The translations under genes and the position numbers were made by a program. From contig CAZUIY010000061.1 in NCBI GenBank assembly GCA_964619975.1, positions 1 to 61,188 on the forward strand: a DNA stretch of 61,188 nucleotides. Reading direction: 5' to 3'. The notes beneath the pieces are model-generated. The model was not told the DNA's origin, made no database searches, and worked only from the letters and a program-made list of their open reading frames with translations. Shown piece by piece: positions 1 to 61,188 of this stretch. Every line of letters starts with the position of its first letter. Position 1 is the stretch's first letter. Origin of the DNA: an uncultured Gemmatimonadales bacterium. Its GTDB lineage: Bacteria; Gemmatimonadota; Gemmatimonadetes; JACCXV01; JAHWKZ01.

Positions 1-71
1 AGCATCCGAAAGCATTTACGAGTGTGCCACCTGAGCATTATACGCTGTTAGGCGATAGGTCTCTGAGGGTA
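1..71. repeat. Terminal direct repeat, left copy (probably the circular-assembly overlap)
   Basis: Bases 1-71 (agcatccgaa...ctctgagggta) are identical to 61118-61188. Confidence 0.95.
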
Positions 72-504
72 GTAGAAAGTAAATTAAATGTTCTGGTGAT
101 GCCGTGGCTCACTCTACGGCGGATCGTTAGGGCAAAATTAGGAATAGAAAACAATTAGAAATTATGTGGTTAAAATACATTCTGCACAAAATTCCGCTCA
201 TCCATTTCTATGGCAAATGGAAAACTATTCGTAGAGTAGACGGCATACTTGCTGGTAATATTTATGCGTACCAAGAGCGGGATTGCCAGCTATGTGGAAA
301 AGTTGAAAACCGCACAGCGGCACCCCAGTTTTGGACATAATTTCTTTTTGTGCTATTCCGACCGAAGGGAATTTTGCCCTAACGTTATCGGGCTTGGCGA
401 AGGTGGGCTTGTAGGATGCTCAATTTTAGCAGAATGTTTCTGCCCGCTTTTGCCAAACCCGTGTTAGTGGCAGTTAAATTATTAAACAATAAATATATTT
501 TAAA

Positions 505-720
505 ATGAAACACTTTATAGTTATCCAAATGACAATTGAAAAAGAAGAAATTGTCGGTAGTAGTAAAAATACTATTATGCAAAATATAGTAAGACAAATC
601 AAAGCGGAAAGCAAGGAAATTGCTATTGGTAAATTTGTTATTGCTACACAAGATATTAAAGCAATTAAAAAATTAGAGATTGAATGTTACGATTTGTCGG
701 AGTTGAAGTCGGTCGATTAA
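505..720 (+). CDS. Hypothetical protein in an AT-rich patch
   Basis: 71-aa ORF with an A-rich upstream region; no recognisable motif. Confidence 0.45.
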   Translation: MKHFIVIQMTIEKEEIVGSSKNTIMQNIVRQIKAESKEIAIGKFVIATQDIKAIKKLEIECYDLSELKSVD

Positions 721-832
721 TTGCCACTAACTGGTGGATATGCTCCAGTATGGCTAACGGTCTAAACATGAACAGATTAAAATTTCAATATCGGAAATCT
801 CATAACTCAACATTCCGAAAAACAAAAATCAA

Positions 833-1489
833 ATGACATCACAAATCAAAGCCGGAAAGGATCGTGTGATCCTGCGCCCAAAAGAACAAGAGAATAAAAG
901 AGAATCCATAGGCCCACACTCTGCTATCAAAACAAAGAGTGGTCTGTATGTTCCCGTTTACGATCAGAACGAGTTCGAACCCGATGTGTGTGATCAATAC
1001 GCATACGTTGTGGCCGTCCCTGAATCAGCCCGTGAACGAGTGGACACCAATAAATGGAGAACCCACGAGATCATTATCAAAGAAGGAGATTTATGCCTTG
1101 TCACACACAGCCTGAGAAAAAGACATTTGAAAATCGGTTGGCCGGACAAAGAATGTATCTCCATTCCATACCACCACATCTACGCCATTGTCAAAGACAA
1201 CAAACTTATTCCCAACGCTTGTCACAATATTTTGGAGCCTATCTTTGTAGGGAAAGAAGAACACACCGATGAATCAGGAGTAGTTGTTCTCAGCACAAGA
1301 ACCAGAAGTGAATCATTTGCCCGGGCAAAATGGATCAGCCAAAGTTTAAAGGACAAAGGAGTGAAGGAAGGAGATATTGTGGGTCTGGCTCCGGATATCA
1401 ACTACGAAGTAAAGTTTCAACAGAAAGAGTACTTTATTGTCGATACGGATTATGTGATGTGCGTGGTTAATCCTGAAATATTTGAATAA
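833..1489 (+). CDS. Tandem (two-domain) GroES/Cpn10-like co-chaperonin
   Basis: Two GroES-like units: DRVILRP..KTKSGLYVP..VVAVP..IKEGDLCLV..IYAIV, and NILEP..TDESGVVV..GVKEGDIVGL..YEVKFQQKEYFIVDTDYVMCVV. Confidence 0.75.
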   Translation: MTSQIKAGKDRVILRPKEQENKRESIGPHSAIKTKSGLYVPVYDQNEFEPDVCDQYAYVVAVPESARERVDTNKWRTHEIIIKEGDLCLVTHSLRKRHLKIGWPDKECISIPYHHIYAIVKDNKLIPNACHNILEPIFVGKEEHTDESGVVVLSTRTRSESFARAKWISQSLKDKGVKEGDIVGLAPDINYEVKFQQKEYFIVDTDYVMCVVNPEIFE

Positions 1490-1491
1490 AA

Positions 1492-1515
1492 AACGGGGAC
1501 TAATACATCCCCGTT
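1492..1515. terminator. Hairpin terminator between convergent genes
   Basis: AACGGGGA/TCCCCGTT stem between the gene ending at 1489 (+) and the gene ending at 1602 (-). Confidence 0.7.
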
Positions 1516-1601
1516 CGTTCTGTGTAATGGGCTAAATCAATTTTTCAAATCAATATTCCTGCTAATAATCAAAAAAGAAAAAGGCCACGAACTTCAACAA
1601 C

Positions 1602-1820
1602 TTATTTTTTGAAAGAAAACTTTTCGCCAAGTAATTCAATCCTTTGCCCAAGCACTTGCAGATACTCGTTCATTAATCTTGACTGTTTGTAAAGCAAGTC
1701 TTTGTTTTCTCTGTCTAAGTCAACAAATTTTTGCGTTCTCATAAAATCATTTAAGGCGTTTGTTTTTGTCGCCAACTCTTGTGCTTCGTTCAGAAGTCTT
1801 TCGTAAAATGAATTATCCAT
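1602..1820 (-). CDS. crAss001_48-like small coiled-coil protein
   Basis: ERLLNEAQEL..LNDFM..F..L....DLLYKQ...M..YLQVL.QRI pattern; TATATTTG promoter element on the - strand near 1854-1861. Confidence 0.7.
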   Translation of the reverse strand: MDNSFYERLLNEAQELATKTNALNDFMRTQKFVDLDRENKDLLYKQSRLMNEYLQVLGQRIELLGEKFSFKK

Positions 1821-1898
1821 TTTTCGTGGGGTTTAAGTTAGTTAAGTGAAAAGCAAATATAACCAACCACAACCTTCAATCACGGACATTTAACAAAT

Positions 1899-1931
1899 TT
1901 TGTCTATTGTCAATGATATTTCCTATTTTTG
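1899..1931 (+). promoter_or_regulatory. Bacteroidota-type primary-sigma promoter for the glycan cassette
   Basis: TTTG (1899-1902)-N21-TATTTTTG (1924-1931), matching the -33/-7 TAnnTTTG consensus, 26 nt before the ATG at 1958. Confidence 0.65.
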
Positions 1932-1957
1932 ACATCGAATCTTTAACAACCTGAAAA

Positions 1958-2425
1958 ATGACTATCGAACTTACTCCTGTTGACGGCACCGGTGCATTTG
2001 ACCTCAACGAAAACGCATTCATCCTCGCTCAAACAGAGGGAGACAATACACGGGTGTTTTACCGCCACCAAGATACCAGTGTTCGGCAAGAAATCCTCGT
2101 AGAAGAAACCGTTCTGGAAATCTTTGACGAAAGCCAAGCCGATGCTGCAAACATCGTGGCCACAGAAATTATCAAGGACGACATCGTTCACCTTGTAGCG
2201 ATCAACAAGAATCGCGTTGTGAAAATCTTTGATACCGATCCATGCGAGTTTAATTACAACCTTGCCTCTGCTTCGATCAATGAGATTTTGGTACACAACG
2301 GAGACAAGACCTCTTTTGAATCTGATCTTGCCGGAGATTATTCACCAAGCGCCTCCGCAAGTGAATCTCCAAGCGCTTCCGAAAGCGAGTCTGCCAGTGC
2401 TTCTGAAAGTGCATCAGAGAGCTAA
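1958..2425 (+). CDS. Beta-rich protein with a C-terminal Ser/Ala/Glu repeat tail (candidate glycan acceptor)
   Basis: Ends in SPSASASESPSASESESASASESASES; no signal peptide. Confidence 0.8.
   Translation: MTIELTPVDGTGAFDLNENAFILAQTEGDNTRVFYRHQDTSVRQEILVEETVLEIFDESQADAANIVATEIIKDDIVHLVAINKNRVVKIFDTDPCEFNYNLASASINEILVHNGDKTSFESDLAGDYSPSASASESPSASESESASASESASES
2342..2422 (+). repeat. Low-complexity (S-A/S-E)n coding repeat
   Basis: 27 codons with Ser at nearly every second position, using varied synonymous codons. Confidence 0.85.
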
Positions 2426-2435
2426 GACCTAACAC

Positions 2436-2975
2436 TTGACTGTTAAAGATCGAATAGAAGAAGTTATCTCAAATGGCGCGACAGGCTCTTTCCCCGAGTA
2501 CCACGCCATTTGGGATGATATTCGAAAATCAAGGAAAAAAGTAAACCTTCTGATTTTTGGGGTCGGCCACGACGCATTGCTCTGGAAGGAGTGTAATAAA
2601 ACCGGAAAGACCCTCTTTATTGAAAACAATCCAAAACTGGCCAAGCTTGGAAAAAAGTTAGGATGTCAGGTTTCCGGAACCGCGTACAACAGCAGAAAGC
2701 TATCGAAAGACAAAATCCATCACCCTTCTATCCTGGCTCTGAACTTAGGTAGAGAAGTCGAGAACACCGAATGGACACACATCTTTGTTGACGGACCAAA
2801 ACAAGAATGCCACGGCAGAATCAAGTCTATTTTCAATGCCTCTCGATTGGCAGGGAAAAATACGATGGTCTACGTAAGTAATTACGACAGGAAATCAGAA
2901 AAACTCTACACCGATCATTTCTTAAAAGTCAAAAGTGTAGTTGACCGATTAGCGGTATGTCAAAAACGGACGTAG
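2436..2975 (+). CDS. DUF579 (IRX15/GXM-like) SAM-dependent polysaccharide O-methyltransferase-like protein
   Basis: NLLIFGVGHDALLW..N..GKTLFIE..WTHIFVDGP..GRIKSIFNA..VYVSNYDRKSEK parallels the DUF579 motifs FGLGHDS..W / VF.E / DV.MVD.P / GRM.AI / VFVHD..R..E. Confidence 0.7.
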   Translation: MTVKDRIEEVISNGATGSFPEYHAIWDDIRKSRKKVNLLIFGVGHDALLWKECNKTGKTLFIENNPKLAKLGKKLGCQVSGTAYNSRKLSKDKIHHPSILALNLGREVENTEWTHIFVDGPKQECHGRIKSIFNASRLAGKNTMVYVSNYDRKSEKLYTDHFLKVKSVVDRLAVCQKRT

Positions 2976-3673
2976 TTTACACCATTGGTCGGTCCTGTAA
3001 TTGGGGTGATTTTGATGAACTCCGATACTCTCTACGATCTTTAAGTCTTTTTACCAGTATCGGACAAGTCTTTATAGTAGGACACAAGCCAGAGTGGGTT
3101 CAGAATGTCATTCACTTACCGCTGTCGGATCCATACAAACACAACAAGGATGCGAATCTCAACAACAAGATAGTTCTGGCTTGCTGTGACCAAAGACTGA
3201 GCGATCAATTCATACTCATGTCCGATGATCAGTATTTCCTGCAACAAACATCTACCGGGGAATTACGACCAGTTATAAGCAACAACTCCCACAAGCCAAA
3301 AAGCAAAGATCAGTGGAATCGCAGAATGACCAGAACCCTTAAACATCTCCAAAAGCGCGGACATTCAACAAATGTTTTTGAGGCACACTGTCCTTATTTG
3401 CTTGAAAAGGCAAAATATCCATCGATTGTTTTGGACTATTGCTTTGGTGAATCAGTTGGAATGTGTGGAAACACACTGTACTTCAACACCCTTGGAGTAA
3501 AAGGAGAGCCGAATAAAAACTATGTCACGGGATCAGGACGACTTGCTACACTACAGGAAATCACTAAAAAAGTCAGTGGATTCAGATTTTTAAACATCAA
3601 CCACGGAGTGAACGATGATCAGAAACAATTCCTTCAATCCAGGTTCCCAGAAAAAAGCCAATATGAAATCTAA
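2957..3673 (+). CDS. Stealth-family-like sugar-phosphotransferase
   Basis: DVVYT (CR1-like), DELRYSLRSL..FIV (CR2-like) and FILMSDDQYF (FIL.NDD-like). Confidence 0.65.
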   Translation: MSKTDVVYTIGRSCNWGDFDELRYSLRSLSLFTSIGQVFIVGHKPEWVQNVIHLPLSDPYKHNKDANLNNKIVLACCDQRLSDQFILMSDDQYFLQQTSTGELRPVISNNSHKPKSKDQWNRRMTRTLKHLQKRGHSTNVFEAHCPYLLEKAKYPSIVLDYCFGESVGMCGNTLYFNTLGVKGEPNKNYVTGSGRLATLQEITKKVSGFRFLNINHGVNDDQKQFLQSRFPEKSQYEI

Positions 3674-4280
3674 TGGACTTTTCACTGGTAAAAAAGTTGT
3701 TCTCATAGGTCCAGCCCCACACATTACTGAAAAATTTCAAGACTTTTCTGATTACGACCTTGTGTGTCGTATCAACCTACAGGTTCATATGCCTGATGTT
3801 TTAAAAAAATACACAGGCGACAGGATTGACGTGTGGTTCCCTACCGACAAAATGATCCGGGACAACCATTCATGGGCAGAGTATGATCACGTTAAAATTG
3901 TCAGGGTAGGTGAGAGCCGAAAAAGATACTTCACCAAAGACACAAGACACAAGTTTTCCCGCATGAATGGGTTTCTAAGCCAAGTCCGTCGAGAAATAAA
4001 ATGTGAGCCAAACAGGGGTATGAAAGCAATAATAGATATATGTATGGACCGGCCATCGGAGCTATACATTACTGGATTTACATTCTATCAAAAAGATGTT
4101 GCGTACTACGATAATTACTGTCCTGCCTCCGGGCAACAAAGAATCTCGAAATCAAAAGGAGATGTGGCCAACCACAGGCAACGGCCTCAAATCAAATATT
4201 TCATTGAGAATATACTTCCGTTAAAGTTTGTGAGAATCGATCAGGAGCTTCGGGATGTCGTTGATCAATTTGATTCGTGA
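3663..4280 (+). CDS. GT29 (sialyltransferase-like) glycosyltransferase
   Basis: L-motif-like KKVVLIGPA..DYDLVCRIN..YTGDRIDV, S-motif-like PNRGMKAIIDI..ELYITGFTFY, and VS-like H....QIKY. Likely start is the ATG at 3663, overlapping the upstream stop. Confidence 0.65.
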   Translation: MKSNGLFTGKKVVLIGPAPHITEKFQDFSDYDLVCRINLQVHMPDVLKKYTGDRIDVWFPTDKMIRDNHSWAEYDHVKIVRVGESRKRYFTKDTRHKFSRMNGFLSQVRREIKCEPNRGMKAIIDICMDRPSELYITGFTFYQKDVAYYDNYCPASGQQRISKSKGDVANHRQRPQIKYFIENILPLKFVRIDQELRDVVDQFDS

Positions 4281-4723
4281 TATTCCAGAGCAAGTTTAGC
4301 CTTCAGTTCAAAAAAAGCCTTCCATTGCCGTCCGTGTTCCCCCTCTAAAAGTTCAGACTTTCCTTTGTTGTGGTAGTTGTCGTGCATCGCTAGGGTTTTC
4401 AGTACAATGTTTTCGGGGTTCAACTTGTACTTTGGATAGGATCCTTTTGGAAGGACGTGGCTGAAGCAGCACAGCCATCGCGGAAGATTCTTGTCTGGGC
4501 TTTCGGTTATGGTTTTTCCGCTGATTGCACACACATGAGCACGTTCAGCCCATATATCGTAGAACAACTGTAATTCACCGGCAGGTTCTTTTTTGGTTTC
4601 TGCCTTTCTTTTGCGGAGCCTGTTTTGATTCCCCTGGTGGCAGTATTTGCGGTCAGAAATCTTTTTGACGATCAACCTTTCTTCTCCGTGGCAGGTGCAA
4701 ATTCCTTTTTTGTATTGGATCAT
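4265..4723 (-). CDS. HNH/NinG-Ref-like putative nuclease
   Basis: CAISG..FSHVLPKGSYP..ENIVL..HDNYH pattern. Confidence 0.55.
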   Translation of the reverse strand: MIQYKKGICTCHGEERLIVKKISDRKYCHQGNQNRLRKRKAETKKEPAGELQLFYDIWAERAHVCAISGKTITESPDKNLPRWLCCFSHVLPKGSYPKYKLNPENIVLKTLAMHDNYHNKGKSELLEGEHGRQWKAFFELKAKLALEYHESN

Positions 4724-4926
4724 TGCCCGAAATTAACAATTTTCAACAATTTAGGTGCCGGACAATGATTAACTTTGGATTTATGAACTTCGACCATCAC
4801 AGAGGCCAACAGCTAAACGACCATCTTCGAATCTTCGATTGTGAGTGCGAAGGCGACGAATTCTGTGAGGTCTGCGATCCTGCTGAGTATCTATTGAGGC
4901 GGGAGGAAGAAAAATATAATATGTAA
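4723..4926 (+). CDS. Small Cys-containing hypothetical protein
   Basis: CECEGDEFCEVCD cluster; the start may be the Met at 4765. Confidence 0.45.
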   Translation: MPEINNFQQFRCRTMINFGFMNFDHHRGQQLNDHLRIFDCECEGDEFCEVCDPAEYLLRREEEKYNM

Positions 4927-4937
4927 AACCAATCACT

Positions 4938-5183
4938 ATGAAAACGACAATCATCCTACTGTTCTCTATTTTTATGTTCTCCGGAACCCCTGAACCCACT
5001 TTCTGCGACTGTTGGCCGGAAGGCTACAAGGAAGGCTGGTGCTACCATCAAGGAAACTGGTGCGCACAGGCCACATGGACACCGCATTGCCCATACCCTG
5101 AATACGGAAAGGACAAATGCAAAGATGGGTATAATCGGGGATTCAAGAAAGGTGAGGCTGATTACAAAGAAAGGAACTGGTAA
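4938..5183 (+). CDS. Small secreted Cys-rich protein
   Basis: MKTTIILLFSIFMFS signal peptide, six Cys, and GYKEGW / GYNRGFKKG repeats. Confidence 0.65.
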   Translation: MKTTIILLFSIFMFSGTPEPTFCDCWPEGYKEGWCYHQGNWCAQATWTPHCPYPEYGKDKCKDGYNRGFKKGEADYKERNW

Positions 5184-5188
5184 TCAAG

Positions 5189-5575
5189 TTATCCCGAAAT
5201 TTCTATTTCCGTAAAATTGTAAGCCAATAGTTTCTGCATTGCAACCTTTGAGTTGGTCACGTCAATATTCCCGTCACCATCAATGTCTGCATGGGTTAAT
5301 CCGGGAGCAATACACCCTCGTAATTGACGAACGAAATTTGCAGGATGCACAAGAATTTCAGATCGTCCAGGAACATTTTGAATCCAATAACACGGGCCAA
5401 ACTTCGGTGATGTGTGCTTGATCATCGAATAGGTTCCGGCGGGTATGCAGCTCACACTTGTTTGATTGTTTTTCCACGGTAATTCCAGACTTGGAAAGGT
5501 TGCGCCGTCCGGACATTCGAAAAGGCCAAGTGTTTGTTTTCTGTCGTCTGACTTTCTGAAAAGTAATAGTTTCAT
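5189..5575 (-). CDS. DUF5675-family putative endolysin
   Basis: TLG..LELPW..N..SCIPAGTY..NVPGRSEILVHPAN..LRGCIAPG signature; next to a holin-like gene. Confidence 0.8.
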   Translation of the reverse strand: MKLLLFRKSDDRKQTLGLFECPDGATFPSLELPWKNNQTSVSCIPAGTYSMIKHTSPKFGPCYWIQNVPGRSEILVHPANFVRQLRGCIAPGLTHADIDGDGNIDVTNSKVAMQKLLAYNFTEIEISG

Positions 5576-5973
5576 GGTTTTCTTATTTTATCAGCAAAGC
5601 AACCTTCAGGACATACGGATTGCGCTCTATCTATTTTATCTGTCAGTTCCTGTATTTGCCTGTTGAGTTTCGCTATTTTCTGACCGCAATCTGCTTCTTG
5701 AATAGAATGGCTTTCTACTTGTTTGCGCTGTCTTTCTTCGAGTATTTCCATACGCTCGATCAACTTCTTTCTATTGGCTTCCATGTGGTCCAATTCGGAT
5801 CTGTATCTCTCGATAATATGGTCCTCGTTTTCGATTTTTGCTGCCTGAATCCTGACTTCAGCTTCTTTGACTTCCACTGGATGTTTTGCCTGGTAACGCA
5901 AATATCCCATCACTCCGCCTACTGATCCGAGTAACCCTGCTGCTCCTGCAATAACAATGTTAATCCACTCCAT
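5572..5973 (-). CDS. Putative holin (N-terminal TM plus coiled coil)
   Basis: Hydrophobic N-terminus WINIVIAGAAGLLGSVGGVMGYL; stop overlaps the endolysin start. Confidence 0.55.
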   Translation of the reverse strand: MEWINIVIAGAAGLLGSVGGVMGYLRYQAKHPVEVKEAEVRIQAAKIENEDHIIERYRSELDHMEANRKKLIERMEILEERQRKQVESHSIQEADCGQKIAKLNRQIQELTDKIDRAQSVCPEGCFADKIRKP

Positions 5974-5999
5974 TTTCCTTGTTTTTACTGGTTAAATAA

Positions 6000-7202
6000 T
6001 CACTGAGGGTACAGTTTTACTTTTTTATCGTGAATAATTGAAGGATGTCGCACCTGTACAGCGTTGTCACTGATAATAATTCCTTCTTGTCCTGTTTTGT
6101 AGGCTGGTCGTGCCATGAGTGATATTCCTCTTGATCCGATAGCGCTTATATCGTTTCCTTCCAAGTAGGATATGTTTTTAGGAACAGTTCCATCCCAAAC
6201 ATTTCGGGTAGCTGGGTTTTCAGCTCCCTGCGCAGGTTGGTTGAACACCCATTTTATGCTTGCCTGTGATTTAAATGATCTCGCAGACCAAGGAATGTAT
6301 GTAAGATTATCGAAATAAACCTGACCGATATTTCCTTCAAACTCTAAAACAGGCACGTCGTGAATCTGGCTGTATAGTTGGCTGATATAGGTGTTCGGGA
6401 AATTCTTGACATACATCAAAGCCTTGGTTTCGTTATCACCGGTTTCAATATGCGCCCTGATGATATTGATAGTCCGAACAGTCGTGCTACCACGGCTGTC
6501 TGCGTAGATGCAATACTCCGGAGCAGAACCTTCAAATATTGGGTTCTCCATTGTGAATCCGTCTGACCCTTGAATCCGTGCCTGGCAAATTTGAAATGGC
6601 CGTCCGTAATGCCAGCAATCTTTTGTTCCGGATCTATTGGATTGGCTGTTTGAACTCGTGGAATTGGAGAACCATCTGTCGTTGTTTGGCTCGTAAAGCA
6701 CACCCCATTCATTCATCAGCGTTCCGTCAGACACCCCCGATCGGTAACAAAAGTCTTCTACAACATTGAATTGGAATTGTGTGTTTTCAATTTTACATTG
6801 CTGCGCCCACACTCCAAGCACACCACGACCACATAATTCAAAGGCACAGTTCGAGATCACACTACCTCTTTGAGCCGCCTGAATCACTGCGTTTCTTCCA
6901 CCGCGAAAAACCACTCTGTCAATATCAAAACGACACAGGTATTTGGACGCGTTGTTTGCATCACTCGAACCATCTATTTTCATCCCTTGCAATGAAGGGT
7001 CAGGAGCAATCCCATCAATATTGCCTTGGATTATTATTGTACCGTTAAAAAGTCTATACCTGCGGGAATTTGTCCCCAATCTGTAGTAAATCGTCTGATC
7101 GATATGCCATGTCCGACCTTCGAGATCAAAGTCAGCCATTCGCTTATTCGATGCATGGGCTTCGTCAAACTTTTCTTGTAGAATCTCGCTATCTGTTTTC
7201 AT
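6000..7202 (-). CDS. Right-handed beta-helix (pectate-lyase-like) protein; candidate tailspike/depolymerase
   Basis: N-terminal D...LQ..FD.A motif; repeated beta-helix rungs (IDRVVFRG, ISNCAFE, IENTQFQ, MENPIFEG). Confidence 0.6.
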   Translation of the reverse strand: MKTDSEILQEKFDEAHASNKRMADFDLEGRTWHIDQTIYYRLGTNSRRYRLFNGTIIIQGNIDGIAPDPSLQGMKIDGSSDANNASKYLCRFDIDRVVFRGGRNAVIQAAQRGSVISNCAFELCGRGVLGVWAQQCKIENTQFQFNVVEDFCYRSGVSDGTLMNEWGVLYEPNNDRWFSNSTSSNSQSNRSGTKDCWHYGRPFQICQARIQGSDGFTMENPIFEGSAPEYCIYADSRGSTTVRTINIIRAHIETGDNETKALMYVKNFPNTYISQLYSQIHDVPVLEFEGNIGQVYFDNLTYIPWSARSFKSQASIKWVFNQPAQGAENPATRNVWDGTVPKNISYLEGNDISAIGSRGISLMARPAYKTGQEGIIISDNAVQVRHPSIIHDKKVKLYPQ

Positions 7203-8187
7203 TGATGCTGTTTTTATCTGCTTGCTGACCCAAAATATTAAACCCCTGAACCGAAGATATTATTTGAACATTTATATGAATTGCGTTTGAGAACTTTGAG
7301 GACGATGCCACCATGTAGTAACCACTAGTTTCGACTCGATATGTGTTTCGGGTTGTTCGGGCTATTTCCGTCCACTCGTTATTTTCCAATCGAAACACAG
7401 CCCAATCAGTCAGGGTTTCACCCGTCCAAAACAAGTCAAGCCCTGAATGGGTCAATACTGCAGTAGTGTTCAATGGTTGCTGGCCGCAGATATTGATAGT
7501 CCCCTCACCGAACGATGTAATGGGCCCATATTCCGCGAATCCTGAAATCATAATCACGACTTCAGTGCCGGCAGGAAATGGAAATGTAACCGTCCAATCC
7601 TGTTGCGTGGGGTCGTATGGGTCATTGTACACTGACGGGTATTGCCCGAGATCGTGCCAGTACTGGATTAGCGGAACGGGGTCAGTGCACGGCGAATCGG
7701 TGCAGTTATCAATTGTTGGTGACGTGCCGGGATTACAGATACACCAAACCGGCCAATTAGGACAACTTGAAGCTGCTACCCAATTGGTATTATCACATCC
7801 GCCTACGCCTATCTTCCACAGTAGTCCGTCGTAGGGTCCGTAGTTACCGATATTCCCCGTGCCGGTGCTGTAATTACTCTGAATGTCCATTGCGTAAATA
7901 CCATCTTCAGGCACGGTGAACGCGAAGAATTTAGGCGCGTAGTGAACATTACCGCCGCAGCAAGTCGGGGACGTAGGGTGTTGCAAAACGCACTCAAAAT
8001 GGTTCTCGCAATTATAGTTGTCAAATGCTACGGTTACGCAATTAGATAGGTTTATGGCGGTTTCACAAGTATTGTTCGGGCATTGAGCCGTAGCCGACCT
8101 TACGCAATGTGAAAACATACCCGCCAATATAACCAGCGTTGCCAGCAAATCCACCGACCATTTTGCTCTATTTGAATTTACCATCAC
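7189..8187 (-). CDS. Secreted Cys-rich beta protein with a partial T9SS C-terminal-domain-like tail
   Basis: Signal peptide cleaved before Gln (SATA|QCPNNTCETAINL), multiple Cys pairs, C-terminal FNILGQ. Confidence 0.65.
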   Translation of the reverse strand: MMVNSNRAKWSVDLLATLVILAGMFSHCVRSATAQCPNNTCETAINLSNCVTVAFDNYNCENHFECVLQHPTSPTCCGGNVHYAPKFFAFTVPEDGIYAMDIQSNYSTGTGNIGNYGPYDGLLWKIGVGGCDNTNWVAASSCPNWPVWCICNPGTSPTIDNCTDSPCTDPVPLIQYWHDLGQYPSVYNDPYDPTQQDWTVTFPFPAGTEVVIMISGFAEYGPITSFGEGTINICGQQPLNTTAVLTHSGLDLFWTGETLTDWAVFRLENNEWTEIARTTRNTYRVETSGYYMVASSSKFSNAIHINVQIISSVQGFNILGQQADKNSINENR

Positions 8188-10031
8188 GCGAGTGGATTTA
8201 ATGCTGCGTTAGTACAGGCTTCAATATCAGCTCGATTGGCTTGTACACCCGTCCAAATAGAAGCCATCTGAATGTAGCCTGTGAAAAAACCTGAGGCCGC
8301 GCCTGAATTAAGCATACAACCAAGGCTTAATTGAGTTGTAGATGGATTAAAAAGGTTTCCTGAAATATCCGCAGAGGGGCTTCCGGATGTCAATTGAGTT
8401 AAATTTTTCCACACCTTCATTCTATTTGCTCCCGTCTGTGTTGTGTCGATCTGAAACGATGATATCTGAATCTGGCCATTAACGGAAGTATCGGTATAGG
8501 TTGCGTTTTGAGGGGTTGTTCCGTTGGATGAAAAAGAACCAAAATAGCCGCCAGAGCCATTGCCGATTCGCCATACCCTGCTGTTCGTGCCAAAATCAAA
8601 ATGTCCAGCTATCACTTGTGTGCTGCTTGCTGCGACGTTCTCATTCTGTACGGCAAAACATCCGTATAGAGCGGTGATTCCAGCTCCGAAGTAATCAAAG
8701 TAGGTCATTGTCATAAAATCATCTGTACCGTCAAAATACGGAGCCGGATAACCGTTCTGAGCCACACGGCAATCGCCTGACGAATCAACTATTTCGGGTT
8801 GGCTACCAACGGTCGCCTGAACCCACTCCCTGCCGGTGCCGTCCTGTTGTTTCCAATTCGATACCGTACAGCGTTGACCGCCTGAAAATGTTTCCAATTC
8901 TGTTTTGGAAAGTATGCCATTGATAGCAAGAAAGTCCTGTGTTGTGCTATCGTTTCTGCGCACCGTCATTATTGCGGTGTTCTCATAAGCCAACACCTGA
9001 AGGTTTACACCTGTAGATAGGATGTTATTGGTTGGGTATTTATCAACGATTCCACCGACTGCGAGGTAATCTGTTTTCAATTCCCTACCGCCAATAGATG
9101 CTGTTTCTGCCGCCATTAAACGAACGTCTTTGTGGCCTGCTAAAACAGGTACATAAGATGGGTTTTGCACAAATGAATTTTGATTTACTCCGAATCGCCA
9201 ACACCATGAATCCGGTGTGTGTGTGCTTTCATCTGTGAACGCAACCGTATCACCTACATTTGGAGTTAAGTCGTCTGCTTCGAAGTCTACGGTCATTGCC
9301 GGCAAATCATTGATCACAATTTTACCCGCTCCAAACGTTGCATCTACCAAATCATCATTGGTGTCTACAACTTCAATCTCTACGTTGTCACCATTAATGT
9401 AATTCTGGTTCAGAATCTCACCTGAAAGGGCGTTTATGATGAGGTTTACCCAATCCAAATTAATAGTACCCGTCATTCCACTGACTTGTGTGGTTGAAAC
9501 GTATGGTACTATTCCGTCATCAGGATCTCGTAGAGTGAGATTAATTCCAGATTGAGCGAGAAAAGTTAATGCGGCTGGATTGCCGTTTAGACGAATAAGA
9601 ATATCTATAAATTCAACCACATAAGGATTTGTAGACTCAACGGAAAAAAATCCGACTATCGAACTTCCATCACTCCTTTGCATGATAAAAGCCACAACAT
9701 CACCGTAGGGAGTGGTTCCTTCGTCTTCACCTTGGATGGTTACTGAGGTGGGGTCGCCGCCGCTACCGCCCGGCCCCTTGTAAAGTATAAGCCCACGATG
9801 GTTCAGCCCGAGATTACAGGCTCCGGAACTCATACTTCTTTGTTGTGGTTGTGGAAAATTCTCAGGCTCTTCTTCAGATTCTTCTTCGGACATCAATAAG
9901 TCCGCGGCCTCAGTAGGACTTTCCTGCTCAGATGATTTTTTTTTTTGAGAATCTACGCGGTAGAAATAATAAACAACTCCTGCTATTGCAAGAGTAAACA
10001 GAAGGACGCTATACAGCAGCTCCGAGAACAT
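8184..10031 (-). CDS. Membrane-anchored PKD plus ConA/LamG-like protein (fibre/adhesin-like)
   Basis: N-terminal TM, acidic linker, PKD motif VDFEAD..VGDTVAFTDES..SWCWRFG..QNPSY, and LamG-like PYFDGTDDFM..GFFTGYI. Confidence 0.7.
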   Translation of the reverse strand: MFSELLYSVLLFTLAIAGVVYYFYRVDSQKKKSSEQESPTEAADLLMSEEESEEEPENFPQPQQRSMSSGACNLGLNHRGLILYKGPGGSGGDPTSVTIQGEDEGTTPYGDVVAFIMQRSDGSSIVGFFSVESTNPYVVEFIDILIRLNGNPAALTFLAQSGINLTLRDPDDGIVPYVSTTQVSGMTGTINLDWVNLIINALSGEILNQNYINGDNVEIEVVDTNDDLVDATFGAGKIVINDLPAMTVDFEADDLTPNVGDTVAFTDESTHTPDSWCWRFGVNQNSFVQNPSYVPVLAGHKDVRLMAAETASIGGRELKTDYLAVGGIVDKYPTNNILSTGVNLQVLAYENTAIMTVRRNDSTTQDFLAINGILSKTELETFSGGQRCTVSNWKQQDGTGREWVQATVGSQPEIVDSSGDCRVAQNGYPAPYFDGTDDFMTMTYFDYFGAGITALYGCFAVQNENVAASSTQVIAGHFDFGTNSRVWRIGNGSGGYFGSFSSNGTTPQNATYTDTSVNGQIQISSFQIDTTQTGANRMKVWKNLTQLTSGSPSADISGNLFNPSTTQLSLGCMLNSGAASGFFTGYIQMASIWTGVQANRADIEACTNAALNPLA

Positions 10032-10528
10032 TAGAAGTTACCAGTGACATAGATTTCTGTTCCTGTTGCGTCAACTACCAGTGGAAAGCTGTCGGCATCA
10101 ATATAACCCGTTCCACCATCACCAAATCCTGCGGGGTAGGTTTGCTCACCACCTTTTTTATCGGTGATCTTTCCTCCGGCATCTGGACCAATCACAAAAG
10201 ACACCGATTTAAAGCCCGGAGCTGCTTTTATGATCGACACGTCAACTTCTTCAAGCGGGGTGTCAGAATCAAGGCCGTGGTTCTCCCACAGCTCTAATCG
10301 GATGCCATCTACCACTCGCATAACTTCTCCTACAAATTCCTCGGCAAGCCCCACGATGTAATCCCCAGGTTTAAAATCGTCGGTCGGTTGTTCGTCTCCA
10401 CTTGGAGAGCCAGAGAAAGAAAGTTCTAAAATGTTCCCCGGTAATGCCTTAAACTCTATCCCTGTAAGTGCCGTGCATCGTGGGAATGTCTGCTTTTCGT
10501 TGTCGTAGGTCTGGCGTAGTGCGCTCAT
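10031..10528 (-). CDS. Hypothetical beta-rich virion/fibre-associated protein
   Basis: First gene of the host-surface module; its stop overlaps the next start. Confidence 0.65.
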   Translation of the reverse strand: MSALRQTYDNEKQTFPRCTALTGIEFKALPGNILELSFSGSPSGDEQPTDDFKPGDYIVGLAEEFVGEVMRVVDGIRLELWENHGLDSDTPLEEVDVSIIKAAPGFKSVSFVIGPDAGGKITDKKGGEQTYPAGFGDGGTGYIDADSFPLVVDATGTEIYVTGNF

Positions 10529-10549
10529 GGTTCTTAGGTTTCAACAAAT

Positions 10550-10565
10550 TTAACAAAAATTAACA
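10550..10565 (-). promoter_or_regulatory. TGTTAA-N4-TGTTAA box overlapping a TAAATTTG -7 element
   Basis: The - strand reads TGTTAA TTTT TGTTAA ATTTG, 21 nt before the ATG at 10528. Confidence 0.6.
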
Positions 10566-10566
10566 T

Positions 10567-13500
10567 CTAAAGTGGTCGGTCTTCTGTTTTGGATTCTTTC
10601 AGTCTTTTCTTTTCTTCACGGATGTATTTGTCGATTTCTCGCTGAAAAGGAATTTGCGTTCCACCGACTAAAAGAAGCGATCTTTGAACATCATTTATCA
10701 GCGACATCATTACTAATGTCTCATTTTCTTCAGGTGTCAATTCTACTCCACGTTGCTGCTTGTCAATTATAGCGTACAAGTCTGTTGCGTTATCAAGAGA
10801 CGATTCAACATCACCGTACAGGTAATTTACCATAGGCAACATCGCTCCGTAGAAATCAGCCTCTGATTTATATCCTCCAAAATCAAACGGCTGAGAAAAA
10901 TATCTACTTCGGGTCCAGTCCAAGAGTTCCTTCAATTCCTCCTTAGATTCTTTGGTCCCTTTTTTCTTCAGAGCCATACTATAAATACCCGTAGCCATTA
11001 ACGCGGCTATTTTTGAAGAGTTACCAAATCGACCTCCGGCCAAAAACGCGATATTACTTTTTAAACTTTCCTGAACACCGTCGAAAGACATCAATTTCTC
11101 CTTTTCTTCATCATCTCCATTAAAGGCAGCAATCACATATCCCACTCCCCACACATACATAGCACCGCTTATTATTGCTCCAACACCTTCTCTTGCCGCA
11201 AGTTTTCTATCTTTATTTTCTCCATACAGAAATGATTCCCTAATATTTCGCATTATATTGTACTGTTCCAGAAAAGCGAAGTTCTGCAGTACCATTACTA
11301 ATTTTGCGACATCATTTCCCGCCTTTATACCACCCTTCCCTCCGGGGCTTAAGAAATCAGGTGCCACTCGAATAATTTCCCTCTGACCTGCTCTTGTTTT
11401 GGCTCCTTTAAGTTTTTCGGTACGAGCGTCTGCAAATCCTGAAGCAGAATTTATCGCATCAGAATTGGCCTCTATATATGCATCAGGATCATTATTAAAA
11501 TCTTTGACGTTAAATTCTTTCCCGGAAGCCCTTTTAAATTCAAGCATAAAAGAAGGCAGCCACGATAAGTTATTGGTCATTCTCTCTGGAAACGACTGAG
11601 CCTTTCCTGCTACGGTTTTAATTACATTCGTAGCCTTGCGAACTCCGCGTTTCCCTGCTCTCATACTTGTCCTGTCACGCTCCGCAAGAGATTCAAGGTA
11701 AATGTCCTGTAAGAATGAGCTCCCCGTTTTATCCATCAGTTTTCTCGCACCTTCATTTGTAAATGATGTAGAACGAAACTGTAGTGATTTAGCTATTTGA
11801 CCATAAGGCATTGCCGAAGCAGTACGAACAGTCTCTACTATCGGTTCAACTATCACCCTGTGTTTCGAAATAAGTGCACGAGCATAGAAGCCCATTGTTA
11901 ACTTACCAAAAACAGACCTTCGGTTTTCATATTCTGTCTTTATACGGCTTTTCAGAGCTTCATGTAGTGCGGTTGCATATTTAAAAGCATCCTTATCGGT
12001 GAGTTTGTTTCGTAGTTTACCAACCGCTTTCAATCCGGTTTTTATTGCTTCCGACAAATACAAATCCCTATTGGTAGAAAATATTTGTTCACGAACCAGG
12101 TTGTCCATATCCAAAGAAATCGGAGTAATTTTTCCGGATGTACGGGCAATACCACGATCCGATTTCATTTTTGTATTCGGATTCCCAGCCATACTCACTA
12201 CCTGAGAAACAAAGTCATTTATTCCGTCATTCGTAAAATCAAAATCCTGTCTGAATAATGGGAAATAGTATCTCGAATCTTCTTCTACAAACTTCTGGCC
12301 CCGTCGCTCATTGGCTGTACGCTGTCTCTCGGAATACTTTTTATTGTTCTCGACCAACCAAGAGTATAGTTTCTTTTCTTTCCCTGAAAGTGAGTTCAAA
12401 TATCCCTCAGCATCCACGCGGGTAATTTGTTCTCCATCGACCTCTATGGTTTCCTTCGGTAGTTCATCGTAGAGTTTTTGAATCTCTTTCTTGTCCTTTG
12501 CAGCCAGAGTTTCGAATTTCTCATCTCGAAGTAATTGTCCCCAATAATCGGAACCATCTTTTGATACATTCCAGTTACCCTGCATCATCGCCATCAAAAT
12601 CTTCTTTTGAGCAGTCTTTTTTACTGCCTTTAACCCGCCATCAACGATTTTCATATATCCATCCCTGTAATCTCGGATACTTTCATTGTACGACTTAACA
12701 ATTGGTCGGCTGAAAAATGGTGCAATTATGTTTTTATAAACCCATTCGCTTTTTCCTGTGCCAAAATAATCATCAAAGAACTGCCAGTTTTCAAGTTTCA
12801 ACTGTCGGACAGCACCCTCCAAATCTCTTCGATCTATTCCTTTTCTCTTAAATACGTCAGGTACGACCCAGCTTAGAAATTTACTTTCCCGAATAGTTTT
12901 ACCCGCTCCCCTGTTATTCATTTGTTTCGCTCCGTCAGTACTTATACTTTCAGATTCAAGCGAAGTGATGTACTCCTGCATTTTCTGCATCGGAGCGTAT
13001 CCGTAAGCAAGTTCTGTGGCTATATCCTGAAGCCTGACCGCTTTGTTGTAGTTCTTATTGTCTCCGGTTTCCCGAGACATCCGGACCGCTCTTTTCAGTT
13101 CCTTGACCTGTTCCTTTTGGAACTGGTTCATATCTGATTCATCCACCTGAATCAACATCTGCTCACTCTCAGCATTCATTTCTACCGCGGCCTGTTCCGC
13201 TTGCTCATTCAAATACTTTTGAGCTTCCTCAATTTTCTCAAGTGTTTCGTTGTACTCCGTTTCACCGATAATATCACGAGAAGCATTCAATATATTGTTG
13301 GCACGAGTAAGTGCCGCTTGCCGGGATCGGAATGTTTTTGACTCATCAAATACTACGTCAAGTTTGCGTTGAATTTCTTCCGGATCCGCGGGAGTTTCCA
13401 CTTTGTCATTTACTCTGTCGATCTTTTTAATCAGTGCATCTATTTGTTCTGACCGGACCTGAGCAACCGGACGAGTAGCGAGTTGATTCATCACTTCCAG

Positions 13501-16500
13501 AACCTCGTCAAGTGTCGCTGAACTTTGTTTACTGAAGTCGAGACCCAACAACTCAGTTACACGCCCTTCTTTATTGGTATATGTAGAGGACTGACGAAGT
13601 TTCTTGCTGACTTTTTTGGCTTGCTCCCTGATCTGTTTTATTTTCGAAAACCGGATTTGCTTCTCTACGTAAAACTCCAAGCCCTCAATAATCTTTTCGA
13701 TCTGCTTGTCAGTTTTCGCTTCTGCAGCACTTTTTAAGAACCTGGCAGGAACCTTTATTCCTTTGGGTAATTCCTTGACAACTTCAGCCAATCCTTTTCT
13801 TGCGGATTCAATTGCTTCTGCGCGGGATTTTGCCGTTCCTTCACGATTTAATGCGGCACGTAAATCTTTCCGTACCGCAGTCAACTTTTCCTGAATCTTG
13901 GACTTCACATCAGCAATTTTCTCTTTCACTCCTGTCACCGGAAGGTCTTTGCCAATATCCATTGAAGCAGCAATAAACTCTTTCTGTCCTTGTAACTTTT
14001 GACGACGATAACGGTCAACCTCTGGAATTGTAAGTAGAGTGTTGCCTGACATCCGGTGTTTATCCAATTGTTCTTGTGCATGATTCACTTTCATCCGGGC
14101 CTTACGTAAGGCAGAATCCTCTTTCACCTCAGCTTTTATTCCAAGTTGATCCCTGACAAACCTACCGGCCTTATCTTGTTGTGACTTGGTTAATCCTTTC
14201 CAAAAGTCAGTATTGGTAAAGTGATCCATAAACACCTTGTATTGCTGTGAAATTGTACCCGCAGCTTCTACCGCTTGTGCTGTTGCTTCCACAGCAAGGT
14301 TAAACGCTTCTTTGAATCCTGGCAGTCCAGACATCATTATGTCATCACTTATTTTACCCGCCCGGATATTATCAGCAATCGATTTAAATGGATTTTCTTT
14401 TGTCTTTTTTGGCTGTACTGATTTCTCAATTTGCTTTCGTGTGTACGGCTTACCTTCTGATTCAAGAGCGGCAGCACGTCTTATTGCTTTTGCAATATCA
14501 TCTACGGTAACTTTTGTGTCACTCTCGCCCATTCCTGCACTATCCAACTCTCCTTGAACGGCATCCCGGGCCTGATCCATGTTCATTCCATCCTCTGCGA
14601 AATACTCCCTTCTGAATGCAGGGCTTGGGTCAATGTTATCGTCTGCCTGAACAAAACTTTCGTAATTTATCTTTGGCAGCATCATCAAAATATCGGCTCC
14701 CATCGCTTCTCTTGCTCCGGTTTTCGCTTCTTCTCCTTGGTACTCGTAACCCGACTCAATAGCCGTGGCAACTCTTTCTTCGTTACTATCAAAGATCGAT
14801 TGCTCTACTTCTGAAAGTTCCTCGCTATTGGCTACTTTATAAGCCACACTACCAATAGCCAAATCAGATGCTTCTCCGGTTTCTTGGAATACAGCATACT
14901 CTTGTTCGGCTAAGGTTTGCTCTTGTTCAGCAATAGCCGATTCTCGTTCTGCGTAAAGAGCGTCCAACTCTTCTTCTGACATCTCGTCCAGCGAAGTTGT
15001 TGCTTCCTCCTGCGTTTCTCCTACAATTTCTTCTACGGGAGCATCAACTTCTTCGGTGTCCGATATTTCTTCCTGTGTCTGTTCTTCGACAGGTTCAACT
15101 TTCTCCGCTTTCGGTTCTGACTTGGCTTCTTCCTCAACGATTTTATTCCCGACAATCGCAGCAAGTTTCTGATTGATTTGCTCTATTTGTTCGTTCTCGT
15201 CGGTCAAAAACGATTCTTCGGTGTTGGCAATGACATCTTTCAAAGCCTGTTTTCTCTGGATCAACGGGAACGCTTTCATTTTCTGCTCCGTGGTCATTCC
15301 ATCTTTCATCTTGCCGTTGACTTCGATAAATTCATCTACACCAGCTTTCCAGCCTTCTGCGGTTTCCGGATCAAGATTCCCTGACTGCGCCTGAGCATCT
15401 ATGTATTGATCCACGTCCTCCCTGCCTTCGGGAGTCATTGCGGCTTCCGCGTTTTCGTAGTCCACCTCAGTCACTCCCTGAAGCATTTTTGGACTGCGTT
15501 CAATTGCCATTTTCCGGCCAGAAGTCACCACCGCAACCGGAGAAGTCATTAAAAGACCGGCGTTCAACCCCATTTTAAATGCGTGGAAGTTTCTATCCCA
15601 CACGTCTTGCCATTCATTGGGAGTAAACACTTCTTCGTCTTTCAGAATATTGGTTACTTCCTCCATTCCGATAGCCAAAGATTCCTGACCTACTTCTGTC
15701 AATCCCTCTGCTGTTGCACCCTTGGTTAAATTGAGTGCTGCACGTTGGACGTTGTTTAAAGTCAATTTCTCACCTCGACCAACAATAGATTTTATGACTC
15801 TGTTTGTAACATCAGTTGCCACCTTTCCCCCGGCTCCAACACCAAGCACGGCTTGTAAACCCGCTTTCTCCAATAAGGCTCCGACTGTTCCGTAAATGGC
15901 TTGATAGCCCATCTTTTCATGTATGGACATGTTCTCGGATCCGGGAGCTTCTTTGAGCATCTTATCTGCTTCTGCTGCCATGCCCAGGAACATGGTAACA
16001 TAACTTCCGGCCATCATTGGTGCGCTTTGAGCTACGGTGATAAGTCCAGACTTTAAGCCCATTTCCTTGGTATTCTCAGCAATAAATTCAGGAGTAGTTT
16101 CTTCGGTTGGAATGGAACCTGGGACTCCGGGCGTTCGACTTAAAAGTTTCAGTCCAAATTTCAAATCCTCTGCTTTCTCAGTCACATCTTCGTCGAGCAT
16201 TTTCATGTAGGCTTCCTGACCTTCTCCGCTTCCGAGTGTTCGGATATACCCGGCCATGCGGAGTGCTTGCGCTCCCATATCAACAAATCCGTCGATAACA
16301 ACATTCTGCATGGCCCCGGCAGTCGATCCTTTTTGGCTTCGCTTTGTGTACCGATCGGCCAATGCTTCGTCTCTACTGATTGCGGCCATGTCAGTCTCGG
16401 CTTCGAGTAGTGTGACCTGTTCTTTCAGTTGATCGTACTGCCGCCTTGTCTCGTTGTAGAATTGTTGTTCTTCAGGAGTGAGATTCAACAAGCCATCCAT

Positions 16501-16944
16501 GCGGTTTAAAATCTCCGCTTTTTCATTTGCCGTTGTAACTATTGAATCCCTTTGATTGATTAGGTCTGAAAATCTCAGATCAGCGTTTGCAGCGCGTTCT
16601 TCAATGAGTGGCATTGGAGTTTCAGCAATCACCTTTTGGCGCTCCACTGCTTTACCAACAACCTCTGATTCCTCCTTGCTTAAAACAGGTTCTTGAAATA
16701 CGCCAGTAGCATCCTGACGAGCTTCTGTTTCAAGCTTCGGAAGTTCGCCGTAATCCCGATCTTCTCTTTGGTTAAGGTCTTGGGAAACTTCTGACCCAGT
16801 CGTAGAGTCTTCGGAAGTAGTTTGGTCTGGACTTTTTTTTTCAACCACAGGTTCAGCACCCTCGGGCGGCTTCCATCCGGATGGTGAACTTACAGTTTTT
16901 GTTTCTTCTACGGCTTCCGCTCCTTCTGGTGGGGTCCAATCCAT
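10567..16944 (-). CDS. 2125-aa internal virion/DNA-ejection protein
   Basis: Last and largest gene of the ejection block; helical and Ala/Glu/Lys-rich; no catalytic motif recognised. Confidence 0.7.
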   Translation of the reverse strand: MDWTPPEGAEAVEETKTVSSPSGWKPPEGAEPVVEKKSPDQTTSEDSTTGSEVSQDLNQREDRDYGELPKLETEARQDATGVFQEPVLSKEESEVVGKAVERQKVIAETPMPLIEERAANADLRFSDLINQRDSIVTTANEKAEILNRMDGLLNLTPEEQQFYNETRRQYDQLKEQVTLLEAETDMAAISRDEALADRYTKRSQKGSTAGAMQNVVIDGFVDMGAQALRMAGYIRTLGSGEGQEAYMKMLDEDVTEKAEDLKFGLKLLSRTPGVPGSIPTEETTPEFIAENTKEMGLKSGLITVAQSAPMMAGSYVTMFLGMAAEADKMLKEAPGSENMSIHEKMGYQAIYGTVGALLEKAGLQAVLGVGAGGKVATDVTNRVIKSIVGRGEKLTLNNVQRAALNLTKGATAEGLTEVGQESLAIGMEEVTNILKDEEVFTPNEWQDVWDRNFHAFKMGLNAGLLMTSPVAVVTSGRKMAIERSPKMLQGVTEVDYENAEAAMTPEGREDVDQYIDAQAQSGNLDPETAEGWKAGVDEFIEVNGKMKDGMTTEQKMKAFPLIQRKQALKDVIANTEESFLTDENEQIEQINQKLAAIVGNKIVEEEAKSEPKAEKVEPVEEQTQEEISDTEEVDAPVEEIVGETQEEATTSLDEMSEEELDALYAERESAIAEQEQTLAEQEYAVFQETGEASDLAIGSVAYKVANSEELSEVEQSIFDSNEERVATAIESGYEYQGEEAKTGAREAMGADILMMLPKINYESFVQADDNIDPSPAFRREYFAEDGMNMDQARDAVQGELDSAGMGESDTKVTVDDIAKAIRRAAALESEGKPYTRKQIEKSVQPKKTKENPFKSIADNIRAGKISDDIMMSGLPGFKEAFNLAVEATAQAVEAAGTISQQYKVFMDHFTNTDFWKGLTKSQQDKAGRFVRDQLGIKAEVKEDSALRKARMKVNHAQEQLDKHRMSGNTLLTIPEVDRYRRQKLQGQKEFIAASMDIGKDLPVTGVKEKIADVKSKIQEKLTAVRKDLRAALNREGTAKSRAEAIESARKGLAEVVKELPKGIKVPARFLKSAAEAKTDKQIEKIIEGLEFYVEKQIRFSKIKQIREQAKKVSKKLRQSSTYTNKEGRVTELLGLDFSKQSSATLDEVLEVMNQLATRPVAQVRSEQIDALIKKIDRVNDKVETPADPEEIQRKLDVVFDESKTFRSRQAALTRANNILNASRDIIGETEYNETLEKIEEAQKYLNEQAEQAAVEMNAESEQMLIQVDESDMNQFQKEQVKELKRAVRMSRETGDNKNYNKAVRLQDIATELAYGYAPMQKMQEYITSLESESISTDGAKQMNNRGAGKTIRESKFLSWVVPDVFKRKGIDRRDLEGAVRQLKLENWQFFDDYFGTGKSEWVYKNIIAPFFSRPIVKSYNESIRDYRDGYMKIVDGGLKAVKKTAQKKILMAMMQGNWNVSKDGSDYWGQLLRDEKFETLAAKDKKEIQKLYDELPKETIEVDGEQITRVDAEGYLNSLSGKEKKLYSWLVENNKKYSERQRTANERRGQKFVEEDSRYYFPLFRQDFDFTNDGINDFVSQVVSMAGNPNTKMKSDRGIARTSGKITPISLDMDNLVREQIFSTNRDLYLSEAIKTGLKAVGKLRNKLTDKDAFKYATALHEALKSRIKTEYENRRSVFGKLTMGFYARALISKHRVIVEPIVETVRTASAMPYGQIAKSLQFRSTSFTNEGARKLMDKTGSSFLQDIYLESLAERDRTSMRAGKRGVRKATNVIKTVAGKAQSFPERMTNNLSWLPSFMLEFKRASGKEFNVKDFNNDPDAYIEANSDAINSASGFADARTEKLKGAKTRAGQREIIRVAPDFLSPGGKGGIKAGNDVAKLVMVLQNFAFLEQYNIMRNIRESFLYGENKDRKLAAREGVGAIISGAMYVWGVGYVIAAFNGDDEEKEKLMSFDGVQESLKSNIAFLAGGRFGNSSKIAALMATGIYSMALKKKGTKESKEELKELLDWTRSRYFSQPFDFGGYKSEADFYGAMLPMVNYLYGDVESSLDNATDLYAIIDKQQRGVELTPEENETLVMMSLINDVQRSLLLVGGTQIPFQREIDKYIREEKKRLKESKTEDRPL

Positions 16945-18338
16945 TATTTTCGTTTTACGTATGTTACTCCGTCAGGACCAACAAGAGATGTCCCTTTAGG
17001 CATTTTACTGAATATCTTGGTGAACTGCTCTGGTGTTGGGCGATTTTCTTTTGTAAACTCACTGGCCGCTATTCTCGCTGTTTCTGTGTCAAGATCACCT
17101 TTAGGGTCTTCTTCCATTTGAATCGCTTCTTTCGAAATATCCTCATTGATAGTGGAAATCTTATTTAGAATGGCTCCATAGTTTCCAGGACGAAGTATGA
17201 TGTACTCAAGATTATCTTCTGTTGTTGTCTTTTCTCCGACTGCATTTTCACTCAGCTTTCTTTCAAAGAATTTAGCCACAGGAATATAATCTTCTGCCTG
17301 TTTTCCTTCCGGTATTTTAGATACATACTTGCCAAAAGGATCTAAGTACTGACGCATAACATTAGTTCCATATCCTTGAAGATGTCGCTCAATACTTTTC
17401 ACGTCTCCAAAATTCACGGCTTCATTCACGTCTCTCTTGACTTCAGAGGCATACTGAATTTGTTGTGGAGTGATTTTGGTTCCGGTATCTTTTGGATTCA
17501 ACGGCTTATACGATTCTACCTCATCATCCACGTATTTAGTAACTCGATCCTTGAACTCAGCAAGGAAAAGTTCTTTACCGGTTTCAATATCTGTTTGATA
17601 GTAACTCGCAATGTCGTATTGTAGCGTAGGATCGACGATAAGTTTTTCATTCATGGCTTCAACAGCCCTGTTTATATTTGGTTCGAAAGACACAGCCATA
17701 GAGCCTCTACGCAATACTTCACTACCTGCTATTTCCTGAGATACAAGACCACCAAAATTGCCTACAAAATCTTTAAAAATAGGTTCAATATCCACCTTGT
17801 CTCCCCAATTCCATGTCGGATGATCTTTAACCATATCCTCATAGGCAATCTTGCCTTGAGAGAAATCTATAACACGTTGAACTTGTTCTTTACTCCACTT
17901 TTTAGGTTCCTGTAACGCCAGAGCCATCGCATCCACGGCTTGCTTTTTATATTCTTCTGTTTGCCGGCCTTTGTTTTTAGCCAATGCCATCTTCTCATGT
18001 ATGGTTTTCACAGCATCCGGATCACCGGAGATAAAACCCTCCATGTTGTTGAATATGGTATTCCTCGCATCTTCCACCGCAGAAGTAACTTCACCATAAT
18101 ACCGCTCATTGGTGTACCACATAGGAGTGTCATCCAACTTATCGAGCTCCGACTGCAGTAGTTCCCGGTTGTAGTTGATCTGATCGCGTTCCTGCTGTCT
18201 TTTCTCTGCCTGTTCATTGGCACGACGCGCACGCATGTATTCAAGATCACGGCTGACTTCAGGAAACGACAGAACCTGGGCCGATCCCTCGCCTATCTGA
18301 AGTCCTAATCGCTGTATTGGCATTACTCCGTCTGGCAT
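16944..18338 (-). CDS. Internal virion/ejection protein
   Basis: Position between the small ejection protein and the giant protein; helical; coupled start/stop. Confidence 0.65.
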   Translation of the reverse strand: MPDGVMPIQRLGLQIGEGSAQVLSFPEVSRDLEYMRARRANEQAEKRQQERDQINYNRELLQSELDKLDDTPMWYTNERYYGEVTSAVEDARNTIFNNMEGFISGDPDAVKTIHEKMALAKNKGRQTEEYKKQAVDAMALALQEPKKWSKEQVQRVIDFSQGKIAYEDMVKDHPTWNWGDKVDIEPIFKDFVGNFGGLVSQEIAGSEVLRRGSMAVSFEPNINRAVEAMNEKLIVDPTLQYDIASYYQTDIETGKELFLAEFKDRVTKYVDDEVESYKPLNPKDTGTKITPQQIQYASEVKRDVNEAVNFGDVKSIERHLQGYGTNVMRQYLDPFGKYVSKIPEGKQAEDYIPVAKFFERKLSENAVGEKTTTEDNLEYIILRPGNYGAILNKISTINEDISKEAIQMEEDPKGDLDTETARIAASEFTKENRPTPEQFTKIFSKMPKGTSLVGPDGVTYVKRK

Positions 18339-18341
18339 AGC

Positions 18342-19058
18342 TTATCCGTATAAAAAGAAATCACCTTGATTCTCCCATGGGTTATTATTAATTGGCGTGT
18401 CGTAATAATTCTGCGGTGTTGTGGCTGGAGACATCTGGCCAGTGCCGCCAGAGTTTAATTGATTGGTCAATGAAGCAGCACCATCCGCGTACTCAAACCC
18501 GCCCGATGGTGGTGGTTTTTGCTTTTTCTTGAAGTTCGCGTTTCCGGCTCCACTCGCAATCATTCCAGCCCCTCCCGCCATGTTCTGCATCCCTGCTCCA
18601 ACCAGTGCATTCGCCGTATCCAAATCCTGTTGATAAAACTGGTGATCGTAAGCAAAATCCCTGTCTTTGTATTGAGCAGCCACTTTGTTCGCTTCCATCT
18701 GCAACATCCGGCCTTCACGTCTCATATTTGCGTCCTGTGAATACAACCTGCTCGTAGCATCCATAGCAGCAACATTCGCCCCTGCAAGTCCTGACAACTG
18801 AGCGTTCATAGCCCCCTGAGAACTGAGCATCGTTGCCTGTTGCCGTTGAATCTCACGATTAAACTGCTGCTTGCTTGCTGCCGGTAGCCCTTCATAGGCT
18901 ATCTGCTCGGCAAGGTTTACGTTCTTCGCCGCCTCCGATGGTGGAGTATAATCAGGGCGATTCTTCTCTGCTTTTTTACGTTTGTTGTTACCGTCAACAG
19001 TCTGGTAAATACCAACTCCTAACGATACAACCCCTATACCAACTGAAATCCAGGACAT
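18342..19058 (-). CDS. Ejection (pilot) protein with hydrophobic N-terminus
   Basis: MSWISVGIGVVSLGVGIYQ followed by Gln/Ala/Gly-rich helices, typical of podoviral ejection proteins. Confidence 0.7.
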   Translation of the reverse strand: MSWISVGIGVVSLGVGIYQTVDGNNKRKKAEKNRPDYTPPSEAAKNVNLAEQIAYEGLPAASKQQFNREIQRQQATMLSSQGAMNAQLSGLAGANVAAMDATSRLYSQDANMRREGRMLQMEANKVAAQYKDRDFAYDHQFYQQDLDTANALVGAGMQNMAGGAGMIASGAGNANFKKKQKPPPSGGFEYADGAASLTNQLNSGGTGQMSPATTPQNYYDTPINNNPWENQGDFFLYG

Positions 19059-19582
19059 TATAGTAGTTTTTTGATGATGTAATTTTTCAGTTTCCGAACA
19101 GGACTTTTCTTTGATTCCACGTACTTCGCAAAGTCGTCAAAGTCCTTTGCAATAATCTGTTCTTCGAGTTCTTTCAAGTCCCTTGTGTTGGTTGGATTCT
19201 CGTGTACCGTAATCCAAACCAAGTCTGTTTTTGCAATCAAAGCCCGTTTTGTTCCGGCATCCGAAATCATAGCCAGAGGCCCAATCAAATATTCCTTTCC
19301 CCTGCCTTCAGTAATAACCACCACTTCTCCACTCATTAAAAAGTTTGGGTGTTGGTGCTTATGAATCTTTCCGGTCAACACAGTTCCGGCAGGAATAGAA
19401 ATCTGACGGACATACATATTCTCGGAGAACATGTGTTTGAGAGGACACAAAGGAGTATCGCCTTCAAACGACCCTTTGGACTTACGAATAGCATCTTCAA
19501 GCCTGCTGATACCCTCTTTGAAATCGGGTGCATCTTTTAGTTTGTCGATGTGGTTTTCGCTATGCTTTTCTACTCCTTCCAT
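19058..19582 (-). CDS. Cupin-fold protein of the tail/ejection module
   Basis: LKHMF..MYVRQISIPAGTVLTGKIHKHQH.NFLMSGEV..WITVHEN. Confidence 0.75.
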   Translation of the reverse strand: MEGVEKHSENHIDKLKDAPDFKEGISRLEDAIRKSKGSFEGDTPLCPLKHMFSENMYVRQISIPAGTVLTGKIHKHQHPNFLMSGEVVVITEGRGKEYLIGPLAMISDAGTKRALIAKTDLVWITVHENPTNTRDLKELEEQIIAKDFDDFAKYVESKKSPVRKLKNYIIKKLL

Positions 19583-22500
19583 TACGTAGATTTAATAGTG
19601 TATTCGCTGTCCTTGTGCTCCAAAGATACCGCAAATAGTTCAAATTTATTTTGCACTCCAAACGTCAGTTCTACAATAAAATACTGGCCCCGCATATCGT
19701 CTCCATTGATAATCGGATCTTCAACACCAGGAGTTAATTCGTTCTGCCATACAGATGCAAAAAACTGATCTTCCTGATACTCCCAATCGTCATTTCCCTC
19801 GAATAATGACGTGCGCTGACCACCTTTGTACGGTGAGGTGATTACTACTTCTTTTGGCTCCACAACATCGGCGTTCATCATTATACCGATTCCCTGTAAG
19901 AATTTAACTGCTTGTGGCCTTTGGTTGAACACCAGAGTAATCTTGCTGTCCTGAGCGGGTTCGTTGTCGTAGAACTGATTCCAGTTCTCATTTCTGTCAT
20001 GAATGTAAAGTTGGCCCTGCTTCCATGACACGAGTTTGTTTCGGTGGTTTCCCATTACATCAGGAAAAAATGGATAGTCCGTAACCCAACCTTTTTTATG
20101 TTCAGAATACGCCAAAGTTCGACCAAGAAAAACATTAAATCCGAACTCACTGTCCTCATCAACATACAGGAATCCCGGAACATGAACTATCAACTCTCCG
20201 TACTTCGGATCAAACGCTGTTAGAATATAAAGCGGAGATCCCTGACGACCCATGTAATCAGAAACAGTATTCCAGAAATCATCAATACCAAACTTTGAAA
20301 TTGGTGTAATCTCCCTACCTACCAACCGCAAGAATACACCGTTCTGAATCGATGGAAAATAAAACACACCTCCCCAATAAGTCAAGGATTCTCTAAAATT
20401 TCCAATTCCAAAACTCCCCGGAACGTAATTTATGTTACCAAGAACATTATCAGAGCGCATTATCATAGAAGACCCTGTAGCACTTAAAAGTTCCAGTGCT
20501 CTCACTGGTATCATTCCCGTTCCGAGCTCCTGAAAAACATACAAATAATCCTCTGGACATTCTAAACGCTGAATAAATCCACTCAGTTCATCGGGCTCAT
20601 CGCTTACATTGCCATCAAAAAACCGATTCAAACCGTTATTGTCCCCAAGTATGAAATCTGAATATCGTATCAATTCTTTTTTCCACGCTCTTTTTGCGTC
20701 TGGATTATACCTGTTAGCAGTACCAGGACCCCACCCATAAGAAGGATAAAAATCCGAGAACGACGAAGACTCAACTGTTCTGGTCTTGGATTTTGAACTA
20801 CTTAAAATCTTGCTGCGACCAATAACATACGCATCTCCTGTATTTTTTAATAATATCTCAGCGAATGGACTTGCCGACCCCGGGGTGTTTGACCCTTGGT
20901 TCAATCGGTTTCCATGATGCTGCGTCCCTGTCACCTTAAACGCCTGACCTATTTCATGGTATAAAACCTGATCTGTTGCTGCCTGATCCTTTGGAGTATA
21001 AACTTCTACGAGCGAACCCCTGCCAAACTGGGCAACATCTACGTAAGGCAACAACGACAGTTTATCCACTAAAAGCACGAGTCCAAACACCTCACCACTA
21101 TAAGACGCTGAATCCGTACCATCTCCAATGATTTCTATATCTACAAAAGTTTCTGCTTCTACATCTTCATCCGGATCGCCTGAACCAGAATCCTGATCTC
21201 CTGTCCAATACGTTACGAATCTTAGTCTATCTCCTTTTGTCCATGAATACGAAACATTACTACGTCCATCTACATCCGTAATGGTATTAAACGAACCAAT
21301 ATTATTTTGCCTATTATAAACAATAGTTCGGGACGAAAGAGCTATTTTAATTGCATCACCACCTTCTTCTATCCACGCAACTTCAAACGTAAGCCAATCT
21401 TGCATTGTGGCGTTCCCTGCATACATAAACTGATAATGGGTAGCCCAAGACGGGGCTGCACTCAATATCCGAATCAACATCGTTAATCCAAACGGCGAAG
21501 ACGCAAGGTTTTCATTGAAATATGGGATATAATGTATCTCCGGCTTCGTTACTGTAGCCCTACGACCCACGGAATCCCTGTACTCAATTGCCAGCGGATG
21601 ATTAGCTCCCATCTTAAAACCTCTACGACCGGCTGAATTAATTCCGGTAGCTTTCGTAATCATCCTGTTTACTCCGACCAGGCGATACCAGTTCCGTAAC
21701 TTGTCGAGTGATACTGTTCCTGCAAATGCACTTTGCCCCTGATCTGAAAAATCAAATTCTGCTACCAATGCTGTCGGACGAATCCGAAGCACAGGAGGAT
21801 AACCTGACGCAGTTGTGGTTTCCATTCCAACTGCAACGGTTGTAGTTTTACTTCTCCATGAACTCGGACCTCCCGAAGATAATTCCGACCATGTAGACAA
21901 TATGATTTCTACTTCAGTATTCAGGCTTTCAGAAGCCAATATCTCGGCTTCAAAGTAGTCCCTGATTTGTTCTGCGGTTTCTCCACCCTCACATTGGAAT
22001 GTGAATGTATCCGAAAGATACACGTATGAAGGATTGGGATCATCAAAAAACCTGCGGTATGACAACACCCCTAAATGATTCTGAGAAGAAAACGGAGAAC
22101 TCGTTACCTGAGCTATACCATCCTCCGGAGTAAGTCCGGGGAATTGTTGCAGCCATACCAAATGTCTTGATACCCTGAAATTAACTGTTATTGAAATTAC
22201 TGATCCCGCAACCGCCTCATACCCATCTGCTACAACTCCAAAGGGAGCCACATTGAAATACATATTGAGCCAACCCGTACCACTCAGAAAATCCGAGAAA
22301 GAATCCAACGCTTCCCAATCTGTTGGAAACGGAATTGTTAAAGGCTGACCTTCTGAAAATGTATATATCGGTAATCCCGCAGGTGAAATCTCTGCTGCAT
22401 ATAGCGACTCTGAACCAAGAGTGTTAAGATATAAATCATTATCGTTCCTGTTTCTCGGAAACATAATCGTAGACTGTATTGGCAGTCCGTCCAATGTTGT

Positions 22501-23970
22501 TGGAGCTTCAGATCCAGAAAACTGGACCGATAAAAACGGTTGGTCTACCTGGATTTGATTAAACGTATCAATCTCAACTTCTGCATCCACCTGGTCAAAC
22601 CCTTCTTCACACGCTCCAATTACATTTCTTTTATCCTTGATGAAACAAAAAGCGTTGCCAACATGCGGAATATAATCCATTGGTTGCGTTCCTACAGCTA
22701 CAGGTATATTGACTCTCACCTCATCTCCATAAAACTGGAAATTGTAACTGCTTTCAGAAGGAATTTCTAAATCTTCTTTTTTGAATTGACGAACCAACGC
22801 CCAATCCTGATTTACTTCATTTGACGACTCCCTGACAAGTAGTTCAACCGCTACAACATCATGTCCCCCGGTGTCAAACCACAAGTTAATAAAATTGTCC
22901 CGCCATACAGGTAAGTCATGGAACGGTACGTTCTGCTCAAATAACGGCGTAATAATGTCATTTATCGGTGACGGCACAGATCGCATTCCGTTAGGATATA
23001 CGTATCTGGTTTTAAATTGGTACAGGTGTCCTCGAAGTGTGTTTGTCCCCCTGCTTTCATCTGAGCCATACCTTCCAAAGACAGGAAACGGCGGGTTCGA
23101 ACGATACAGTTTTATATAGTCCTCCTGAAATGGTAATGTGAATTTACGGTCAGGGCTGTAGATGTATATCTTTCCTCCGATGTATGAAATATCACCATCA
23201 GAGTTCTGAACAAAATCCTGAACACCTGTCGGGGCCAGTACTATTCCCATAGAGTTGTCGGGTCCAATACCTGCTACCTCGTGCATCCCGCTATACGAAG
23301 GATTTGGATCGTAGTTGTGATACCTTGCCAATAAACCATCTTCAGGTACAGCGTCATGATCGAGCCATGCGCTACGCCAATCCCTGACTACCGTAACTAC
23401 ATCGCCAACCAAAAAAGGAGCGGGAGTATCGCCTTCAAACACTACCCCTGCATACCAAAAACTCCCTGCTTTTGTAGCGTTGAACTCCCATATTTCCGCA
23501 TCATCAAATAAAATACATTCTTCAAGATCAAGCCTGCGGACTTCATTGAAAGCATCATTGAAAAATAGTTGACCCTTCTCCTTGTTTTTAACATACCCAA
23601 TAATCTGCGCCTCAATAACCTTTGTTGGACTCTGAAAATTAAGTTCCGGAGTACGGAGTACAACAGTAAACACGTTTGAAGTCGTCCCGTGTTGGTATTT
23701 AATTATTTGATGTTCAGATAAACTATTGTAAACAAAAAAGTAAATACTATTGTCTTCCTCGTGACTGTACTGACCGATGCACAGATTCACCCCTGCAGGT
23801 AAGTTAAACTGCTGCTTCTCACTCCCACGTATGGGTTCAATCACCCCAACTTGCTCTCCTGTGCTCCCTGAGTTTCGAATGTTTAAGGCATACTGATAAT
23901 CCCCGTCCTGAATAAACTGAGGGGCTTTATCGTTATCGAGTTTTCCAAAGGTATTTTTGATCTCGGCCAT
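19582..23970 (-). CDS. Tail muzzle/stabilisation protein (P22 gp10/crAss muzzle-like)
   Basis: 1462 aa; N-terminal F.KLDND..P..I.DGDY..ALNIR; C-terminal SFG.G..ES..YFP and W..Y.F.PD motifs; follows the ring proteins. Confidence 0.75.
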   Translation of the reverse strand: MAEIKNTFGKLDNDKAPQFIQDGDYQYALNIRNSGSTGEQVGVIEPIRGSEKQQFNLPAGVNLCIGQYSHEEDNSIYFFVYNSLSEHQIIKYQHGTTSNVFTVVLRTPELNFQSPTKVIEAQIIGYVKNKEKGQLFFNDAFNEVRRLDLEECILFDDAEIWEFNATKAGSFWYAGVVFEGDTPAPFLVGDVVTVVRDWRSAWLDHDAVPEDGLLARYHNYDPNPSYSGMHEVAGIGPDNSMGIVLAPTGVQDFVQNSDGDISYIGGKIYIYSPDRKFTLPFQEDYIKLYRSNPPFPVFGRYGSDESRGTNTLRGHLYQFKTRYVYPNGMRSVPSPINDIITPLFEQNVPFHDLPVWRDNFINLWFDTGGHDVVAVELLVRESSNEVNQDWALVRQFKKEDLEIPSESSYNFQFYGDEVRVNIPVAVGTQPMDYIPHVGNAFCFIKDKRNVIGACEEGFDQVDAEVEIDTFNQIQVDQPFLSVQFSGSEAPTTLDGLPIQSTIMFPRNRNDNDLYLNTLGSESLYAAEISPAGLPIYTFSEGQPLTIPFPTDWEALDSFSDFLSGTGWLNMYFNVAPFGVVADGYEAVAGSVISITVNFRVSRHLVWLQQFPGLTPEDGIAQVTSSPFSSQNHLGVLSYRRFFDDPNPSYVYLSDTFTFQCEGGETAEQIRDYFEAEILASESLNTEVEIILSTWSELSSGGPSSWRSKTTTVAVGMETTTASGYPPVLRIRPTALVAEFDFSDQGQSAFAGTVSLDKLRNWYRLVGVNRMITKATGINSAGRRGFKMGANHPLAIEYRDSVGRRATVTKPEIHYIPYFNENLASSPFGLTMLIRILSAAPSWATHYQFMYAGNATMQDWLTFEVAWIEEGGDAIKIALSSRTIVYNRQNNIGSFNTITDVDGRSNVSYSWTKGDRLRFVTYWTGDQDSGSGDPDEDVEAETFVDIEIIGDGTDSASYSGEVFGLVLLVDKLSLLPYVDVAQFGRGSLVEVYTPKDQAATDQVLYHEIGQAFKVTGTQHHGNRLNQGSNTPGSASPFAEILLKNTGDAYVIGRSKILSSSKSKTRTVESSSFSDFYPSYGWGPGTANRYNPDAKRAWKKELIRYSDFILGDNNGLNRFFDGNVSDEPDELSGFIQRLECPEDYLYVFQELGTGMIPVRALELLSATGSSMIMRSDNVLGNINYVPGSFGIGNFRESLTYWGGVFYFPSIQNGVFLRLVGREITPISKFGIDDFWNTVSDYMGRQGSPLYILTAFDPKYGELIVHVPGFLYVDEDSEFGFNVFLGRTLAYSEHKKGWVTDYPFFPDVMGNHRNKLVSWKQGQLYIHDRNENWNQFYDNEPAQDSKITLVFNQRPQAVKFLQGIGIMMNADVVEPKEVVITSPYKGGQRTSLFEGNDDWEYQEDQFFASVWQNELTPGVEDPIINGDDMRGQYFIVELTFGVQNKFELFAVSLEHKDSEYTIKST

Positions 23971-24674
23971 TACTTTCGAATTGCATTGAGAATATCCTGT
24001 GGTTTAATCGGGTTGTTCTTCATTCTGGCCCTACGCTTCTCCTGAACCCATCTTCGGTGTCTCCATTGCATATCCACCCCGGAGCGACCTCTTTCTGACA
24101 TTTCCGATCTACGCATTTCTATGTAGTACTTTATTGCCGGGGCATCGTTTGGAAATACCAAGTAATCTCCATCCTGCTCATACAAGTCGCCTTCGTAAAT
24201 CAAAATAATTTCATCAATAGCAATCCCGAGCTCCTGGATCACGAAATATCCTTTATCATAGTATGGTTTGAAAAATCCTGCGTTTCCGTAACTCATTCCC
24301 CTGCCACGACCGTAAATATCGTGTCCCCCCATAAAGTATCCCACTTGTCGGCCCCTGTTCACTCTTTGTAGATCACCGCAATCATCGGTCATAGGCGGGC
24401 ACATATCGGGGCTGAACGTAAGACCAACAATACTCCCCTCGCAACACAAACCTACGTAATGGTAGTCGTGAAAATCTTGGGGGAAAGAGACTGTTCCGCT
24501 TTCCTGAACCGGTAGTTTTACTGTTTTGGTGTACCAACCCGCTGCTGCAGTTTCTGTTTTCAGTTCCCTCACGGCCTCAATACCTAATTGAAGAAACGAC
24601 ACAAACCGTTGGTCAATGTTGGATATCTCCTTGGCCACCATGTACTCTTTTACGATATCTGAAAGTTTATACAT
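23970..24674 (-). CDS. Tail ring/adaptor protein
   Basis: Third of three roughly 200-250-aa genes before the muzzle; KTVKLPV..VSFP.DF..Y motif. Confidence 0.65.
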   Translation of the reverse strand: MYKLSDIVKEYMVAKEISNIDQRFVSFLQLGIEAVRELKTETAAAGWYTKTVKLPVQESGTVSFPQDFHDYHYVGLCCEGSIVGLTFSPDMCPPMTDDCGDLQRVNRGRQVGYFMGGHDIYGRGRGMSYGNAGFFKPYYDKGYFVIQELGIAIDEIILIYEGDLYEQDGDYLVFPNDAPAIKYYIEMRRSEMSERGRSGVDMQWRHRRWVQEKRRARMKNNPIKPQDILNAIRK

Positions 24675-24676
24675 CT

Positions 24677-25297
24677 CTAAACTGGTTGGTCTATATCGTC
24701 TTTTGTTTCGTCTGCCTGCACCTGAAGTGAAGCCCCCATGGCTTGAAGTGTCATGTTGATCACCATGGCTTGTAAGTTCGCGGGAATCATCATGTATGCC
24801 TCCACATCTGCGTCCATTATCGGAGTCAGCATTTGAATCACTACTTTGCCCGGAGGCTCAAGCCCCAAAGTATTTTCTGCGAAGTATCCTTTATCACCAA
24901 GCACGTAGAACCCCATTCGGCCTCCGAGTTGATTTACTTTTAACCCTGCTGTCAGCGAATTGAATCCAGCAGGCAGAGGAACGTAGCTTTCAGATTTCAG
25001 GTTTTTCATTACCCTGATGCCTTGACCATGGGGTGCACTACTTATCGCTGCCGGAAGGTCGAAGTATTTACCGTGTTCGCTATCCAGTACGGGTTGATCG
25101 AAAAAGGTGTAGTACAGCGATCCGTCATAACTGGAAACGCCATCTACCTGAATGTCCTGAAGTCTTTTTTTTTCGGCAAGATCAGCCAAAGACTGTTGAA
25201 CCGCGATGATGCAGTCGTTCTCTGTAATATCAGAATCAGAGGTGAATTTCTTCAACCTGTCCAGTACCTGTTGTCCTAATGTTCGTGTCGTTATCAT
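24677..25297 (-). CDS. Tail ring/adaptor protein
   Basis: Size and position; YFDLP.. and IP..L...VI features of crAss-like ring proteins. Confidence 0.6.
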   Translation of the reverse strand: MITTRTLGQQVLDRLKKFTSDSDITENDCIIAVQQSLADLAEKKRLQDIQVDGVSSYDGSLYYTFFDQPVLDSEHGKYFDLPAAISSAPHGQGIRVMKNLKSESYVPLPAGFNSLTAGLKVNQLGGRMGFYVLGDKGYFAENTLGLEPPGKVVIQMLTPIMDADVEAYMMIPANLQAMVINMTLQAMGASLQVQADETKDDIDQPV

Positions 25298-26046
25298 ACT
25301 CTACCTCCTTCTTCTCTACGTTCTGAAACCTGAACCATGAATGGATCTCTTTCTCTGACTCCCATCATGTACAGCATTCTTTCTTTGAGTAGTCCTGTCA
25401 TGTGGTCTGGAATTTCTATATCTACTGATGTGGCGGGGTCGTAAACCGGTCGTCTTTGATTTGCAGGTAAAGTGTTGTCAACTGTGAATCCCCAAAATGG
25501 CCGCTGTGGTTCTTTGAGGTACACGAGCTCCACGTAATTTGCTGTTGGGTAAATGATGTATTCGGTGTTGTCAAGTTCTGCAATTGGGTTCTTTAAAGTT
25601 GGTTTGTTGATCTCGGAATCCAGCCTTCGTTGGATGTCGCGGCTTGGGATTATTTTGACTTCTCGCTTGTCTGCTTGGCTGGAACCAGGAGCGATGTAGT
25701 AGCATAAAATCTTATCCATTCTACGCATGGCCGGAACAACCTGCCCATCGGTGTTTAGCACTGTCTGTCCATCCGGGACCGGAATCCTGTTTTGAGTAAC
25801 AGCGATAGTCTCGCGCGTCATTAAGTATCTCTCTGCTTCAGTAACATCACGGCCTTTTGCTGATGCTACTATTGCAACGGGTCGGCCCTGTTGGTATTCT
25901 TGTGGCCGGCCAAGTAAATAATTGTACACCTCAGTCAAACTATCTGCCAGAAACGAGTTCAAGTCCTGTGGTTTTGGCTTGAAGCCTATAACCTCCTTGT
26001 TGGCTTGTGCCAGTACAGATTGTATGAAAGTGTTGACGTTTATCAT
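25294..26046 (-). CDS. Tail ring/adaptor protein
   Basis: MINVNT..ANKE..P.D.N.F..YLK.P..P.WG..Y..ATSVDIE.P..L...L..MGV pattern of crAss-like ring proteins. Confidence 0.7.
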   Translation of the reverse strand: MINVNTFIQSVLAQANKEVIGFKPKPQDLNSFLADSLTEVYNYLLGRPQEYQQGRPVAIVASAKGRDVTEAERYLMTRETIAVTQNRIPVPDGQTVLNTDGQVVPAMRRMDKILCYYIAPGSSQADKREVKIIPSRDIQRRLDSEINKPTLKNPIAELDNTEYIIYPTANYVELVYLKEPQRPFWGFTVDNTLPANQRRPVYDPATSVDIEIPDHMTGLLKERMLYMMGVRERDPFMVQVSERREEGGRV

Positions 26047-28346
26047 TAGAGTTGAATGACTTTTTCAACGATAGAATAAACTGTAGATTCATCCAAACGA
26101 ACAATGATAACCTCGCAATAATCTCCATTATCCCCATCCAAGGTTAATTGTCCCGTGAACTCCGAGTCAGACGGAGAGCTATCATCCCAAAATACAGGAG
26201 GAATTAAAATACTTCCATCGACAGGGCTTGACGCATCTGTTCCTAAAAATGTAATTGCAGTACCTTCTTCCGGTTTTAGTGTTACCCGGTTCAACACAGG
26301 ACTGCAATCAACTAATGAATCAATTGTTTCAGTGCTATTTGCACTTTCCAATAAAATCACGCCATAAATATCTTGATTCAATAAACTTAATTCCGTTTCC
26401 GATGTTACATCCACAGGAATCGGTAGGTCACTCTCTCCGATAGAAACAAGGTTTCCTTCTGATAACACGGATGATATTGTGCTTACAGCGTTAATCGCCC
26501 CGCCCTTACCTGTCAACACTAAACTAAGACCAGAAACTTGCGCCTCAATTGTTAGTTCGGTATGAATAAACGAGTGTATAGTACAATAACTTAATCCTCC
26601 ACTTCCGCTAATATTTAATTTTACTGATGACGCTAATATCAATGAACTCGCCGATCCTGTGTGGAGTTTGACTTCGTTGTGAAATAACACAGCAGCTACG
26701 GATGAATCAAGAAAAACACCTCCACTATAAATAGGAGTTCTCCCTTCTATTGTGTTTCCTCCCGCTCTAAATAAATAACTTTCAGATAGTGTTGATGTTA
26801 AGTACGACCGTTCAAGCATGTTTTCAGTAAAAGATATAATCCCATAAAACACACTTCTATTTATAGCTAAATCTATAAGGTGATTACCGCTAATATTGGT
26901 TTTTCCCCACCAGAAAAAATCAAGAGTACTTATTCCTGCCACCAAAGGAAAAATATCATGGGCAGAGTCACCCATGCTCACTGTATTACCCCTTTGGTCA
27001 GCACGAAACACCACCCTATCGGCGGTGTAATTGAATCTAACATCGTGAACCTCTACTATATAATTAATGTTTGTTGTCCGATCAAGTACGTCCCAATTCG
27101 TTGTATCAGTAGCCGGATTCGTAGAAGTGTTGGTTCCTGTAGTATTTATATACTGTGTTCCGTCTGCGTAAGTACATATTTGTCCAACCGAAGGTGTGAG
27201 TCCTGACCACCAATCACCGATAAAATTGCCTGTCGTGTTCTGATAATCTGGTACAGCAGCGATAAACTGCCCTTCCAGACTAAACCTGTTTGTAGTGATT
27301 GCTGTCAGGATAAGCCCTCTATCCCCTCTGTCGGTAATTAAGTATTGAGTTCCCGGCACAAGTGTAGAAGCAGCAATCGCAGCCAATCCCTGCCCATAAG
27401 TCATTTCAAGTAAACCTCCCGCAGCAGCACCGCCACTTCGCATCAACTCAATAAACACGCCTGATATGTGTCGGAACAAAATGTAATTCCCGACATCTGA
27501 ATTACTGATAAAGGATGCCGCATCTTTCAACAAAAAATTCCCGTTCTCATTTTCTTCGAATGTAATCGTGGTATCCGAATCTTCTGCACAGACATACACC
27601 AGATCATTGTCTGCATAGCCTTGTGGGTTAATCCCAATACAGGTATCGGAATCCCCCGACTGAGATTGTAGCTTTACGAAGCTGATCGCCCCCACTCGCG
27701 AAGTAGTTGCGATATCATCTTCCAACTCTACGATCTGAGCCGGTAACGCCCCATCCAACGTCTGAGGAACTATGAATTTTGTAATTTCTTCGGCTCCCGA
27801 AATTGAAAGCAATGGAGCGTTAGGGTCAGAATCAATGTAAAACTGATACCCATGTGTGGTTGAATAAATCTGTGTTTGGTCAGGAACACCAGAAACAGCA
27901 GTAATTGTAATGGTAATGTCTCCTGAATTACTGACTCCAACCGAGTCCCCATTGATAGCTGTAGAAGCTCCAACAGGAGCATACCCCACCACCAAGTCAC
28001 CGACATTTATTGCCGTATAATTTGGACCTGTCGCAGGAGTGTAATTCATAATCGCCGTAGCAATGGCATTCGCGACATCAATTTCTTCTCCTACATCGTA
28101 ATTTATGGATGTAGGAATTTGGTCAACAGCATTCACTGTAACCGCTGAAATAGTGCCTGAATCCGTGATTTCATCAATCTTAATTGTGAAGGTTCCACGC
28201 TGTCCGAGTGCCAATGCACGAGACTTTAACCCGAGTTCCTTCATTATCCGGACACCATCACGAGTATTGGTGTCTGTAGCTTTAATGATCCCGCCTTGCA
28301 CAGCGTACAAACGACCTTGACCAGTACCTAAGTCTGTGTAACCCAT
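26046..28346 (-). CDS. Tail fibre/structural protein
   Basis: Beta-rich and acidic; LVPGTQYLITD..LILTAI domain and a W...G....Y..NTT..NP.TDTTNW module. Confidence 0.65.
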   Translation of the reverse strand: MGYTDLGTGQGRLYAVQGGIIKATDTNTRDGVRIMKELGLKSRALALGQRGTFTIKIDEITDSGTISAVTVNAVDQIPTSINYDVGEEIDVANAIATAIMNYTPATGPNYTAINVGDLVVGYAPVGASTAINGDSVGVSNSGDITITITAVSGVPDQTQIYSTTHGYQFYIDSDPNAPLLSISGAEEITKFIVPQTLDGALPAQIVELEDDIATTSRVGAISFVKLQSQSGDSDTCIGINPQGYADNDLVYVCAEDSDTTITFEENENGNFLLKDAASFISNSDVGNYILFRHISGVFIELMRSGGAAAGGLLEMTYGQGLAAIAASTLVPGTQYLITDRGDRGLILTAITTNRFSLEGQFIAAVPDYQNTTGNFIGDWWSGLTPSVGQICTYADGTQYINTTGTNTSTNPATDTTNWDVLDRTTNINYIVEVHDVRFNYTADRVVFRADQRGNTVSMGDSAHDIFPLVAGISTLDFFWWGKTNISGNHLIDLAINRSVFYGIISFTENMLERSYLTSTLSESYLFRAGGNTIEGRTPIYSGGVFLDSSVAAVLFHNEVKLHTGSASSLILASSVKLNISGSGGLSYCTIHSFIHTELTIEAQVSGLSLVLTGKGGAINAVSTISSVLSEGNLVSIGESDLPIPVDVTSETELSLLNQDIYGVILLESANSTETIDSLVDCSPVLNRVTLKPEEGTAITFLGTDASSPVDGSILIPPVFWDDSSPSDSEFTGQLTLDGDNGDYCEVIIVRLDESTVYSIVEKVIQL

Positions 28347-30034
28347 TATGTTGTAATTGTTATTTTAGCGTTTATGATGGAATTGGAAGTGTCTGTCATA
28401 AAATCTGCAAGCCATGACCCTGTTATCAGGGTTCCGTCCGCATGCCTGAAACAAATATATGCGGTGTCGGACGTTACATCTTTGTCTATGACCTCAGCTT
28501 CAATTGGTAAATTCCTGTTTGTTGGAGCAACAAGACCCCGATTCCCCATTAAATCTGCCGTAATAAAATAGTCCTCCGAATCTCCTGAAAAGAAATTTGT
28601 CACCGCAAACTGTATAGGGGCGTTTAACCATTCGTTTAGATCAGCAACTCCTGTCACAGCTATAAAGGTATCCGGTGCGGACTGAGTAACCTCCTGTAAC
28701 ACCGTTCCGGTAAGGGATTGATACCTGATTGAGATTGCAGGTAATGCTGTTCCTGTTATTCCGAACTGAAGTTCTACATCCAATCGATTTCCTACAGTCC
28801 CCGCAGCAGCCGACAAATAGAAAGTTGTCACCCCGTTTACGGTGTCTGAGGTTATTGTAATTGAATCATCGGGTGAGTCAATATCGAAAGTCAAAGCGTT
28901 TATCAACTCCAATACTGCGGGGGCAAGACCTACCTGATACGTGTTTGAGCCATCAAAGCTGACTGTGGTCTCTCCCGCTGTTCCGATTACTATGGTATGA
29001 TCTCCGCTCATTCCCAACCCCTGGATGATTGTAGGACCATCTTCACCACAACAATCACAATCATCCGTTGATCCGGCTAATATCAAAATCACATCTCGAT
29101 ACTCTCCTACAAGACTTGTCTTCCCACAGACGAAAGCGTTTCGCATCAACTGTGCAATCGCAGAAGCCGCAAGAAACGGAGTTAAAGCATTGTTCGCTTC
29201 CTTAGCATTCGAACATTTTACAGCAATGTACCGATCATACAATTTTTTCAACGCACAAAATACAGTACAAACATCCTGCGGGTTATCAATATCTTCTTTC
29301 TTCTTCAGGTAGATTTCTGTGACAACATACAGGGCATCATTCGCGCTGGTTTGCGTTGTTGGTGACGTTCCCGATACATTTGTGTGTGGAACCGCTGCCG
29401 GATAAGTGTACAACAATTCATTACTGAGTTCAAACACGTATTCCAAACCGCCTACTTGTCCACCAAACACAGACGTTTGAACAACTGGCCCTGTACTCGT
29501 TGTAACCGCCGGAACAGGATCAAGAGCATTCGAAGGAATGATTTTGTTCTCCCTATCCATGGTAGGAGTAACTCCACCGACTACATAATTTGTAGCATCT
29601 ACCGACTTCAAAAGTGGTATGAAATAATCGATTGTTACTGTCAGAGCCGGAGTCGGGGTTACAAAATCAAGATCAACTTCATAATCCACTACGTCAATCG
29701 CCTCCACAACTTCTCCCGACACGTCTACCCAATACCGCGAACGTCTCAACTGGTAGGTTCCCTGAACAACCGCACTCGCAGAATCCAACAAAAGGTTCAT
29801 CGCAAACTCAGGGTCTGAGTCAGGATACATGTCAAGTTCTGTGGTACTGGTGTTGTTGTGAGTGGTGATTCCTGCCGGAGAAATGAGCCTGTAATTAACT
29901 CCTATTTGCGTGGCTCCTGCCGGTGGAGTGAGGCCGCTGTAATCGTTGGTATCCTCGGTTTGCAGTTCTTTTTCAATAAAGTCTGCGATAATCTTTAAGC
30001 CAGTCATGCTTCGTCGGTTTGCCCAAAAGTACAA
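28346..30034 (-). CDS. Structural protein (fibre-attachment/hub-like)
   Basis: Beta-rich, with a central Cys cluster (VCTVFC..KC..CG..CDCC); the real start is probably the ATG at 30007. Confidence 0.6.
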   Translation of the reverse strand: MYFWANRRSMTGLKIIADFIEKELQTEDTNDYSGLTPPAGATQIGVNYRLISPAGITTHNNTSTTELDMYPDSDPEFAMNLLLDSASAVVQGTYQLRRSRYWVDVSGEVVEAIDVVDYEVDLDFVTPTPALTVTIDYFIPLLKSVDATNYVVGGVTPTMDRENKIIPSNALDPVPAVTTSTGPVVQTSVFGGQVGGLEYVFELSNELLYTYPAAVPHTNVSGTSPTTQTSANDALYVVTEIYLKKKEDIDNPQDVCTVFCALKKLYDRYIAVKCSNAKEANNALTPFLAASAIAQLMRNAFVCGKTSLVGEYRDVILILAGSTDDCDCCGEDGPTIIQGLGMSGDHTIVIGTAGETTVSFDGSNTYQVGLAPAVLELINALTFDIDSPDDSITITSDTVNGVTTFYLSAAAGTVGNRLDVELQFGITGTALPAISIRYQSLTGTVLQEVTQSAPDTFIAVTGVADLNEWLNAPIQFAVTNFFSGDSEDYFITADLMGNRGLVAPTNRNLPIEAEVIDKDVTSDTAYICFRHADGTLITGSWLADFMTDTSNSIINAKITITT

Positions 30035-30070
30035 ATTTCCGAACGAAGTTGTTAAAAAATGTTAATTCCG

Positions 30071-30511
30071 CTATACGTCAAGCATCGCCAGGCAATACCC
30101 CTCGCAATGGCCGACTGCTTGCATCTTGCTTTTGCTTTTTCCCTGCTTTTTACGATCAAAGTTTTTTGATATCCGGTACAGCCATTCCTCGGTGTCGATC
30201 TGTTCGACTTCCAGATTCCATTCGCCTTTTTCGCAGACAAAATAAGTTTCTCCATCTTCATGCCACACAAACTCAGGAGTGCTGAACTCTGCTTCGGGGA
30301 GTGTTGTGATTTCAAACTCTATTTCAGGTTCGACATTAAATTTAACAGCCAAAGATTCGGGATCACCCTCTTGAAGGACGCTTGCGGTTTCTCCAAGTTC
30401 ATCGCCTGACTCCGGTTTAAGTTGCACAGACCGAAACGCTGACATGTAGGTTTCTGATTTCACCCACCGATCAACATTCCCCGACCGGACTCGATAATTC
30501 TTGCTTGCCAT
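30071..30511 (-). CDS. Hypothetical protein
   Basis: 146-aa ORF in the co-directional block. Confidence 0.55.
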   Translation of the reverse strand: MASKNYRVRSGNVDRWVKSETYMSAFRSVQLKPESGDELGETASVLQEGDPESLAVKFNVEPEIEFEITTLPEAEFSTPEFVWHEDGETYFVCEKGEWNLEVEQIDTEEWLYRISKNFDRKKQGKSKSKMQAVGHCEGYCLAMLDV

Positions 30512-30806
30512 ATTCTACTGTTGAGAAAAAACTGTGGACTGAATCTCTGGTTTCTATTTCACGAATTTGAGACAATGTATATTCGCTCTCTTCATTTTTA
30601 GCAACATTAAAATGCTCGAATAATTGCGTCAGGAAAAAACGGTTTATCGAACTTTTGAAATTGACGTGAACCAAACCATAGTCCCATTTATACTTCACAG
30701 AAATAACGTAATTTTCATTGGACAAACTCTCATAATACGCATAATTATACAACACCACCTTGTAGTACCCGAAGCGCAAAAGAAGTAGCCTGAGTTGTTT
30801 GATCAT
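30471..30806 (-). CDS. Hypothetical protein
   Basis: The ATG at 30806 (MIKQLR) lies downstream of the promoter at 30882; the longer ORF-track start runs through regulatory DNA. Confidence 0.5.
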   Translation of the reverse strand: MIKQLRLLLLRFGYYKVVLYNYAYYESLSNENYVISVKYKWDYGLVHVNFKSSINRFFLTQLFEHFNVAKNEESEYTLSQIREIETRDSVHSFFSTVEYGKQELSSPVGEC

Positions 30807-30819
30807 TTCGTTAGTTCGT

Positions 30820-30860
30820 AAAAAAGCCGGGGCGGGGAAAGTGTGGAAACCACCCCGGCC
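30820..30860 (-). terminator. Hairpin plus U-tract just downstream of a promoter (possible attenuator)
   Basis: GCCGGGG/CCCCGGC stem followed by T6 on the - strand. Confidence 0.5.
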
Positions 30861-30881
30861 TTTGTTGAGCAATAGCGACTT

Positions 30882-30932
30882 CAAATATAGCGTTTCACCT
30901 GCACCACAAAACAATCTTAACTTTTTTTAACA
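30882..30932 (-). promoter_or_regulatory. Promoter with tandem box: TGTTAA-N4-AGTTAA-N27-TATATTTG
   Basis: Read directly; same geometry as the sites at 46486 and 54619. Confidence 0.7.
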
Positions 30933-30933
30933 C

Positions 30934-30977
30934 AAAAAATCCGGCGAAAAAAAGCGTTTGCCCCCTCCCACCGGATT
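30934..30977 (-). terminator. Intrinsic terminator after the 428-aa gene
   Basis: ATCCGG/CCGGAT stem followed by a T-run on the - strand. Confidence 0.55.
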
Positions 30978-30999
30978 CTTATCTCCTGCAAAATAGTTA

Positions 31000-32286
31000 T
31001 CAGGCTACTTTCTCAAGAAATTCTTTGTAGTGATCAGGGTTCTTACTGAAGAACTCAGCGATGGTTTTGATATCCCAAGACTTCCCTTCGTTCAAGTCCT
31101 TCGACGGAACAAAGTTATTTCCCTCGATGTCCTTCACCCATCGGTTTGTTCCAAGCTGAAGTTTGGGTTCTTCGCCATGGCACAATCCACGAATTACTTC
31201 CTCGATTTCGAGTGGATCCTTCGCCGTCATTCCGGCACCAGTAATCTTCTCAGCCAGAGTTTTCCCTTCCGCTTTGGCTTCTTGATGTTCCGCCAGTTGG
31301 GCTTTGAGTTTGTTGATTTCCCCGGTCTCCTGGCGAACCTTCTTTCCAAAGCTGGCGAACACATCGCGTACAGCAAGAACAATCTGTCCAAGTTGTACTG
31401 TATTGGCCATGTTCATCACGGCTTCAACGACATTTCCTCCGCGTCCAACTATGGCAATGGTTTCGTCTGTCGGAGTTCTTACCGCTCCATCAGCACCTAC
31501 TATAAGGTACCCGGATTCCACGGCTTGCATCACGGACATACGCTGTACCATTTCCGGTTTGAACAATTCGTCTACCTTCTCTGGTTTGCGCATGGCTGTC
31601 ATAAGCAGGTAGTCTTCCGCTTCTGAGTAACTGAATCGCTCTCGGGCCTGTTTCAAAGTCAGTTCCCGAAGGGCTGCAAACATCACCCAAATCGTTTCTT
31701 TACGATCTGTTTGGATTAATGATGTGATTTCGCTGATCACTGTTGCTTTATCAAGGTTCGACCGCTTACGGTTTTCAGAGATTTTTTCTTTGTTCAACTC
31801 GTAAAAGGTCGGCACTCCCCTCCGCATCTTTGAATCGATGTCACGGTTGAGGTTGGTTGCTCGTAGGTAGGCCAGTTTGTTCACTTCATGGCGACCCACT
31901 CTGATCAATACGCTGTCATGGAACTGTAAGTCCTCGACTCTTTGATCGTAGACTTCTCTTTCTGTGAGTCCGGAATACTCCATGATTTCCTCCAAAAAGA
32001 TTGATCTGGCTCCCGGAACATAGCAGATAACGGATTCTTCCATTACCACACGACCCTCACTGTCTTTGATGATTTTTACTTCCCCGTCTTCCTGAGTGAA
32101 TTTTGGAACAAGGATTCGGTCTACTCCGGGAATGCTCTGAAAGTTCCCGTTCATTTTACCACCTTCCCGTTCTCGCAATGTTCGAAACACGACTTCTTCG
32201 CCTGTGTATTCCGGTTTTGCATAACCGTTTCGATATCCTAAGATCGTCATTAAATCACGATCCTTTGTTTTTACTGAATTTCTCAT
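31000..32286 (-). CDS. Conserved crAss-like protein downstream of the major capsid gene
   Basis: Position right after the MCP; ICYVPGARSIF.E..L.F.D..LI.V..KL.YL..TFYEL.KEK pattern. Confidence 0.65.
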   Translation of the reverse strand: MRNSVKTKDRDLMTILGYRNGYAKPEYTGEEVVFRTLREREGGKMNGNFQSIPGVDRILVPKFTQEDGEVKIIKDSEGRVVMEESVICYVPGARSIFLEEIMEYSGLTEREVYDQRVEDLQFHDSVLIRVGRHEVNKLAYLRATNLNRDIDSKMRRGVPTFYELNKEKISENRKRSNLDKATVISEITSLIQTDRKETIWVMFAALRELTLKQARERFSYSEAEDYLLMTAMRKPEKVDELFKPEMVQRMSVMQAVESGYLIVGADGAVRTPTDETIAIVGRGGNVVEAVMNMANTVQLGQIVLAVRDVFASFGKKVRQETGEINKLKAQLAEHQEAKAEGKTLAEKITGAGMTAKDPLEIEEVIRGLCHGEEPKLQLGTNRWVKDIEGNNFVPSKDLNEGKSWDIKTIAEFFSKNPDHYKEFLEKVA

Positions 32287-32312
32287 TTTGTTTATTTTGT
32301 TTGGTTTGATTT

Positions 32313-32346
32313 AAAAAAAGGGAGAGACTGTAAAGCCCCTCCCTTG
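32313..32346 (-). terminator. Intrinsic terminator after the major capsid gene
   Basis: AAGGGAG(G/A)G stem followed by T7 on the - strand. Confidence 0.8.
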
Positions 32347-32360
32347 TTGGTATTCAAGTA

Positions 32361-33788
32361 CTACCCTTGTGATACTTTTACGTATCCACTTTGGTTGGCA
32401 GCCATCAACTCAACTCCCATTGTAGAATAGAAACGGAGTTCTTTGTACTGCGCCCCTGTGTCACCATGCTTCGTTGCGTCAAACAACTCAGTTGTCATAG
32501 ACATGTCACGACCTTCGAGGTCGGTAGCATAACGAGCACGGATCGGCGTTACCATACTTCCAGAATCTTTATCCAAAGCCAATCGCTCAGGAATAATCAT
32601 TCCTTCGCGTGGGTAAGGATAACCCTCGGCTCCGAGCGTCTGCAAGTCGATGAAACTTGGCATGGTCTTCAAGTCGAAGTAAACACCGTCAACTTCAATT
32701 CTCTTGAACGACAGAGAAACGAATTTCTCTTCATCACCTTTGAAGTTTCCGATATTGATTACTCCACCTTGAAGTTCATCTAATCCCATCTTATTGATAT
32801 CGCTACGAAGTTTCTGACCCATCAAAAACATGTTGTAGTCCGCTCCTTTTTGTTTCTTCAACACCATTGCGATGTTTCGGGCCCAGTTAAAAGAAGGTCC
32901 GGTCACTGAACTGTACTCAAAGATGTTGGATCGACTCAACATTTCAGGGATCAGTCCGTTTCCGGAAGCAATCGGATTACCTGTGGCGGCAGATGCCTGA
33001 GTGATTGCGTTGTTGGTCATTTTTTGTCCAAGCATGCAAGCAAGCTCTCGCTGATTCAGCGCCACATCAAGATGCTCCGCATAAACTTTCGGAGTCCAGT
33101 ACTTGTTCTGACCACTGGCATCAGTAAACCACATGCGGCTCATTTCACCGTGGCTCGTGATTCGGGTGGAGTGGCTAGAACTGTTCAGCCCATTCTTATA
33201 GTTACTCCATGTCAAAGACAAAGGAGCAGCTACCCCTTGCGCGTCACCACTCTGGTTGTATAGGATAATGATTTCCTGAGCCGTGTTAATGGCAGGGATC
33301 GATTCATCACCCTTTACAGGTTGAGCGGTAAACTCACTTGAAGAGGGGTCAACAGCGGTTACACGACACTGGATCATGTTACCACTGGCAGCGGCTCCCG
33401 TGCCGGGACGCAATTGAATGATGTCTCGTACACGCACAGGGAATTTCTTCTGGTCAGAAGAATCCGCTGAGTTGTAGGGAGGGTCAGGCGTACCGTAATC
33501 GACATCGATTTCAGCAGCAGAGGTCACGGTAAATACTACCGCAGCACCGGCAGCGCCAGCACCCGCGTTCGTTGCGATGATTTTCGGCATCCAACGGTCG
33601 CGCTCATAGGTAATGTAAAACAGTCCTTCAACGGCCTTTCGGTCCATTAAAAGGTCTGCGAGGTCTGTGAAACGCTGATTGGCGAACGGATACACCAATT
33701 CGGGAGTTCGTGGCTCCTTTAATGTATCGTAGTAGTTCCCAAAGACAGCGTTAGTTTGGGCTTGCATAGCCCCAGGTTGATAGCTCAT
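32361..33788 (-). CDS. Major capsid protein (HK97 fold, crAss-like with insertion domain)
   Basis: 475 aa; downstream of portal and scaffold; C-terminal GNGLIP..F..I.VDG..F.LK..P.F..S.MGVELMAAN; strong terminator downstream. Confidence 0.85.
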   Translation of the reverse strand: MSYQPGAMQAQTNAVFGNYYDTLKEPRTPELVYPFANQRFTDLADLLMDRKAVEGLFYITYERDRWMPKIIATNAGAGAAGAAVVFTVTSAAEIDVDYGTPDPPYNSADSSDQKKFPVRVRDIIQLRPGTGAAASGNMIQCRVTAVDPSSSEFTAQPVKGDESIPAINTAQEIIILYNQSGDAQGVAAPLSLTWSNYKNGLNSSSHSTRITSHGEMSRMWFTDASGQNKYWTPKVYAEHLDVALNQRELACMLGQKMTNNAITQASAATGNPIASGNGLIPEMLSRSNIFEYSSVTGPSFNWARNIAMVLKKQKGADYNMFLMGQKLRSDINKMGLDELQGGVINIGNFKGDEEKFVSLSFKRIEVDGVYFDLKTMPSFIDLQTLGAEGYPYPREGMIIPERLALDKDSGSMVTPIRARYATDLEGRDMSMTTELFDATKHGDTGAQYKELRFYSTMGVELMAANQSGYVKVSQG

Positions 33789-33839
33789 TTCAGTTGAGAT
33801 TAAGGGTTAAAAAAAATCTACTGAAACCGCTAAAGATTG

Positions 33840-35087
33840 CTACCCGCCATACCGTTGTTTGAATTGGAGATCGAGCTCTGACGGTGCTGTGTTCTTTTCC
33901 GCAACACGCTCAGGCTTGTCTTTGTCTCGCTGAATATTGTCTCTCGAAGCTTCGTACTTTTTAATGGCTGCAGCCACACCGGCTTTTACCATTGATTTTA
34001 CGATGCTGTCGAAGTGCTGTGTCCGAACCCGATCCTGAACCATTAAAGCATGATTCGGTTTTCCTTCTTCGTCGTAGTAGCGACTTTTTATCCAGTCTTG
34101 ATTAAAAGACTTCCAACTCTCACTTTTTTGATCTTCCTTAAATGAATACTGAAGCTTTACTGGCCCCATATTCATCGGTAAATCTACTTCAACGGATTCC
34201 GTTGTGAATCCGTCCAACGCTTTTGATAAATCTCGGCGGGCAGCTTCGATCTGTTCTTGCGTTGCTTGCGGGCTGCTTGCCTTAGCAGCTTCTTCGGCTT
34301 CAAAGTTAATGTTTAAATCAAAGCCTTCTTTATGTTTTTTTAACATTTCCACACTTTCATGCAGAATTGTATCTCTTTCTACCTGTAACTCACGTAGTTG
34401 TTGCGGAGTAATTTTTTCTTCCTCCACCATTTCAGCCAGTTCTTCCTTGGTTTTATTCAGGACATCGAACTTTTCCATCTGAAATTCTACCCATCCGTTT
34501 GGTTTGGTGGGGTTGTTGATACGGAAATGGTACTGCATTTTTTCCTGATCCGACATCTTCTCGACATCTTTCTCCTTCCATCGCAGCGCATCCAGCAATC
34601 CGTAGCCTTTTTCCTCTCTGAGTTTCGCGTCGTAGGCCTCAATGGTCTCTGCGGTAACTGTCGGTTTTTTGTTGGCGGCTTCTCTGAGTTGTCCTACCTC
34701 TTGAAGAAAGTCGTCTACACTGGTGGTCTTACCATCTGTGAGTTGACGGATTTTGTTTTCCAGTTCGGCACGGAATGAATCATCCGCTTTGGGTTCAACT
34801 TTTTTCTCTGGATCAACTTCTGCTTTCGGTTCTTCTTCGTCCGCGTTGGCCTCAATCACTTCGGATTCCTCTGGCTTTGGATCTTCATTTTTCGGTTCCT
34901 CAGCCTTGGGGTCTTCCTCTTTGGGTTCCTCGGCAGGTGGTTCAGCGGCGGGAGGCTCAGTAGGCGGTTCTTCTGCTTTTGGTTCCGGTTTCGGTTCTTC
35001 CGTGGGATTCTCAGCGCCGGGAACCCCACCCCATTCTTGTTTCGCTTCTTCTTCGGTCATAAGACCGTTTGATTCCTTGGTAATCAT
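33840..35087 (-). CDS. Capsid scaffolding protein
   Basis: Highly acidic Pro/Glu-rich N-terminus and helical body; between portal and MCP. Confidence 0.7.
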   Translation of the reverse strand: MITKESNGLMTEEEAKQEWGGVPGAENPTEEPKPEPKAEEPPTEPPAAEPPAEEPKEEDPKAEEPKNEDPKPEESEVIEANADEEEPKAEVDPEKKVEPKADDSFRAELENKIRQLTDGKTTSVDDFLQEVGQLREAANKKPTVTAETIEAYDAKLREEKGYGLLDALRWKEKDVEKMSDQEKMQYHFRINNPTKPNGWVEFQMEKFDVLNKTKEELAEMVEEEKITPQQLRELQVERDTILHESVEMLKKHKEGFDLNINFEAEEAAKASSPQATQEQIEAARRDLSKALDGFTTESVEVDLPMNMGPVKLQYSFKEDQKSESWKSFNQDWIKSRYYDEEGKPNHALMVQDRVRTQHFDSIVKSMVKAGVAAAIKKYEASRDNIQRDKDKPERVAEKNTAPSELDLQFKQRYGG

Positions 35088-35111
35088 AACTTTATTTGTT
35101 TTGGTTTGTAT

Positions 35112-35501
35112 TTATATGAGTTCGGGCAATTCAGCACACGGTTTCAACTTGGTAGCAGCATGCTCTTCCTTCATGTAAAGAAGGCTTTCTATCTTTTCAT
35201 CGCTGAATCGAACAGAATAAACTCCGCTCCATGTGTCCTTAATTAGGTGTTCAAAACATCTCGGGTGCTCACTTCTAATCCTACGTTCTATTTTTTCATA
35301 CAGACGCTTACTTGACGTGAAAGCCTCCGTCCCTGAATCAACAGGCTTTACATCGACCAAGACTACTTCATGCCCTTGAAACATCAACTCAATTACATTA
35401 TTGATTATCCGTGTTGTATTACCACACCTTCTGTTTTCAACCATCGACAACCCCCCAAGGCTAGACACTACTTTAATGTCAATACTGTTCTGTGCTTCCA
35501 T
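35112..35501 (-). CDS. Small protein with a degenerate P-loop-like motif (RRCGNTT)
   Basis: ENRRCGNTTRIINNVIELMFQGHEVVLVD; inserted between portal and scaffold. Confidence 0.55.
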   Translation of the reverse strand: MEAQNSIDIKVVSSLGGLSMVENRRCGNTTRIINNVIELMFQGHEVVLVDVKPVDSGTEAFTSSKRLYEKIERRIRSEHPRCFEHLIKDTWSGVYSVRFSDEKIESLLYMKEEHAATKLKPCAELPELI

Positions 35502-35521
35502 GATTTATTTTGTTTTTGGGT

Positions 35522-38029
35522 TTACTCAGTTACCGACTCGGTTGTTCGTTGAGTCGCTTTTCTTGGTGGTGTTCGAAAGGTTTTTGGTTTACGGGAAAGG
35601 TCACTTGCGGTTTTTGTTCCACTTGATTGCTCTCCCTTGGAATACAATGCCTCTAAACGGTACGTGTCTTCAATCTGCTTGTCGTCACGATCTGCGGTAG
35701 CATGAATCTCATTGAGTTTGTTGCTGCCTTCCATGACTTTGGTTTCGTCGATCTCAGCCATTTTGTTGTTATGTCGCTGAGTTTCTTTCTCCATGTCGGC
35801 GATTTTCTTGGCTTCGATGATTCTTTCTTCTGCTCCGGCTCTGGCATCTGCGGAGCTCATGTTTTTCTGAGCCTCCAACTCTACGGCCATCTGCTGAGAC
35901 TGTGCCGCGGACTGTTGTGCTTTACGCTCCTCAAATTTCAGAAGCTGCATGATTTCTTTCACATTGCTCAGATTCCGTACATCGATCACAGTACTTGGGC
36001 GAATAGTGCCGGCTTGTAATCCGATTTCGATTTGTCGCTCCATCATTTGAAGCTCCGATTCATCCGGAAGGCTTTCTACGTGGGTTCCAAAAACAGGGAA
36101 GGCCAGTTCATCGTCCATTTTCAAGACTTCATAATAACTGTCTCCAATCACCTGGCGATACTCTTCCTCGCACATCCCGTTTCGGATTTGTGTCTGGATC
36201 ATATCCCTGACAGTGTCTCCTACCATCTGAAGGAAAGTCACGTTGTATGCGTTGAAAAGTTCACGTAGCAACCTGTGTCCGCTCATGGCTTTCATTTTCT
36301 GGATTCCGACAAGGGCATCCCGGCTTTGAACACTTCCGTCAATGGCATCATTTACACCGGTGGATTCCCGTAGGTTCACCATTTTGCTGTTGATGTGTTC
36401 AAGATGCATCCGCATATTGGGACCGAAGTCTGACTTCACTTCGTGGATGGGAGCGTTTACGTAATGACCATCATCAGTCCGACTCACATAGAATCCAATA
36501 CCTTTTGTCTGGTAAAGCCTGATGATTTCTGAAGGCTCGACCTTTTCACCCATGGCTGTGAACACTTCATTCAGTCCAAACCAATCCACGAAATATCCCG
36601 GCGGCCTGCTCTCCGCAACAAGCTGACGTATTTTATAGATAGAAACCAGAATATCTTCCACATCCGGAACCATGTCGTCAACAAGGCTTGAACTGCGCCC
36701 CATTCTTTTTGTAGGTTCCACGTAAAAGAACCGTCTCGATAGTTCTGCTGAACCTCCTTTTTCGGTGTATGGACGAACCATATTCTCCTGAAGGCACCAA
36801 CCAAGAGTCTCGTTGATCGCCGGAACAAACAGCCCTTCGTAACACACTTCCTTTTCACTGCGGACGTATTCGTGCTTCGTCTTTTCAGGAATTGAGTGCT
36901 TGATGTCGATGTACTCACCGTTCTCCTTGATTCGGACAAAATCACTATTGATCGTGTAATAATTAATCCACAGTGCCTCTACCCTGAAGTCATTGTAAAA
37001 ATAATCTCCATAGGCCGGGCGGTAGTCGAACATTACAAAATTCCCCTGTGGGTTCCCTTGTCTGCCCGCTACTTTCTCCGCAAGTTGATAAAGCACCTTT
37101 TCGACTTCGTAATCGTTGGCTTCCTTTCCGTCTGCCCCACGAATTGCTTTTTTGTCTTTTACAAAATCACGAATTTCGTTGATTGTCCAAAGTCCAAGAA
37201 GTCCATCGTAGTCGTTGTTCCTGTTGGTGATGTCGTCACTGGCCGGACGGACATACGCAGCGATGTCTCCGTACTTTATTTTTATCCTGTCGTTCTTATC
37301 AAAAATCGCATAACCAAGTAGCTTATTGTTCTCTACAAGATCATGGACAATTCTCGGCTCAATTTCTTCGTAGTACTTATTGCCTTTGAATACATGAGAA
37401 ACCAGTTTCTCCATGGCAATCTCCTTCATGAGCCTGTACTTCATCTGCATGTACATCTCAACGTCTGCCGAGGAATCAAGCCCTGCTTCTTCTGCGTTCT
37501 CAGGAACTTCTTTTTGTCCAAGGATTCCCGCCAACTGCTCAAGCATGTCTTTAGCGTAAATCCGTGACAGCAATTCGTTTTTCTTGCGCTCCTTTTCCTG
37601 ACGGCTGTTCCGGTCAATTGCGTTGTACCGCAGGACATTCTTGGTTTCTATGATTGCTCCAACGACCGAATTAACAAATTTCTTACACGGACTCCATGGC
37701 TTCCACGAAATGTTTACAAGGCTGCCTTTGAATAATGATTTTTCTTTTGTCTCTTGGTTGAAGTATGGATCCACCAGAGTTTTCAGGTGCTCAATCGGTG
37801 GTTGGTTGGCCGCGTGTTGGCGGTTCAGGTGAATGCGCTCGACTTCTTCAAATGCCAAGGCGTGATACATGTGCTTGTTGTAAACGGCAAGCCCGACCTT
37901 ATTGGCAAAATCTTTCGTCTCTTTTAGATGGGTCGGAATGTTGGTGCCTGGAAACGGGTTTTCCATACATCCCTTTTCGTACTTATTCAGGCTATTTTGC
38001 CTGTATTGCTGCTGAATTTGATCTTGCAT
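35522..38029 (-). CDS. Portal protein (crAss-like, large)
   Basis: 835 aa; PKFV-like KKFVNSVVG, IRESTG.N..DG-like LRESTGVNDAIDGS..ALVG; long C-terminal coiled coil; first gene of the head module. Confidence 0.85.
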   Translation of the reverse strand: MQDQIQQQYRQNSLNKYEKGCMENPFPGTNIPTHLKETKDFANKVGLAVYNKHMYHALAFEEVERIHLNRQHAANQPPIEHLKTLVDPYFNQETKEKSLFKGSLVNISWKPWSPCKKFVNSVVGAIIETKNVLRYNAIDRNSRQEKERKKNELLSRIYAKDMLEQLAGILGQKEVPENAEEAGLDSSADVEMYMQMKYRLMKEIAMEKLVSHVFKGNKYYEEIEPRIVHDLVENNKLLGYAIFDKNDRIKIKYGDIAAYVRPASDDITNRNNDYDGLLGLWTINEIRDFVKDKKAIRGADGKEANDYEVEKVLYQLAEKVAGRQGNPQGNFVMFDYRPAYGDYFYNDFRVEALWINYYTINSDFVRIKENGEYIDIKHSIPEKTKHEYVRSEKEVCYEGLFVPAINETLGWCLQENMVRPYTEKGGSAELSRRFFYVEPTKRMGRSSSLVDDMVPDVEDILVSIYKIRQLVAESRPPGYFVDWFGLNEVFTAMGEKVEPSEIIRLYQTKGIGFYVSRTDDGHYVNAPIHEVKSDFGPNMRMHLEHINSKMVNLRESTGVNDAIDGSVQSRDALVGIQKMKAMSGHRLLRELFNAYNVTFLQMVGDTVRDMIQTQIRNGMCEEEYRQVIGDSYYEVLKMDDELAFPVFGTHVESLPDESELQMMERQIEIGLQAGTIRPSTVIDVRNLSNVKEIMQLLKFEERKAQQSAAQSQQMAVELEAQKNMSSADARAGAEERIIEAKKIADMEKETQRHNNKMAEIDETKVMEGSNKLNEIHATADRDDKQIEDTYRLEALYSKGEQSSGTKTASDLSRKPKTFRTPPRKATQRTTESVTE

Positions 38030-38046
38030 AAGTCAACTGAGTTGAG

Positions 38047-38087
38047 CAAATGTAATCAAAATCAGCCGAACTGTTAAAAAGTGTTAA
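38047..38087 (-). promoter_or_regulatory. Portal-operon promoter with an inverted tandem TGTTAA box
   Basis: TACATTTG on the - strand at 38047-38054; TGTTAA-AAAG-TGTTAA on the + strand at 38072-38087. Confidence 0.65.
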
Positions 38088-38092
38088 AAAGC

Positions 38093-38121
38093 AAAACCCC
38101 ACCAGTCACGGTAGGGTTTTT
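38093..38121 (-). terminator. Hairpin terminator after the 123-aa gene
   Basis: AAAACCC/GGGTTTT stem. Confidence 0.55.
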
Positions 38122-38156
38122 CGCATGATTAAACGTGTTTTCGATTTTTTCTTAAA

Positions 38157-38528
38157 CTACGCATTGTAACTCAATCCGTCACGTGCCTTCCGAAAGACTG
38201 ACAAATTGGGTGATTTGATAATGGCATCATTTAAGTAGGGTCTATTCTCATTTCCGGCAGTCTTACCGCATTTATCAGAAAATGTCACCTCCGGGTTTTC
38301 CGAAATAAAATAAATATGGTCATAGCCTTGCTCCTGTTTACCATCACTACGCTTGACCTCTGCGGTCGCCACGTAATCATTGGTTGTAAGCAAAACATCC
38401 ATTTCAACATCCTGACCGATGTCGATATCAACTACCACTTCTTTTTCGACACTGCCTGTGGTTAGGGCAATGGCTGGGAGGGAAAACATCAGTAATCCGA
38501 CCAGCATTAGATTGAACAATCGTTTCAT
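38157..38528 (-). CDS. Secreted hypothetical protein
   Basis: MKRLFNLMLVGLLMFSLPAIA signal peptide; monocistronic, with a TGTTAA-N4-TGTTAA box at 38563-38578. Confidence 0.7.
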   Translation of the reverse strand: MKRLFNLMLVGLLMFSLPAIALTTGSVEKEVVVDIDIGQDVEMDVLLTTNDYVATAEVKRSDGKQEQGYDHIYFISENPEVTFSDKCGKTAGNENRPYLNDAIIKSPNLSVFRKARDGLSYNA

Positions 38529-38710
38529 GGGTCCTAAATTAATAACAATTTTGGAAAAAGGTTGTTAAACCCTGTTAAAAACAGACACCCCAACCGAGTA
38601 AACGGCTGAGGTGTCTGCTAACCAATCCTCCATTATGAAAAAAATACAGGAGCAATTTAAGCAAATCTGTGGATTCTACAAATCCGGACGCGAAAAATGT
38701 AAGAAACACA

Positions 38711-38740
38711 AAGCCCCAACCGAATGAACGATTGGGGCTT
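38711..38740 (-). terminator. Terminator closing the ncRNA cluster
   Basis: AAGCCCCAA/TTGGGGCTT 9-bp stem followed by a T-rich tail on the - strand. Confidence 0.7.
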
Positions 38741-38752
38741 CTCTGTCGTAGC

Positions 38753-38887
38753 GGGGGCATCCATGTAACGGCATCGCACTTTGTAGCTTTCCACGGCTCC
38801 TTGATCTGAGCCGACTCGGATTCACAGCAGAGGTACGCAGACTGTGTTTCGCAAACCTAACCGCCGTTAGACAGTTTGATAGCCCCC
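38753..38887 (-). ncRNA. Candidate 135-nt structured ncRNA
   Basis: Ends pair (GGGGGC/GCCCCC, ATC/GAT, TAACGGC/GCCGTTA); internal hairpins CACAG/CTGTG and GGCTC/GAGCC; non-coding, between the tRNA-like RNA and the terminator. Confidence 0.55.
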
Positions 38888-38903
38888 TTTTCTGGGTGGT
38901 ATG

Positions 38904-39069
38904 TGGACAGAGTAGGAGTTGAACCTACACCCTACTTTTTACAAGTCGATTAAGCTCGTCAACTTCAATAAGCCAGACAATCAACCTAACTTACATTCAT
39001 TGATTCAGGACGGATCACAGAGGACAAAATGTCTTGTTTCCGCGCGTCTACCAATTCCGCCATCTATCC
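38904..39069 (-). ncRNA. 166-nt tRNA-Leu-like RNA with an expanded anticodon/variable region
   Basis: Acceptor GGATAGA/TCTGTCC+A; Leu-type D arm GCGG-AATTGGTAGA-CGC; T arm GTAGG-TTCAACT-CCTAC; 114 nt between the D and T arms instead of about 30. Confidence 0.8.
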
Positions 39070-39205
39070 ATGTCGGTCTTTCCCGCCGTCACGATTTTTT
39101 ACGACCTCTTGACTTATTGTTTAAGCCGCAATAACCTGTGTCGTCTTGGGTGTGCTCCCTTCGCCCGTCCTGCACACATCGGTTTACTCGGGGTAGGGTA
39201 TGACA

Positions 39206-39251
39206 CAAATATAATCCGGTACGACAAAACCACCAAGTTAAAAACTGTTAA
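39206..39251 (-). promoter_or_regulatory. Promoter of the ncRNA cluster with an inverted tandem box
   Basis: TATATTTG on the - strand at 39206-39213, TTTG upstream; AGTTAA-AAAC-TGTTAA on the + strand at 39236-39251. Confidence 0.65.
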
Positions 39252-39252
39252 C

Positions 39253-39301
39253 AAAAAAAAGACCTCCCAATTTGAGCATTGTGAAGAGGCTTGGGAGGTT
39301 C
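39253..39301 (-). terminator. Intrinsic terminator ending the replication/middle operon
   Basis: ACCTCCCAA/TTGGGAGGT stem plus T8 on the - strand. Confidence 0.75.
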
Positions 39302-39348
39302 TACCTTTTTGCGACAGGTCATCGGTTACCGCGAAGATAGTGTTTTCC

Positions 39349-39777
39349 TTAAAGTTTCTCGTCTTTGTGCCACTTCAAATAGTCTTGAACCGCAAAATCA
39401 GGAACACTCCTGCCGTAGCCGTCCTTCAGGAACTTCAGGAAGTGATTGATCCGATCCTCTGCCGGAGCTATTTTGTCCAGTACAGCCTTTTTGTTTTCGT
39501 CGGGCATACGCAGGAAGTTGACGACAATAGTCTGTACTACCTCTGCCCACATTTTTTGAGGGTCAGGTGGTATTGTCGCGGTTTCAGGAGAAGGCATTCG
39601 TAGTGGACGGAGAATAATTGAGATCACATCGTTACTATCCTTAAATGAATGAGCAATCATCTCGAAAGATTCTTCATCCATCGCGGTGATTCTGTACGTT
39701 TGCGAGTCTCTTTTATTTATTGAAACAGCGATGTCCTGACCCGGTGCTAATAGGTGTGATTTTTCCATCTCGCTCAC
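39349..39777 (-). CDS. Hypothetical protein
   Basis: 142-aa ORF coupled to its upstream neighbour. Confidence 0.6.
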   Translation of the reverse strand: MSEMEKSHLLAPGQDIAVSINKRDSQTYRITAMDEESFEMIAHSFKDSNDVISIILRPLRMPSPETATIPPDPQKMWAEVVQTIVVNFLRMPDENKKAVLDKIAPAEDRINHFLKFLKDGYGRSVPDFAVQDYLKWHKDEKL

Positions 39778-40025
39778 GATTCTTGTTGCTCATCTATTTT
39801 CGCACGGACAATCTCTTTCAATTCCTCATACTTCACTTCGTCAAAATCTTTCTCATAGAACACTTGAAAATCTGGTTCCCCGCCTTCATCCTCACACTTC
39901 AAATAAACGAGCACATGATAATCAGCAAACTTTTCTTCAAGCATTTTTTGAATATCTCTTACGTCACCCGTTCTGCTATTGCCAATAATGCGTGGTATTC
40001 CGGCTATAAATATTGGTTTTGCCAT
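39774..40025 (-). CDS. Hypothetical protein
   Basis: 83 aa; L.EK..DYHVLVY..F.VFY pattern. Confidence 0.6.
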   Translation of the reverse strand: MAKPIFIAGIPRIIGNSRTGDVRDIQKMLEEKFADYHVLVYLKCEDEGGEPDFQVFYEKDFDEVKYEELKEIVRAKIDEQQES

Positions 40026-40040
40026 GATTTTATCCTTTAA

Positions 40041-40529
40041 TTATTGATTTACTTTTGGAATTTCACCATCAACTATTTGTTGAAAGCTGATTACTTCATG
40101 CGTAGACTCTCCTATCACAACATAATCCTCCTTGCCGTCGTCATACCGAACATGGTAACACGGTCGACTTGAGTATTTACCGTACTGAACCATCTTAACG
40201 CCAATTATTCTGGCTGGCTCTCCGGGCCGGAATCCGTACCTGTGAGTATGGACTAAATAAGCACCACCAATTTTAGGTTCCGTTGCCGGAGCAGTCTTAC
40301 CCACTTCGTCTATTGAAGTCCAATTTAAACTTTTAGGTGACTCGAATTTTAGATCTGGTTTCGCTATAATCAGGTCGCTTATATCGTGTTCCTTCCCGCA
40401 GTTATTACATTGAGTCATGGGATTTTTTATGAAGTCCTCAACTAATCCTAACATCCGAAAAAACGAGAAACAACATGGTGTAACTTTGTTTGTATTTATC
40501 ATTGGTTTTAGTTTGAAACAGCCATCCAC
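40041..40529 (-). CDS. Hypothetical protein (CxxC; HRYGFR.GEPA.IIGV domain)
   Basis: Co-directional ORF; true start uncertain. Confidence 0.55.
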   Translation of the reverse strand: MDGCFKLKPMINTNKVTPCCFSFFRMLGLVEDFIKNPMTQCNNCGKEHDISDLIIAKPDLKFESPKSLNWTSIDEVGKTAPATEPKIGGAYLVHTHRYGFRPGEPARIIGVKMVQYGKYSSRPCYHVRYDDGKEDYVVIGESTHEVISFQQIVDGEIPKVNQ

Positions 40530-40918
40530 AGCACCGCTCCGATAAGAGCAACTGTGGTTCCGGCCAAAATTGTTTTCTGAGTTTTCTCCTGTCGCAACTT
40601 TTTATTGACGGCATCCAGATCACCTTCGCAAAGCTCACCCGCCTGAGTTTCCCGAGACAACGCTTCCTTCAAATCTGTGATCGATGAATCTTTCGCCAGG
40701 ACGACCGAGTTGAACTGCCGCTCCCGAACTTCATAAATACTCACCCTCTCATTGAGAAGGTGCAGCTTATCCATTGCCGCGTGATACTCTGCCATTACAG
40801 ACAGGGCAAAATCACTTTGAACCTTGGAGAAGCAGATAAGCGTGTCCGGGAATGTTGTTGGCTGCGAAAATGCTGTCCCATTCAGAAGCAGCAGCGAAAA
40901 CAGTAGCAGGTGGCGCAT
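40508..40918 (-). CDS. Spanin-like protein (outer-component candidate)
   Basis: Signal peptide, coiled coil and C-terminal hydrophobic segment; overlaps the upstream gene by about 100 bp. Confidence 0.55.
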   Translation of the reverse strand: MRHLLLFSLLLLNGTAFSQPTTFPDTLICFSKVQSDFALSVMAEYHAAMDKLHLLNERVSIYEVRERQFNSVVLAKDSSITDLKEALSRETQAGELCEGDLDAVNKKLRQEKTQKTILAGTTVALIGAVLWMAVSN

Positions 40919-41174
40919 ACGGTGGTCTGTTTTTGAGTTTGTCGAGTTCCTTTTGGTTGTCCTTCAGAATGTCGTCAGAGACGCTCAGACTGTCGAGAAT
41001 GAGTGCAATCCTATCTTCCCTGTCAGACGCTACCCCTACCAGACTGTCTCGCTGTGACCGAAGCCTATCCCTTTCGTCCTTAGTGTCGGGAACAGGTGTC
41101 GGATCCTTGGTGAGATACAGCACCAAAAATACAACAGCCAGTATTGCGAACAGTATGGTGGGTAGGTGTTTCAT
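40812..41174 (-). CDS. Spanin-like protein (inner-component candidate)
   Basis: N-terminal TM (LPTILFAILAVVFLVLYL) followed by a coiled coil. Confidence 0.55.
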   Translation of the reverse strand: MKHLPTILFAILAVVFLVLYLTKDPTPVPDTKDERDRLRSQRDSLVGVASDREDRIALILDSLSVSDDILKDNQKELDKLKNRPPYAPPATVFAAASEWDSIFAANNIPGHAYLLLQGSK

Positions 41175-41341
41175 GGCTTATCCAATGCATACATTTTATT
41201 CGCACACCCGAAAGCACACGCTACATTGAAAACAAAGCAAGCCACAGTAAACCACTCTGGCTCTTCTGGGTAGTACTTACAGCAAAGCCCCGCAAAAAGA
41301 CTGTGAAGAATTAATCCGATTAAATAGGGGATCCAATTCAT
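41171..41341 (-). CDS. 56-aa two-TM protein not in the ORF track (holin-like candidate)
   Basis: MNWIPYLIGLILHSLFAGLCCKYYPEEPEWFTVACFVFNVACAFGCANKMYALDKP; ATGA overlap with the spanin-like gene. Confidence 0.6.
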   Translation of the reverse strand: MNWIPYLIGLILHSLFAGLCCKYYPEEPEWFTVACFVFNVACAFGCANKMYALDKP

Positions 41342-41347
41342 GGTTTC

Positions 41348-42217
41348 TTAATTCATCTTGTGATTCACGACGGCTTCATCGGATGCTTCCAAGCCCCAAG
41401 CCGTAACAATCAGGTAGTACTTCACTCTTTCAAACACTACAGGTTGTAAAACTACAGGGTCAGGGTAAGACTTGGTTATTTTGAATCCCGAAACATCCAT
41501 GTTCTTGGTGTCGAAGTCTGTCTTTGGAGCTGCAATTTCAAGAGGACATTTCTGAATAACATCATTAGACATAGCCATGCGTTGGTATGCATAATAATCT
41601 CCTGTTAACCTTTCCTGGATTTTTTTGTTGGTGATTTCTTTCGCCTCATTTTCTGATAAAATCTTTTCGCCATATCTGGTTCCACTCATAAAAATGAAAC
41701 TATACATTTCCCAGGCAACATCCTCTTCGTTGATCTTGAAATTCTCCATGTGCTCAAGATTCGCGTCAGGAACATCGCCTTGGTAATGCTCAACCTGTCC
41801 GTAAACCAATCCATACTTCTCACAAATTTTCTTTACCGATTCTTCTGTGATGAATTTGTACTGTGGGTACTTATGCGAGAAATACTGAACTGCTTTTTTC
41901 ACCTTCTCCTTAGCGATGTTCATAGATTCAGCCAGCGCAATTTCCCGTTTGACTGCTTCGCCTTTCTCAACATCTTTAGTGCCGATAAATCCAAGTGCTT
42001 TTAGCCTGTCGGTTTTCTCAACCAGTTTCTTATCGGATGGTTCTGTGCTGACCTTAATGTTGGCTTCTTCGAGAATCCTGTCAACTTCAGAATAAAAGGT
42101 ATCGTGAATCTCCTGAACGACTTCGGAAACCGGTCGCTCTTTTTGAACCTCTTCGGAAACCGGACGATCCTTTTGAAGGACGGGTTTCACAGTTTTCTTT
42201 TTGAATAACTTAATCAT
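41348..42217 (-). CDS. Conserved Bacteroidota-phage hypothetical protein
   Basis: C-terminal LEIAAP..F..DPVVLQPV..YLIVTAWGLEASD. Confidence 0.75.
   Translation of the reverse strand: MIKLFKKKTVKPVLQKDRPVSEEVQKERPVSEVVQEIHDTFYSEVDRILEEANIKVSTEPSDKKLVEKTDRLKALGFIGTKDVEKGEAVKREIALAESMNIAKEKVKKAVQYFSHKYPQYKFITEESVKKICEKYGLVYGQVEHYQGDVPDANLEHMENFKINEEDVAWEMYSFIFMSGTRYGEKILSENEAKEITNKKIQERLTGDYYAYQRMAMSNDVIQKCPLEIAAPKTDFDTKNMDVSGFKITKSYPDPVVLQPVVFERVKYYLIVTAWGLEASDEAVVNHKMN
42121..42178. repeat. Imperfect 30-bp tandem duplication within the CDS
   Basis: cttcggaaaccgg unit twice; encodes QKDRPVSEE / QKERPVSEV. Confidence 0.7.
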
Positions 42218-42239
42218 AACTTATTGGTTTTAGGTTAAT

Positions 42240-42719
42240 TTATTTAGTTTGCAAGGTACTTATTCTCTGTTGAACTACCGATGCCAACCGCTCTCCCAAC
42301 TCCCTCAAATATACATCCTTTTCACTTTTCAGATAAGCGGTGATATTGCGAAGCACCCGGCCATAAGGTATCCTTATCCTACGATGAGTCTCTTTCAAGT
42401 CTTGATGGCACCTGTACCACATCACGTAACAAAACAATCTCTGTATTCGCGCCCTGTTATACGCCTGCTCCATTGTAAGAGCGTCGAAGTGCGAGAAAAA
42501 ATAGATGATAAATTCCCTATCCTTTTCTTTGAAATTGTCGATGTTAAAATTAAACTGGGTAGAAACCCATCCGGCTAAACTTTCGTGTTGAACCCTGTCT
42601 ACGTGTTTGTAAAACGTGGTGCCGCTGATTTTCGCCGACCTTACGGCGTTCATCAATGTAGCCCCGGTTTTGACCTTGGAGAGAATAGCGCTGTATGTTT
42701 CTTCCGGCAGAGGCATCAT
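42240..42719 (-). CDS. Putative HTH DNA-binding protein
   Basis: GATLMNAVRSAKISGTTFYKHV is HTH-like. Confidence 0.5.
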   Translation of the reverse strand: MMPLPEETYSAILSKVKTGATLMNAVRSAKISGTTFYKHVDRVQHESLAGWVSTQFNFNIDNFKEKDREFIIYFFSHFDALTMEQAYNRARIQRLFCYVMWYRCHQDLKETHRRIRIPYGRVLRNITAYLKSEKDVYLRELGERLASVVQQRISTLQTK

Positions 42720-42991
42720 TACGATAGTACAGCCATCACGTATTCTTCGTTCATCAAAAGATACGATTCATTCTTGACTTTCATTTCCGTTCCACCCGTG
42801 GCTCCATACATCACCAAATCACCGACCTCGACTTCCACAACTTCCTTTCCGACCGCAACAACGGTTCCGCGTCTTGATTTTTCTTTTGCCTGGTCGGGAA
42901 TGAAGATTCCTGAATCTGTTTTATCCTTGGCGACTTCCGGAGAGATCAATACTCTACTCCCCAATGGTCTGATGTCTTTCTTTTTGCTCAT
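42719..42991 (-). CDS. groES: Co-chaperonin GroES (canonical single domain)
   Basis: IRPLGSRVLI..KTDSGIFIPD.AKEK..G.VVAVG..VEVGDLVMYG..GTE.K...YLLMNEEYVMAVL; likely start at 42991. Confidence 0.9.
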   Translation of the reverse strand: MSKKKDIRPLGSRVLISPEVAKDKTDSGIFIPDQAKEKSRRGTVVAVGKEVVEVEVGDLVMYGATGGTEMKVKNESYLLMNEEYVMAVLS

Positions 42992-43328
42992 TTGATTTTT
43001 GTTTTTCAAGTTCAAAATAATGCATCACTGTTTCATCGAACAACCCGTCTCCTGCCAGTCTCAAAAACTTCCGAACCGCAGAACTTTGTTTTGACAGTCC
43101 ACTCCATACGTTTGCGATGGCAGGAATGAAGTCCTCTTCGGAATCCACAAAAGTATCAAGAAGTGTCCTGCGATACCTCGGACGCGACGGTAGTGTAGGT
43201 CGTGATCGTTCTTCTCTTTCCTTTTTCTTTCGCTCGATATACGCCGTGGCCTTTTCGATGAACACAGGGTCTTTCACTATATCCCCGACTGTAGGGAATC
43301 TTTCGTCTATGATTTTTTGTGGGGTCAT
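42954..43328 (-). CDS. Hypothetical protein
   Basis: 124-aa co-directional ORF. Confidence 0.55.
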   Translation of the reverse strand: MTPQKIIDERFPTVGDIVKDPVFIEKATAYIERKKKEREERSRPTLPSRPRYRRTLLDTFVDSEEDFIPAIANVWSGLSKQSSAVRKFLRLAGDGLFDETVMHYFELEKQKSNEQKERHQTIGE

Positions 43329-43363
43329 TGGGTTGAGGGTTCTATTCTAATATCATAAAAAAA

Positions 43364-43645
43364 TTACTCATATCCATACTGCGAACAAACATCGTCCATA
43401 ATTTCTTCGAGCGTTTCTGCATTGAAAGTCATGCGATATGAGCCATAACACCACACCTCACAATTCCATAATTCGTTCTGCCACCAAACTCTTCCATTAA
43501 AATTCCAACCAGGGTACCGACTAAACAACTCTTTACCCTTTATGGCTTTTGCTGTTTCAGAAATAATACAACCGTCAAAATTTGACATGATATCTTCTCC
43601 ATCATACTCTAAAAAACTTTCAGGGATACGTGAGGATACATCCAT
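43364..43645 (-). CDS. Hypothetical protein
   Basis: 93 aa; Trp-rich. Confidence 0.6.
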   Translation of the reverse strand: MDVSSRIPESFLEYDGEDIMSNFDGCIISETAKAIKGKELFSRYPGWNFNGRVWWQNELWNCEVWCYGSYRMTFNAETLEEIMDDVCSQYGYE

Positions 43646-43646
43646 T

Positions 43647-43826
43647 TTATACCGTTTTTGATTTTCCGATTATCATATTCTTCACCGCCCGGCAAAAAGC
43701 CCGTTGGTACTCGTGGGAAAGCTTGTGTGTTCCGGTTCCTTCTCCGGCCAGTTCCCCCGCCTTTACAAGATCAGCGTCCAGTTTCCCCGCATTGTAATCC
43801 GCCCATATTTCACTGAATGTTGCCAT
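43647..43826 (-). CDS. 59-aa hypothetical protein not in the ORF track
   Basis: MATFSEIWADYNAGKLDADL...; fills the gap between its neighbours exactly. Confidence 0.5.
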   Translation of the reverse strand: MATFSEIWADYNAGKLDADLVKAGELAGEGTGTHKLSHEYQRAFCRAVKNMIIGKSKTV

Positions 43827-43830
43827 GATG

Positions 43831-45081
43831 TTATTTTTTCTGTTCCACTTCGTCCTCCGCGATGAACTCTATTTTCAAGTTTTCCTCTCCACGTCTTACT
43901 TCTTCTGTCAGCACCTGCATGTTGTACTTTTTGGCAATGTCGAGAATTGTTTTCAATCTCTCCGAACCAAGGCTCTCCCCCCTCTGGATGATTAAAGGAA
44001 GTTCAGGATTTTCCACGATTTTCATTCTGACTCCAAGTTCCATGATTTCTGACGTACTCAGGGATCCCACTTCTACCGGAACACCGTTGTACATCAGCCT
44101 GTCCTCGTCAAAGGCAAGCCCTTCCACCGGAAGATCACAATCACGAATACAATCCTGCACGGCTTGACGGCAACTATCAATAAGCGCTGTCATTTCTCCG
44201 CTTTCATCTTCGAGTTTTTCGATTTCTCGCTGCTTCTGCTCCAAAGATTCAAGATCGGAAACCCGTTTGTTATGTGTCTCGGCTTTTTCCAATTCATCGC
44301 TCAATCCGGATATATCGATCTTTTCATTGGATTTCAACCATGCTTCTCCCTTTTCCTTTTCTTCGACAAGTTTTCCATGTTTCTCCTGGAGGCGAAGAAT
44401 TTCTGCCTCAACCTCTGTGATCTCCCGAGTTCGTTCTTCCACTCCGTTTTGAACCTTCTCTACCTTTTCGTTGGTTTTACTGGCCTCGATGATTTGCTCA
44501 CGGATTTGAGAAGCGTCAATCTTTTTCTGATCACCGAGTCTCTGCCCGTACAAGGGATGGTCTTTTACGGCCCCCTTGAGTCTTTTAATATCGCGGTTAG
44601 TATCCTCTCGATCCCTGTAATGTCCGTCTATCTTCAATTCGTGGTTCTTCACAAAATCTTGAATCTCCTGATCAAGCAAAGACTTATAAATATTCACTTG
44701 CTTTTTTCTTCCTGCCTCTGTTTCGCTCAATGACACAAATTCGTCAATGTCAAAATCAACAGCTCCGGTGACTTGTTTGAGCGCTGAAACCCGGACATCA
44801 CGAACTCCTTCGGGGCTTGTTGTTTCTACTGTCGGTTTGCCGTCCTTCATTCTAACGCGAAACTTCCACTCCCTGCCGTCCTTGTCGGCCCACACTTCCC
44901 ATTCTCCGTTTTCTCCGGTAGGTAGTTTCTTTTTCTTACCAAGAGCAATATCTATCGCTTGTAGGAACGTGGACTTCCCCACTCCGTTTTCTCCGACAAC
45001 AAAGACATTCTTGCCTTCTATGTTGGATTCAAAATCTTCCAACGACTTGAACTTACTGATCGATACTTTTAGAATTTTCAT
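43831..45081 (-). CDS. SMC/Rad50-like coiled-coil ATPase
   Basis: Walker A GENGVGKST, long coiled coil, and degenerate signature/Walker B SLSTSE..LIIQRGESL. Confidence 0.85.
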   Translation of the reverse strand: MKILKVSISKFKSLEDFESNIEGKNVFVVGENGVGKSTFLQAIDIALGKKKKLPTGENGEWEVWADKDGREWKFRVRMKDGKPTVETTSPEGVRDVRVSALKQVTGAVDFDIDEFVSLSETEAGRKKQVNIYKSLLDQEIQDFVKNHELKIDGHYRDREDTNRDIKRLKGAVKDHPLYGQRLGDQKKIDASQIREQIIEASKTNEKVEKVQNGVEERTREITEVEAEILRLQEKHGKLVEEKEKGEAWLKSNEKIDISGLSDELEKAETHNKRVSDLESLEQKQREIEKLEDESGEMTALIDSCRQAVQDCIRDCDLPVEGLAFDEDRLMYNGVPVEVGSLSTSEIMELGVRMKIVENPELPLIIQRGESLGSERLKTILDIAKKYNMQVLTEEVRRGEENLKIEFIAEDEVEQKK

Positions 45082-45506
45082 CGCGCTTGCTTTACTGTTA
45101 CGTAATCTTTTGAAAAAGTCACTTTCGGAATTTCCCCAATCTCTCCGGTTTCTGAGTTCGCAGCCATAGCTCCATTGCTCTCCATATACCGATAGTTCGC
45201 CTGAAGGTTAGCTTCAACACTTTTCAGTTCTTTAGCCACCTTCACATGAGAAGGACATCCGCTGTAATCCCAATTCCTGCGCCCGTTGGTTCTGGTGAAA
45301 ATATAGCCTTGGTGAGCGTAAGACTTCTCTCCTGAGCGGTCCAGTTCTTCCAGTGCCACTTCTTCTACGCGCTTCCGGGCAGACTCCAACACTTTCTCCA
45401 TTTGCTTAAGCGTAGCTAAGTCCAGCAACACATCGGATTCACCGTCTTGACTTTTTTGGACTATTAACTCTACCTGATCGTAGAACTTCTTTGCTTGTTC
45501 TGTCAT
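45078..45506 (-). CDS. Conserved Bacteroidota-phage protein of the recombination cluster
   Basis: Lies between the SSB-like gene and the ATPase; R.NWDYS.C..ETGEI..P pattern. Confidence 0.65.
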   Translation of the reverse strand: MTEQAKKFYDQVELIVQKSQDGESDVLLDLATLKQMEKVLESARKRVEEVALEELDRSGEKSYAHQGYIFTRTNGRRNWDYSGCPSHVKVAKELKSVEANLQANYRYMESNGAMAANSETGEIGEIPKVTFSKDYVTVKQAR

Positions 45507-45625
45507 TTGAATTTTTCTTTTAGTTTTTCGTCACCTTCTTCGCCTACCCACTTCTGAGGTGGACGGCGCTTTTCAGTGAAAGCCTCGTCGTGGAGTTCTC
45601 GTAAGTAGTCTGATTTACAATACAT
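45503..45625 (-). CDS. 40-aa hypothetical protein not in the ORF track
   Basis: Coupled at both ends (TAATG and ATGA overlaps). Confidence 0.45.
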   Translation of the reverse strand: MYCKSDYLRELHDEAFTEKRRPPQKWVGEEGDEKLKEKFK

Positions 45626-46449
45626 TAAAATGGCAAATCGTCCTGTTCATCCTCGTCCTCAACCTGTTCTTCAAAAGTTCCTCCCCTGTGATCGGTTGGC
45701 TCCTGACGGCTTCGCAGTCTTTCGGATTCGTCCTGAAGCATATCCTGACCATCTTGTGATCCGGCTTGGCTTTCGGCGTACTCATGCTTGTAACCTGCGT
45801 CTGCTGCTGTCGGAATTTGCTGCACTGTCATTTTCTGCGCATTGAAAAATTCCTTCAGTAATTTAGCCTGTTCCATAGCTGCATTATCTTCCTCTTCGCT
45901 GGCGTCTTTCTGTACGAACAATGGAACTTCATAATCTACCTTGCCCATTTTTTCGGGCCGACTTCCAGCGAACTCAATAACACCATGACCAGTAGTCTTT
46001 TTATTCTTGTAGCACTCTTTGGCAAACTCGATCCACCCACCAAGGGCTGCTCCGTACATACAAATACAAACGATCCTGAATCCGCTTTTGGTTTCCAGCA
46101 TGGCGTAAATATCGGTGCTGAATTTACCGCCAATGCCTGTAACCTGAGATTTGATCTCTGCCCATGTTCCGGTAGCGATGTGGTCTTTTTTCATGTTCCT
46201 CACCTTCAGGATGCCGTCAGTGATGTCCAAGACTTGATTGGATATGATTGAGCATTCTTCGGCTTTGTGAAATCCTCGAACACTTTTCACTTCTTCGAGA
46301 ACCAGGAAGCGGAGTTTCTTTACCGGACGGTTTTTGTCGGATCCGTCAAACTCTTTGTCGTAGTAGGTAAAGCATTTTTTATCTGAACTCCATTCGAGCC
46401 ATATTTCTGCGGGATTGGGAACTTGCTTGTCCCGGTCTAATCTTGACAT
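45625..46449 (-). CDS. Putative single-stranded DNA-binding protein
   Basis: Beta-rich core; acidic tail ending EDEDEQDDLPF (SSB-type C-terminal motif). Confidence 0.65.
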   Translation of the reverse strand: MSRLDRDKQVPNPAEIWLEWSSDKKCFTYYDKEFDGSDKNRPVKKLRFLVLEEVKSVRGFHKAEECSIISNQVLDITDGILKVRNMKKDHIATGTWAEIKSQVTGIGGKFSTDIYAMLETKSGFRIVCICMYGAALGGWIEFAKECYKNKKTTGHGVIEFAGSRPEKMGKVDYEVPLFVQKDASEEEDNAAMEQAKLLKEFFNAQKMTVQQIPTAADAGYKHEYAESQAGSQDGQDMLQDESERLRSRQEPTDHRGGTFEEQVEDEDEQDDLPF

Positions 46450-46485
46450 GATAATTTTGGTTTAGTTTTTTTTGAGTTGAGATTT

Positions 46486-46536
46486 CAAATGTAGTGATTT
46501 ACCTGTTGGGTGATGTGGTTTTAACAGTTTTTAACA
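46486..46536 (-). promoter_or_regulatory. Promoter: TGTTAA-N4-TGTTAA-N27-TACATTTG
   Basis: Read directly, upstream of the SSB-like gene. Confidence 0.75.
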
Positions 46537-46549
46537 GGTGTTGGTATTC

Positions 46550-46990
46550 TCATCCAATATCCTTTCGAGTCAGGTGGTAAAGGTGAATTGCGTCGGCCTC
46601 GTCGTCGGAATCGCCTAAATAGCCGTATTGTTCTTTCGCTGCCTGAACCATTGATTCCTTGTTCGCGTTACCCTTTCCCGTGGCAAACTTCTTGATCTCG
46701 GTAGCGGAATAACAAGCCAGATCCAATCCTGCTTCAATGCAAAGCTCTTTGAGTACACCAACCATTTCGGATGCAACCATGATGCTCGACTTGAACCTTC
46801 CGGCAGGGCGCTCATATGATATCAACTCGATCCCTTCGAGTTCGACCAACTCCTTTACTTTGGATTTGAACCGGACAACACGCATTCCTTCGCTTTCTCC
46901 GCGATTGGGCTTGAGGTTCCAGGTTCCACTTGCTGTTTCGGTTTTCCAGCCAGTTGTCGTTGCGATGTCAAGTGCTAAAATTTTCTTCAT
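46550..46990 (-). CDS. ruvC: RuvC-like Holliday junction resolvase
   Basis: ILALDIATTTGW, ISYER, ATEIKKFATGKGNANKESM, DDEADA. Confidence 0.85.
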   Translation of the reverse strand: MKKILALDIATTTGWKTETASGTWNLKPNRGESEGMRVVRFKSKVKELVELEGIELISYERPAGRFKSSIMVASEMVGVLKELCIEAGLDLACYSATEIKKFATGKGNANKESMVQAAKEQYGYLGDSDDEADAIHLYHLTRKDIG

Positions 46991-47159
46991 GGTTGTTTGT
47001 TTTAGAATATATTTTCAAATTCAATTCTCGTTTTCTCTGCCGTTTCATCAACAAGTGGAGCACTTCCATTTCGGATAGCCCGTACTCCTGAATACGTACT
47101 TCTCCTTTTTCATCCGATTCAATCAAAAATGTGTTGTTCATTGGTCTGAGGGTTGAGGG

Positions 47160-47606
47160 TTAATATCTGAAGTCTGTAAAGTGAATAATTGCCATTGGTT
47201 CTGATAGGTCGTATTTAGCAAACCAGTCTTTGAAGTCTCGTTTGGATAGCCCGTCGTTTTTCGCTAAGAAGCCGTAACCGCCGCCGTATTTCCCGCCAAT
47301 AACGAATCGGTGAATATTGTATTCAAACGATAGTTTCTGAATCCCTATCCCGTCCGCTTTGTCAAAAACGAAACACTCTCTTTGCTTTGAATTGTATGGT
47401 TTACCCGCCCACACCCGAACCGATAACACGGCTTCTCCGGCTTCGATCTTTTCAAATCGTTTCCGCCACAACTCATAGTTCCCGCGAATGGTGTGAATCT
47501 TTTCCTTTGCCCAAATTGATTCCACAAAGTTTGTCGGCTCACCGGCTCGTGGGTGTGTCTTTGGGAATTGCTCTGAAATGGTGAGTACGTAGGTTGATTT
47601 TTTCAT
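47160..47606 (-). CDS. Conserved Bacteroidota-phage protein (possibly ASCH/PUA-like)
   Basis: FPKTHPRAGEPT.F..KIHTIR.NY..W..LSVR.W.GKPY.SKQ..NDGLS..DFKDWF. Confidence 0.7.
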   Translation of the reverse strand: MKKSTYVLTISEQFPKTHPRAGEPTNFVESIWAKEKIHTIRGNYELWRKRFEKIEAGEAVLSVRVWAGKPYNSKQRECFVFDKADGIGIQKLSFEYNIHRFVIGGKYGGGYGFLAKNDGLSKRDFKDWFAKYDLSEPMAIIHFTDFRY

Positions 47607-47827
47607 GTCAGTAATCGTTTAAGTTCATTTGTTGCCGCGTTCATCTCTCGCTGTATCTCCCGCAAAGAAGGAGTTTGACGAGGAACCTGGTGTCGATATG
47701 CACGACAAATTCCAGTGGCATTGATAAATCCTTCACACTTTCCGCAGTAGTTCGCTGTCCGACCAAGAGCGGTTGTTGATTTCATGGGTTCCGGATCCTC
47801 GCCGCAGTGCTTACACTTTTTCATCAA
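47603..47827 (-). CDS. Small zinc-finger-like protein
   Basis: CxxC..CxxC. Confidence 0.55.
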   Translation of the reverse strand: MMKKCKHCGEDPEPMKSTTALGRTANYCGKCEGFINATGICRAYRHQVPRQTPSLREIQREMNAATNELKRLLT

Positions 47828-49914
47828 TTAAAGTTTAATTGGTCAATATCCATTTCTTCATCTTCTGTTGTAAGATCGAAAGAGTTATCAGGCTTTATCG
47901 CTGTTTCGTGGTGTGCGGTGTTGGGTTCACGAGTGATAGTTTCTTGCTTTATTTTTATCTCAGGATGATTCTTTGCCCACTCAGGTATTACTTGCTCCTG
48001 TTTACCCGTCTCAGGGTTGTTCCTAAATGCGAATTTTCCGTTTCTAATGTCATGCCAATGCTTCACGGGGTCGAAACCTTCCAGTGTCTCAAATCCGGTA
48101 ACGTATGGCTTTGCTCGAAGTTGAACGGGTTGGTCTTTTGTTGTTGGTTTCCCGCCTGTTTCAGTTTCTTTAATTTTCCTGACATGAATATCCGTAATGT
48201 TCCAATCCGTAGGATGGTCTACTATCCTGTGAATAGTCCAGAAATCATCTGCCTTGTTACTGAATTTCCCACCGCCTTCAGTGTGTGCTTTCATTGGTGG
48301 TCGCGCGTAACCATCGCCGTCAAACATTCTCAGGGCTTCAGTTACGGCGTGGCAATTCACGATTATACTTAGGTCATTGGCGGCTCCGAATTGCTTCAGA
48401 GCATTGACAGCTGTGTAGTGGAATGAATGCTCATTGACACCGATCGGAACGTCGAGCGAGTTGTACGGGTCAATCATTGCCATGCTGTTTTTCCGAACTT
48501 TGTTTGCAGCCCTGAACATTTCAATGATGTCTCGGTAATTGTACAAATCTTCTTTGTTTTTGATGATTTGGAAATGCTTTTTTACAAACGCTCCCGCCTC
48601 TTTTCTTTTGACCGCTGACATTCCCTTGTAGCTTTCACCCCAATAAAACTCAGATAGTTTCCTGACGACAAACCCATGCCCGTTTTCACCGGTGTAGATG
48701 ATCGAATTTAAGCCGTGAAACATTGCTCCGAGCAGCATAATGAACCATATCACTACCGACTTACCTACGTTGTCATGGCCGTTGATAATTAACAGCGTCG
48801 CAGATTTGAACAACCAGTGTTTATCCAGTTCGGGAATACCGGTAGTTTTACCCATCGGTAAAGTGCCGTTGGCCGCCATTTCCAGATACTCGGAATAATC
48901 TTTTTCGTCTGCTAAGAAATCTGTGACCGGTGTTTCTTCAGTGATTTTTGGCTGCACGTATTCGACCGGCTTTGTCGGTGTGCTTTTCACCGGTTCCATC
49001 CGGTCGCCGTAACCTTCAGCGTACAGTTTCTTTGCGGCTTCATTCCAATCTCCACCACATTCGAGCATCGCGTACACCGCGTATGGTCGGTATGCTTTCT
49101 GCGGTTCAAATTCTGTTGAGGTCGTGAATACACTGAACCAACCCCTACCTTCATCCCAATTGCCCGAATATGCCGCGCTTGTGGTCCCAGGTCGTTTAAG
49201 TAGCGTTTTATCGCCTTTTTGCTTCACAACTACCCATTGGTGCCGTTCCAGCAATCCAACAACGTCTGCCTTCTCGTTGTAGTCGTCAAACGGGGTCAGG
49301 TCTGCAATGTTCCGCGTTTGTCTCTGTGATGGTTTCTTTTCCTCTTTGATTACTTCATTGAACGATCGGCACACACTGATAAGGGTTTCCCGTTGATCAG
49401 GTGTAATTTCTTTGATGTCGTCGAGACTTCCATAAGTCACAGTGTAACCTTCCGTTGGGGCCACAGCAAAGTAACCGCCTTCACCGCGCGTTTCGATTAA
49501 TACTTTCACCTTTTCACCGGTCGTCTTTTCTTCATCCGTGGCCAGTCTTTGCGCCAACTTCAGGTTACCTTCAATCTCGCTGCACCGGTAGATCATGTGA
49601 TAACCACCATTGCGCGTTGTCTGCACGGTCATGAGCGGTAAAATGGTTTCGTCTATTTCGTTTATAGCTTTTTTGAGTTCCGGCCAAAGTTTACCGGTCA
49701 GGTCGTACTTACAATCCACGTCAATGCCTTCTACTCCACCAGATAATTTACCACAGACCATACCCACACCATCACCATTCAGCGGAAAATCTTCAGTTGA
49801 GGTCTGCCAATTTTCAACTATTGGAATTTTGGTTTTTGAAATCGGTATGAGCTTAATTGACATAGGGGAACATTTCAGGGTTGGTCTTAAAATGATGTTG
49901 GATGATCTTGACAT
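47824..49914 (-). CDS. Bifunctional AEP primase(-polymerase) / SF4-like helicase
   Basis: Prim-pol motifs GIDVDCK and TTRNGGYH; helicase TGIPELD..INGHDNVGKS..MIDPYNSL..IVNCH..GGGKFSNKAD..HVRKIK. Confidence 0.85.
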   Translation of the reverse strand: MSRSSNIILRPTLKCSPMSIKLIPISKTKIPIVENWQTSTEDFPLNGDGVGMVCGKLSGGVEGIDVDCKYDLTGKLWPELKKAINEIDETILPLMTVQTTRNGGYHMIYRCSEIEGNLKLAQRLATDEEKTTGEKVKVLIETRGEGGYFAVAPTEGYTVTYGSLDDIKEITPDQRETLISVCRSFNEVIKEEKKPSQRQTRNIADLTPFDDYNEKADVVGLLERHQWVVVKQKGDKTLLKRPGTTSAAYSGNWDEGRGWFSVFTTSTEFEPQKAYRPYAVYAMLECGGDWNEAAKKLYAEGYGDRMEPVKSTPTKPVEYVQPKITEETPVTDFLADEKDYSEYLEMAANGTLPMGKTTGIPELDKHWLFKSATLLIINGHDNVGKSVVIWFIMLLGAMFHGLNSIIYTGENGHGFVVRKLSEFYWGESYKGMSAVKRKEAGAFVKKHFQIIKNKEDLYNYRDIIEMFRAANKVRKNSMAMIDPYNSLDVPIGVNEHSFHYTAVNALKQFGAANDLSIIVNCHAVTEALRMFDGDGYARPPMKAHTEGGGKFSNKADDFWTIHRIVDHPTDWNITDIHVRKIKETETGGKPTTKDQPVQLRAKPYVTGFETLEGFDPVKHWHDIRNGKFAFRNNPETGKQEQVIPEWAKNHPEIKIKQETITREPNTAHHETAIKPDNSFDLTTEDEEMDIDQLNFN

Positions 49915-50839
49915 AAGAATCTTGTAACTTTTCTTCCATTACAAACACAGCTACTTCCTCTGTTTTGCGCGGATCGATTTTATTCCGGATAAGCCTGTCA
50001 AGGTACGTCTCACCTTCTTTGAATTTAGTGTGATCGTATTTTAAAGTGGGTATAGCTGACTGCGCCCGTTTGGTTTCAGATAGGTAGCCGTCAAACTTGG
50101 TGGGACCAAACAGTGTTTCAGGCCTGAGATACTTCGACATTTTAGTGTCGTTCGACCATTCCCGCACCTTTAAGTCAATAACAGCTTTCAAATCCTGTAC
50201 GGTCGCGCCTTCAATTATGCGGCCACTGATAAACTTCCTGTGTGCTTTGGTGGATAGTTTGAAATTCGCACCGGCCTTTTGGTTGAGGTAGGTTAAACTT
50301 TCATCAATTTCAAGTTTACGAAGATTTTTAGCTTCGTCGGCCTCGCGCGCGCCAACACTCACGCTTGCGGTGGGGCTGTTTTTCGTTTTACTCGGAGACT
50401 CACTATCGCCCCCTTGGGGGGTAGGGGGGCATTGTTCTTTACTTCTTTTGTTCTTTACTTCTTTAGTTGTTGCCCTCTTCCTGCCCTCTTCCTGCCCACC
50501 ATCTGCCTTACTGCTTGCCCCTTCATTGTCTTTAGATTGTAATTTATCCCATTTACGTAGGGTTATAAGCTGCCCTTCGCGTGCCTTTTCGCGTGCCACC
50601 TCACCGCTACTAATTAATTTATCCATCGCAACTCTAACTTGTTTTACCGACATTCCAGTGTGCTCGGCTAACTTCGGAAAAGATGTTACTATTTCGCCAG
50701 GTTTTACATCAATACCTTTCCACCTCTTGTTTTCATAATTCACCGCGCAAAGAAGGTACGTTAAAAGACGTGTGGCGTTGTGGTCATCCCACCACTCCCA
50801 ATCAATTAAAGTCCTATGGAGTTTTACCCATCCTATCAT
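49853..50839 (-). CDS. Replication initiator (winged-helix N-terminus, Phg_2220_C-like C-terminus)
   Basis: GWVKLHR.L.DWEW..; C-terminal YLNQK..F..R..EG.T..D...VID.K..EW..M.KYLRPETLFG.KF..YL. Confidence 0.8.
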   Translation of the reverse strand: MIGWVKLHRTLIDWEWWDDHNATRLLTYLLCAVNYENKRWKGIDVKPGEIVTSFPKLAEHTGMSVKQVRVAMDKLISSGEVAREKAREGQLITLRKWDKLQSKDNEGASSKADGGQEEGRKRATTKEVKNKRSKEQCPPTPQGGDSESPSKTKNSPTASVSVGAREADEAKNLRKLEIDESLTYLNQKAGANFKLSTKAHRKFISGRIIEGATVQDLKAVIDLKVREWSNDTKMSKYLRPETLFGPTKFDGYLSETKRAQSAIPTLKYDHTKFKEGETYLDRLIRNKIDPRKTEEVAVFVMEEKLQDSYVKIIQHHFKTNPEMFPYVN

Positions 50840-51165
50840 TGTCCAGCGAATTGAGGTAGGTAAATTTTATCAGATTTAGATCGATTGCATTTATCGCACA
50901 GTATTTGGCAATTCTCAGGTAAATTTCTCCCGCCTTTCATTACCGGAAAAACATGATCGATAACCAGTTTATCGGTAGATCCACAATATGCACAAAGGGA
51001 ATTATCCTTCAGCATTACTTTTCTCATATCCCTTGTGAAAAGACTCGCGTACGTGCGTACACTTCGAGACACGCTTAATCTAATATGGCTCTTGTGGCTA
51101 TATATAGACCTGTAATATTTTATCCAATCAAAAACTGTCCAGGAGTAGTAGTCTCTAAATTTCAT
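50836..51165 (-). CDS. HNH endonuclease
   Basis: CAYCGS..L.IDHVFP..KGG.N..ENCQILC.KCN..K; likely start is the ATG at 51165. Confidence 0.85.
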   Translation of the reverse strand: MKFRDYYSWTVFDWIKYYRSIYSHKSHIRLSVSRSVRTYASLFTRDMRKVMLKDNSLCAYCGSTDKLVIDHVFPVMKGGRNLPENCQILCDKCNRSKSDKIYLPQFAGQ

Positions 51166-51473
51166 TTCGAAAAACTCCCCCAAACAGCAAAGGAAACCCC
51201 AGCGACTCCGGACGGAGAAGAATTTTGGCGATGCTGTAAGGGGGTGTTTTAAATATCATATTACTAGGGTTTCGACGCACAATGTAGAACTTCTTCCCCA
51301 AATCCAAAACTTATGTAAGTCGAAGTTATTAACACGTTCATGTGTAAAAATCACCATTTACACGTAACCACTACTGTTTCAACGTGCCATGCCAGAAATA
51401 AATTTTGACAGAATTTCCCGACCAGTTACACAAGTTTTGGGTGGATTTACACTTTCTTTGGGTTTCGGGCATG

Positions 51474-51502
51474 AAAAAACCCCGCCAGAATGAATGACGG
51501 GG
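51474..51502 (-). terminator. Intrinsic terminator
   Basis: CCCCG/CGGGG stem plus T6 on the - strand. Confidence 0.55.
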
Positions 51503-51552
51503 CAGAAGTGGGGAGAAAGTTCTACGGGTTTTTTATGTTCCTTCAGGGAGCA

Positions 51553-51882
51553 TTATAACGGCTCGAAATTATCCTCAAAGTATTGTTTAGCAACCAACCA
51601 TTGGTCGAGGTGGTTGGTTGGATTCCGAGCAATCATATCTCCTATATGCGGGCTTCCATTTTTCAAGTCGGCATCGCTAATAGACACGGATATCCAATTA
51701 TCGCTTGTTTCATGAACAATTATCATTTTGTGTTTTTCGAATTGTTCAATATCGATAACATCAACAGGTCTTAATTCGGCAATTTGTTTTCTTCGAAACT
51801 TAGTAAAATTTTTCATCTCATTCGTTTTTCCAAATCTTTGGGTGTGGTTATTTATTACCAACACTTTCATTTGAATCTTCAT
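51553..51882 (-). CDS. Conserved phage hypothetical protein
   Basis: GDMIARNP.NH.DQWLVA..YF.DNFEP; the start is probably the internal MKNFTK. Confidence 0.65.
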   Translation of the reverse strand: MKIQMKVLVINNHTQRFGKTNEMKNFTKFRRKQIAELRPVDVIDIEQFEKHKMIIVHETSDNWISVSISDADLKNGSPHIGDMIARNPTNHLDQWLVAKQYFEDNFEPL

Positions 51883-52135
51883 ACAAGGGCTTCCCTGTAA
51901 ATGGACAGAATTTCGCGTACACCATTATTTCTTTGTATGACTGCGTAAAAGTTTCCTTTCCTTTTTTACCCTTCTTTCCGCGATACATACAAGGTAGTGC
52001 TAAATGCCGGTCTTCTGATCCGAGCCAAAAAGTAGAGGCATTGAATCCGGCTTCAGGATCACCGGTTTTGTCTCTGACTTTTTGTTCAACCGCTTCTATT
52101 GCCTTCCAGTTTTCTTTGATGTTGTTTTCCATCAT
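51848..52135 (-). CDS. Hypothetical protein
   Basis: Ends with a FCPFTGK zinc-ribbon-like motif. Confidence 0.6.
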   Translation of the reverse strand: MMENNIKENWKAIEAVEQKVRDKTGDPEAGFNASTFWLGSEDRHLALPCMYRGKKGKKGKETFTQSYKEIMVYAKFCPFTGKPLYEDSNESVGNK

Positions 52136-52297
52136 TCATTTGTTTTGTGCCACTTGCTTGGTGGCGGGGTTATTGTTGCATGCCTTTAAATATCCGTGAA
52201 ATCCCTTTCAGAGTGATCCATCCTATGAACCACACTACCGATAAGGATAATGCGAGCGCGAGTATTGCGTATAGAATTGTCATTATTTCTGTGAGTT

Positions 52298-52735
52298 TCA
52301 TTGTTCGATTGTGTTGAGGTCAACAGCAAGTCCGTGTTGGATAAGGTTGTGGATGTCGAAGTGCCACTCGAACAACAGCCTAACTATCCAGTAAGGGCAT
52401 AACATTGAGTTCCACCATGTGTCAATTGAATCAATAGAGTCTTGAATATAGGTGTCACGTAAGTTTTTATTTTTTCCGAGTCTCTTTAATGTGTCCATCG
52501 GCACAAAAGTCTCCCCGTTGTGTGTGATGGGCTTGGTGAGGTCGGATAATGGGCGAAGAATGGGTTTTTCCTGCAACCTCAAACAGCCGGAAATGGTTCT
52601 TAAAGCTAAGGGGTATGCGTATTTATCATATTCACCATCATCTTCAAGTCCGAACGGCATAGGGTACTTGCCGCGAATCTTCAACCCATACGGCAGATAA
52701 CCCGCCAAATGTTCTAAAGTAAGTTGTTCCATCAC
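52298..52735 (-). CDS. Conserved Bacteroidota-phage hypothetical protein
   Basis: LEHLAGYLPYGLK..KPILRPLSDLTKPI..L.EWHFDI..LI..GLA.D.NT. Confidence 0.75.
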   Translation of the reverse strand: MMEQLTLEHLAGYLPYGLKIRGKYPMPFGLEDDGEYDKYAYPLALRTISGCLRLQEKPILRPLSDLTKPITHNGETFVPMDTLKRLGKNKNLRDTYIQDSIDSIDTWWNSMLCPYWIVRLLFEWHFDIHNLIQHGLAVDLNTIEQ

Positions 52736-52781
52736 TTCTCGTTTTTGGTTAGTATTTCTTTGATTTGCTTTAAATTGTCTC

Positions 52782-54587
52782 TCAATTCTTGAAATTTGGC
52801 CGCGAACCTTGCACGGCGGGTTCTCCGGTGACGGGGTGGGTGTCGGAGGCGTAGCGATATTCTTGCGTTTGAGTTTTCCAAGGGTAGGAGTGTGTTTTTA
52901 CGTGGTGATCAACCATTCTAGGCTTCATTTCTTTTATGTAGTCACCAACCCACATCATCCTCGGAAACTTGTCAGCTTCCGGTTCCATCTTGCTGTCCTG
53001 CGCGGGTTCGATTATGGTCGCCCATTGGCCGTTCAGGAATAAGAAAACACCTTCTACAGAGACCGTACAGTCATTATCGCTATCACACAACTCAATTTCA
53101 ATATCCAACTCTTCAATAGTTCTATTGTTTCCGCTCCACGTGCTTTCAACCACATCACCAACCTTGTACTTTTTCTCGGTCATTTCGGTCAACATCCGCT
53201 CAACCTCTTTCGGGTTGGCGGGGGTGAGGTCATCGTATTCATGAACAGAAACCCACGGTGAATGAAATTGATTACTATTGTCAAGCCATTCTCCATTAGT
53301 TCGAACTCCATAACCGTGAATTCCCCCCTTGTCGTTTATTGAAGTCGCCATAAACATACCTGTCTCGGAATACTTCCACCACTTCCCAACCCGATCAACT
53401 TTCAGAAGTTCACGGGCTCGGTCGTAGTTGCCGTGAGCAACTTCATTCCAGAACTGGTAGCCTTCATCCTTATCATCCCACTTTCCAATTGCAGCAACAG
53501 CGGCAGGCAAATCTTCAGGGTGCAACGTGTAATATTCGGACGTCTCATCCACCTGCCTCAAAGCCCTTTCCGCAATGTCCTCCGGTAGTGTTTTCAGGAA
53601 GTCGGTGAGAGTGGCGCGGCGACAATGCTCTATACGCACTCCGTTCGGCACCCCTAATTCTGGTCGAGCCCAAGGCTTCTCGTTAATACCTTGGATACTT
53701 ATTTCTTCTATCTTAAAAATTGGTATAAACTCTTCCTTACGAAAATCATCTTCCGATTTGTCAGCGTAAGCCATCATCCCCACCTTCAACTCATCTTCGG
53801 TTGGTTCTAGCTCGTTCAAACAAGAATCTTCTTTTTCTTCTTGTATTCTCCTGTCTTCAAAAGATTCGATAAATATAGGTGTGTCGGATGCGTACTCCCA
53901 AGCACTCAATAGTTTTTCTTTGAAGGTTCCCAATTCATCCGAGTCTTGAAACTCAAAGCCTCCAGTTATCTTCCATTCGACATCAGGTATCCCAACAGAT
54001 TGGTCGCCTGAAAACACAACGTAAAACCCATCAATACTCAACGGTTTTTGTTTTTCTGACCCAAACACAAGGGCGCGGGCTTCGGAGAGGGGGATTTCGG
54101 TGCGGGTTTTCGCATCATAATGCGCTTCACCTGCTATACACCCATACCAAAGCTTCCGTTTGAAATCGAATCCAAAAGACTCCCACCCATCAACCCTAAG
54201 TACTTCATGAATCCGGTTCACCGTATCTCTTTTGTTGTCGCTTTTAATAGCGCGTCCTGATAATTTGTGTTTCACCTGCCCAGTTTTCACATCCGACGAC
54301 TGTTCATTTTCACCCCAAGAAAACTCAACCCAATGCTCTTTACCGTCGAAACACACCACACACTTAATACCGATACCACGAAGAACTTCAAAGTCCTGGT
54401 ACTCATCTTCTGTTGGAGGTTCCGGCGGTGTAGACGCGTAGTAGTACTTCAACGATGTTTTTCCTTCTTTCATAGCCCTCAGTATCGAATCGCATTTATG
54501 CCTTAACCCGCTACGTGTATCGATATCCAGTAACAACGATTCAAGGGACTTCTTGATCTGTTTCTGCGGCTTTTTCTCAGTACTCAT
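52782..54587 (-). CDS. 601-aa multi-domain hypothetical protein
   Basis: First gene of the leftward operon; appears to be a string of short unrelated domains. Confidence 0.75.
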   Translation of the reverse strand: MSTEKKPQKQIKKSLESLLLDIDTRSGLRHKCDSILRAMKEGKTSLKYYYASTPPEPPTEDEYQDFEVLRGIGIKCVVCFDGKEHWVEFSWGENEQSSDVKTGQVKHKLSGRAIKSDNKRDTVNRIHEVLRVDGWESFGFDFKRKLWYGCIAGEAHYDAKTRTEIPLSEARALVFGSEKQKPLSIDGFYVVFSGDQSVGIPDVEWKITGGFEFQDSDELGTFKEKLLSAWEYASDTPIFIESFEDRRIQEEKEDSCLNELEPTEDELKVGMMAYADKSEDDFRKEEFIPIFKIEEISIQGINEKPWARPELGVPNGVRIEHCRRATLTDFLKTLPEDIAERALRQVDETSEYYTLHPEDLPAAVAAIGKWDDKDEGYQFWNEVAHGNYDRARELLKVDRVGKWWKYSETGMFMATSINDKGGIHGYGVRTNGEWLDNSNQFHSPWVSVHEYDDLTPANPKEVERMLTEMTEKKYKVGDVVESTWSGNNRTIEELDIEIELCDSDNDCTVSVEGVFLFLNGQWATIIEPAQDSKMEPEADKFPRMMWVGDYIKEMKPRMVDHHVKTHSYPWKTQTQEYRYASDTHPVTGEPAVQGSRPNFKN

Positions 54588-54618
54588 TTTTCCGGGGTTT
54601 AATTTGGTTTATTCCCTC

Positions 54619-54669
54619 CAAATGTAACCATACACCAAAAACAAAAAACAACTTTAACAGAGTTTAACA
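54619..54669 (-). promoter_or_regulatory. Leftward operon promoter: TGTTAA-N4-TGTTAA-N27-TACATTTG
   Basis: Read directly. Confidence 0.75.
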
Positions 54670-54783
54670 AATCCAGCAAACCATTCCGTGGTAATCCGTG
54701 ACTCAACAACCAGTTCAACGGAAAACCCTGTAGTGGTGTGTGGTATAGGTTACTTATGCGTTCGGGGGTGGGGTCGTCACCAG

Positions 54784-54826
54784 GAAAACGGACCCCCAAA
54801 CAGGCCGGGGGGTCGATCCGGTTTTC
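54784..54826. repeat. GC-rich imperfect inverted repeat in the divergent intergenic region
   Basis: GAAAAC-GGA-CCCCC ... GGGGG-...-TCCG-GTTTTC. Confidence 0.5.
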
Positions 54827-55103
54827 ATCCTGTTTTCGCTCGGATTCAGTGGTTACGTTTCCTGCAATAAACGTAACAAACCCCTCTATCATGCTGTGTA
54901 TCATTTCTATCAGTACATGTTATTACTGTGCGCCGCTCTACGTGTACGAAAATCTGTTTATATTTGAACTGTGATACAGTCTGAATCCTATTTGAACGGT
55001 CTCGGCGGGTCTCAGCCCGAGAATAGCGAGACAACAAAACGGACAACCAACTGACGCACAACAGACAAACAGCAAACAATTATTTACCTACCAATTGAAC
55101 GCT

Positions 55104-55633
55104 ATGAGCCAAATAAAGACGGCAAAACCAAAGAAAACCGGTTCCAGGAAGAAAACCGGACAAAAAAAGGCGGGCTCGGGTAAAAAAAAGGTTTCAACGC
55201 GGAAAGTTTCGCGCGTACGTTTGGAGGGAGTAGCCACCTACGAAATACCTACGGAAGAGCGTATAAATGCCACCTTTGAGCGGATGAAATGTCCCGAATA
55301 CCAATCAAAAAGCATCGCTAAGCCTATTGTTTGCGGTCACAACGCTAATGCATGGAGTAAATTGATGTCTCAAAAGGGAGTTACACGCACCACCCTGCTG
55401 AATTGCTTGTTTATAACACGAACCACCTATAAGCGAGCGCTTGAATATCCCAGTCAGTTTTTGACGCTCCATGACCTTTTTTTTTTGCCGCTATTACGGG
55501 CGTGAGCGTAGGAGAGCAGATAGAACTATTATTTATGGGCGCTGCAATAGGTGGGAACGGCAATGGTCCTGCGCTTCGCGCTTATGACAGTTCCTCGGGC
55601 AATAGTCTTTCTTCCCTTGTCTCCGAGGATTGA
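55104..55633 (+). pseudogene. XRE/Cro-like HTH regulator interrupted by a frameshift at a T10 tract
   Basis: With T11 the ORF reads ..TLHDLFFFAAITGVSVGEQIELLF.. to the stop at 55633, completing an XRE helix; T10 at 55477-55486 stops it at 55505. Confidence 0.6.
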
Positions 55634-55823
55634 GGCTGTCATATGTCTGCTCACCGGTGGAATCCATCCATTTGTATATATTGTTATGCGTTCCATTTAT
55701 AGTGGTAAATAATTGCGGTGTGTTCGTAGTGTAGTGAAAGATTTATTTCAGTGTTTTCGGGGGTTGTAGAGCCAACAAATGTTAAAATTCACCTTACCTC
55801 TTGCAAGTGCGCCTATTTACGCT

Positions 55824-55831
55824 TATGTTTG
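55824..55831 (+). promoter_or_regulatory. Early promoter -7 element
   Basis: TTG-N20-TATGTTTG, with a single TGTTAA at 55780-55785. Confidence 0.6.
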
Positions 55832-55857
55832 TTGTGTTCAAATTAATCATTGAACAA

Positions 55858-55947
55858 ATGGCTATCCTCTTGAAAGAAAACCAGCAAGATTGGGTTGATA
55901 AAGCAATCGAAGAACGTGAAACTTTAAAAACGAACGGAATCAAATAA
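55858..55947 (+). CDS. 29-aa first early ORF, not in the ORF track
   Basis: MAILLKENQQDWVDKAIEERETLKTNGIK, directly after the promoter and before a strong hairpin. Confidence 0.4.
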   Translation: MAILLKENQQDWVDKAIEERETLKTNGIK

Positions 55948-56001
55948 CCCCGCAGCACCGGATCTTCATTTGTCCGGTGACTGCTCCAAATCTAAACAGC
56001 C

Positions 56002-56208
56002 ATGAAAGACCTATTCGAACACTACCAAGAATTACCACAGCAAGTACAGCACATCATTCTCGCGTTTGATAACGACGGAATGACCTACGACGACTGTAAA
56101 ACGGCATTAGCCCAATTAGAACCTCTGGGATATACTTTTGAGTATGGGCTGGATGCTGTGCCGTATGGATTAAGGAAAACTGAACCCCAAAATGTTAAAC
56201 TATGTTAA
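56002..56208 (+). CDS. Early hypothetical protein
   Basis: aaacagccATG start; Y..C....LE.LGYTFEYGLDA.PY.L. Confidence 0.7.
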   Translation: MKDLFEHYQELPQQVQHIILAFDNDGMTYDDCKTALAQLEPLGYTFEYGLDAVPYGLRKTEPQNVKLC

Positions 56209-56243
56209 ACCCTTGTGCATTGGGTAGTAATTATGCACCTTTC
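56193..56243 (+). promoter_or_regulatory. Early promoter: TGTTAA-N4-TGTTAA-N27-CACCTTTC
   Basis: Same 27-nt spacing as the other sites; degenerate -7 element. Confidence 0.55.
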
Positions 56244-56281
56244 ACCCATTAACCAGAAAAAACACAACTAAATTAAAAGCC

Positions 56282-56485
56282 ATGATTAAGCAATACAACA
56301 TTATCGGATACCTGAAAGGAAATGAAGTCGGGGTAATAGACACCGACGGAAAATTCAATACTTCGGATCGGTTAGACTTTAATAGCCGGATGTTTTTTGA
56401 ATCCAAAGAAGAGGCACAGAAGTTTATTAACCGATTGAGCATCGAAGAAGAAAATCACCCCGAATTTGAATACTCAATAGAATAG
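56282..56485 (+). CDS. Early hypothetical protein
   Basis: aaaagccATG start. Confidence 0.65.
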   Translation: MIKQYNIIGYLKGNEVGVIDTDGKFNTSDRLDFNSRMFFESKEEAQKFINRLSIEEENHPEFEYSIE

Positions 56486-56511
56486 TAATATAATTTAATC
56501 CAACAAAAGCC

Positions 56512-57072
56512 ATGAGAGAAGTCATAATTGAATTATCAAACCACTTCGGAGTAAACGTCGAAGAAATCACAACGGGGACCAATGATTACCCCGAGAACCT
56601 ACAGCCAGTACTGACGGACTTTGAATCCATCGACCATTTAAAGGCAGTCCGCGAGGAATTGGAAAGTACAGGCCATAAGTGCATAGAAATCGAAATGCAC
56701 AAGAAAAACGGTTGGAGCCTTTGGAACTACGTGCGCTACGAATCATTTCCAGGAATGTACCGAAAGGCCAAAGACAGAGATTGGACATTCGACATTGACA
56801 CCAACAAGAAGCGAAAAGCGCAGCGAAACCACGTTAAAGTCACTTTGTTCGGGGATAGACCCGAAAACCCCTCAGAAGCCAAGGAAATAAGCGACAGCAT
56901 AGTTTCTGAACTTCCAGAGAACGTAGGAACGGTGACAGTATTTTATGACCCTGATAATGGTTACGCGTTTGAACGATGGGCTAGTGACCAAACCACGGGA
57001 TATTACGAAGATACAAATCATTATAAAATAGCCCTACTGATTGAGTCAGCACCAGATCAGGAAGAAGAATAA
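56512..57072 (+). CDS. Early hypothetical protein
   Basis: 186 aa; aaaagccATG start. Confidence 0.7.
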   Translation: MREVIIELSNHFGVNVEEITTGTNDYPENLQPVLTDFESIDHLKAVREELESTGHKCIEIEMHKKNGWSLWNYVRYESFPGMYRKAKDRDWTFDIDTNKKRKAQRNHVKVTLFGDRPENPSEAKEISDSIVSELPENVGTVTVFYDPDNGYAFERWASDQTTGYYEDTNHYKIALLIESAPDQEEE

Positions 57073-57133
57073 AAAACTCATGGCTGAGTCCCGAAAGCCG
57101 GTTATCCGGTGAGTAGGGTAAGCCATTTCACAC

Positions 57134-57358
57134 ATGAAAAAACACGCCAAAAACCACAAGCATCTCCGCAACTGGTTCAGCCACAAAAAGAACTTTTGGG
57201 AGAAAGTAGTGGAAGATATTTACTTTAGCGTTCGATGTGTCAATTCAAAATGGATCCTCGTTATACGCCGGAACGGGGAAAGAAAAGAAATACCGGCGAA
57301 CAACTCATTCCATGCGTACTGCATGGCAAATAAGTACATCCAAAAAATGAACTCATAA
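57134..57358 (+). CDS. Early hypothetical protein
   Basis: Co-directional small basic ORF. Confidence 0.55.
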   Translation: MKKHAKNHKHLRNWFSHKKNFWEKVVEDIYFSVRCVNSKWILVIRRNGERKEIPANNSFHAYCMANKYIQKMNS

Positions 57359-57369
57359 AATAAATCACG

Positions 57370-57669
57370 ATGGAATATTCAGAATTAGAGAAAAAGATCC
57401 TCCAAAAAGGAAGAGCAAACTTCAGAAAAGAGTTGGAAGAAGCGTCTAAACCTATGTTGGAAGTTCTAAAGAAATACCGCATGCGCCATGATCACGAACT
57501 CCTAAATAAAATCACATTATCGTATCCTTATGATAGTTCAATCTATTACCAGCGTGCCGTTAGAATACCCAATGATAGTGAACTCACAAGCCTTGACGGC
57601 TTACTACTTGACCTATTTATGGAAGAAGTAAAAGAGCTGAAAGGCAGAATTGACGAATTAGGTATTTAA
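57370..57669 (+). CDS. Early hypothetical protein
   Basis: Co-directional ORF. Confidence 0.6.
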   Translation: MEYSELEKKILQKGRANFRKELEEASKPMLEVLKKYRMRHDHELLNKITLSYPYDSSIYYQRAVRIPNDSELTSLDGLLLDLFMEEVKELKGRIDELGI

Positions 57670-57673
57670 AACC

Positions 57674-57880
57674 ATGAAACACCTTTTACAATTCTTACTT
57701 CTGGCAGGGATAATCTTTGCCGCAACTTTTGGAATCAACTACCTTTTCATCCAGGCAGACCCAACAATGAACTTTGATGGTGTCCGGGAACCCGTGGCAT
57801 ACGGATCTATGATGTTCGCCATTCTAATCTCTGGCGCGATATTGCTCTACCAACCACCGAAAATAAAATTCACCCGATAA
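57674..57880 (+). CDS. Early two-TM membrane protein
   Basis: Two hydrophobic segments. Confidence 0.6.
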   Translation: MKHLLQFLLLAGIIFAATFGINYLFIQADPTMNFDGVREPVAYGSMMFAILISGAILLYQPPKIKFTR

Positions 57881-57890
57881 AATCAAGAAA

Positions 57891-58154
57891 ATGGCACACA
57901 CAATCAATACCAAAGATATTGCAGAATGTATTGAAGTTCTGACCACAATTAAACCTGAAGAAACCATAACTCCGGATCGCTACGAACTCCGTTTAGGACG
58001 AAAAGACCCTTTAGAAATGGGTTATGATAAAAGCCGGAGATTAGCACCCGAAGAACAGTTAAGCCGTAGCGCTCACATTAGAATGCTGCAAGAGGTTTGC
58101 GAAATGATGAAATTAGGAGACCAATTTATAGAATGGTGTCAAGCAAACAGATAA
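57891..58154 (+). CDS. Early hypothetical protein
   Basis: Co-directional ORF. Confidence 0.6.
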   Translation: MAHTINTKDIAECIEVLTTIKPEETITPDRYELRLGRKDPLEMGYDKSRRLAPEEQLSRSAHIRMLQEVCEMMKLGDQFIEWCQANR

Positions 58155-58252
58155 CGAAATGAAAACCCTCTGCACACAATTTGAGAACTGGTTCGACAAG
58201 CACTTCGGATGGTTCTTTGAGAACGGAATGAAGCACCAAAACAGAAACCAAG

Positions 58253-58537
58253 ATGGCCTCTGAATCAAATATGACTAGTCACCGCAAACCCCTTACAGAC
58301 TTCCGCAGGGCCACACCCAAGGATATCGGATGGGATAAAACCATCTTCCTGGTATGTGATGAAAACAGCCGGAACGTCATTTTGCACGAAATGAAGATCA
58401 AAAAGCTGAACTTATCCGAGGTCCCTCCAAAAGTAGGACACAACGCATTCCAGCACGATACCGAGAGAGACAACGAAAACGCAGAAATGATGCGACGACT
58501 GAAAAAACTTGCAGGGCATTATCTTGTTATGACATGA
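58253..58537 (+). CDS. Early hypothetical protein
   Basis: Co-directional ORF; start uncertain. Confidence 0.55.
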   Translation: MASESNMTSHRKPLTDFRRATPKDIGWDKTIFLVCDENSRNVILHEMKIKKLNLSEVPPKVGHNAFQHDTERDNENAEMMRRLKKLAGHYLVMT

Positions 58538-58716
58538 AAACTATGAGCCATGAACCCTATAACAAAAATAGAGATAGCAATTTTACGCGATTCTCAAAGC
58601 ATCTACCAGTTGAACGCACGATGGGAACTACTCACCGAAAAAGAGCAGAAAAACAGGCGTCTCAGGAAAATAAAAGTCGTGATGCTTAGAAAATTGAGAA
58701 AACAACAACCGAACCC

Positions 58717-59052
58717 ATGAAGAAATTAAACAGAGGTGATAAAATTTACCTTGACACCGAAAAAACAAAAGAATCGAGTGTAAACACATACTTAGGCTGT
58801 AGAGATGGCATTGTAGAAGTTTATGAATACATCGACACATCGGGATACGGCTCTAAAACACGATTGTTTCTTTGTAGAAACACCAAACACGAATGCACGT
58901 CTATTATTCGTCAAACATGGAATATTATCGTAAATCAATGGCTTGAAGAAGAAATGAGTTTTGATTCGGATTCGTTTGAATACCTAGAAGCCATTATTAA
59001 CGGAAGAAAAGACGAGTCAGGAGGAACATACACTCTTATACGCGATTATTAA
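58717..59052 (+). CDS. Early hypothetical protein
   Basis: Co-directional ORF. Confidence 0.6.
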   Translation: MKKLNRGDKIYLDTEKTKESSVNTYLGCRDGIVEVYEYIDTSGYGSKTRLFLCRNTKHECTSIIRQTWNIIVNQWLEEEMSFDSDSFEYLEAIINGRKDESGGTYTLIRDY

Positions 59053-59063
59053 AAACCAAAGCC

Positions 59064-59423
59064 ATGAAATCAAAAGAAATTTATAAGGAGATCAGACGCA
59101 TAACCGACGAACATCACGCTTACGTCGATCAAATGCTTGCAGTGGCTAAATGGATAAAATCCGAGTTTATGCCTAAGCGCTCTAAACAGACGTTTTTTAA
59201 TCCAAAATTCAACAAGCCAAAACCATCGCCGGATGACGTTACATTCAGTGTTGACGTGCTTATAATTGACGAAAATGAACTTCACGGAGTAGCCTGTTAC
59301 TCTTTTGAAGATGAAAAATGGATATTTCATACTGATACGCTCGTTGATTACGATGAAGTGGGCCATGAAACACAATGGCGATGGTATTACCCAACATTCA
59401 CAAAGGAAGATGTAAACTTTTAA
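59064..59423 (+). CDS. Early hypothetical protein
   Basis: aaagccATG start; DUF551-like C-terminal Trp-rich segment. Confidence 0.6.
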   Translation: MKSKEIYKEIRRITDEHHAYVDQMLAVAKWIKSEFMPKRSKQTFFNPKFNKPKPSPDDVTFSVDVLIIDENELHGVACYSFEDEKWIFHTDTLVDYDEVGHETQWRWYYPTFTKEDVNF

Positions 59424-59425
59424 CC

Positions 59426-59650
59426 ATGAAAACAGAAATCACCAAATTCAATCTCCGACCCCTGCAGTACCTCTCAGGACTGAAATCCATGATCTACACC
59501 CAGGCATTAATTGAATGCGCCCTACACGGACAGATGGTGCCATTCCTGCAGCTCATAGAACTCAGCAAAAGGAAAGCCAAGGCTCAGAACATCGTGGAGG
59601 AACAAGGACAAGTGGAACTCAATAAATTTTTACGGATTATTCAAAACTGA
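59426..59650 (+). CDS. Early hypothetical protein
   Basis: The ATG at 59426 follows the upstream stop. Confidence 0.55.
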   Translation: MKTEITKFNLRPLQYLSGLKSMIYTQALIECALHGQMVPFLQLIELSKRKAKAQNIVEEQGQVELNKFLRIIQN

Positions 59651-59654
59651 AATT

Positions 59655-60056
59655 ATGAACAAAGAAAACCTTTTAAAAGCAGCCGACTACATCGAAACCA
59701 TTCCGCAGGAGAAGTTTGATATGCGCGATTGGCGCAGCGGTCAAACGTCTACCCATAAATGCTGTAGCGTGGGATGTATACTGGGACATTGCACTATACT
59801 TGACGAAAAAGAAAACGTTTTTAGATTTAAGAGATGGGATGGCCATATTGATTTTTACGATTGGGCTGCGTCTTTTTTCAGCTTACAGAGGTATTCCGAC
59901 GAAATGACATGGCTGTTTCGTTCACAATGGGGGCATAATAACACCGACAACACCCCCACCGGTGCAGCCAAACGAATACGGCACTTTGTCGAACACGGAC
60001 TACCAGAAAACTGGAGAGAACAAATGAACGGAAACGCACCCCTCTGCTACCTATAA
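59655..60056 (+). CDS. Early hypothetical protein
   Basis: L.KAADYIE..FDM..W..C.SVGC.LGH. Confidence 0.65.
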   Translation: MNKENLLKAADYIETIPQEKFDMRDWRSGQTSTHKCCSVGCILGHCTILDEKENVFRFKRWDGHIDFYDWAASFFSLQRYSDEMTWLFRSQWGHNNTDNTPTGAAKRIRHFVEHGLPENWREQMNGNAPLCYL

Positions 60057-60210
60057 TCTCAGAGCCATGCAACGACTGACCCCACACCGACAAAAAGCAA
60101 TGGAGAACTACCGGAAATGGCTTGTATGGACTCCGTTTGCTCACTGGCAACACTGGAAAGAATGGGAAACAAAACGACAACGAGGAATTATACAATAAAA
60201 CCCAAAACAA

Positions 60211-60585
60211 ATGAAAAAGTCAAAAACAAGAGAGGAATTATTGATTAATACTTGTAAGTTTTACAACTCAGAAAATAGAGGTATTGATAAGCTGTATGAT
60301 TGCCGATACATGACTGATGAAAAAAAACGTTGCTCAATAGGTAGGGAGGTGTCTACCAATAAAGCTGTAGAATTGGAAAGAGAAGGCGGTACTGTTCGTC
60401 ATGTGTTCTCACTCCTCCCTAAAAGACTACAATCAATGGGTGAAGACTTCTTGTTATCCATTCAACAGCTACACGATTCAGGATTGAATTGGACAAAAGA
60501 TGGATTATCCTACGCTGGTGTAGAAAAGGTTATGGGTCTAATCCGTGAGTACAAATTAAACGTCACCAAAGAAGATTTGACATGA
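60211..60585 (+). CDS. Early hypothetical protein
   Basis: CRY.T....RC.IG..FL..IQQLHD pattern. Confidence 0.65.
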   Translation: MKKSKTREELLINTCKFYNSENRGIDKLYDCRYMTDEKKRCSIGREVSTNKAVELEREGGTVRHVFSLLPKRLQSMGEDFLLSIQQLHDSGLNWTKDGLSYAGVEKVMGLIREYKLNVTKEDLT

Positions 60586-60736
60586 ACCAACACCACCTCA
60601 GAGAACGCTACACCGGATACGCCATGATCGCCGGATGCCTGATTGCACTAGCAGCCTGTTACCTTCTTATTTCAGCCATCATCAAACCGAAAATGGATTG
60701 GATGTGCCCGGCAAAAACTCAAATCGAAATCAAACT

Positions 60737-61039
60737 ATGAGAAAACTCAAAATACCCAAGCACCTCGACAAGAGACGAAAGTTGACGGACGACCAACGAG
60801 CGGAAATCAAGAGACTCTTTGACTCCGGTCAAACCAATAAGTCTGAACTGGCAAAAAAGTTCAACGTAGGACGAAAGCTTATTGGATGCATTGTTCATCC
60901 CGAAAGAATGGAGCGTCACCTGAGCCAGAACAGGGAGAGAAACCGCGGAAAAACGGACAAAGAAAGAAACGCCGCAGCACAAACCCGGTACAGGGAAAGG
61001 AAAAAAGACCTGTTCCTGGATGGAAAGATCAGGGAGTGA
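60737..61039 (+). CDS. HTH DNA-binding protein
   Basis: RRKLT.DQ..EIK.LF..G.TNKSELAKKFNVGRKLI.CIV.PE; likely start is the ATG at 60737. Confidence 0.7.
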   Translation: MRKLKIPKHLDKRRKLTDDQRAEIKRLFDSGQTNKSELAKKFNVGRKLIGCIVHPERMERHLSQNRERNRGKTDKERNAAAQTRYRERKKDLFLDGKIRE

Positions 61040-61060
61040 TTGTCTGTCCGCAGGCAATTG

Positions 61061-61188
61061 AGCCTGAATGATCCGCCGTATAATGCGCGGGTGGTGCACG
61101 GTGAGGAACGAGCCGAAAGCATCCGAAAGCATTTACGAGTGTGCCACCTGAGCATTATACGCTGTTAGGCGATAGGTCTCTGAGGGTA
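61061..61188 (+). ncRNA. Candidate structured RNA of about 190 nt that continues across the circular junction to base ~133
   Basis: 61068-61080 pairs with 115-127; TATAATGC/GCATTATA and GGGTGG-GCAC/GTGC-CACCT inner helices. Confidence 0.5.
61118..61188. repeat. Terminal direct repeat, right copy
   Basis: Identical to 1-71. Confidence 0.95.

Follow-up and report, generated by a model that had tools for sequence, protein, structure and literature searches.

A circular 61-kb podophage genome and its uncultured relatives lack a terminase large subunit gene upstream of the portal

Tailed phages are usually found, classified, and checked for completeness by way of the terminase large subunit (TerL), which is treated as their universal hallmark. 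Elemovirus (Flavobacterium phage vB_FspP_elemo), Caudoviricetes sp. ctfjg026 (MW202828), Maribacter phage Panino, and the Cellulophaga podophages have genomes of about 60 kb (77 kb in Panino), and in the two records that were inspected, elemoC and MW202828, a phrog_6681-type TerL of 748 to 876 aa is encoded directly upstream of the portal, with GroEL also encoded. The TerL-portal-MCP arrangement is common to the wider relatives and the Crassvirales. The core shared by crAss-like phages comprises the major capsid protein (MCP), TerL, portal, IHF, a tail stabilisation protein, a tail tubular protein, and genes 74 and 75 (PMC7886860).

We analyzed a 61,188-nt contig (CAZUIY010000061.1, termed the window). 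It belongs to a small clade of uncultured podophages whose relatives include the Elemovirus, Cellulophaga-phage, and crAss-like groups. The portal of the window is 22 to 26% identical to those of Elemovirus, MW202828, Panino, and the Cellulophaga podophages; these phages and the window also have in common a giant protein of the muzzle type and, near the packaging site, a GroES-like gene. The likeness to Crassvirales includes Pfam matches of the window's relatives to ring and muzzle families of crAss phages and a match of one window ORF to crAss001_48. Compared with the crAss-like core, the window has a portal and an MCP-like protein but neither TerL nor a Pfam match to IHF or Bac_DNA_binding, and sequence comparison identified none of the tail core genes; its portal resembles those of environmental outgroup phages, not those of gut crAss phages. 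Unlike elemoC and MW202828, it has no TerL gene upstream of the portal.

The preliminary description had regarded the contig as a circular genome with a helix spanning the junction, and both points were borne out. Bases 1 to 71 are identical to bases 61118 to 61188, a 71-bp terminal overlap that is the assembler's circular signature and leaves a unique length of 61,117 bp, and the window contains no further repeat of at least 35 nt. Two inverted repeats span the join, one of 11 nt (61070 to 61080 with 115 to 125) and one of 10 nt (61077 to 61086 with 35 to 44), and a 237-nt stretch over it folds with a minimum free energy of -84.5 kcal/mol (z = -4.0, with 0 of 200 shuffles as stable). The structured, ORF-poor stretch has its 5' half at positions 61041 to 61188 (plus strand) and, past the join, extends as far as about base 160. 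Since the sequence there is continuous and structured, loss of a segment at the join is unlikely.

We then looked into the virion genes. Long unbroken ORFs make up the structural module, and the genes for the portal, scaffold-like, MCP-like, and muzzle-like proteins lie on the minus strand. The portal gene (35522 to 38029) encodes 835 aa as the longest ORF (814 aa in the database) and matches phrog_6547 at 2e-53. Between it and the MCP-like gene lies a gene for a scaffold-like protein of 415 aa (33840 to 35087), which has an acidic, Pro/Glu-rich N terminus, no family match, and orthologues in five relatives (L003, L004, L006, L007, and L023). The MCP-like protein (475 aa, 32361 to 33788) matches phrog_13704, "virion structural protein," at 4e-7 and has same-position orthologues in relatives (41 to 49% identical). 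A muzzle-like giant tail protein of 1,462 aa (19582 to 23970) finds, by tblastn at 9e-11, a gene of contig L008 that carries Pfam crAss_MUZ_C, and also matches large structural proteins of L001 and L002. Thus, matches or orthologues uphold the portal, MCP, and muzzle of the virion set described earlier, and the ring and ejection roles are given by gene position only. The window also encodes a tail fibre, a DUF5675 protein, a spanin-like protein, and lysis and replication genes, among them a primase-polymerase/helicase of 696 aa (47824 to 49914, minus strand; phrog_19930 at 4e-71, Prim-Pol match). The earlier statement that every ORF above 400 aa has an explanation proved too strong: ORFs of 400, 428, 464, 562, 615, and 766 aa are placed by synteny or composition only, and an ORF of 601 aa (52782 to 54587, minus strand), the largest unexplained nonstructural one, is an orphan that lacks a P-loop. 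This orphan has no match in PHROG, Pfam, the PDB, or phages, a search of 5.8 billion proteins gave no homologue, and the AF2 model, at pLDDT 31, cannot be used. PDB sequence searches with the 601-, 428-, 562-, and 766-aa ORFs and with the portal gave no match.

The contig contains no terL gene. No TerL was found in PHROG scans of about 54 ORFs taken singly and of 150 ORFs of at least 70 aa, and neither ORFs nor six-frame fragments matched the phrog_6681 type (690 to 880 aa, ATPase plus nuclease). A custom TerL HMM run on six-frame fragments of the circularised window, join included, gave best E values of about 2 to 5; tblastn with the TerLs of relatives gave 0.4 to 0.6, phmmer with the full-length TerL of the sister lineage gave 1.5, and hhalign probabilities did not exceed 1.4%. 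These results agree with the preliminary description, which had recognised no TerL in any ORF and had called for TerL profiles to be run on all six frames. The positive controls were strong: TerLs of relatives match phrog_6681 at 1e-79 to 1e-178, and the custom HMM recovers the portal-adjacent TerL of 11 distant relatives at about 1e-234 and those of contigs L040 and L039 at 4e-89 and 2e-43, respectively. The Pfam Terminase profiles that had also been proposed are another matter. No Terminase family (Terminase_1/3/6/GpA) appears among the Pfam matches of the window at E values up to 0.005, but Pfam gave no family match even for the bona fide TerLs of relatives, so that its negative result is uninformative here; as a practical by-product, Pfam-only "no TerL" calls are unreliable for phages of this group. 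The sole PHROG match in the window to a "terminase small subunit" corresponds to the HNH domain of a 115-aa ORF.

Two ORFs had been put forward as a divergent packaging motor, and we reject both. The first is an ABC/SMC-type ATPase of 416 aa (43831 to 45081, minus strand), which matches phrog_1499 at 3e-42 as well as AAA_15, AAA_23, and SMC_N and has no PDB sequence match. Its homologues occur in 72 cultured phages, among them Parabacteroides phage PDS1, which encodes a TerL of its own and in which the homologue, gp23, lies in the recombination module. The ATPase is a common protein of recombination modules and occurs in phages with their own TerL. The second, an ORF of 129 aa (35112 to 35501, minus strand) with an "RRCGNTT" loop, has no family match and no orthologue in relatives, and its AF2 model (pLDDT 62) matches no P-loop NTPase, the best Foldseek match in the PDB being to Top7-like designs (E = 0.02). 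In a motif scan, canonical Walker A (P-loop) sequences were confined to the primase-helicase and the 416-aa ATPase.

In outgroups and distant relatives, TerL is encoded upstream of the portal, in line with the preliminary description, and in the outgroups this place is occupied by a TerL of 686 to 876 aa. The corresponding site of the window (38030 to 39348, minus strand) instead contains a terminator-like hairpin (38093 to 38120), one of those that a terminator scan found upstream of the portal, an ORF of 123 aa (38157 to 38528) with a signal-peptide-like N terminus, and a stretch of 820 bp (38529 to 39348) that is the largest ORF-poor stretch of the window. An orphan abiF RNA motif (RF03085) lies at 39262 to 39298 on the minus strand, covering the full model (1 to 37) and scoring 54.5 bits, above the gathering score of 37 (E = 7e-9), and no Abi_2 protein is found among the Pfam matches of the window. 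The small, putatively secreted protein and the noncoding RNA features reported earlier are present, and no unexplained gap reaches about 1.2 kb. We found no TerL remnant in any frame of the site. Stop codons of all three kinds occur often in each frame between positions 38000 and 41400, and no frame contains a TerL fragment of at least 20 aa, which led us to reject stop-codon reassignment or introns as a way of hiding terL there. A conserved pRNA-like RNA upstream of the portal was likewise rejected, since the gaps at this place share no sequence and the relatives have no Rfam match.

A block of four genes (833 to 3673, plus strand) encodes a double GroES-like protein of 218 aa, a protein of 155 aa, an IRX15/GXM-like protein of 179 aa, and a Stealth_CR2-like protein of 238 aa, as judged from Pfam and PHROG matches, and is 33 to 47% identical by tblastn to L003, L004, L005, and L007. 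In L003 and L007, the block sits just upstream of the portal, in the place of terL in the outgroups, but the window has it on the opposite strand, to which it has moved. The 218-aa GroES-like protein bears a weak likeness to a terL-adjacent ORF of elemoC and a less direct one to an ORF that in MW202828 lies a short way upstream of terL. The four genes are not remnants of terL: they match GroES, IRX15/GXM, and Stealth families instead, and hhalign gave at most 0.4%.

Next, we compared the window with its closest relatives, on contigs that represent several samples and were taken from ENA, JGI, and Logan. Five portal lineages without TerL (the window, P0002, P0003, P0004, and P0005) form one group in a neighbor-joining tree of portals (79/100 bootstrap). 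The portal of the window is 44 to 53% identical to those of the other four and 45 to 46% identical to that of the TerL-bearing sister P0129; P0129 and P0130, the two nearest outgroups, fall outside the group and keep terL at the portal-upstream site. At this ancestral site, which now contains variable cargo genes, terL is missing from every sampled member of the clade: L003, L004, L005, and L034 as one set, L006, L023, L025, and L030 as another, and, singly, L007 and L041. Absence in five lineages together with terL in the two nearest outgroups argues for a single ancient loss and against a one-off misassembly at this place. The relatives are fragments of 3 to 41 kb, of which L003, L004, L005, and L034 together represent 31 kb of the 41-kb scaffold ERZ28593291 scaffold_934, and terL may therefore lie in their unsampled parts; the window, a metagenomic assembly, is the only complete genome. 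IMG/VR and GTDB genomes yielded no clade members, only distant TerL-bearing relatives or chance pattern matches, and cultured phages have no DNA nearly identical to that of the window. Across the clade, the portal shows a mean column identity of 65%, and such conservation is in keeping with a particle that works, not with one in decay.

The explanation that we tentatively favor, at somewhat less than an even chance, is that terL is truly absent, having been lost in the ancestor of the clade, and that the packaging enzyme is most likely made outside the replicon. The common ancestor of the clade would have lost terL from its place directly upstream of the portal, the vacated site would have turned into a variable cargo site, and the lineages would then have diverged to 44 to 53% portal identity with the head and tail module intact. 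Filling a portal-based capsid requires an ATPase, and since the window encodes no credible one, the enzyme most likely comes from elsewhere. We infer supply in trans, for which the most probable source would be a co-infecting TerL-encoding relative, e.g., of the L040-type sister lineage; members of the clade would then be large "inverse satellites," which make the virion themselves and borrow nothing but the motor. We know of no described phage that carries everything but TerL, which lowers the prior for such a phage. Among the interpretations offered earlier, that of a helper-dependent or defective lineage has gained from the terL-less ancestral site in five monophyletic lineages whose outgroups keep the gene, the named motor candidates have fallen, and a segment skipped by the assembly has lost part of its ground.

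This last interpretation is nevertheless the main competitor, unlikely as we consider it: the phage would encode TerL off the contig, on a piece that was relocated and skipped in assembly, on a second segment, or on a variant graph path. TerL is otherwise universal in portal-bearing phages, and no protein of the crAss-like assemblage is said to be more conserved (PMC7886860). The clade offers a single complete genome, and of the L003 genome, about 10 kb of the 41-kb scaffold and everything beyond it are unsampled. Against this, no internal repeat of 35 nt or more could have collapsed a graph, the join is continuous and structured, no terL fragment is found in any frame, and independent assemblies reproduce the absence at the usual site. 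A skipped segment is excluded next to the portal, where independent contigs from other samples agree, and improbable at the join, which leaves the remainder of the genome as its possible location; it would require relocation plus an assembly failure at exactly terL.

We find it still less probable that a motor is encoded on the contig in unrecognisable form, as a non-homologous ATPase or an over-diverged TerL, for which the orphan ORFs of 601, 289, 428, and 221 aa would be examples. Many window ORFs, that of 186 aa included, have no annotation and the model of the 601-aa ORF says nothing about its fold, but no unexplained ORF contains a pair of Walker A and Walker B motifs, and the 601-aa ORF, having no homologue anywhere, does not represent a conserved function of the clade. 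Moreover, the TerL-less members and L040 share the same head-module gene set with no conserved gene added. Divergence of TerL past detection is implausible, because the sister TerL is recognised at 4e-89 over a similar portal distance, and the hhalign probabilities speak against it as well. A specific form of this explanation, in which the clade packages its DNA without any TerL homologue through a non-homologous motor encoded by an orphan ORF, possibly aided by the structured RNAs near the portal, appears marginally less probable again; if true, the hallmark packaging enzyme of Caudoviricetes would, for the first time, be seen replaced by a non-orthologous one. Finally, a defective, decaying genome that no longer forms infectious particles would account for the missing essential gene but is very improbable, given the long intact ORFs of the structural module, the free circular replicon with no copy or prophage in 185,579 species genomes, and the portal, MCP, and tail genes kept intact and in the same order in five lineages at 44 to 53% portal identity, which implies long-term purifying selection for a working particle.

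If loss of terL is confirmed, the clade would reveal either a new lifestyle, in which a full-size phage borrows only its motor, or a new kind of motor, and TerL-based surveys would miss such phages.

The closest known arrangement is that of L040 (JGI 3300040801, Ga0450804_4206015; portal P0129), which resembles the window in having genes for the portal, a scaffold-like protein, an MCP-like protein, and then proteins of about 440 and 530 aa in the same order but differs in encoding, directly upstream of the portal, a TerL of 739 aa whose Walker A reads "RRDGKS." Phage satellites (P4, SaPI/PICI, capsid-forming PICI, and PLE) rely on a second phage for some of the machinery that makes their particles; known ones are small, usually integrated, and without most virion genes. 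In contrast, the window is 61 kb long, is not integrated, shows no integrase, recombinase, or other satellite hallmark among its Pfam matches, and has a full virion and replication set from which only the motor is absent. In phi29-type packaging, a gp16 ATPase (ASCE, about 330 aa, with a Walker A) acts with a pRNA. Like phi29, the window is a podovirus that has a portal but no classical two-domain TerL, and noncoding RNA lies near its packaging genes; unlike phi29, it has no gp16-like ATPase, no protein-primed PolB, and no Rfam match to pRNA.

The window assembled as a circular-type contig with 61,117 unique bases; its ends overlap exactly over 71 bp (bases 1 to 71 are identical to 61118 to 61188), and it holds no other repeat of at least 35 nt. 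Its genes lie in two blocks, one per strand: small genes on the plus strand, from ~55.1 kb through the join to 4.3 kb, and a long minus-strand block from 54.9 kb down to 4.3 kb. The latter opens with a replication initiator and a primase-helicase, followed by a RuvC-like resolvase, an HNH nuclease, a 416-aa ABC/SMC-type ATPase, a GroES-like protein, small membrane proteins, and the portal (35522 to 38029, minus strand; phrog_6547 at 2e-53). It continues with a scaffold-like and then an MCP-like protein, several large beta-rich proteins and a 1462-aa muzzle-like protein, a tail fiber, a 2125-aa giant protein, and fiber-like proteins, and ends with a lysis pair (DUF5675 and a spanin-like protein). 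Between the resolvase and the ABC ATPase, a 274-aa protein of unknown function (45625 to 46449, minus strand; phrog_6706) has an acidic C-terminal tail, DEDEQDDLPF, resembling that of single-strand-binding proteins.

The contig join falls within an ORF-poor stretch, and inverted repeats pair over it (61070 to 61080 with 115 to 125, and 61077 to 61086 with 35 to 44). The fold of the 237-nt join-spanning stretch reaches −84.5 kcal/mol (z = −4.0), and 0 of 200 shuffles were as stable. Adjoining this stretch, just past the join, are nested inverted repeats of 15 nt (125 to 139 and 370 to 384) and 11 nt (157 to 167 and 335 to 345), a possible origin, packaging site, or regulatory region. Beside the join (60635 to 61039, plus strand) lies the gene for a 134-aa protein that combines a helix-turn-helix of the resolvase/CENP-B type with a basic tail; it may act as a regulator or as a DNA-binding protein resembling a small terminase.

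We also observed several RNA motifs and repeats. A full-length abiF RNA motif lies at 39262 to 39298 (minus strand, 54.5 bits), and the window genome carries no gene for an Abi_2/AbiF protein. In Clostridioides difficile, the AbiF toxin is neutralized in trans by RNA bearing abiF motifs (PMC12373285), and the orphan copy in this phage may act as a decoy against AbiF. The window has no tRNA genes. A tRNA-like acceptor stem and T-arm (GGTTCAACTCCTAC), ~100 nt apart, occur at ~38893 to 39072 (minus strand); ARAGORN called this element at relaxed threshold only, as a tRNA with a 75-nt "intron," and Rfam gave no tRNA or tmRNA match to it. Two more ORF-poor, terminator-ended stretches follow (38700 to 38890 and 38575 to 38700). 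A perfect 20-nt inverted repeat (817 to 836 and 42988 to 43007; chance expectation for such matches, ~0.003) spans the leader and start codon of both GroES-like genes (833 to 1489, plus strand; 42719 to 43015, minus strand); it may act as an expression signal common to both genes, or as a site for recombination or inversion.

The preliminary description had reported no recognizable large terminase (TerL), the DNA-packaging motor, in the window, and every search agreed. PHROG scans of ~54 window ORFs singly and of all 150 ORFs of at least 70 aa found no TerL. A custom HMM, built from the TerLs of relatives and run with filters off against all stop-to-stop fragments in six frames, returned nothing (best E, 2.4), tblastn gave only noise (best E, 0.4 to 0.6), and hhalign comparisons of every window protein with an alignment of 12 TerL sequences yielded at most 1.4% probability. 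A profile including the sister TerL, applied to the circularized window (join included) and to all TerL-less loci, again found nothing. Recoding hides no gene in the region preceding the portal, because all three stop codons are frequent there in each frame.

We then looked at TerL in relatives. The nearest cultured portals (22 to 26% identity) belong to Elemovirus Flavobacterium phages, MW202828, Maribacter phage Panino, and Cellulophaga podophages; of these, elemoC and MW202828 were examined, and both encode a TerL of 748 to 876 aa directly upstream of the portal, as do the uncultured loci L008 and L009. These TerLs match phrog_6681 at 1e-79 to 1e-178, and the custom HMM recovered a ~700-aa ORF beside the portal (E, ~1e-234) in 11/11 distant IMG/VR relatives. 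The Pfam terminase check proposed earlier, negative for the window, turned out to be uninformative in this phage group, because its bona fide TerLs (17734 to 19980 in L001, 17317 to 19947 in L002, 7867 to 9927 in L008, and 2465 to 4693 in L009) match no Pfam family; PHROGs and a purpose-built profile are the valid tests, and screens using Pfam only will overlook the entire group. In L009, a distant relative that carries TerL, the portal is immediately followed by an inserted IS605-type TnpB gene (OrfB_IS605, Cas12f-like; 7110 to 8312, minus strand).

Four closer lineages, P0002 (53% identity), P0003 (46%), P0004 (46%), and P0005 (44%), emerged when the window portal was used as the query in word-indexed and exhaustive HMMER searches, on contigs from several samples and three repositories (ENA, JGI, and Logan). 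In none of these loci does terL precede the portal (P0002 loci L006, L023, L025, and L030; P0003 loci L003, L004, and L005; L007 of P0004; L041 of P0005), and a 41-kb P0003 scaffold, with 31 kb of sequence covered, still showed no TerL. At this site, P0003, P0004, and P0005 carry homologues of the window's 218-, 155-, 179-, and 238-aa genes (GroES-like, unknown, IRX15/GXM-like, and Stealth-like), with an additional sulfotransferase-like gene in P0004 and P0005, and in P0002 three different cargos precede near-identical portals, one being an N6-adenine methyltransferase (L025). Cargo at this variable site lies at 1 to 537 in L006, 3404 to 4830 in L025, 1 to 1636 in L030, 2997 to 3566 in L007, and 193 to 843 in L041. 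A TerL is clearly recognizable immediately upstream of the portal in the next-nearest lineages, P0129 (L040; portal identity, 45 to 46%; TerL E = 4e-89) and P0130 (L039; 34 to 35%; E = 2e-43). A neighbor-joining tree groups the five TerL-less portals (79/100 bootstrap) and leaves P0129 and P0130 outside. terL is absent from the window contig and, throughout this monophyletic clade, from the ancestral site, and the outgroups keep it; the most parsimonious account is one loss at that site and long diversification thereafter.

We infer that some ATPase has to fill the conserved and intact module of portal and capsid. We tentatively favor the view that TerL would be supplied in trans, from a relative that encodes it or from some other outside source. 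Second comes the somewhat doubtful reading that a terL segment is missing from the contig or sits on a second segment. The cross-join repeats and stable fold back the earlier claim that nothing was lost at the join; the structured join does not prove completeness of the whole circle, and the window is the clade's single complete genome. The relatives, which likewise lack terL at the ancestral site, are the strongest evidence against an assembly accident there.

An unrecognized motor encoded on the contig is unlikely. Walker A motifs of canonical form are confined to the primase-helicase and the 416-aa ATPase, which the preliminary description had offered as a motor along with a 129-aa ORF after the portal; neither candidate held. 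Homologues of the 416-aa protein occur in 72 cultured phages; one of them, gp23 of Parabacteroides phage PDS1, is located beside a RuvC resolvase and nucleases in a genome with its own TerL and portal. The protein is an accessory factor for recombination or repair. The RRCGNTT loop of the 129-aa ORF is reminiscent of the deviant Walker A in this group of TerLs, but the ORF lacks orthologues in relatives, matches no family, and has a model (pLDDT 62) unlike any P-loop NTPase. A 601-aa ORF had no homologue anywhere and no usable structure model. Since the gene content of the head module is the same in the TerL-less members and in the TerL-bearing sister, no new conserved gene arose there. A decaying, nonviable genome is very improbable, because ORFs are intact across five divergent lineages.

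In crAss-like phages, TerL has been described as the protein conserved best of all, and it is among their eight universal genes (PMC7886860). The criteria tested for Crassvirales, known satellites, and phi29-type packaging did not place the window element in any of these systems, and we therefore regard it as a tailed-phage variant, filed under none of them. Known satellites are usually integrated and devoid of most virion genes; the window element is the reverse.

Follow-up and report, generated by a model that had tools for sequence, protein, structure and literature searches.

Glycosylation of phage proteins by phage-encoded enzymes has, to our knowledge, been demonstrated in experiments on actinobacteriophages alone, in which ordinary glycosyltransferases act on capsid and tail proteins. 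In mycobacteriophages, the C-terminal tails of capsid and tail-tube proteins are glycosylated by phage-encoded enzymes (Freeman 2023, as summarised in PMC12619734 and PMC11256854). The virion O-glycosylation of Che8, Corndog and Myrna (Freeman et al., 2023, Cell Host Microbe 31:1216), as summarised in PMC12619734, PMC11256854 and PMC13313380, has several features in common with the locus presented here: phage glycosyltransferases together with methyltransferases, an acceptor in a C-terminal tail, and the use of host nucleotide sugars, the case presented here being a prediction. The actinophage acceptors are the major capsid and tail-tube subunits, whereas the candidate acceptor here is a separate small acidic protein encoded outside the structural module. 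The enzyme families and the host phylum also differ: the present locus encodes Stealth, sialyltransferase-fold and DUF579 proteins, and its phage probably infects Bacteroidota.

Other systems modify serine-rich protein segments. The Ser-X repeats of the serine-rich repeat proteins (SRRPs) of Gram-positive cocci, which include GspB, Fap1, PsrP and SraP, are glycosylated in the cytoplasm by dedicated, adjacently encoded enzymes. In protists, sugars are attached to Ser through a phosphate: proteophosphoglycans of Leishmania carry Man-1-P-Ser, and Dictyostelium places GlcNAc-1-P-Ser on Ser-rich domains. By analogy, sugar-1-phosphate on Ser within Ser-rich repeats is the chemistry proposed below for a phage protein; the protist pathways are eukaryotic and based on the secretory pathway, and the likeness is one of chemistry only. 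The Maf-type flagellin transferases, which put nonulosonic acids directly on Ser or Thr, offer a functional analogy to one of the enzymes described here (g4).

The four-gene phage operon analysed here (g1–g4) suggests a form of protein glycosylation that has so far not been reported from phages. In the reading that we favor, with a probability of about 0.45, the operon would encode its own substrate: a Stealth enzyme (g3) would phosphoglycosylate the C-terminal tail of g1 from host nucleotide sugars, and g4 and g2 would elaborate the glycan. This reading is based on the identities and catalytic residues of the enzymes, the tight operon, a conserved −7 promoter element, the linkage of g1 to g3, the status of g1 as the sole Ser-repeat protein of the genome, an enrichment of Ser repeats beside related genes in other phages (head-closure proteins among them), the glycan-building surroundings of many such genes, a distant viral g4 relative beside a CMP-sialic-acid-synthetase-like gene, and the mycobacteriophage precedent. 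A literature search found no characterised phage Stealth phosphotransferase, sialyltransferase-fold enzyme or DUF579 methyltransferase. The operon would extend phage protein glycosylation to phages of Bacteroidota, with three added enzyme families, and its dedicated substrate gene makes it a compact and directly testable system.

Genomic Context of the Operon

The window, i.e., the whole 61,188-nt stretch of DNA analysed, is a complete phage genome of about 61 kb. Genes g1–g4 occupy positions 1958–4280 on the + strand (Table 1) and are tightly packed or overlapping, as the sequence-only reading had described, with a 10-nt gap followed by overlaps of 19 and 11 nt. The phage probably infects a member of the Flavobacteriia. 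Of the 87 records of deposited phages related to the portal protein, 86 belong to phages of Flavobacterium, Cellulophaga, Tenacibaculum and Maribacter, and Shine-Dalgarno-like sites are nearly missing (5/82 genes); both observations agree with the earlier guess of a Bacteroidota host.

Table 1. Positions of the operon genes and associated features in the window.
Feature	Position	Strand	Description
Bacteroidota-type promoter-like element	1899–1931	+	TTTG (1899–1902), 21 nt, TATTTTTG (1924–1931); 27 nt 5′ of the g1 ATG
g1	1958–2425	+	155 aa, proposed acceptor; conserved N-terminal domain of ~128 aa, then C-terminal (Ser-X)14 tail
(Ser-X)14 tail of g1	2342–2422	+	SPSASASESPSASESESASASESASES; last 27 residues, Ser in 14/14 alternate positions
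g2	2436–2975	+	179 aa, DUF579 (IRX15/IRX15L/GXM) SAM-dependent O-methyltransferase-like protein; TTG start
g3	2957–3673	+	238 aa, minimal Stealth-family hexose-1-phosphate transferase (profile and fold matches; predicted activity)
g4	3663–4280	+	205 aa, minimal sialyltransferase-fold (GT29/GT42-like) glycosyltransferase (profile and fold matches; predicted activity)
Convergent Cys/His-rich gene	4265–4723	−	152 aa; travels with the cassette, possibly outside the system

A consensus promoter had been proposed to drive the operon. The element is present, and its −7 part, CTATTTTTGA, is kept upstream of the g1 homologs in two related loci (at −34 in L006 and −43 in L007), but the full pattern is not enriched: it occurs four times in the window against 2.5 expected, which is not above chance. 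The sequence TAnnTTTG precedes 8 of 82 genes, compared with 3.2% of random 80-nt windows.

The operon lies on the strand and side of the genome where small early-type genes are found, at a distance of more than 1.7 kb from the structural block, which is encoded on the opposite strand; in L007 and L092 the g1-g3 pair is likewise surrounded by replication and early genes. The earlier suggestion that g1 may decorate the virion finds no support: g1 is placed among early-type or accessory genes, outside the structural block. A domain scan of all non-structural ORFs of at least 200 aa in the complete genome found no nucleotide-sugar synthesis domain, consistent with the sequence-only reading; the enzymes would therefore draw on host pools.

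A Ser-Repeat Protein as Candidate Acceptor

The Ser-repeat end ascribed earlier to the first gene is confirmed: g1 closes in SPSASASESPSASESESASASESASES, in which the Ser-X periodicity is perfect over 27 residues. Both AGY and TCN codons are used for the tail serines, and the underlying DNA contains only a degenerate 24-nt repeat of 76% identity. No match to g1 was found in Pfam, PHROG, NCBIfam or PDB, and a mere three homologs were found (in L006, L007 and L092/93), each encoded directly 5′ of Stealth or DUF579-Stealth genes. All of their Ser-X tails begin at a conserved YSPS, range from 13 to 28 residues in length with composition kept, and persist while the identity of the N-terminal domain drops to 33%. 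The maintenance of a strict every-second-Ser pattern, while tail length and X residues vary, suggests selection on the Ser hydroxyls themselves.

g1 and the SRRPs both have a Ser-X dipeptide repeat, but it spans 13–28 residues in g1 and its homologs and hundreds in the SRRPs. An identity of g1 as an SRRP was rejected. The protein starts MTIELTPVDGTG and ends with the repeat, and inspection of the sequence reveals neither a signal peptide nor an LPXTG anchor. The window proteins scanned include no SecA2/Y2 or GtfA/B, and the enzymes encoded beside g1 are unrelated to those of the SRRP systems.

g1 is also very acidic, with a net charge of −22 and a pI of 4.05, and all four homologs share this property (net charge −16 to −22, pI about 4.05). 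Such a charge would suit an unmodified acidic early protein, e.g., a DNA mimic or anti-defence decoy, whose Ser-X tail is a mere flexible linker and whose neighbours are there by shared early expression. The position of g1, first behind the promoter in an accessory region, and the proximity of a g4 homolog to an Acb2/Tad1-like anti-defence gene in two other loci (L002, L003) fit this alternative as well. We nevertheless consider it distinctly unlikely, given that g1 and g3 remain adjacent while their other neighbours change (L007, L092) and whether g2 and g4 are present or absent, and that Ser is kept at every second position despite varying tail length and X residues.

The targets of glycosylation could instead be other components of the virion (the capsid, tail or fibre proteins), with g1 serving as a chaperone, adaptor or competitive regulator. 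The glycosylation of mycobacteriophage capsid and tail-tube proteins by phage enzymes, as summarised in the papers cited above, is a precedent for this, and elsewhere head-closure proteins with Ser-rich extensions adjoin minimal Stealth (mini-Stealth) genes: in the mini-Stealth loci analysed below, four of the five head-closure (Phage_HCP) proteins, those adjoining the mini-Stealth gene, carry a Ser-rich extension. In the present genome this alternative is very unlikely, since g1 is the only Ser-repeat protein encoded, no other protein of the complete genome has a Ser repeat or a Ser/Thr-rich tail, and the structural block is distant and on the opposite strand.

Three Predicted Glycan-Modifying Enzymes

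The assignment of g3 to the Stealth family, proposed from the sequence alone, is upheld by profile, residue and fold comparisons. On its own, g3 scores 25.1 bits against Stealth_CR2, below the cut-off of 39.4, and Stealth_CR2 is matched by 59/59 members of the g3 family. A profile of this family matches GNPTAB (E 4.5e-13) and CpsY, and is collinear with CR1 (DVVY), CR2–CR3 (48.8 bits, E 7e-12) and CR4 (FPxxSxxE) of GNPTAB, CR2–CR3 alone being significant; the C-terminal FPEKSQYE of g3 aligns with FPIPSQFE of CR4. The AF2 model of g3 (pLDDT 95.6) has as its 13 best Foldseek matches in the PDB the structures of CpsY (8j2n, E 1.8e-11) and GNPTAB, with TMq of 0.60–0.73. Residues S89-D90-D91 align with N406-D407-D408 of GNPTAB, Asn being replaced by Ser (SDD for NDD), and H144 aligns with the catalytic His-956; none of D90, D91 and H144 varies across the 59 sequences. 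In GNPTAB, these residues, i.e., the NDD Asp pair and the His of CR3, function in binding of the UDP-sugar and metal and in deprotonation of the acceptor hydroxyl (PMC11418123).

g3 has the GT-A-like catalytic-domain fold, the collinear CR1–CR4, the Asp pair and the catalytic His of known Stealth enzymes, such as GNPTAB, the capsule polymerases CsaB and CsxA of Neisseria meningitidis, and CpsY of Mycobacterium tuberculosis. Unlike these, it is a bare catalytic core of 238 aa that lacks spacer, Notch, EF-hand and membrane parts, and the GlcNAc-binding Glu-389 of GNPTAB has no evident counterpart. The proposed acceptor also differs, being a protein rather than a glycan. We know of no Stealth enzyme that uses protein Ser as an acceptor; the known acceptors are sugars.

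g4 had been described as GT29-like, and of this claim the sialyltransferase fold stands while the family itself does not. g4 has no Pfam match at E <= 1 and hence none to PF00777 (GT29), which is passed by 23 of 65 single-domain relatives and by the multidomain relatives tested. By this test g4 is not a member of GT29 proper, and we assign it to the broader superfamily of sialyltransferase-fold enzymes (GT29/GT42, GT-A variant). A g4 family profile matches CstII (E 7.8e-5) and the GT29 enzymes ST6Gal1 and ST3Gal1. The top 43 PDB matches of the AF2 model (pLDDT 96.5) are all sialyltransferases, including CstII, CstI, ST8SiaIII, ST6GalNAc2, ST3Gal1 and ST6Gal1, with E-values down to 5.8e-6 and TMq of 0.4–0.6. 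The start of g4 is most likely the ATG at 3663 and not 3615, as all homologs begin there.

The best profile and fold matches of g4 are Campylobacter jejuni CstII and CstI (GT42) and the eukaryotic and viral GT29 enzymes. H171 of g4 aligns with His188, the catalytic base of CstII, and Y142 and Y148 with Tyr156 and Tyr162, which contact the CMP phosphate; R36 and N38 align with R29 and N31, and the N-terminal nucleotide-binding motifs are conserved. The five nearest homologs all keep H171, Y142 and Y148, and over 65 sequences the conservation of H171 is 90% or higher. In contrast to CstII and GT29 enzymes, g4 has only 205 aa and a Glu at the position of CstII Arg129, and its TM-scores are 0.5–0.6. 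Viral members of the fold are found in poxviruses, herpesviruses, giant viruses and uncultured Caudovirales, and a distant viral relative (L090) adjoins a CMP-Neu5Ac-synthetase-like gene. Homologs are also found alone in other phages, beside the Acb2/Tad1-like gene (L002, L003), and g4 is therefore not dependent on g1.

The proposal that g2 belongs to the DUF579 family is supported by its match to PF21729 (IRX15/IRX15L/GXM), which at 68.1 bits (E 9.2e-19) passes the gathering cut-off of 27.8 in two stretches, and the L092 homolog has the same precomputed Pfam match. g2 stays below the cut-off of TIGR01627 (NCBIfam), with 72 against 149.85 bits. Judged by these scores, g2 is a divergent, shortened DUF579 member. 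It passes PF21729 like the plant enzymes of the family, i.e., the GXM glucuronoxylan 4-O-methyltransferases and IRX15/IRX15L, but is shorter, matches in two stretches and fails TIGR01627, and plant xylan is impossible as its substrate. The TTG start is supported by the aligned ATG start of the L092 homolog. Homologs with 52–54% identity occupy the same position, overlapping the start of the Stealth gene, in L092/93 and L099. No DUF579 gene was detected by tblastn in 50,697 deposited phage genomes, no link between DUF579 and phages was found in a literature search, and a sequence search yielded no solved structure of the family.

Conservation of the Operon

The four genes do not form a conserved unit. 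g4 recurs only in L001 and is missing from L007, L092/93 and L099, and g2 recurs in L092/93 and L099 and is missing from L006 and L007. g1 and g3, by comparison, are adjacent in the window, L006, L007 and L092/93, and always with a Ser-X tail. These loci make up the whole subclade, defined by a g3 identity of 54% or more, as far as upstream DNA is available. The linkage of the Ser-tail gene to the Stealth gene, whose usual absence would have counted against the sequence-only reading, holds in every close relative with upstream DNA. In the favored reading, g1 and g3 would be the core of the system and g2 and g4 optional elaborations. The other neighbours of the pair change, with GroES-like and SSB genes in L007 and early genes in L092.

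The association extends to other phages. Across 72 non-redundant viral loci, Ser-repeat ORFs are enriched within two genes of a mini-Stealth gene, with 12/263 against 5/699 (Fisher p = 2e-4), or 9/259 when the window's own clade is removed (p = 0.004), and head-closure proteins are among them; the test is rough, as it depends on the Ser-repeat criterion and crude ORF calling, and related loci were partly de-duplicated. All of these ORFs are on the same strand as the Stealth gene, and by the criterion used about 60 of the 72 loci have no Ser-repeat neighbour. Phage mini-Stealth genes are commonly found beside methyltransferases, GT2 enzymes, sulfotransferases and nucleotide-sugar enzymes, i.e., in glycan-building islands. 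Their occurrence in such islands and beside Ser-rich phage proteins suggests a phenomenon beyond one genome.

These patterns bear on an alternative in which g2–g4 remodel an envelope glycan of the host, such as capsule, LPS/O-antigen or a Bacteroidota protein O-glycan, and thereby block superinfection or mask or alter a receptor, with g1 being accessory (adaptor, regulator or scaffold) or unrelated. We regard this as unlikely, although several observations fit it. All characterised Stealth enzymes use sugar acceptors in capsule or glycan synthesis (PMC11418123), and glycans are likewise the substrates of DUF579 and sialyltransferase-fold enzymes. The cassette is located apart from the structural module, beside small accessory genes, and it would use host nucleotide sugars. 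An integrase-family gene in L092 indicates that some relatives may be temperate, the usual setting of serotype conversion. An envelope target, however, leaves unexplained why g3 has a protein with a Ser-X tail as its one constant partner over 33–56% sequence divergence and why Ser repeats are enriched beside mini-Stealth genes in unrelated phages. Envelope glycan assembly is also usually membrane-linked, whereas no obvious signal peptide or membrane segment is seen in g1–g4 by inspection.

Proposed Modification of the Ser-X Tail

In the favored reading, modification of g1 would take place in the cytoplasm of the infected cell. There, g3 would take UDP-hexose or UDP-HexNAc from the host and transfer its sugar-1-phosphate moiety to hydroxyl groups in the g1 tail. 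These would belong to the Ser residues themselves (phosphoglycosylation) or to an initial sugar attached to them. Next, g4 would attach an acidic sugar of the ulosonic type, either Kdo or a nonulosonic acid, from a CMP-activated donor, and g2 may O-methylate one of the sugars, which by analogy would be acidic. g1, acidic to begin with, would thereby acquire a phosphoglycan tail with a high density of negative charge. The modified protein could coat the virion, interact with a host factor, or work as a decoy or mimic.

Phages are also known to modify DNA with sugars, and their glycosyltransferases can attach a variety of sugars to 5hmC, Kdo-like acids among them (bioRxiv 10.1101/2023.12.21.572611). 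The operon enzymes could by the same token attach a sugar or sugar-phosphate to a hydroxymethylated base, allowing the phage DNA to escape restriction. In deposited actinophages, for instance in Gordonia phage BrutonGaster, mini-Stealth homologs are found amid DNA-replication genes, as is the homolog in L007. Hypermodification of DNA is extremely unlikely here: neither a C5-methyltransferase, nor a TET/5mYOX enzyme, nor a thymidylate-synthase-like hydroxymethylase occurs among the 34 proteins scanned, which include all non-structural ORFs of at least 200 aa, and the linkage to g1 is left unexplained.

A bolder and rather doubtful form of the protein-glycosylation reading is that the operon represents the first protein phosphoglycosylation in a bacterial virus, in which the mini-Stealth enzyme puts sugar-1-phosphate directly on Ser of a (Ser-X)n carrier and g4 and g2 cap it with methylated acidic sugars. 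Use of Ser by g3 would add a new acceptor class to the Stealth family and be the first protein phosphoglycosylation to be shown outside eukaryotes. The modified tail would then resemble a teichoic acid or nucleic acid, i.e., a polyanion on a protein, that acts as a phage decoy, anti-defence mimic or virion coat. The mini-Stealth genes of hundreds of uncultured phages would in that case mark a widespread, unrecognised modification of Ser-rich segments in phage proteins. At 205 and 238 aa, the minimal enzymes may in addition serve as small tools for glyco-engineering.

One further gene accompanies the operon. The convergent 152-aa Cys/His-rich protein gave no match in a Pfam scan, and its homologs, with 55–60% identity, adjoin the cassette in L001, L092/93 and L099.

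The Ser-tailed protein g1

The first gene of the cassette, g1, encodes a strongly acidic protein (net charge -22, pI 4.05) whose C-terminus, SPSASASESPSASESESASASESASES, carries Ser at every second residue (14 of 14). Four g1 homologs, counting that of the window, all contain the N-terminal domain at 33-56% identity. All four have also kept the Ser-X tail, which begins at a conserved YSPS and differs between homologs in its X residues and its length (13-28 residues). A DNA-slippage artefact was ruled out as the source of the tail by its mixed AGY and TCN codons, the merely degenerate DNA repeat and its presence in four homologs. No g1 relatives were found by tblastn against 50,697 deposited phage genomes or by peptide pattern in IMG/VR and JGI metagenome contigs, and the g1 alignment had no match among PDB sequences. 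That g1 is an acidic early protein which remains unmodified would suit its charge; set beside a tail kept in every homolog, this explanation is unlikely.

The sequence-only reading had compared the tail to streptococcal serine-rich repeat proteins. The likeness holds for the Ser-X repeat and for the encoding of enzymes beside their substrate, but for nothing more, and g1 does not belong to that family. The consensus promoter proposed upstream of g1 also survives only in part. The element is present, and its -7 part is identical, at a similar position, upstream of g1 homologs in two related contigs, but the full pattern is no commoner than in shuffles (4 versus 2.5). TAnnTTTG precedes 8 of 82 window genes, compared with 3.2% of randomly drawn 80-nt windows. 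In the divergent intergenic region at 1821-1957, another TAnnTTTG motif (TATATTTG) faces a 72-aa minus-strand gene, so this region may contain back-to-back promoters.

Features of the window and of related loci, with positions on the respective contig
Feature	Position	Strand	Remarks
218-aa protein	833-1489	+	Cpn10/GroES domain in C-terminal half (36 bits)
72-aa gene	1602-1820	-	
Promoter-like element	TTTG 1899-1902, 21 nt, TATTTTTG 1924-1931	+	upstream of g1
g1	1958-2425	+	155 aa
g2	2436-2975	+	179 aa, TTG start, 10 nt past g1 stop
g3	2957-3673	+	238 aa, overlaps g2 by 19 nt
g4	3663-4280	+	205 aa, overlaps g3 by 11 nt
Cys/His-rich protein	4265-4723	-	152 aa, convergent, faces g4; no Pfam match
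DUF5675 protein	5189-5575	-	92 bits
Giant ORF	10567-16944	-	2125 aa, inside structural block
Giant ORF	19582-23970	-	1462 aa, inside structural block
Portal	35522-38029	-	phrog_6547
Region with solitary g4 homolog, L002	8001-9498		
Region with solitary g4 homolog, L003	2251-3748		
Phage_HCP protein, L021	1742-2161		
Phage_HCP protein, L024	3593-4747		
Phage_HCP protein, L030	3754-4176		
Phage_HCP protein, L035	1850-2965		
Ser-tailed proteins, L026	179-694; 2153-3181		171 aa; 342 aa
Fused g4 relative and neighbours, L090	2507-12631		g4 relative 486 aa
Nucleotide-sugar gene row, L096	3943-8738		
Glycan island, L098	1-8498		

Three putative glycan-modifying enzymes

The g3 protein by itself falls under the Stealth_CR2 threshold. 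It belongs to a family of ~240-aa phage proteins, 86 of which were found, and Stealth_CR2 is matched by all 59 aligned members. The family profile matches the GlcNAc-1-phosphotransferase catalytic domain (E 4.5e-13) as well as Mycobacterium tuberculosis CpsY, with CR1, CR2-CR3 and CR4 in collinear alignment. The 13 best PDB matches of the g3 AlphaFold model (pLDDT 95.6) are CpsY and GNPTAB, and together these profile and fold matches bear out the Stealth assignment. In the alignment, the invariant D90-D91 of g3 fall on D407-D408 within the NDD motif, which are metal/donor ligands, and the invariant H144 falls on His-956, the proposed catalytic base (PMC11418123). A search of PDB sequences with the single g3 sequence gave nothing useful, and a literature search returned no paper on phage Stealth proteins.

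The start of g4 is placed at 3663 rather than at that of a longer ORF from 3615 because every homolog begins at the MKSNGLF position. Alone, g4 matches nothing in Pfam, NCBIfam, PHROG or PDB, and tblastn against the 50,697 deposited phage genomes found no match either. Its close relatives number only four; an exhaustive profile search yielded 1270 representative relatives, and the annotations of g4 relatives are all 'hypothetical' or absent. The multidomain relatives scanned contain GT29 domains above threshold, often fused with GT2 or methyltransferase domains, and a GT29 match was found in 23 of 65 single-domain relatives. A profile of those 65 sequences reaches Campylobacter CstII (GT42) at E 8e-5, followed by mammalian GT29 enzymes. 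The top 43 PDB matches of the g4 model (pLDDT 96.5) are all sialyltransferases, and in a viral structure library the model matches proteins of this fold from giant viruses, poxviruses, herpesviruses and uncultured phages. H171, Y142 and Y148 of g4 align with His188, Tyr156 and Tyr162 of CstII. Profile and model thus indicate that g4 is a minimal sialyltransferase-fold enzyme; the fold suggested for it as a GT29-like protein stands, but g4 fails Pfam's own test for GT29 membership. A literature search found no paper on phage GT29-like enzymes, and in UniProt at least one uncultured-phage protein already carries the GT29 label. A distant, fused g4 relative occurs in L090, an 83-kb viral contig. 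The adjoining gene matches CMP-Neu5Ac synthetase (PDB 1qwj, E 4e-5), and N-terminal motifs mark APS-kinase-like, several GT2-like and sulfotransferase-like neighbours.

The assignment of g2 to the former DUF579 (IRX15/IRX15L/GXM) was confirmed at 68.1 bits, against a Pfam cut-off of 27.8. The score lies below the stricter TIGR01627 cut-off, so g2 is a divergent, short family member. It had no match by tblastn in the 50,697 deposited phage genomes, no relatives by peptide pattern in IMG/VR or GTDB genomes, and nothing useful among PDB sequences as a single sequence. No paper found by literature search connects DUF579 with phages. The methyltransferases paired with Stealth genes in L094 and L096 were ruled out as g2 homologs; they are Methyltransf_24 proteins without significant BLASTP similarity to g2.

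Linkage of the genes across related phages

The four-gene form was seen in the window only, and the related loci do not keep the genes linked as a foursome. The Ser-tail gene itself recurs: a g1 homolog with the tail is present in L006, L007 and L092/93. As the loci below indicate, g1 and g3 form the stable unit, to which g2 is a frequent and g4 a rare addition.

Gene content of the window and of related loci (L092/93 counted together)
Locus	g3 identity	Gene order	Remarks
Window	100%	g1, g2, g3, g4, convergent 152-aa gene	
L006	76%	g1, g3	3 nt between; without g2
L007	76%	GroES-like gene, g1, g3, SSB	
L092/93	54%	g1, g2, g3	order and overlaps as in window; without g4; downstream two minus-strand genes, one a homolog of window 4265-4723
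L099	49%	g2, g3, homolog of window 4265-4723	contig begins within g2
L001	44%	g4, g3	adjacent, convergent; contig end at expected g1 place

Homologs of the Cys/His-rich protein facing g4 (55-60% identity) accompany the cassette in L001, L092/93 and L099; visual inspection of the protein suggests an HNH or NinG-like nuclease. Homologs of g4 occur without the rest of the cassette in four other contigs, two of which have an Acb2/Tad1-like gene nearby. The solitary g4 homologs of L002 and L003, without Stealth, DUF579 or g1, sit three genes away from one for an Acb2/Tad1-hairpin-like anti-defence protein.

A possible phosphoglycan on the g1 tail

Given the established gene content, operon layout, folds, retained catalytic residues and g1-g3 linkage, a tentative route can be proposed. 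The g3 enzyme would move a sugar-1-phosphate from a host UDP-sugar onto hydroxyl groups in the tail of g1, with either Ser itself or a first sugar as acceptor. A CMP-activated acidic ulosonic sugar would then be attached by g4; CMP-Kdo is present in any Gram-negative host. O-methylation of a sugar would fall to g2. An acidic protein bearing a polyanionic phosphoglycan would result, and we give this reading a probability of roughly 0.45. The sequence-only reading saw no genes for sugar-nucleotide synthesis in the window, and none of the 34 window proteins scanned, which take in every non-structural ORF of at least 200 aa, contains a nucleotide-sugar enzyme domain. The same 34 proteins include no C5-methyltransferase, TET-like or thymidylate-synthase-like domain, and use of the predicted sugar and methyl transferases for DNA hypermodification is highly improbable.

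A main weakness of placing the glycan on g1 is that, to our knowledge, no Stealth enzyme is known to use a protein acceptor. Another is that g4 homologs occur without g1 or g3. The first point would be compatible with enzymes that act on host envelope glycans, an alternative that has to be set beside the stable pairing of g1 with g3 and is considered rather unlikely.

The nearest experimentally established system is mycobacteriophage virion glycosylation. Capsid and tail-tube proteins of these phages are reported to have C-terminal tails glycosylated by phage-encoded enzymes (Freeman 2023). The cassette follows the same logic but differs in its enzyme families, in its separate, dedicated candidate substrate and in a probable host of another phylum.

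Mini-Stealth loci in other phages

Uncultured phages often carry mini-Stealth genes. A 14-sequence alignment used as query in IMG/VR returned more than 514 relatives, and 80 loci were retained. Among the genes around Stealth are those for SAM methyltransferases, GT2 enzymes, sulfotransferases and HAD hydrolases, and some loci encode entire nucleotide-sugar pathways. When ORFs are called by a crude greedy procedure and Ser repeats are defined strictly, Ser-repeat ORFs make up 12 of 263 ORFs within two genes either side of Stealth and 5 of 699 further off (Fisher p = 2e-4); if the clade of the window is left out, the near count is 9 of 259 (p = 0.004). All the near ones share the strand of the Stealth gene. 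The test is rough because redundancy among related loci was removed only in part and a Ser-repeat neighbour is absent from most loci; its direction agrees with the g1-g3 linkage.

Several Ser-repeat neighbours are recognisable virion proteins. The head-closure (Phage_HCP) proteins of four loci have a Ser-rich segment directly after the HCP domain, where it either forms the C-terminal tail or links to an extra domain, and a Stealth gene adjoins each. A fifth HCP homolog (L025) lacks the segment and is distant from the Stealth gene. Such cases would suit enzymes that target virion proteins rather than g1; among proteins encoded by the window genome, only g1 has a Ser-repeat or Ser/Thr-rich tail, and this alternative is decidedly unlikely.

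In L026, two proteins with poly-Ser-rich C-terminal tails are encoded 3-5 kb upstream of the mini-Stealth gene and have no Pfam or PHROG match. Deposited actinophages contain distant, unannotated mini-Stealth homologs among replication or miscellaneous genes. L096 encodes, consecutively, Methyltransf_21, a DegT-type aminotransferase, an NAD-dependent sugar epimerase/dehydratase, Methyltransf_24 and mini-Stealth, and this phage thus has its own nucleotide-sugar synthesis, in contrast to the window. The large glycan island of L098 comprises genes for Methyltransf_24, TOD1/MUCI70-like and GT1-like enzymes, two SAM methyltransferases, UDP-GlcNAc 2-epimerase and a hexapeptide acyltransferase, as well as a GIY-YIG and a mini-Stealth gene. 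Its epimerase, acetyltransferase and Stealth trio resembles the capsule genes of meningococcal serogroup A.

Genome organization and host

The window ends in a 71-bp exact terminal direct repeat (1-71 = 61118-61188) and is therefore a complete, ~61.1-kb phage genome, circularly assembled or terminally redundant. Positions 1-8000 had no blastn match among the 50,697 deposited phages. Portal relatives among deposited phages occur only in ~60-kb Flavobacterium, Cellulophaga, Tenacibaculum and Maribacter phages (86 of 87 records, 22-26% identity), and Shine-Dalgarno-like sites precede just 5 of 82 window genes. The host is likely a member of the Flavobacteriia, and the phage stands for a new, deep lineage among phages of this class. 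This host inference leaves out the GTDB genome matches to the Stealth subclade, all of them distant (25-34% identity, Bacteroidales and cyanobacterial MAGs). Recent horizontal acquisition of the cassette was ruled out, its GC of 0.43 matching the genome (0.41-0.47).

Structural genes, including the portal, a virion protein and two giant ORFs, occupy the minus strand from ~5 to 38 kb; relative L001 has a 3111-aa counterpart of the giant ORFs with faint acetyltransferase matches. Replication genes (primase-polymerase, AAA ATPase, RuvC-like, HNH) follow at 38 to 55 kb. The plus strand that carries g1-g4 otherwise holds many small ORFs, across the circular junction. Among the genes near the cassette, that of the 218-aa protein may encode a phage co-chaperonin, judging by its GroES domain. 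The N-terminal half resembles a second, degenerate Cpn10/GroES copy, and a homolog also lies upstream of g1 in L007. Next to the DUF5675 gene is one for a protein of 133 aa that has a hydrophobic stretch at its N-terminus and also a coiled coil, and the two may form a lysis module.

Follow-up and report, generated by a model that had tools for sequence, protein, structure and literature searches.

On the minus strand of the window (the whole stretch of DNA analysed, 61,188 nt), we identified a 135-nt segment that is predicted to fold into a closed, branched rod, preceded by an anticodon-less tRNA-Leu-like RNA and followed by an intrinsic terminator. The reading that we favour, tentatively and at somewhat less than an even chance, is that the rod is a stable RNA derived from a 3' trailer, by analogy kin in kind to RNAD and RNAC of phage T4 or to 3'ETS-leuZ of Escherichia coli, and possibly engaged in counter-defence; we infer that it is transcribed and processed, that it accumulates and what it does. 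The window spans an entire phage contig, whose ends overlap by 71 bp. The phage is a Bacteroidota phage, and its portal is 22-26% identical to the portals of Flavobacterium, Cellulophaga and Maribacter phages.

The structural description in the original prediction is confirmed: both ends, the long-range helix P2 (TAACGGC/GCCGTTA) and the two internal hairpins are all present on the minus strand (Table 1), and the claimed gap of 16 nt after the tRNA-like RNA was borne out. The terminator expected 3' of the rod also exists, 11 nt downstream, but its stem has 13 pairs including G-U instead of the nine that had been reported. In partition functions computed for the rod alone or with local flanks, the closing helix P1 has a pairing probability of 0.97-1.0, hairpin B of about 1.0, hairpin A of about 0.85 and P2 of about 0.64. 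When the 16-nt spacer and the terminator are included, rod and terminator are predicted to fold as separate neighbours.

Table 1. Features of the RNA unit and its surroundings (positions in the window; MFE, minimum free energy)
Feature	Position	Strand	Description	Basis
abiF RNA motif	39262-39298	-	hairpin then T8, end of upstream operon	Rfam RF03085, 54.5 bits (gathering score 37)
Phage regulatory box	39237-39251	-	TTAACAGTTTTTAAC, promoter of the ncRNA operon	genome-wide box count
Box copies	10550, 30051, 38073, 38564, 39237, 46521, 54654, 56194	- at 30051, 38073, 38564, 39237
-7 element	39206-39213	-	TAtaTTTG, Bacteroidota sigma-A type	read from sequence
Leader	39070-39199	-	about 130 nt, 51% GC	fold z -0.17
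Anticodon-less tRNA-Leu-like RNA	38904-39069	-	acceptor stem, D-arm region, T-arm, insert of about 115 nt
Spacer	38888-38903	-	16 nt, single-stranded, A-rich, CAUACCACCCAGAAAA	sequence and fold
Candidate RNA (rod)	38753-38887	-	135 nt, starts GGGGGCTATC, ends GATGCCCCC
Closing helix P1	38878-38887 with 38753-38761	-	6 bp, bulged U (1 nt), 3 bp	MFE fold
Helix P2	38863-38869 with 38766-38772	-	long-range	MFE fold
Hairpin A	38831-38858	-		MFE fold
Hairpin B	38790-38820	-		MFE fold
Intrinsic terminator 1	38710-38741	-	13-bp stem, 6-nt loop, interrupted U-tract	terminator scan
Second hairpin	38582-38617	-	hairpin with U5, read as back-up terminator	sequence; not listed by terminator scan
Next boxed promoter	38564-38578	-	just after the second hairpin	box

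The unit lies in a gap (38529-39348) that is without any ORF with a family match, and a coding role was rejected on the same grounds for the ORFs of the unit. The box at its promoter (TTAACAGNNNTTAAC, one mismatch allowed) has eight copies in the genome against 0.31 expected, and a TAnnTTTG-type element follows 23-26 nt downstream of all four minus-strand copies, exact at three of them and reading TAatTTaG at 38564. Two of these four boxed promoters precede the portal gene and the gene at 38157-38528. The box probably serves as a promoter element, of activator or UP-like type, that is specific to the phage. The -7 consensus is established for Bacteroides promoters; judging from the sequence, transcription would start near 39199. 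Because box and -7 element are common to other phage genes and a terminator stands at its end, the RNA unit has the phage's usual promoter type and gene-like bounds. Co-transcription of the rod with the tRNA-like RNA, which the original prediction had assumed, fits this arrangement of one boxed promoter upstream and one intrinsic terminator behind, with no second promoter seen inside the unit.

The upstream operon ends in the abiF hairpin. Motifs of this kind are the RNA antitoxin of AbiF toxins (bioRxiv 10.1101/2025.04.15.648962), and a six-frame search of the whole bin found no Abi_2 gene in the phage or in the rest of the bin. The hairpin is a candidate phage decoy of the AbiF antitoxin. 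At the other side of the rod, the terminator and the second hairpin stand in tandem on the minus strand, 126 nt apart, share CGGUUGGGG and have similar loops, which on sequence grounds suggests a local duplication; the roughly 90 nt between them, with a small hairpin inside, have no assignment. A riboswitch-type terminator/antiterminator arrangement was considered and rejected: the candidate strands are both C-rich, and further downstream stand a second terminator and then another promoter.

In the tRNA-like RNA, 21 nt of the D-arm region exactly match a tRNA-Leu(CAG) gene from the bin of the phage; ARAGORN called no tRNA at this position. The spacer behind it is the likely site of a putative 3' processing of the tRNA-like RNA, and release of the rod by such tRNA-type processing appears plausible by analogy. 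The rod contains neither a T-loop nor a D-arm motif within its 135 nt, and ARAGORN finds nothing in it, so it is not a second tRNA-type RNA.

The nearest analogies in kind come from T4 and E. coli. In T4, a head-to-tail row on one strand comprises tRNA-Arg, RNAD (119 nt) and RNAC (139 nt), and RNAD and RNAC are real late RNAs whose role is unsolved (PMC3014915; PMC9697503). The rod resembles them in being non-coding, in its size class of 120-140 nt and in its place beside a tRNA or tRNA-like gene in one unit; RNAD (species 2) and RNAC (species 1) are presumably freed by processing of a common precursor. It differs from them in that no similarity was found by sequence or by model (R1, a single-sequence covariance model of the rod, run with filters off), in that the hosts are unrelated, and in that RNAC has a T-arm and is thus itself tRNA-like, whereas the rod has none. 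In the E. coli glyW-cysT-leuZ transcript, the tRNA-Leu trailer 3'ETS-leuZ is active as an RNA (bioRxiv 10.1101/2021.04.25.441314). Like the rod, it lies between the last tRNA of its transcript, also of the tRNA-Leu type, and the terminator, and it is freed by endonuclease processing; unlike the rod, for which a search for antisense targets within the phage found no pairing target, it is a sponge for Hfq-dependent sRNAs. To our knowledge, Bacteroidota lack Hfq.

A comparable layout was seen in MW202828.1, a distantly related podovirus of 60.9 kb whose portal is 25.7% identical. Its locus L258:523-745 encodes, in this order, a tRNA-Leu-like RNA that is missing from the annotation (about 110 nt, with an insert), a structured RNA of 69 nt and a strong terminator; ARAGORN calls neither RNA. 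The second of these (L258:634-702) resembles the rod in following a tRNA-Leu-like RNA, there after about 5 nt, and in preceding a terminator in a Bacteroidota-type podovirus, and both are predicted to have a 5' side of six pairs, an unpaired base and three pairs. Unlike the rod, it is only 69 nt long, has a T-arm and is tRNA-like; the two share no similarity and are not homologous.

The layout at the rod is not a default one. Among 34 insert-bearing tRNA-Leu-type RNAs in an IMG/VR sample, about half have an ORF 11-29 nt after them, and in only a few does a terminator come next, at 50-110 nt; because this sample mostly differs, 135 nt of GC-rich non-coding sequence before a terminator is not what such RNAs usually show. 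About half of the 34 RNAs longer than 91 nt that were found with the tRNA-Leu D-arm (L014-L131, IMG/VR) precede an ATG-led ORF of 47-188 codons, and tRNA-Leu-type RNAs of this sort may often be the 5' punctuation of a protein gene.

On the reading as a trailer-derived stable RNA, the 135-nt segment would form the folded 3' part of a phage transcription unit without genes, which host RNA polymerase would start at the boxed Bacteroidota-type promoter and end at the intrinsic terminator. During 3' maturation of the tRNA-Leu-like RNA, a cut of RNase Z or RNase E type in the A-rich spacer would free the downstream piece. The 9-bp P1 clamp on the 5' side and the terminator hairpin on the 3' side could then protect it from exonucleases, and with its ends protected it would build up as a separate RNA species of about 135-190 nt. 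It might act as a decoy that binds protein or RNA during host takeover or in counter-defence, a guess that we make because the rod sits in an RNA-only island beside an orphan abiF hairpin and an anticodon-less tRNA mimic. The island as such may serve counter-defence, for which the abiF hairpin and the lack of an Abi_2 gene in the bin give a hint. In its strongest form, the idea joins rod, tRNA-Leu mimic and abiF hairpin into a counter-defence island of about 800 nt made of RNA only, in which each RNA would counter a different RNA-targeting or RNA-sensing defence of the host; we consider this form improbable.

The energy of the fold bears on the main competitor of this reading. The rod has an MFE of -46.5 kcal/mol (z -1.72 and -1.64), 5% of dinucleotide shuffles fold as well, and its ensemble diversity is no better than that of shuffles. 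Since the plus strand folds about equally well (MFE -43.1, z -1.97), energy does not tell the strands apart. In calibration, the tRNA-like neighbour scores a z of -1.92 and T4 RNAD about -0.83, and because the experimentally known RNAD also scores weakly, a weak z decides neither way. Thermodynamics alone is weak evidence for the rod, and the contrast with the phage's own DNA is more unusual: among 4071 windows of 135 nt drawn from this phage, the rod ranks within the top 1.2% for GC content (54.8%, against 43.7% for the phage genome), within the lowest 0.5% for raw MFE and, once MFE is corrected for GC, at the 2.7th percentile. The segment could instead be a passive 3' trailer, that is, a spacer whose fold arose by chance or serves to stabilise the precursor or aid termination, and which is degraded after processing with no role of its own. 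We regard this as possible, if less probable than a stable product. The modest z and the equal folding of the opposite strand agree with it, as does the finding of neither a family match nor a homologue in the collections searched, and in equilibrium predictions for the whole 500-nt transcript the rod vanishes in favour of long-range pairings. Against an idle trailer stand the rarity of 135 nt of idle sequence in tightly packed phage genomes, a GC content 11 points over the genome mean together with the extreme raw stability, and P1, which spans almost exactly the interval from spacer to terminator. The full-length folds also raise a cis-acting alternative, in which the rod would belong to a larger RNA and control folding or maturation of the tRNA-like RNA by base-pairing with its 5' half or with the leader: rod positions 46-75 are predicted to pair with the acceptor/D-arm region (39046-39074) and positions 116-123 with the leader (39085-39092). 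These same folds break the cloverleaf of the tRNA-like RNA, which has family-level support, and the duplex energy has a z of only -0.77 against shuffles, with a local pairing score below the mean of shuffles and of other genome windows, so that we hold a cis element to be unlikely. A regulatory switch made by pairing of rod and tRNA-like RNA was rejected as well, their complementarity being no better than chance.

Searches against known RNA families gave no Rfam match to the rod at the gathering score or at E<=10, with the whole window, a 1.2-kb piece or an isolated 171-nt stretch as query; only the abiF hairpin was matched. As far as covariance models can tell, the rod thus lies outside 6S, 6S-Flavo, SRP RNA, Y RNA, pRNA, abiF and the known ribozymes. 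The original prediction had raised a 6S-like decoy, which would imitate an open promoter and in this way bind the RNA polymerase holoenzyme of the host. As in 6S (RF00013) and 6S-Flavo (RF01685), the terminal helix is closed and the centre partly unpaired, with unpaired stretches at rod positions 58-67 and 99-115, and the phage promoters are of host type. The idea presumes a phage that would lack an RNA polymerase of its own; two ORFs of 2125 aa and 1462 aa, both without a functional assignment, gave no polymerase match. The check proposed at the time left the decoy without support: the 171-nt stretch matched none of the 6S, 6S-Flavo, SRP and Y RNA models even at E<=10, and the centre is predicted to be a multi-branch junction with two stable hairpins (0.85-1.0) in place of the large open bubble of 6S. 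Its 135 nt also place the rod between the 6S-Flavo and 6S models, which have 108 and 187 positions, and we judge a 6S-like function very unlikely. We give still less credence to a packaging RNA of the phi29 pRNA type that would dock on the portal. The rod adjoins the portal gene, in the slot held by the large terminase in related phages (the terminase lies directly upstream of the portal in both nearest GenBank phages, L252:1734-3980 and L253:1319-3955), and this slot is here occupied by the RNA island and a 123-aa gene. No large terminase was recognised by Pfam or PHROGs in the scanned ORFs of at least 180 aa, and tblastn queries with the terminases of both these GenBank phages found none either. 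The predicted 5'/3' helix with a branched junction would also suit a pRNA, as would an internal-loop ACUGU that could pair with ACAGU in the hairpin A loop. However, Rfam lists no pRNA match, a 5-nt loop complementarity is expected by chance, a phi29-type ATPase was not seen, and the relatives' terminases are likewise without Pfam matches, so a divergent terminase may have gone unrecognised.

The unassigned large ORFs, such as those at 52782-54587 and 8184-10031, may conceal such a terminase, or else the 71-bp overlap may be a sign that the contig was closed wrongly. Elsewhere in the phage, a GroES-like (Cpn10) gene is encoded at 833-1489 (plus strand), and a gene of this kind adjoins the terminase in Maribacter phage Panino. 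It is followed on the plus strand by a GXM-type methyltransferase-like ORF (2436-2975) and a Stealth CR2-like ORF (2957-3673). Three other identities were tried for the rod and rejected. An abiF antitoxin RNA (RF03085) was dismissed, as the rod is unmatched at E<=10 and only 39262-39298 matches. For an HDV-like or theta ribozyme, the descriptor scan for a nested P1-P3 pseudoknot returned one weak G-U-rich match in the rod and none at the 3' end of the tRNA-like RNA, with no Rfam ribozyme. No similarity of the rod to any host sequence or repeat was found.

The search for relatives of the rod covered phages, host-side genomes and metagenomes. No homologue was found in GenBank phages (blastn with the 821-nt gap), in the phage's own bin, the family and order of that bin and 400 genomes of its class, or in 250 further loci (nhmmer and blastn). 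Among the matches listed for JGI metagenomes and GTDB genomes there was no homologue, and among those listed for portal-guided loci in IMG/VR there were only portals at 24-26% identity; low-complexity peptide patterns filled or nearly filled the listings for IMG/VR, metagenomes and GTDB, where relatives may thus have escaped notice. Pattern searches at the DNA level for hairpin B and for T-arm plus acceptor retrieved no homologue, and a P1-strand pattern gave two matches only, both by chance and in coding DNA. R1 likewise matched nothing in the window, in T4, in the records of five relatives or in phage loci totalling 0.93 Mb. Portal relatives at 44-53% identity do occur in ENA, JGI and Logan data (P0002-P0005, P0008-P0015) and are not among the IMG/VR or GTDB matches listed. 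The rod is for now an orphan candidate RNA, of modest interest until relatives or transcripts appear.

If the segment is a trailer only, interest shifts to the tRNA-like RNA and the abiF hairpin beside it. If it is a real RNA, it would be the third in a gene-free island of a Bacteroidota phage and would carry the puzzle posed by RNAC and RNAD over to a group of phages unrelated to T4, and the unit, with one promoter, three RNAs and one terminator, would provide a compact test system for phage tRNA-linked RNAs.

Follow-up and report, generated by a model that had tools for sequence, protein, structure and literature searches.

An anticodon-less tRNA-Leu-like RNA in a Bacteroidota phage belongs to a class of phage RNAs with different inserts

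Introduction

Several natural RNAs combine a tRNA-like module with a second, unrelated domain. In tmRNA (SsrA), an acceptor/T-arm module without an anticodon carries a large structured domain in its place; the chassis is one whose synthetase, AlaRS, ignores the anticodon and reads the G3-U70 pair, and the RNA is matured by tRNA-processing enzymes. The bacterial Y RNA YrlA joins a module that mimics the acceptor, D and T arms of tRNA to a second functional module (PMC4201824); its 5' and 3' ends form the Ro-binding stem, the tRNA-like part is internal, and the gene lies next to rsr. Phage T4 encodes RNA C (species 1 RNA, rnaC) and RNA D, small stable RNAs of unknown role, within its tRNA cluster (PMC3014915). 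In phages of Bacteroidota, the Lak megaphages carry oversized tRNA genes with 'enigmatic' introns that standard tRNA finders miss (10.1101/356790). Laboratory variants of tRNA-Leu that lack the anticodon and variable arms are still charged by LeuRS (Larkin et al. 2002; PMC9976931), and engineered tRNA scaffolds (Ponchon and Dardel) serve as processing and stability cassettes in E. coli.

Here we analyze a 166-nt tRNA-Leu-like RNA encoded in a phage genome. An earlier note, made from the sequence alone, had proposed that this RNA retains the acceptor stem, D arm and T arm of a leucine tRNA, with a 114-nt multi-hairpin domain in place of the anticodon and variable arms, and that it might act as a decoy for anticodon nucleases or tRNA-sensing defences, or as a scaffold. 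We find that what the note described is present in the sequence, whereas its interpretation is upheld only in part.

Results

A tRNA-Leu chassis closed around a 115-nt insert

The window, by which we mean the whole 61,188-nt stretch of DNA analyzed (contig CAZUIY010000061.1), contains the element on the - strand, together with the following features:

38904..39069 (-), whole tRNA-Leu-like RNA gene, 166 nt from G1 to the discriminator A73
39063..39069 (-), 5' strand of the acceptor stem, GGATAGA, preceded by U(-1)
39044..39062 (-), U8 and G9 plus the Leu-type D arm (39060-39044) GCGG-AATTGGTAGA-CGC, with A14, A15, G18G19 and A20a
38929..39043 (-), 115-nt insert in place of the anticodon and variable arms, ending in U48
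38912..38928 (-), T arm GTAGG-TTCAACT-CCTAC
38904..38911 (-), 3' strand of the acceptor stem, TCTGTCC (38911-38905), plus the discriminator A73 (38904), followed by C74 and then AT
39206..39236 (-), candidate Bacteroidota-type promoter TTGG-N19-TATATTTG, about 137 nt upstream of G1
38710..38741 (-), intrinsic-terminator-like hairpin (13 bp) with a U-rich tail, about 160 nt downstream of A73
39262..39298 (-), neighbouring abiF RNA motif (RF03085) followed by a T run

The acceptor stem pairs at 7/7 positions with one U-G pair, and the T stem pairs at 5/5. The core tertiary positions U8, A14, A15-U48, G18G19 and U54-A58 are present along with A73. The sequence reads CAU before G1 and CAU after A73, so CCA is not encoded. 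The stretch between the D and T arms is 115 nt long rather than the 114 nt given in the note. The hairpins named there all exist: CGGA/TCCG with the inner ACA/TGT and GACA/TGTC at 39042-39011, AATCAA/TTGATT at 39005-38979, and AAGTTGA/TCGACTT at 38965-38943. For the middle part of the insert (about 39005-38959), however, the constrained minimum-energy fold prefers a different pairing, GUAAGUUAGG/UCUGGCUUAU at 39003-38959, and no homologues were at hand to tell the two apart. ORFs overlapping the region match no PHROG family, and no coding signal overlaps the element.

To test if such an arrangement could arise by chance, we scanned the window for a generic tRNA shell, requiring a T arm, a 7-bp closing stem and a D arm with GG within an overall length of 60-260 nt. 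Exactly one site was found, compared with 0.03 per dinucleotide shuffle (3 of 100 shuffles had any hit), and that site also carries the exact Leu-type D arm. Chance is thus excluded. The fold constrained to the tRNA shell (-46.3 kcal/mol) lies within 0.7 kcal/mol of the unconstrained minimum (-47.0 kcal/mol). The insert alone is not unusually stable (z = -0.9).

The element is not a canonical tRNA, a tmRNA or a spliceable tRNA

ARAGORN and an Rfam search had been named in advance as checks on the element. ARAGORN, run with and without intron mode, finds no tRNA or tmRNA in the whole window. Rfam 15 assigns the element to no tRNA, tmRNA, group I intron, ribozyme or other family; when the element is searched on its own, only the T arm matches the tRNA model, at 13.7 bits against a gathering score of 29. 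At the position of the anticodon arm the sequence is CGGAA-ACAAGAC with no complementary 3' strand, so that a 5-bp stem and a 7-nt loop carrying U33 and a Leu anticodon are lacking. These results support the note's view that the RNA is a tRNA-Leu mimic that cannot decode, and that it is neither a group I intron nor a tmRNA. There is no group I intron hit at the gathering score or at E values up to 10, and the insert of 115 nt is well below the roughly 200 nt of the smallest natural group I introns. Pair 3-70 is A3-U70 instead of G3-U70, and a D stem is present.

We next asked if the insert could be removed by an unknown mechanism, as in the Lak megaphage tRNAs, to give a working tRNA-Leu. Every single excision was tested exhaustively for a 5-bp anticodon stem, a 7-nt loop with U33 and a purine at position 37, and a variable-arm hairpin. 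No solution was found for the element in the window, and only 1 of the 44 insert families described below yields a cloverleaf; relaxed rules gave hit numbers no higher than in shuffled inserts. The same method does recover two real tRNA-Leu(UAA) genes from other phages, retrieved by the same scans, that carry 62-nt and 43-nt inserts in the anticodon loop (loci L104/L051 and L037, respectively). Although these genes and the Lak introns lend the idea some support, we consider an intron-containing tRNA-Leu very unlikely.

Genomic setting

The window is a phage genome. Its portal protein matches phrog_6547, and its distant cultured relatives are podoviruses of about 60 kb that infect Flavobacterium, Cellulophaga, Tenacibaculum and Maribacter, so the host is in Bacteroidota. 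The element lies in an 820-nt non-coding stretch between the replication module (initiator, primase/polymerase and RuvC-like resolvase) and the portal and structural genes. Reading along the - strand, this stretch contains the abiF motif and T run, the candidate promoter, a leader of about 130 nt, the element, a 160-nt trailer and the terminator-like hairpin, which was detected in a terminator scan. The abiF motif (54.5 bits against a gathering score of 37) closes the upstream unit and has not been shown to belong to the tRNA-like RNA; among 18 loci of the class scanned, none has an abiF motif. The candidate promoter is the only - strand match to TT[TG]G-N18-21-TAnnTTTG in the window, but the count for the whole window is not significant (4 against 1.7 expected), and the match is only suggestive.

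The phage encodes no other tRNA, and relatives identified by their portal protein (L001-L004 and MW202828) lack the element in the sequence examined. It therefore looks like an accessory gene. We found no homologue of this particular insert by blastn against INPHARED, by pattern scans of IMG/VR, in two scans of JGI metagenomes, in two scans of GTDB genomes with the 5' and 3' shell, by exact-protein look-ups of the two flanking ORFs, or in the portal relatives. The structure and conservation of the insert within its own family were consequently not assessed. The longest complementarity between the element and the rest of the window is 13 nt, which lies within the range of shuffles, giving no indication of an antisense target there.

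The lack of homologues and the unremarkable stability of the fold raise the question whether the element is a decayed tRNA pseudogene or a DNA-level feature such as an integration-site remnant, as tRNA-Leu genes are common integration sites. Against this, the chassis is intact in every stem and every core position, both tRNA halves are present and pair with each other, unlike an attP fragment, and no integrase is encoded nearby. The class as a whole also shows compensatory changes and invariant tertiary positions (see below). We regard this explanation as the least likely of those considered.

The same chassis recurs in phages with different inserts

To determine if the element is unique, we scanned IMG/VR for the Leu D arm and a T loop spaced 95-125 nt apart (64-156 nt for the TTCAACT loop). 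The scans returned more than 130 loci and about 70 distinct elements with this chassis; the counts given here and for the control scan below are minimum numbers. Of 70 unique hits that do not overlap an ARAGORN tRNA, 64 have at least 6/7 acceptor pairs in the correct register, and 59 have 7/7. The other 36 unique hits are two adjacent normal tRNAs, and their would-be acceptor strands pair at random levels. The closed elements are 108-173 nt long, with inserts of about 57-122 nt, and share the 7-bp acceptor stem, U8 G9, the D arm GCG-GAAUUGGUAGA-CGC, U48 and a 5-bp T stem with a UUCRANU loop. The element in the window has each of these features. The closed elements fall into 44 insert families with no detectable similarity to each other and use 29 different acceptor stems. 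The element is thus not unique to this phage but belongs to a large class, carried by dozens of unrelated phages, which could not have been seen from the window alone.

Members often lie in phage tRNA arrays, including those of jumbo phages, on the same strand as the tRNAs and sometimes several per array with the same chassis and different inserts (loci L062, L085 and L087). They also occur in temperate gut phages, among early replication and recombination genes. An unannotated member is present in the cultured Bacteroides phage BI-TP1 (PQ571265, about 57835-57998). The 5' chassis also matches Phocaeicola phage PV4-TP1 and LoVEphage, whose full elements were not inspected.

We clustered the ORFs within 3 kb of all elements to look for a partner protein. 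No cluster is present in more than 6 of 44 families, and the recurrent neighbours are ordinary early genes: repressor, helicase, replication initiator, NinG, Sak4 and exonuclease. Comparison of the inserts across families showed only weak k-mer enrichments, such as AGGTTG and AATGTAA, and no common architecture.

Core positions are conserved and flanking sequences resemble those of real tRNAs

Several positions that were not constrained by our search patterns are conserved across the class. U8 is present in 44/44 families, G9 in 43/44, G10-C11-G12 in 44/44, U48 in 44/44 and A73 in 35/44; these positions were not measured in real tRNAs. The flanks were compared with those of real tRNAs in the same loci. 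U(-1), the base before G1, is found in 30/44 families and in 313/472 real tRNAs, and C74, the base after the discriminator, in 37/44 families and 389/466 real tRNAs. The loci contain 32% T overall, so the excess of U(-1) is real in both groups. A full CCA is encoded in 2/44 families and in 161/466 real tRNAs. The element in the window has U(-1), A73 and C74. The Leu D loop and the T loop, in contrast, were fixed in the search patterns, and their conservation is not independent evidence.

The absence of conserved structure in the insertion among homologues had been put forward as an outcome that would count against a functional RNA. In the best-sampled sister family (alignment A1, 10 sequences), the opposite is observed. 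All 330 cells of a 33-pair structure are standard pairs, and five pairs show changes on both sides, three in the acceptor stem and two in insert helices (U-A/A-U/G-C and A-U/G-C). No shuffle reaches the observed covariation score, and no register shift comes close. Such conservation within the insert has been shown for family A1 only. Rfam's tRNA model scores several sister elements above its gathering threshold, but aligns only the chassis, with the anticodon stem marked as broken.

The chassis is of the leucine type

To test if any tRNA chassis would be recovered in this way, we repeated the scan with the commonest class I D arm (GCTCAGTTGGTAGAGC) at the same spacing. Of 118 unique hits, 116 are tandem tRNAs and one is a closed oversize element, compared with 64 of 106 for the Leu D arm. 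According to a review of tRNA identity, E. coli LeuRS depends on A73, the A15-U48 Levitt pair, G18G19, A20a and the D/T-loop tertiary pairs, and still charges tRNA-Leu lacking the anticodon and variable arms (PMC9976931). The chassis keeps exactly that set and replaces exactly the dispensable parts, and the note's argument from LeuRS recognition is therefore sound. This makes leucylation plausible, although we judge it at best about as likely as not. A73 is replaced in 9 of 44 families, including within family A1, which by the E. coli rules would abolish leucylation, so charging cannot be essential across the whole class. It is also possible that a class II core simply tolerates bulky inserts better, and only one class I control was run.

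Discussion

Based on these observations, we suggest, with about even confidence, that the locus encodes a non-decoding tRNA-Leu mimic, matured like a tRNA and probably charged, whose insert is the effector. In this view, the RNA would be transcribed as its own unit, from the candidate promoter at 39236-39206 to the terminator at 38741-38710. RNase P would cut after U(-1), the 3' trailer would be removed after A73/C74, and CCA would be completed as for the real tRNAs of the phage and host. The chassis would fold into the L-shaped tRNA core, with the insert projecting where the anticodon and variable arms would be. The RNA may then be leucylated but could not read a codon. The insert would provide the specific activity, acting in trans on a host or phage partner not identified here, while the chassis would supply processing, stability and access to tRNA-binding proteins. 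The chassis, its departure from a decodable or spliceable tRNA and its recurrence with conserved core positions are what the sequence analysis establishes. The transcription unit is inferred, maturation at both ends rests indirectly on flank signatures shared with real tRNAs, and the L-shaped core is deduced from the invariant positions; charging is likewise an inference, as no data on expression, processing or leucylation were examined, and the effector step has no direct support.

An alternative is that the chassis serves purely as a processing and stability cassette for the insert, which would be a small regulatory or protein-binding RNA, and that aminoacylation plays no role. The tRNA-like flanks, the conservation of inserts within families but not between them, the loss of A73 in 9/44 families and the precedent of engineered scaffolds are consistent with this possibility. 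However, any tRNA type would serve as a scaffold, yet the chassis is overwhelmingly of the Leu type, and the complete LeuRS identity set is kept, including U48 in 44/44 families. We consider the scaffold-only explanation unlikely, though less so than the other alternatives.

The note's proposal of a decoy would have the mimic soak up a host nuclease, nucleotidyltransferase or other enzyme that attacks tRNA-Leu or tRNA acceptor ends, without disturbing translation. Phage tRNAs counter tRNA-targeting defences (10.1101/2023.03.15.532788), the element is accessory and lies next to a phage-borne abiF RNA motif, and members sit in early or accessory regions of temperate phages. A decoy for anticodon nucleases is unlikely, because the anticodon loop recognised by PrrC/RloC-type enzymes is the part that is missing. 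A decoy for enzymes that recognise the acceptor end or the elbow remains possible, but a plain decoy would not need 44 different, internally conserved inserts, and no defence-related partner was found encoded nearby. Overall, we find the decoy reading doubtful, and any role in defence is an inference.

More speculatively, phages from many lineages may share a modular 'payload tRNA' platform, in which an anticodon-less tRNA-Leu chassis is charged by host LeuRS and carries interchangeable structured RNA domains that act on the ribosome, on tRNA-binding enzymes or on host defences. Such a platform would follow the logic of the alanine chassis of tmRNA but would have arisen independently and diversified into dozens of payloads. 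This broader reading is unlikely but possible on the present evidence.

tRNA mimics such as tmRNA, Y RNAs and viral tRNA-like structures have each revealed new biology. Here a single recognisable chassis recurs in gut Bacteroides phages, jumbo phages and this podovirus-like phage, with at least 44 unrelated inserts; it is missed by tRNA finders and left unannotated in the records we examined. Full-text literature searches found no description of this class, which is not proof that none exists. If these RNAs are charged with leucine, they would be only the second natural class of aminoacylated, anticodon-less RNAs in bacteria, and a natural version of the tRNA scaffolds used in RNA engineering. 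If they are not charged, they are still a large, uncharted set of phage small RNAs with ready-made processing signals. The occurrence in cultured phages (BI-TP1 and, for the 5' chassis, PV4-TP1) makes the question directly testable.

Comparison with known systems

The element shares with tmRNA the principle of an anticodon-less chassis whose synthetase ignores the anticodon, with a structured domain in its place. It differs in having a full D arm, A3-U70 and Leu-type rather than Ala-type identity, in lacking a tag reading frame and a pseudoknot set, and in being only 166 nt long. For YrlA, we observed no Rfam hit at the locus and no Ro-like hit among the proteins scanned, and the ends of the element form an acceptor stem in place of a Ro-binding helix. 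Not every ORF was scanned for a Ro (TROVE) gene, and a relation to Y RNAs is left undecided by these observations, although the topology appears to be the opposite one.

T4 RNA C, unexplained for fifty years, is the nearest classical analogue and may be a distant one. This 139-nt RNA has a perfect T arm, CCGGG-TTCGAAT-CCCGG, and, by eye, a 7-bp acceptor-like stem, CGGAACG/CGTTTCG, with non-tRNA sequence in between. There is no sequence similarity to the element, however; RNA C has no Leu-type D arm, carries a roughly 45-nt 5' extension outside the tRNA-like part, and has no Rfam family. The Lak megaphage genes keep an identifiable anticodon arm and isotype once the insert is removed, which is not the case for the element in the window. 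The minimal tRNA-Leu substrates are artificial constructs, with no natural counterpart reported in the papers searched; the natural element has the same architecture, with a payload added.

Possible small RNAs and regulatory sequences near the tRNA-like element

In addition to the tRNA-like element, the window contains other candidate RNA and regulatory features. On the - strand of the window we observe:

39262-39298 (- strand), a match to the Rfam abiF RNA motif, followed by a T run
About 39244-39236, TTTTTAACT, a one-mismatch variant of a repeated sequence, preceding the tRNA-like unit
38741-38710 (- strand), a strong hairpin terminator
About 38612-38580 (- strand), a second strong hairpin terminator
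38573-38581, 38072-38090 and 30050-30058 (- strand), copies of the repeated sequence TTTTTAACA

The match to the abiF RNA motif is strong (54.5 bits, gathering score 37), yet no abiF (Abi_2) gene is found nearby in this phage. The motif normally sits upstream of abortive-infection abiF genes. A phage-borne copy could be a mimic of the host RNA, or simply a terminator. To test if the motif accompanies other members of the tRNA-Leu-like class, 18 other loci were scanned, and it is absent from them. Different Rfam small RNAs do occur in phage loci that carry class members: Bacteroidetes FopS (66.7 bits) and the DUF2693-FD RNA (72-76 bits), at 1757-1828 of L070, 4674-4722 of L014 and 506-554 of L031 (L numbers denote the phage loci compared here).

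The sequence TTTTTAACA occurs 8 times, against 1.8 expected. Its four - strand copies lie just after terminator hairpins, upstream of the portal gene, of ORF 38157-38528 and of the ORF ending at 30034. A one-mismatch copy precedes the tRNA-like unit. The sequence is possibly a phage-specific late promoter or regulatory box. The two terminators within 38570-38741 are separated by about 100 nt with no convincing ORF. A weak ctRNA_pGA1 hit is found there (21 bits, below the gathering score of 45), and the region could be a second small transcript.

Arrays, payloads and members in cultured phages

Jumbo-phage and related contigs carry arrays of two to four payload elements, the chassis-plus-insert RNAs of this class, within 1-2 kb:

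L062, 5188-7219
L085, 6041-6846
L087, 1328-2133

The elements in these arrays share nearly the same acceptor and T arm (AGTCAGG...ACAGGTTCGAATCCTGTCCTGACTA) but have different inserts and even different D arms, suggesting duplication followed by payload swapping. Several inserts (L102/L127/L069, L101 and L038) contain a second T-arm-like hairpin, for example GAAGTTCAACTCTTC, AAAGGTTTGAATCCTTT and GAGAGTTCAATTCTCTC; the insert of the window has TAGGTTGATTG. T-loop modules are what RNase P, T-boxes and the ribosomal L1 stalk use to dock on tRNA elbows.

One member of sister family A1 (L139, 3001-3156, MT835900) has changes in both the D loop (AATTGGTAGA to AATTAGAAGA) and the T loop (TTCGAAT to TGCAAGT). 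These are the two partners of the elbow contact. This is either a tertiary covariation or a decaying copy.

A 164-nt class member (L138, 2499-2662; PQ571265, about 57835-57998) lies in BI-TP1, a cultured, inducible Bacteroides intestinalis phage, between a band-7 protein gene and a Holliday-junction resolvase gene. It is unannotated. Phocaeicola phage PV4-TP1 and three LoVEphage records match the 5' chassis in the same way.

Comparison with interrupted tRNAs, tmRNA and T4 species 1 RNA

Other unusual tRNA-like genes were found in the loci examined:

L104 4950-5095, L051 8714-8859 and L037 949-1073, interrupted tRNA-Leu(UAA) genes
L037 9679-9805, a tRNA-Asn-like sequence
L047 3618-3975, a permuted tmRNA call
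L137 1909-2047, phage T4 rnaC

The tRNA-Leu(UAA) genes are genuine and are interrupted in the anticodon loop by inserts of only 62 nt and 43 nt, far too short for group I introns. In L051/L104 the other Leu isoacceptors of the phage are normal, so some removal mechanism seems to be required. By visual inspection, the second L037 sequence looks like a tRNA-Asn with a roughly 55-nt insert inside the anticodon stem. In L047, ARAGORN calls a permuted tmRNA (tag GKTVNLFNAPVRQAA*) that overlaps the 5' half of a payload element at 3915-4063. It may be a false call triggered by the chassis, or a real two-piece tmRNA.

We also compared the class with T4 species 1 RNA, the product of rnaC. Rfam has no family for this RNA, and the best hit is tRNA-Sec at 17.5 bits. 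By visual inspection, its 3' 95 nt or so folds as a tRNA-like shell, with acceptor CGGAACG/CGTTTCG and T arm CCGGG-TTCGAAT-CCCGG surrounding a non-canonical middle.
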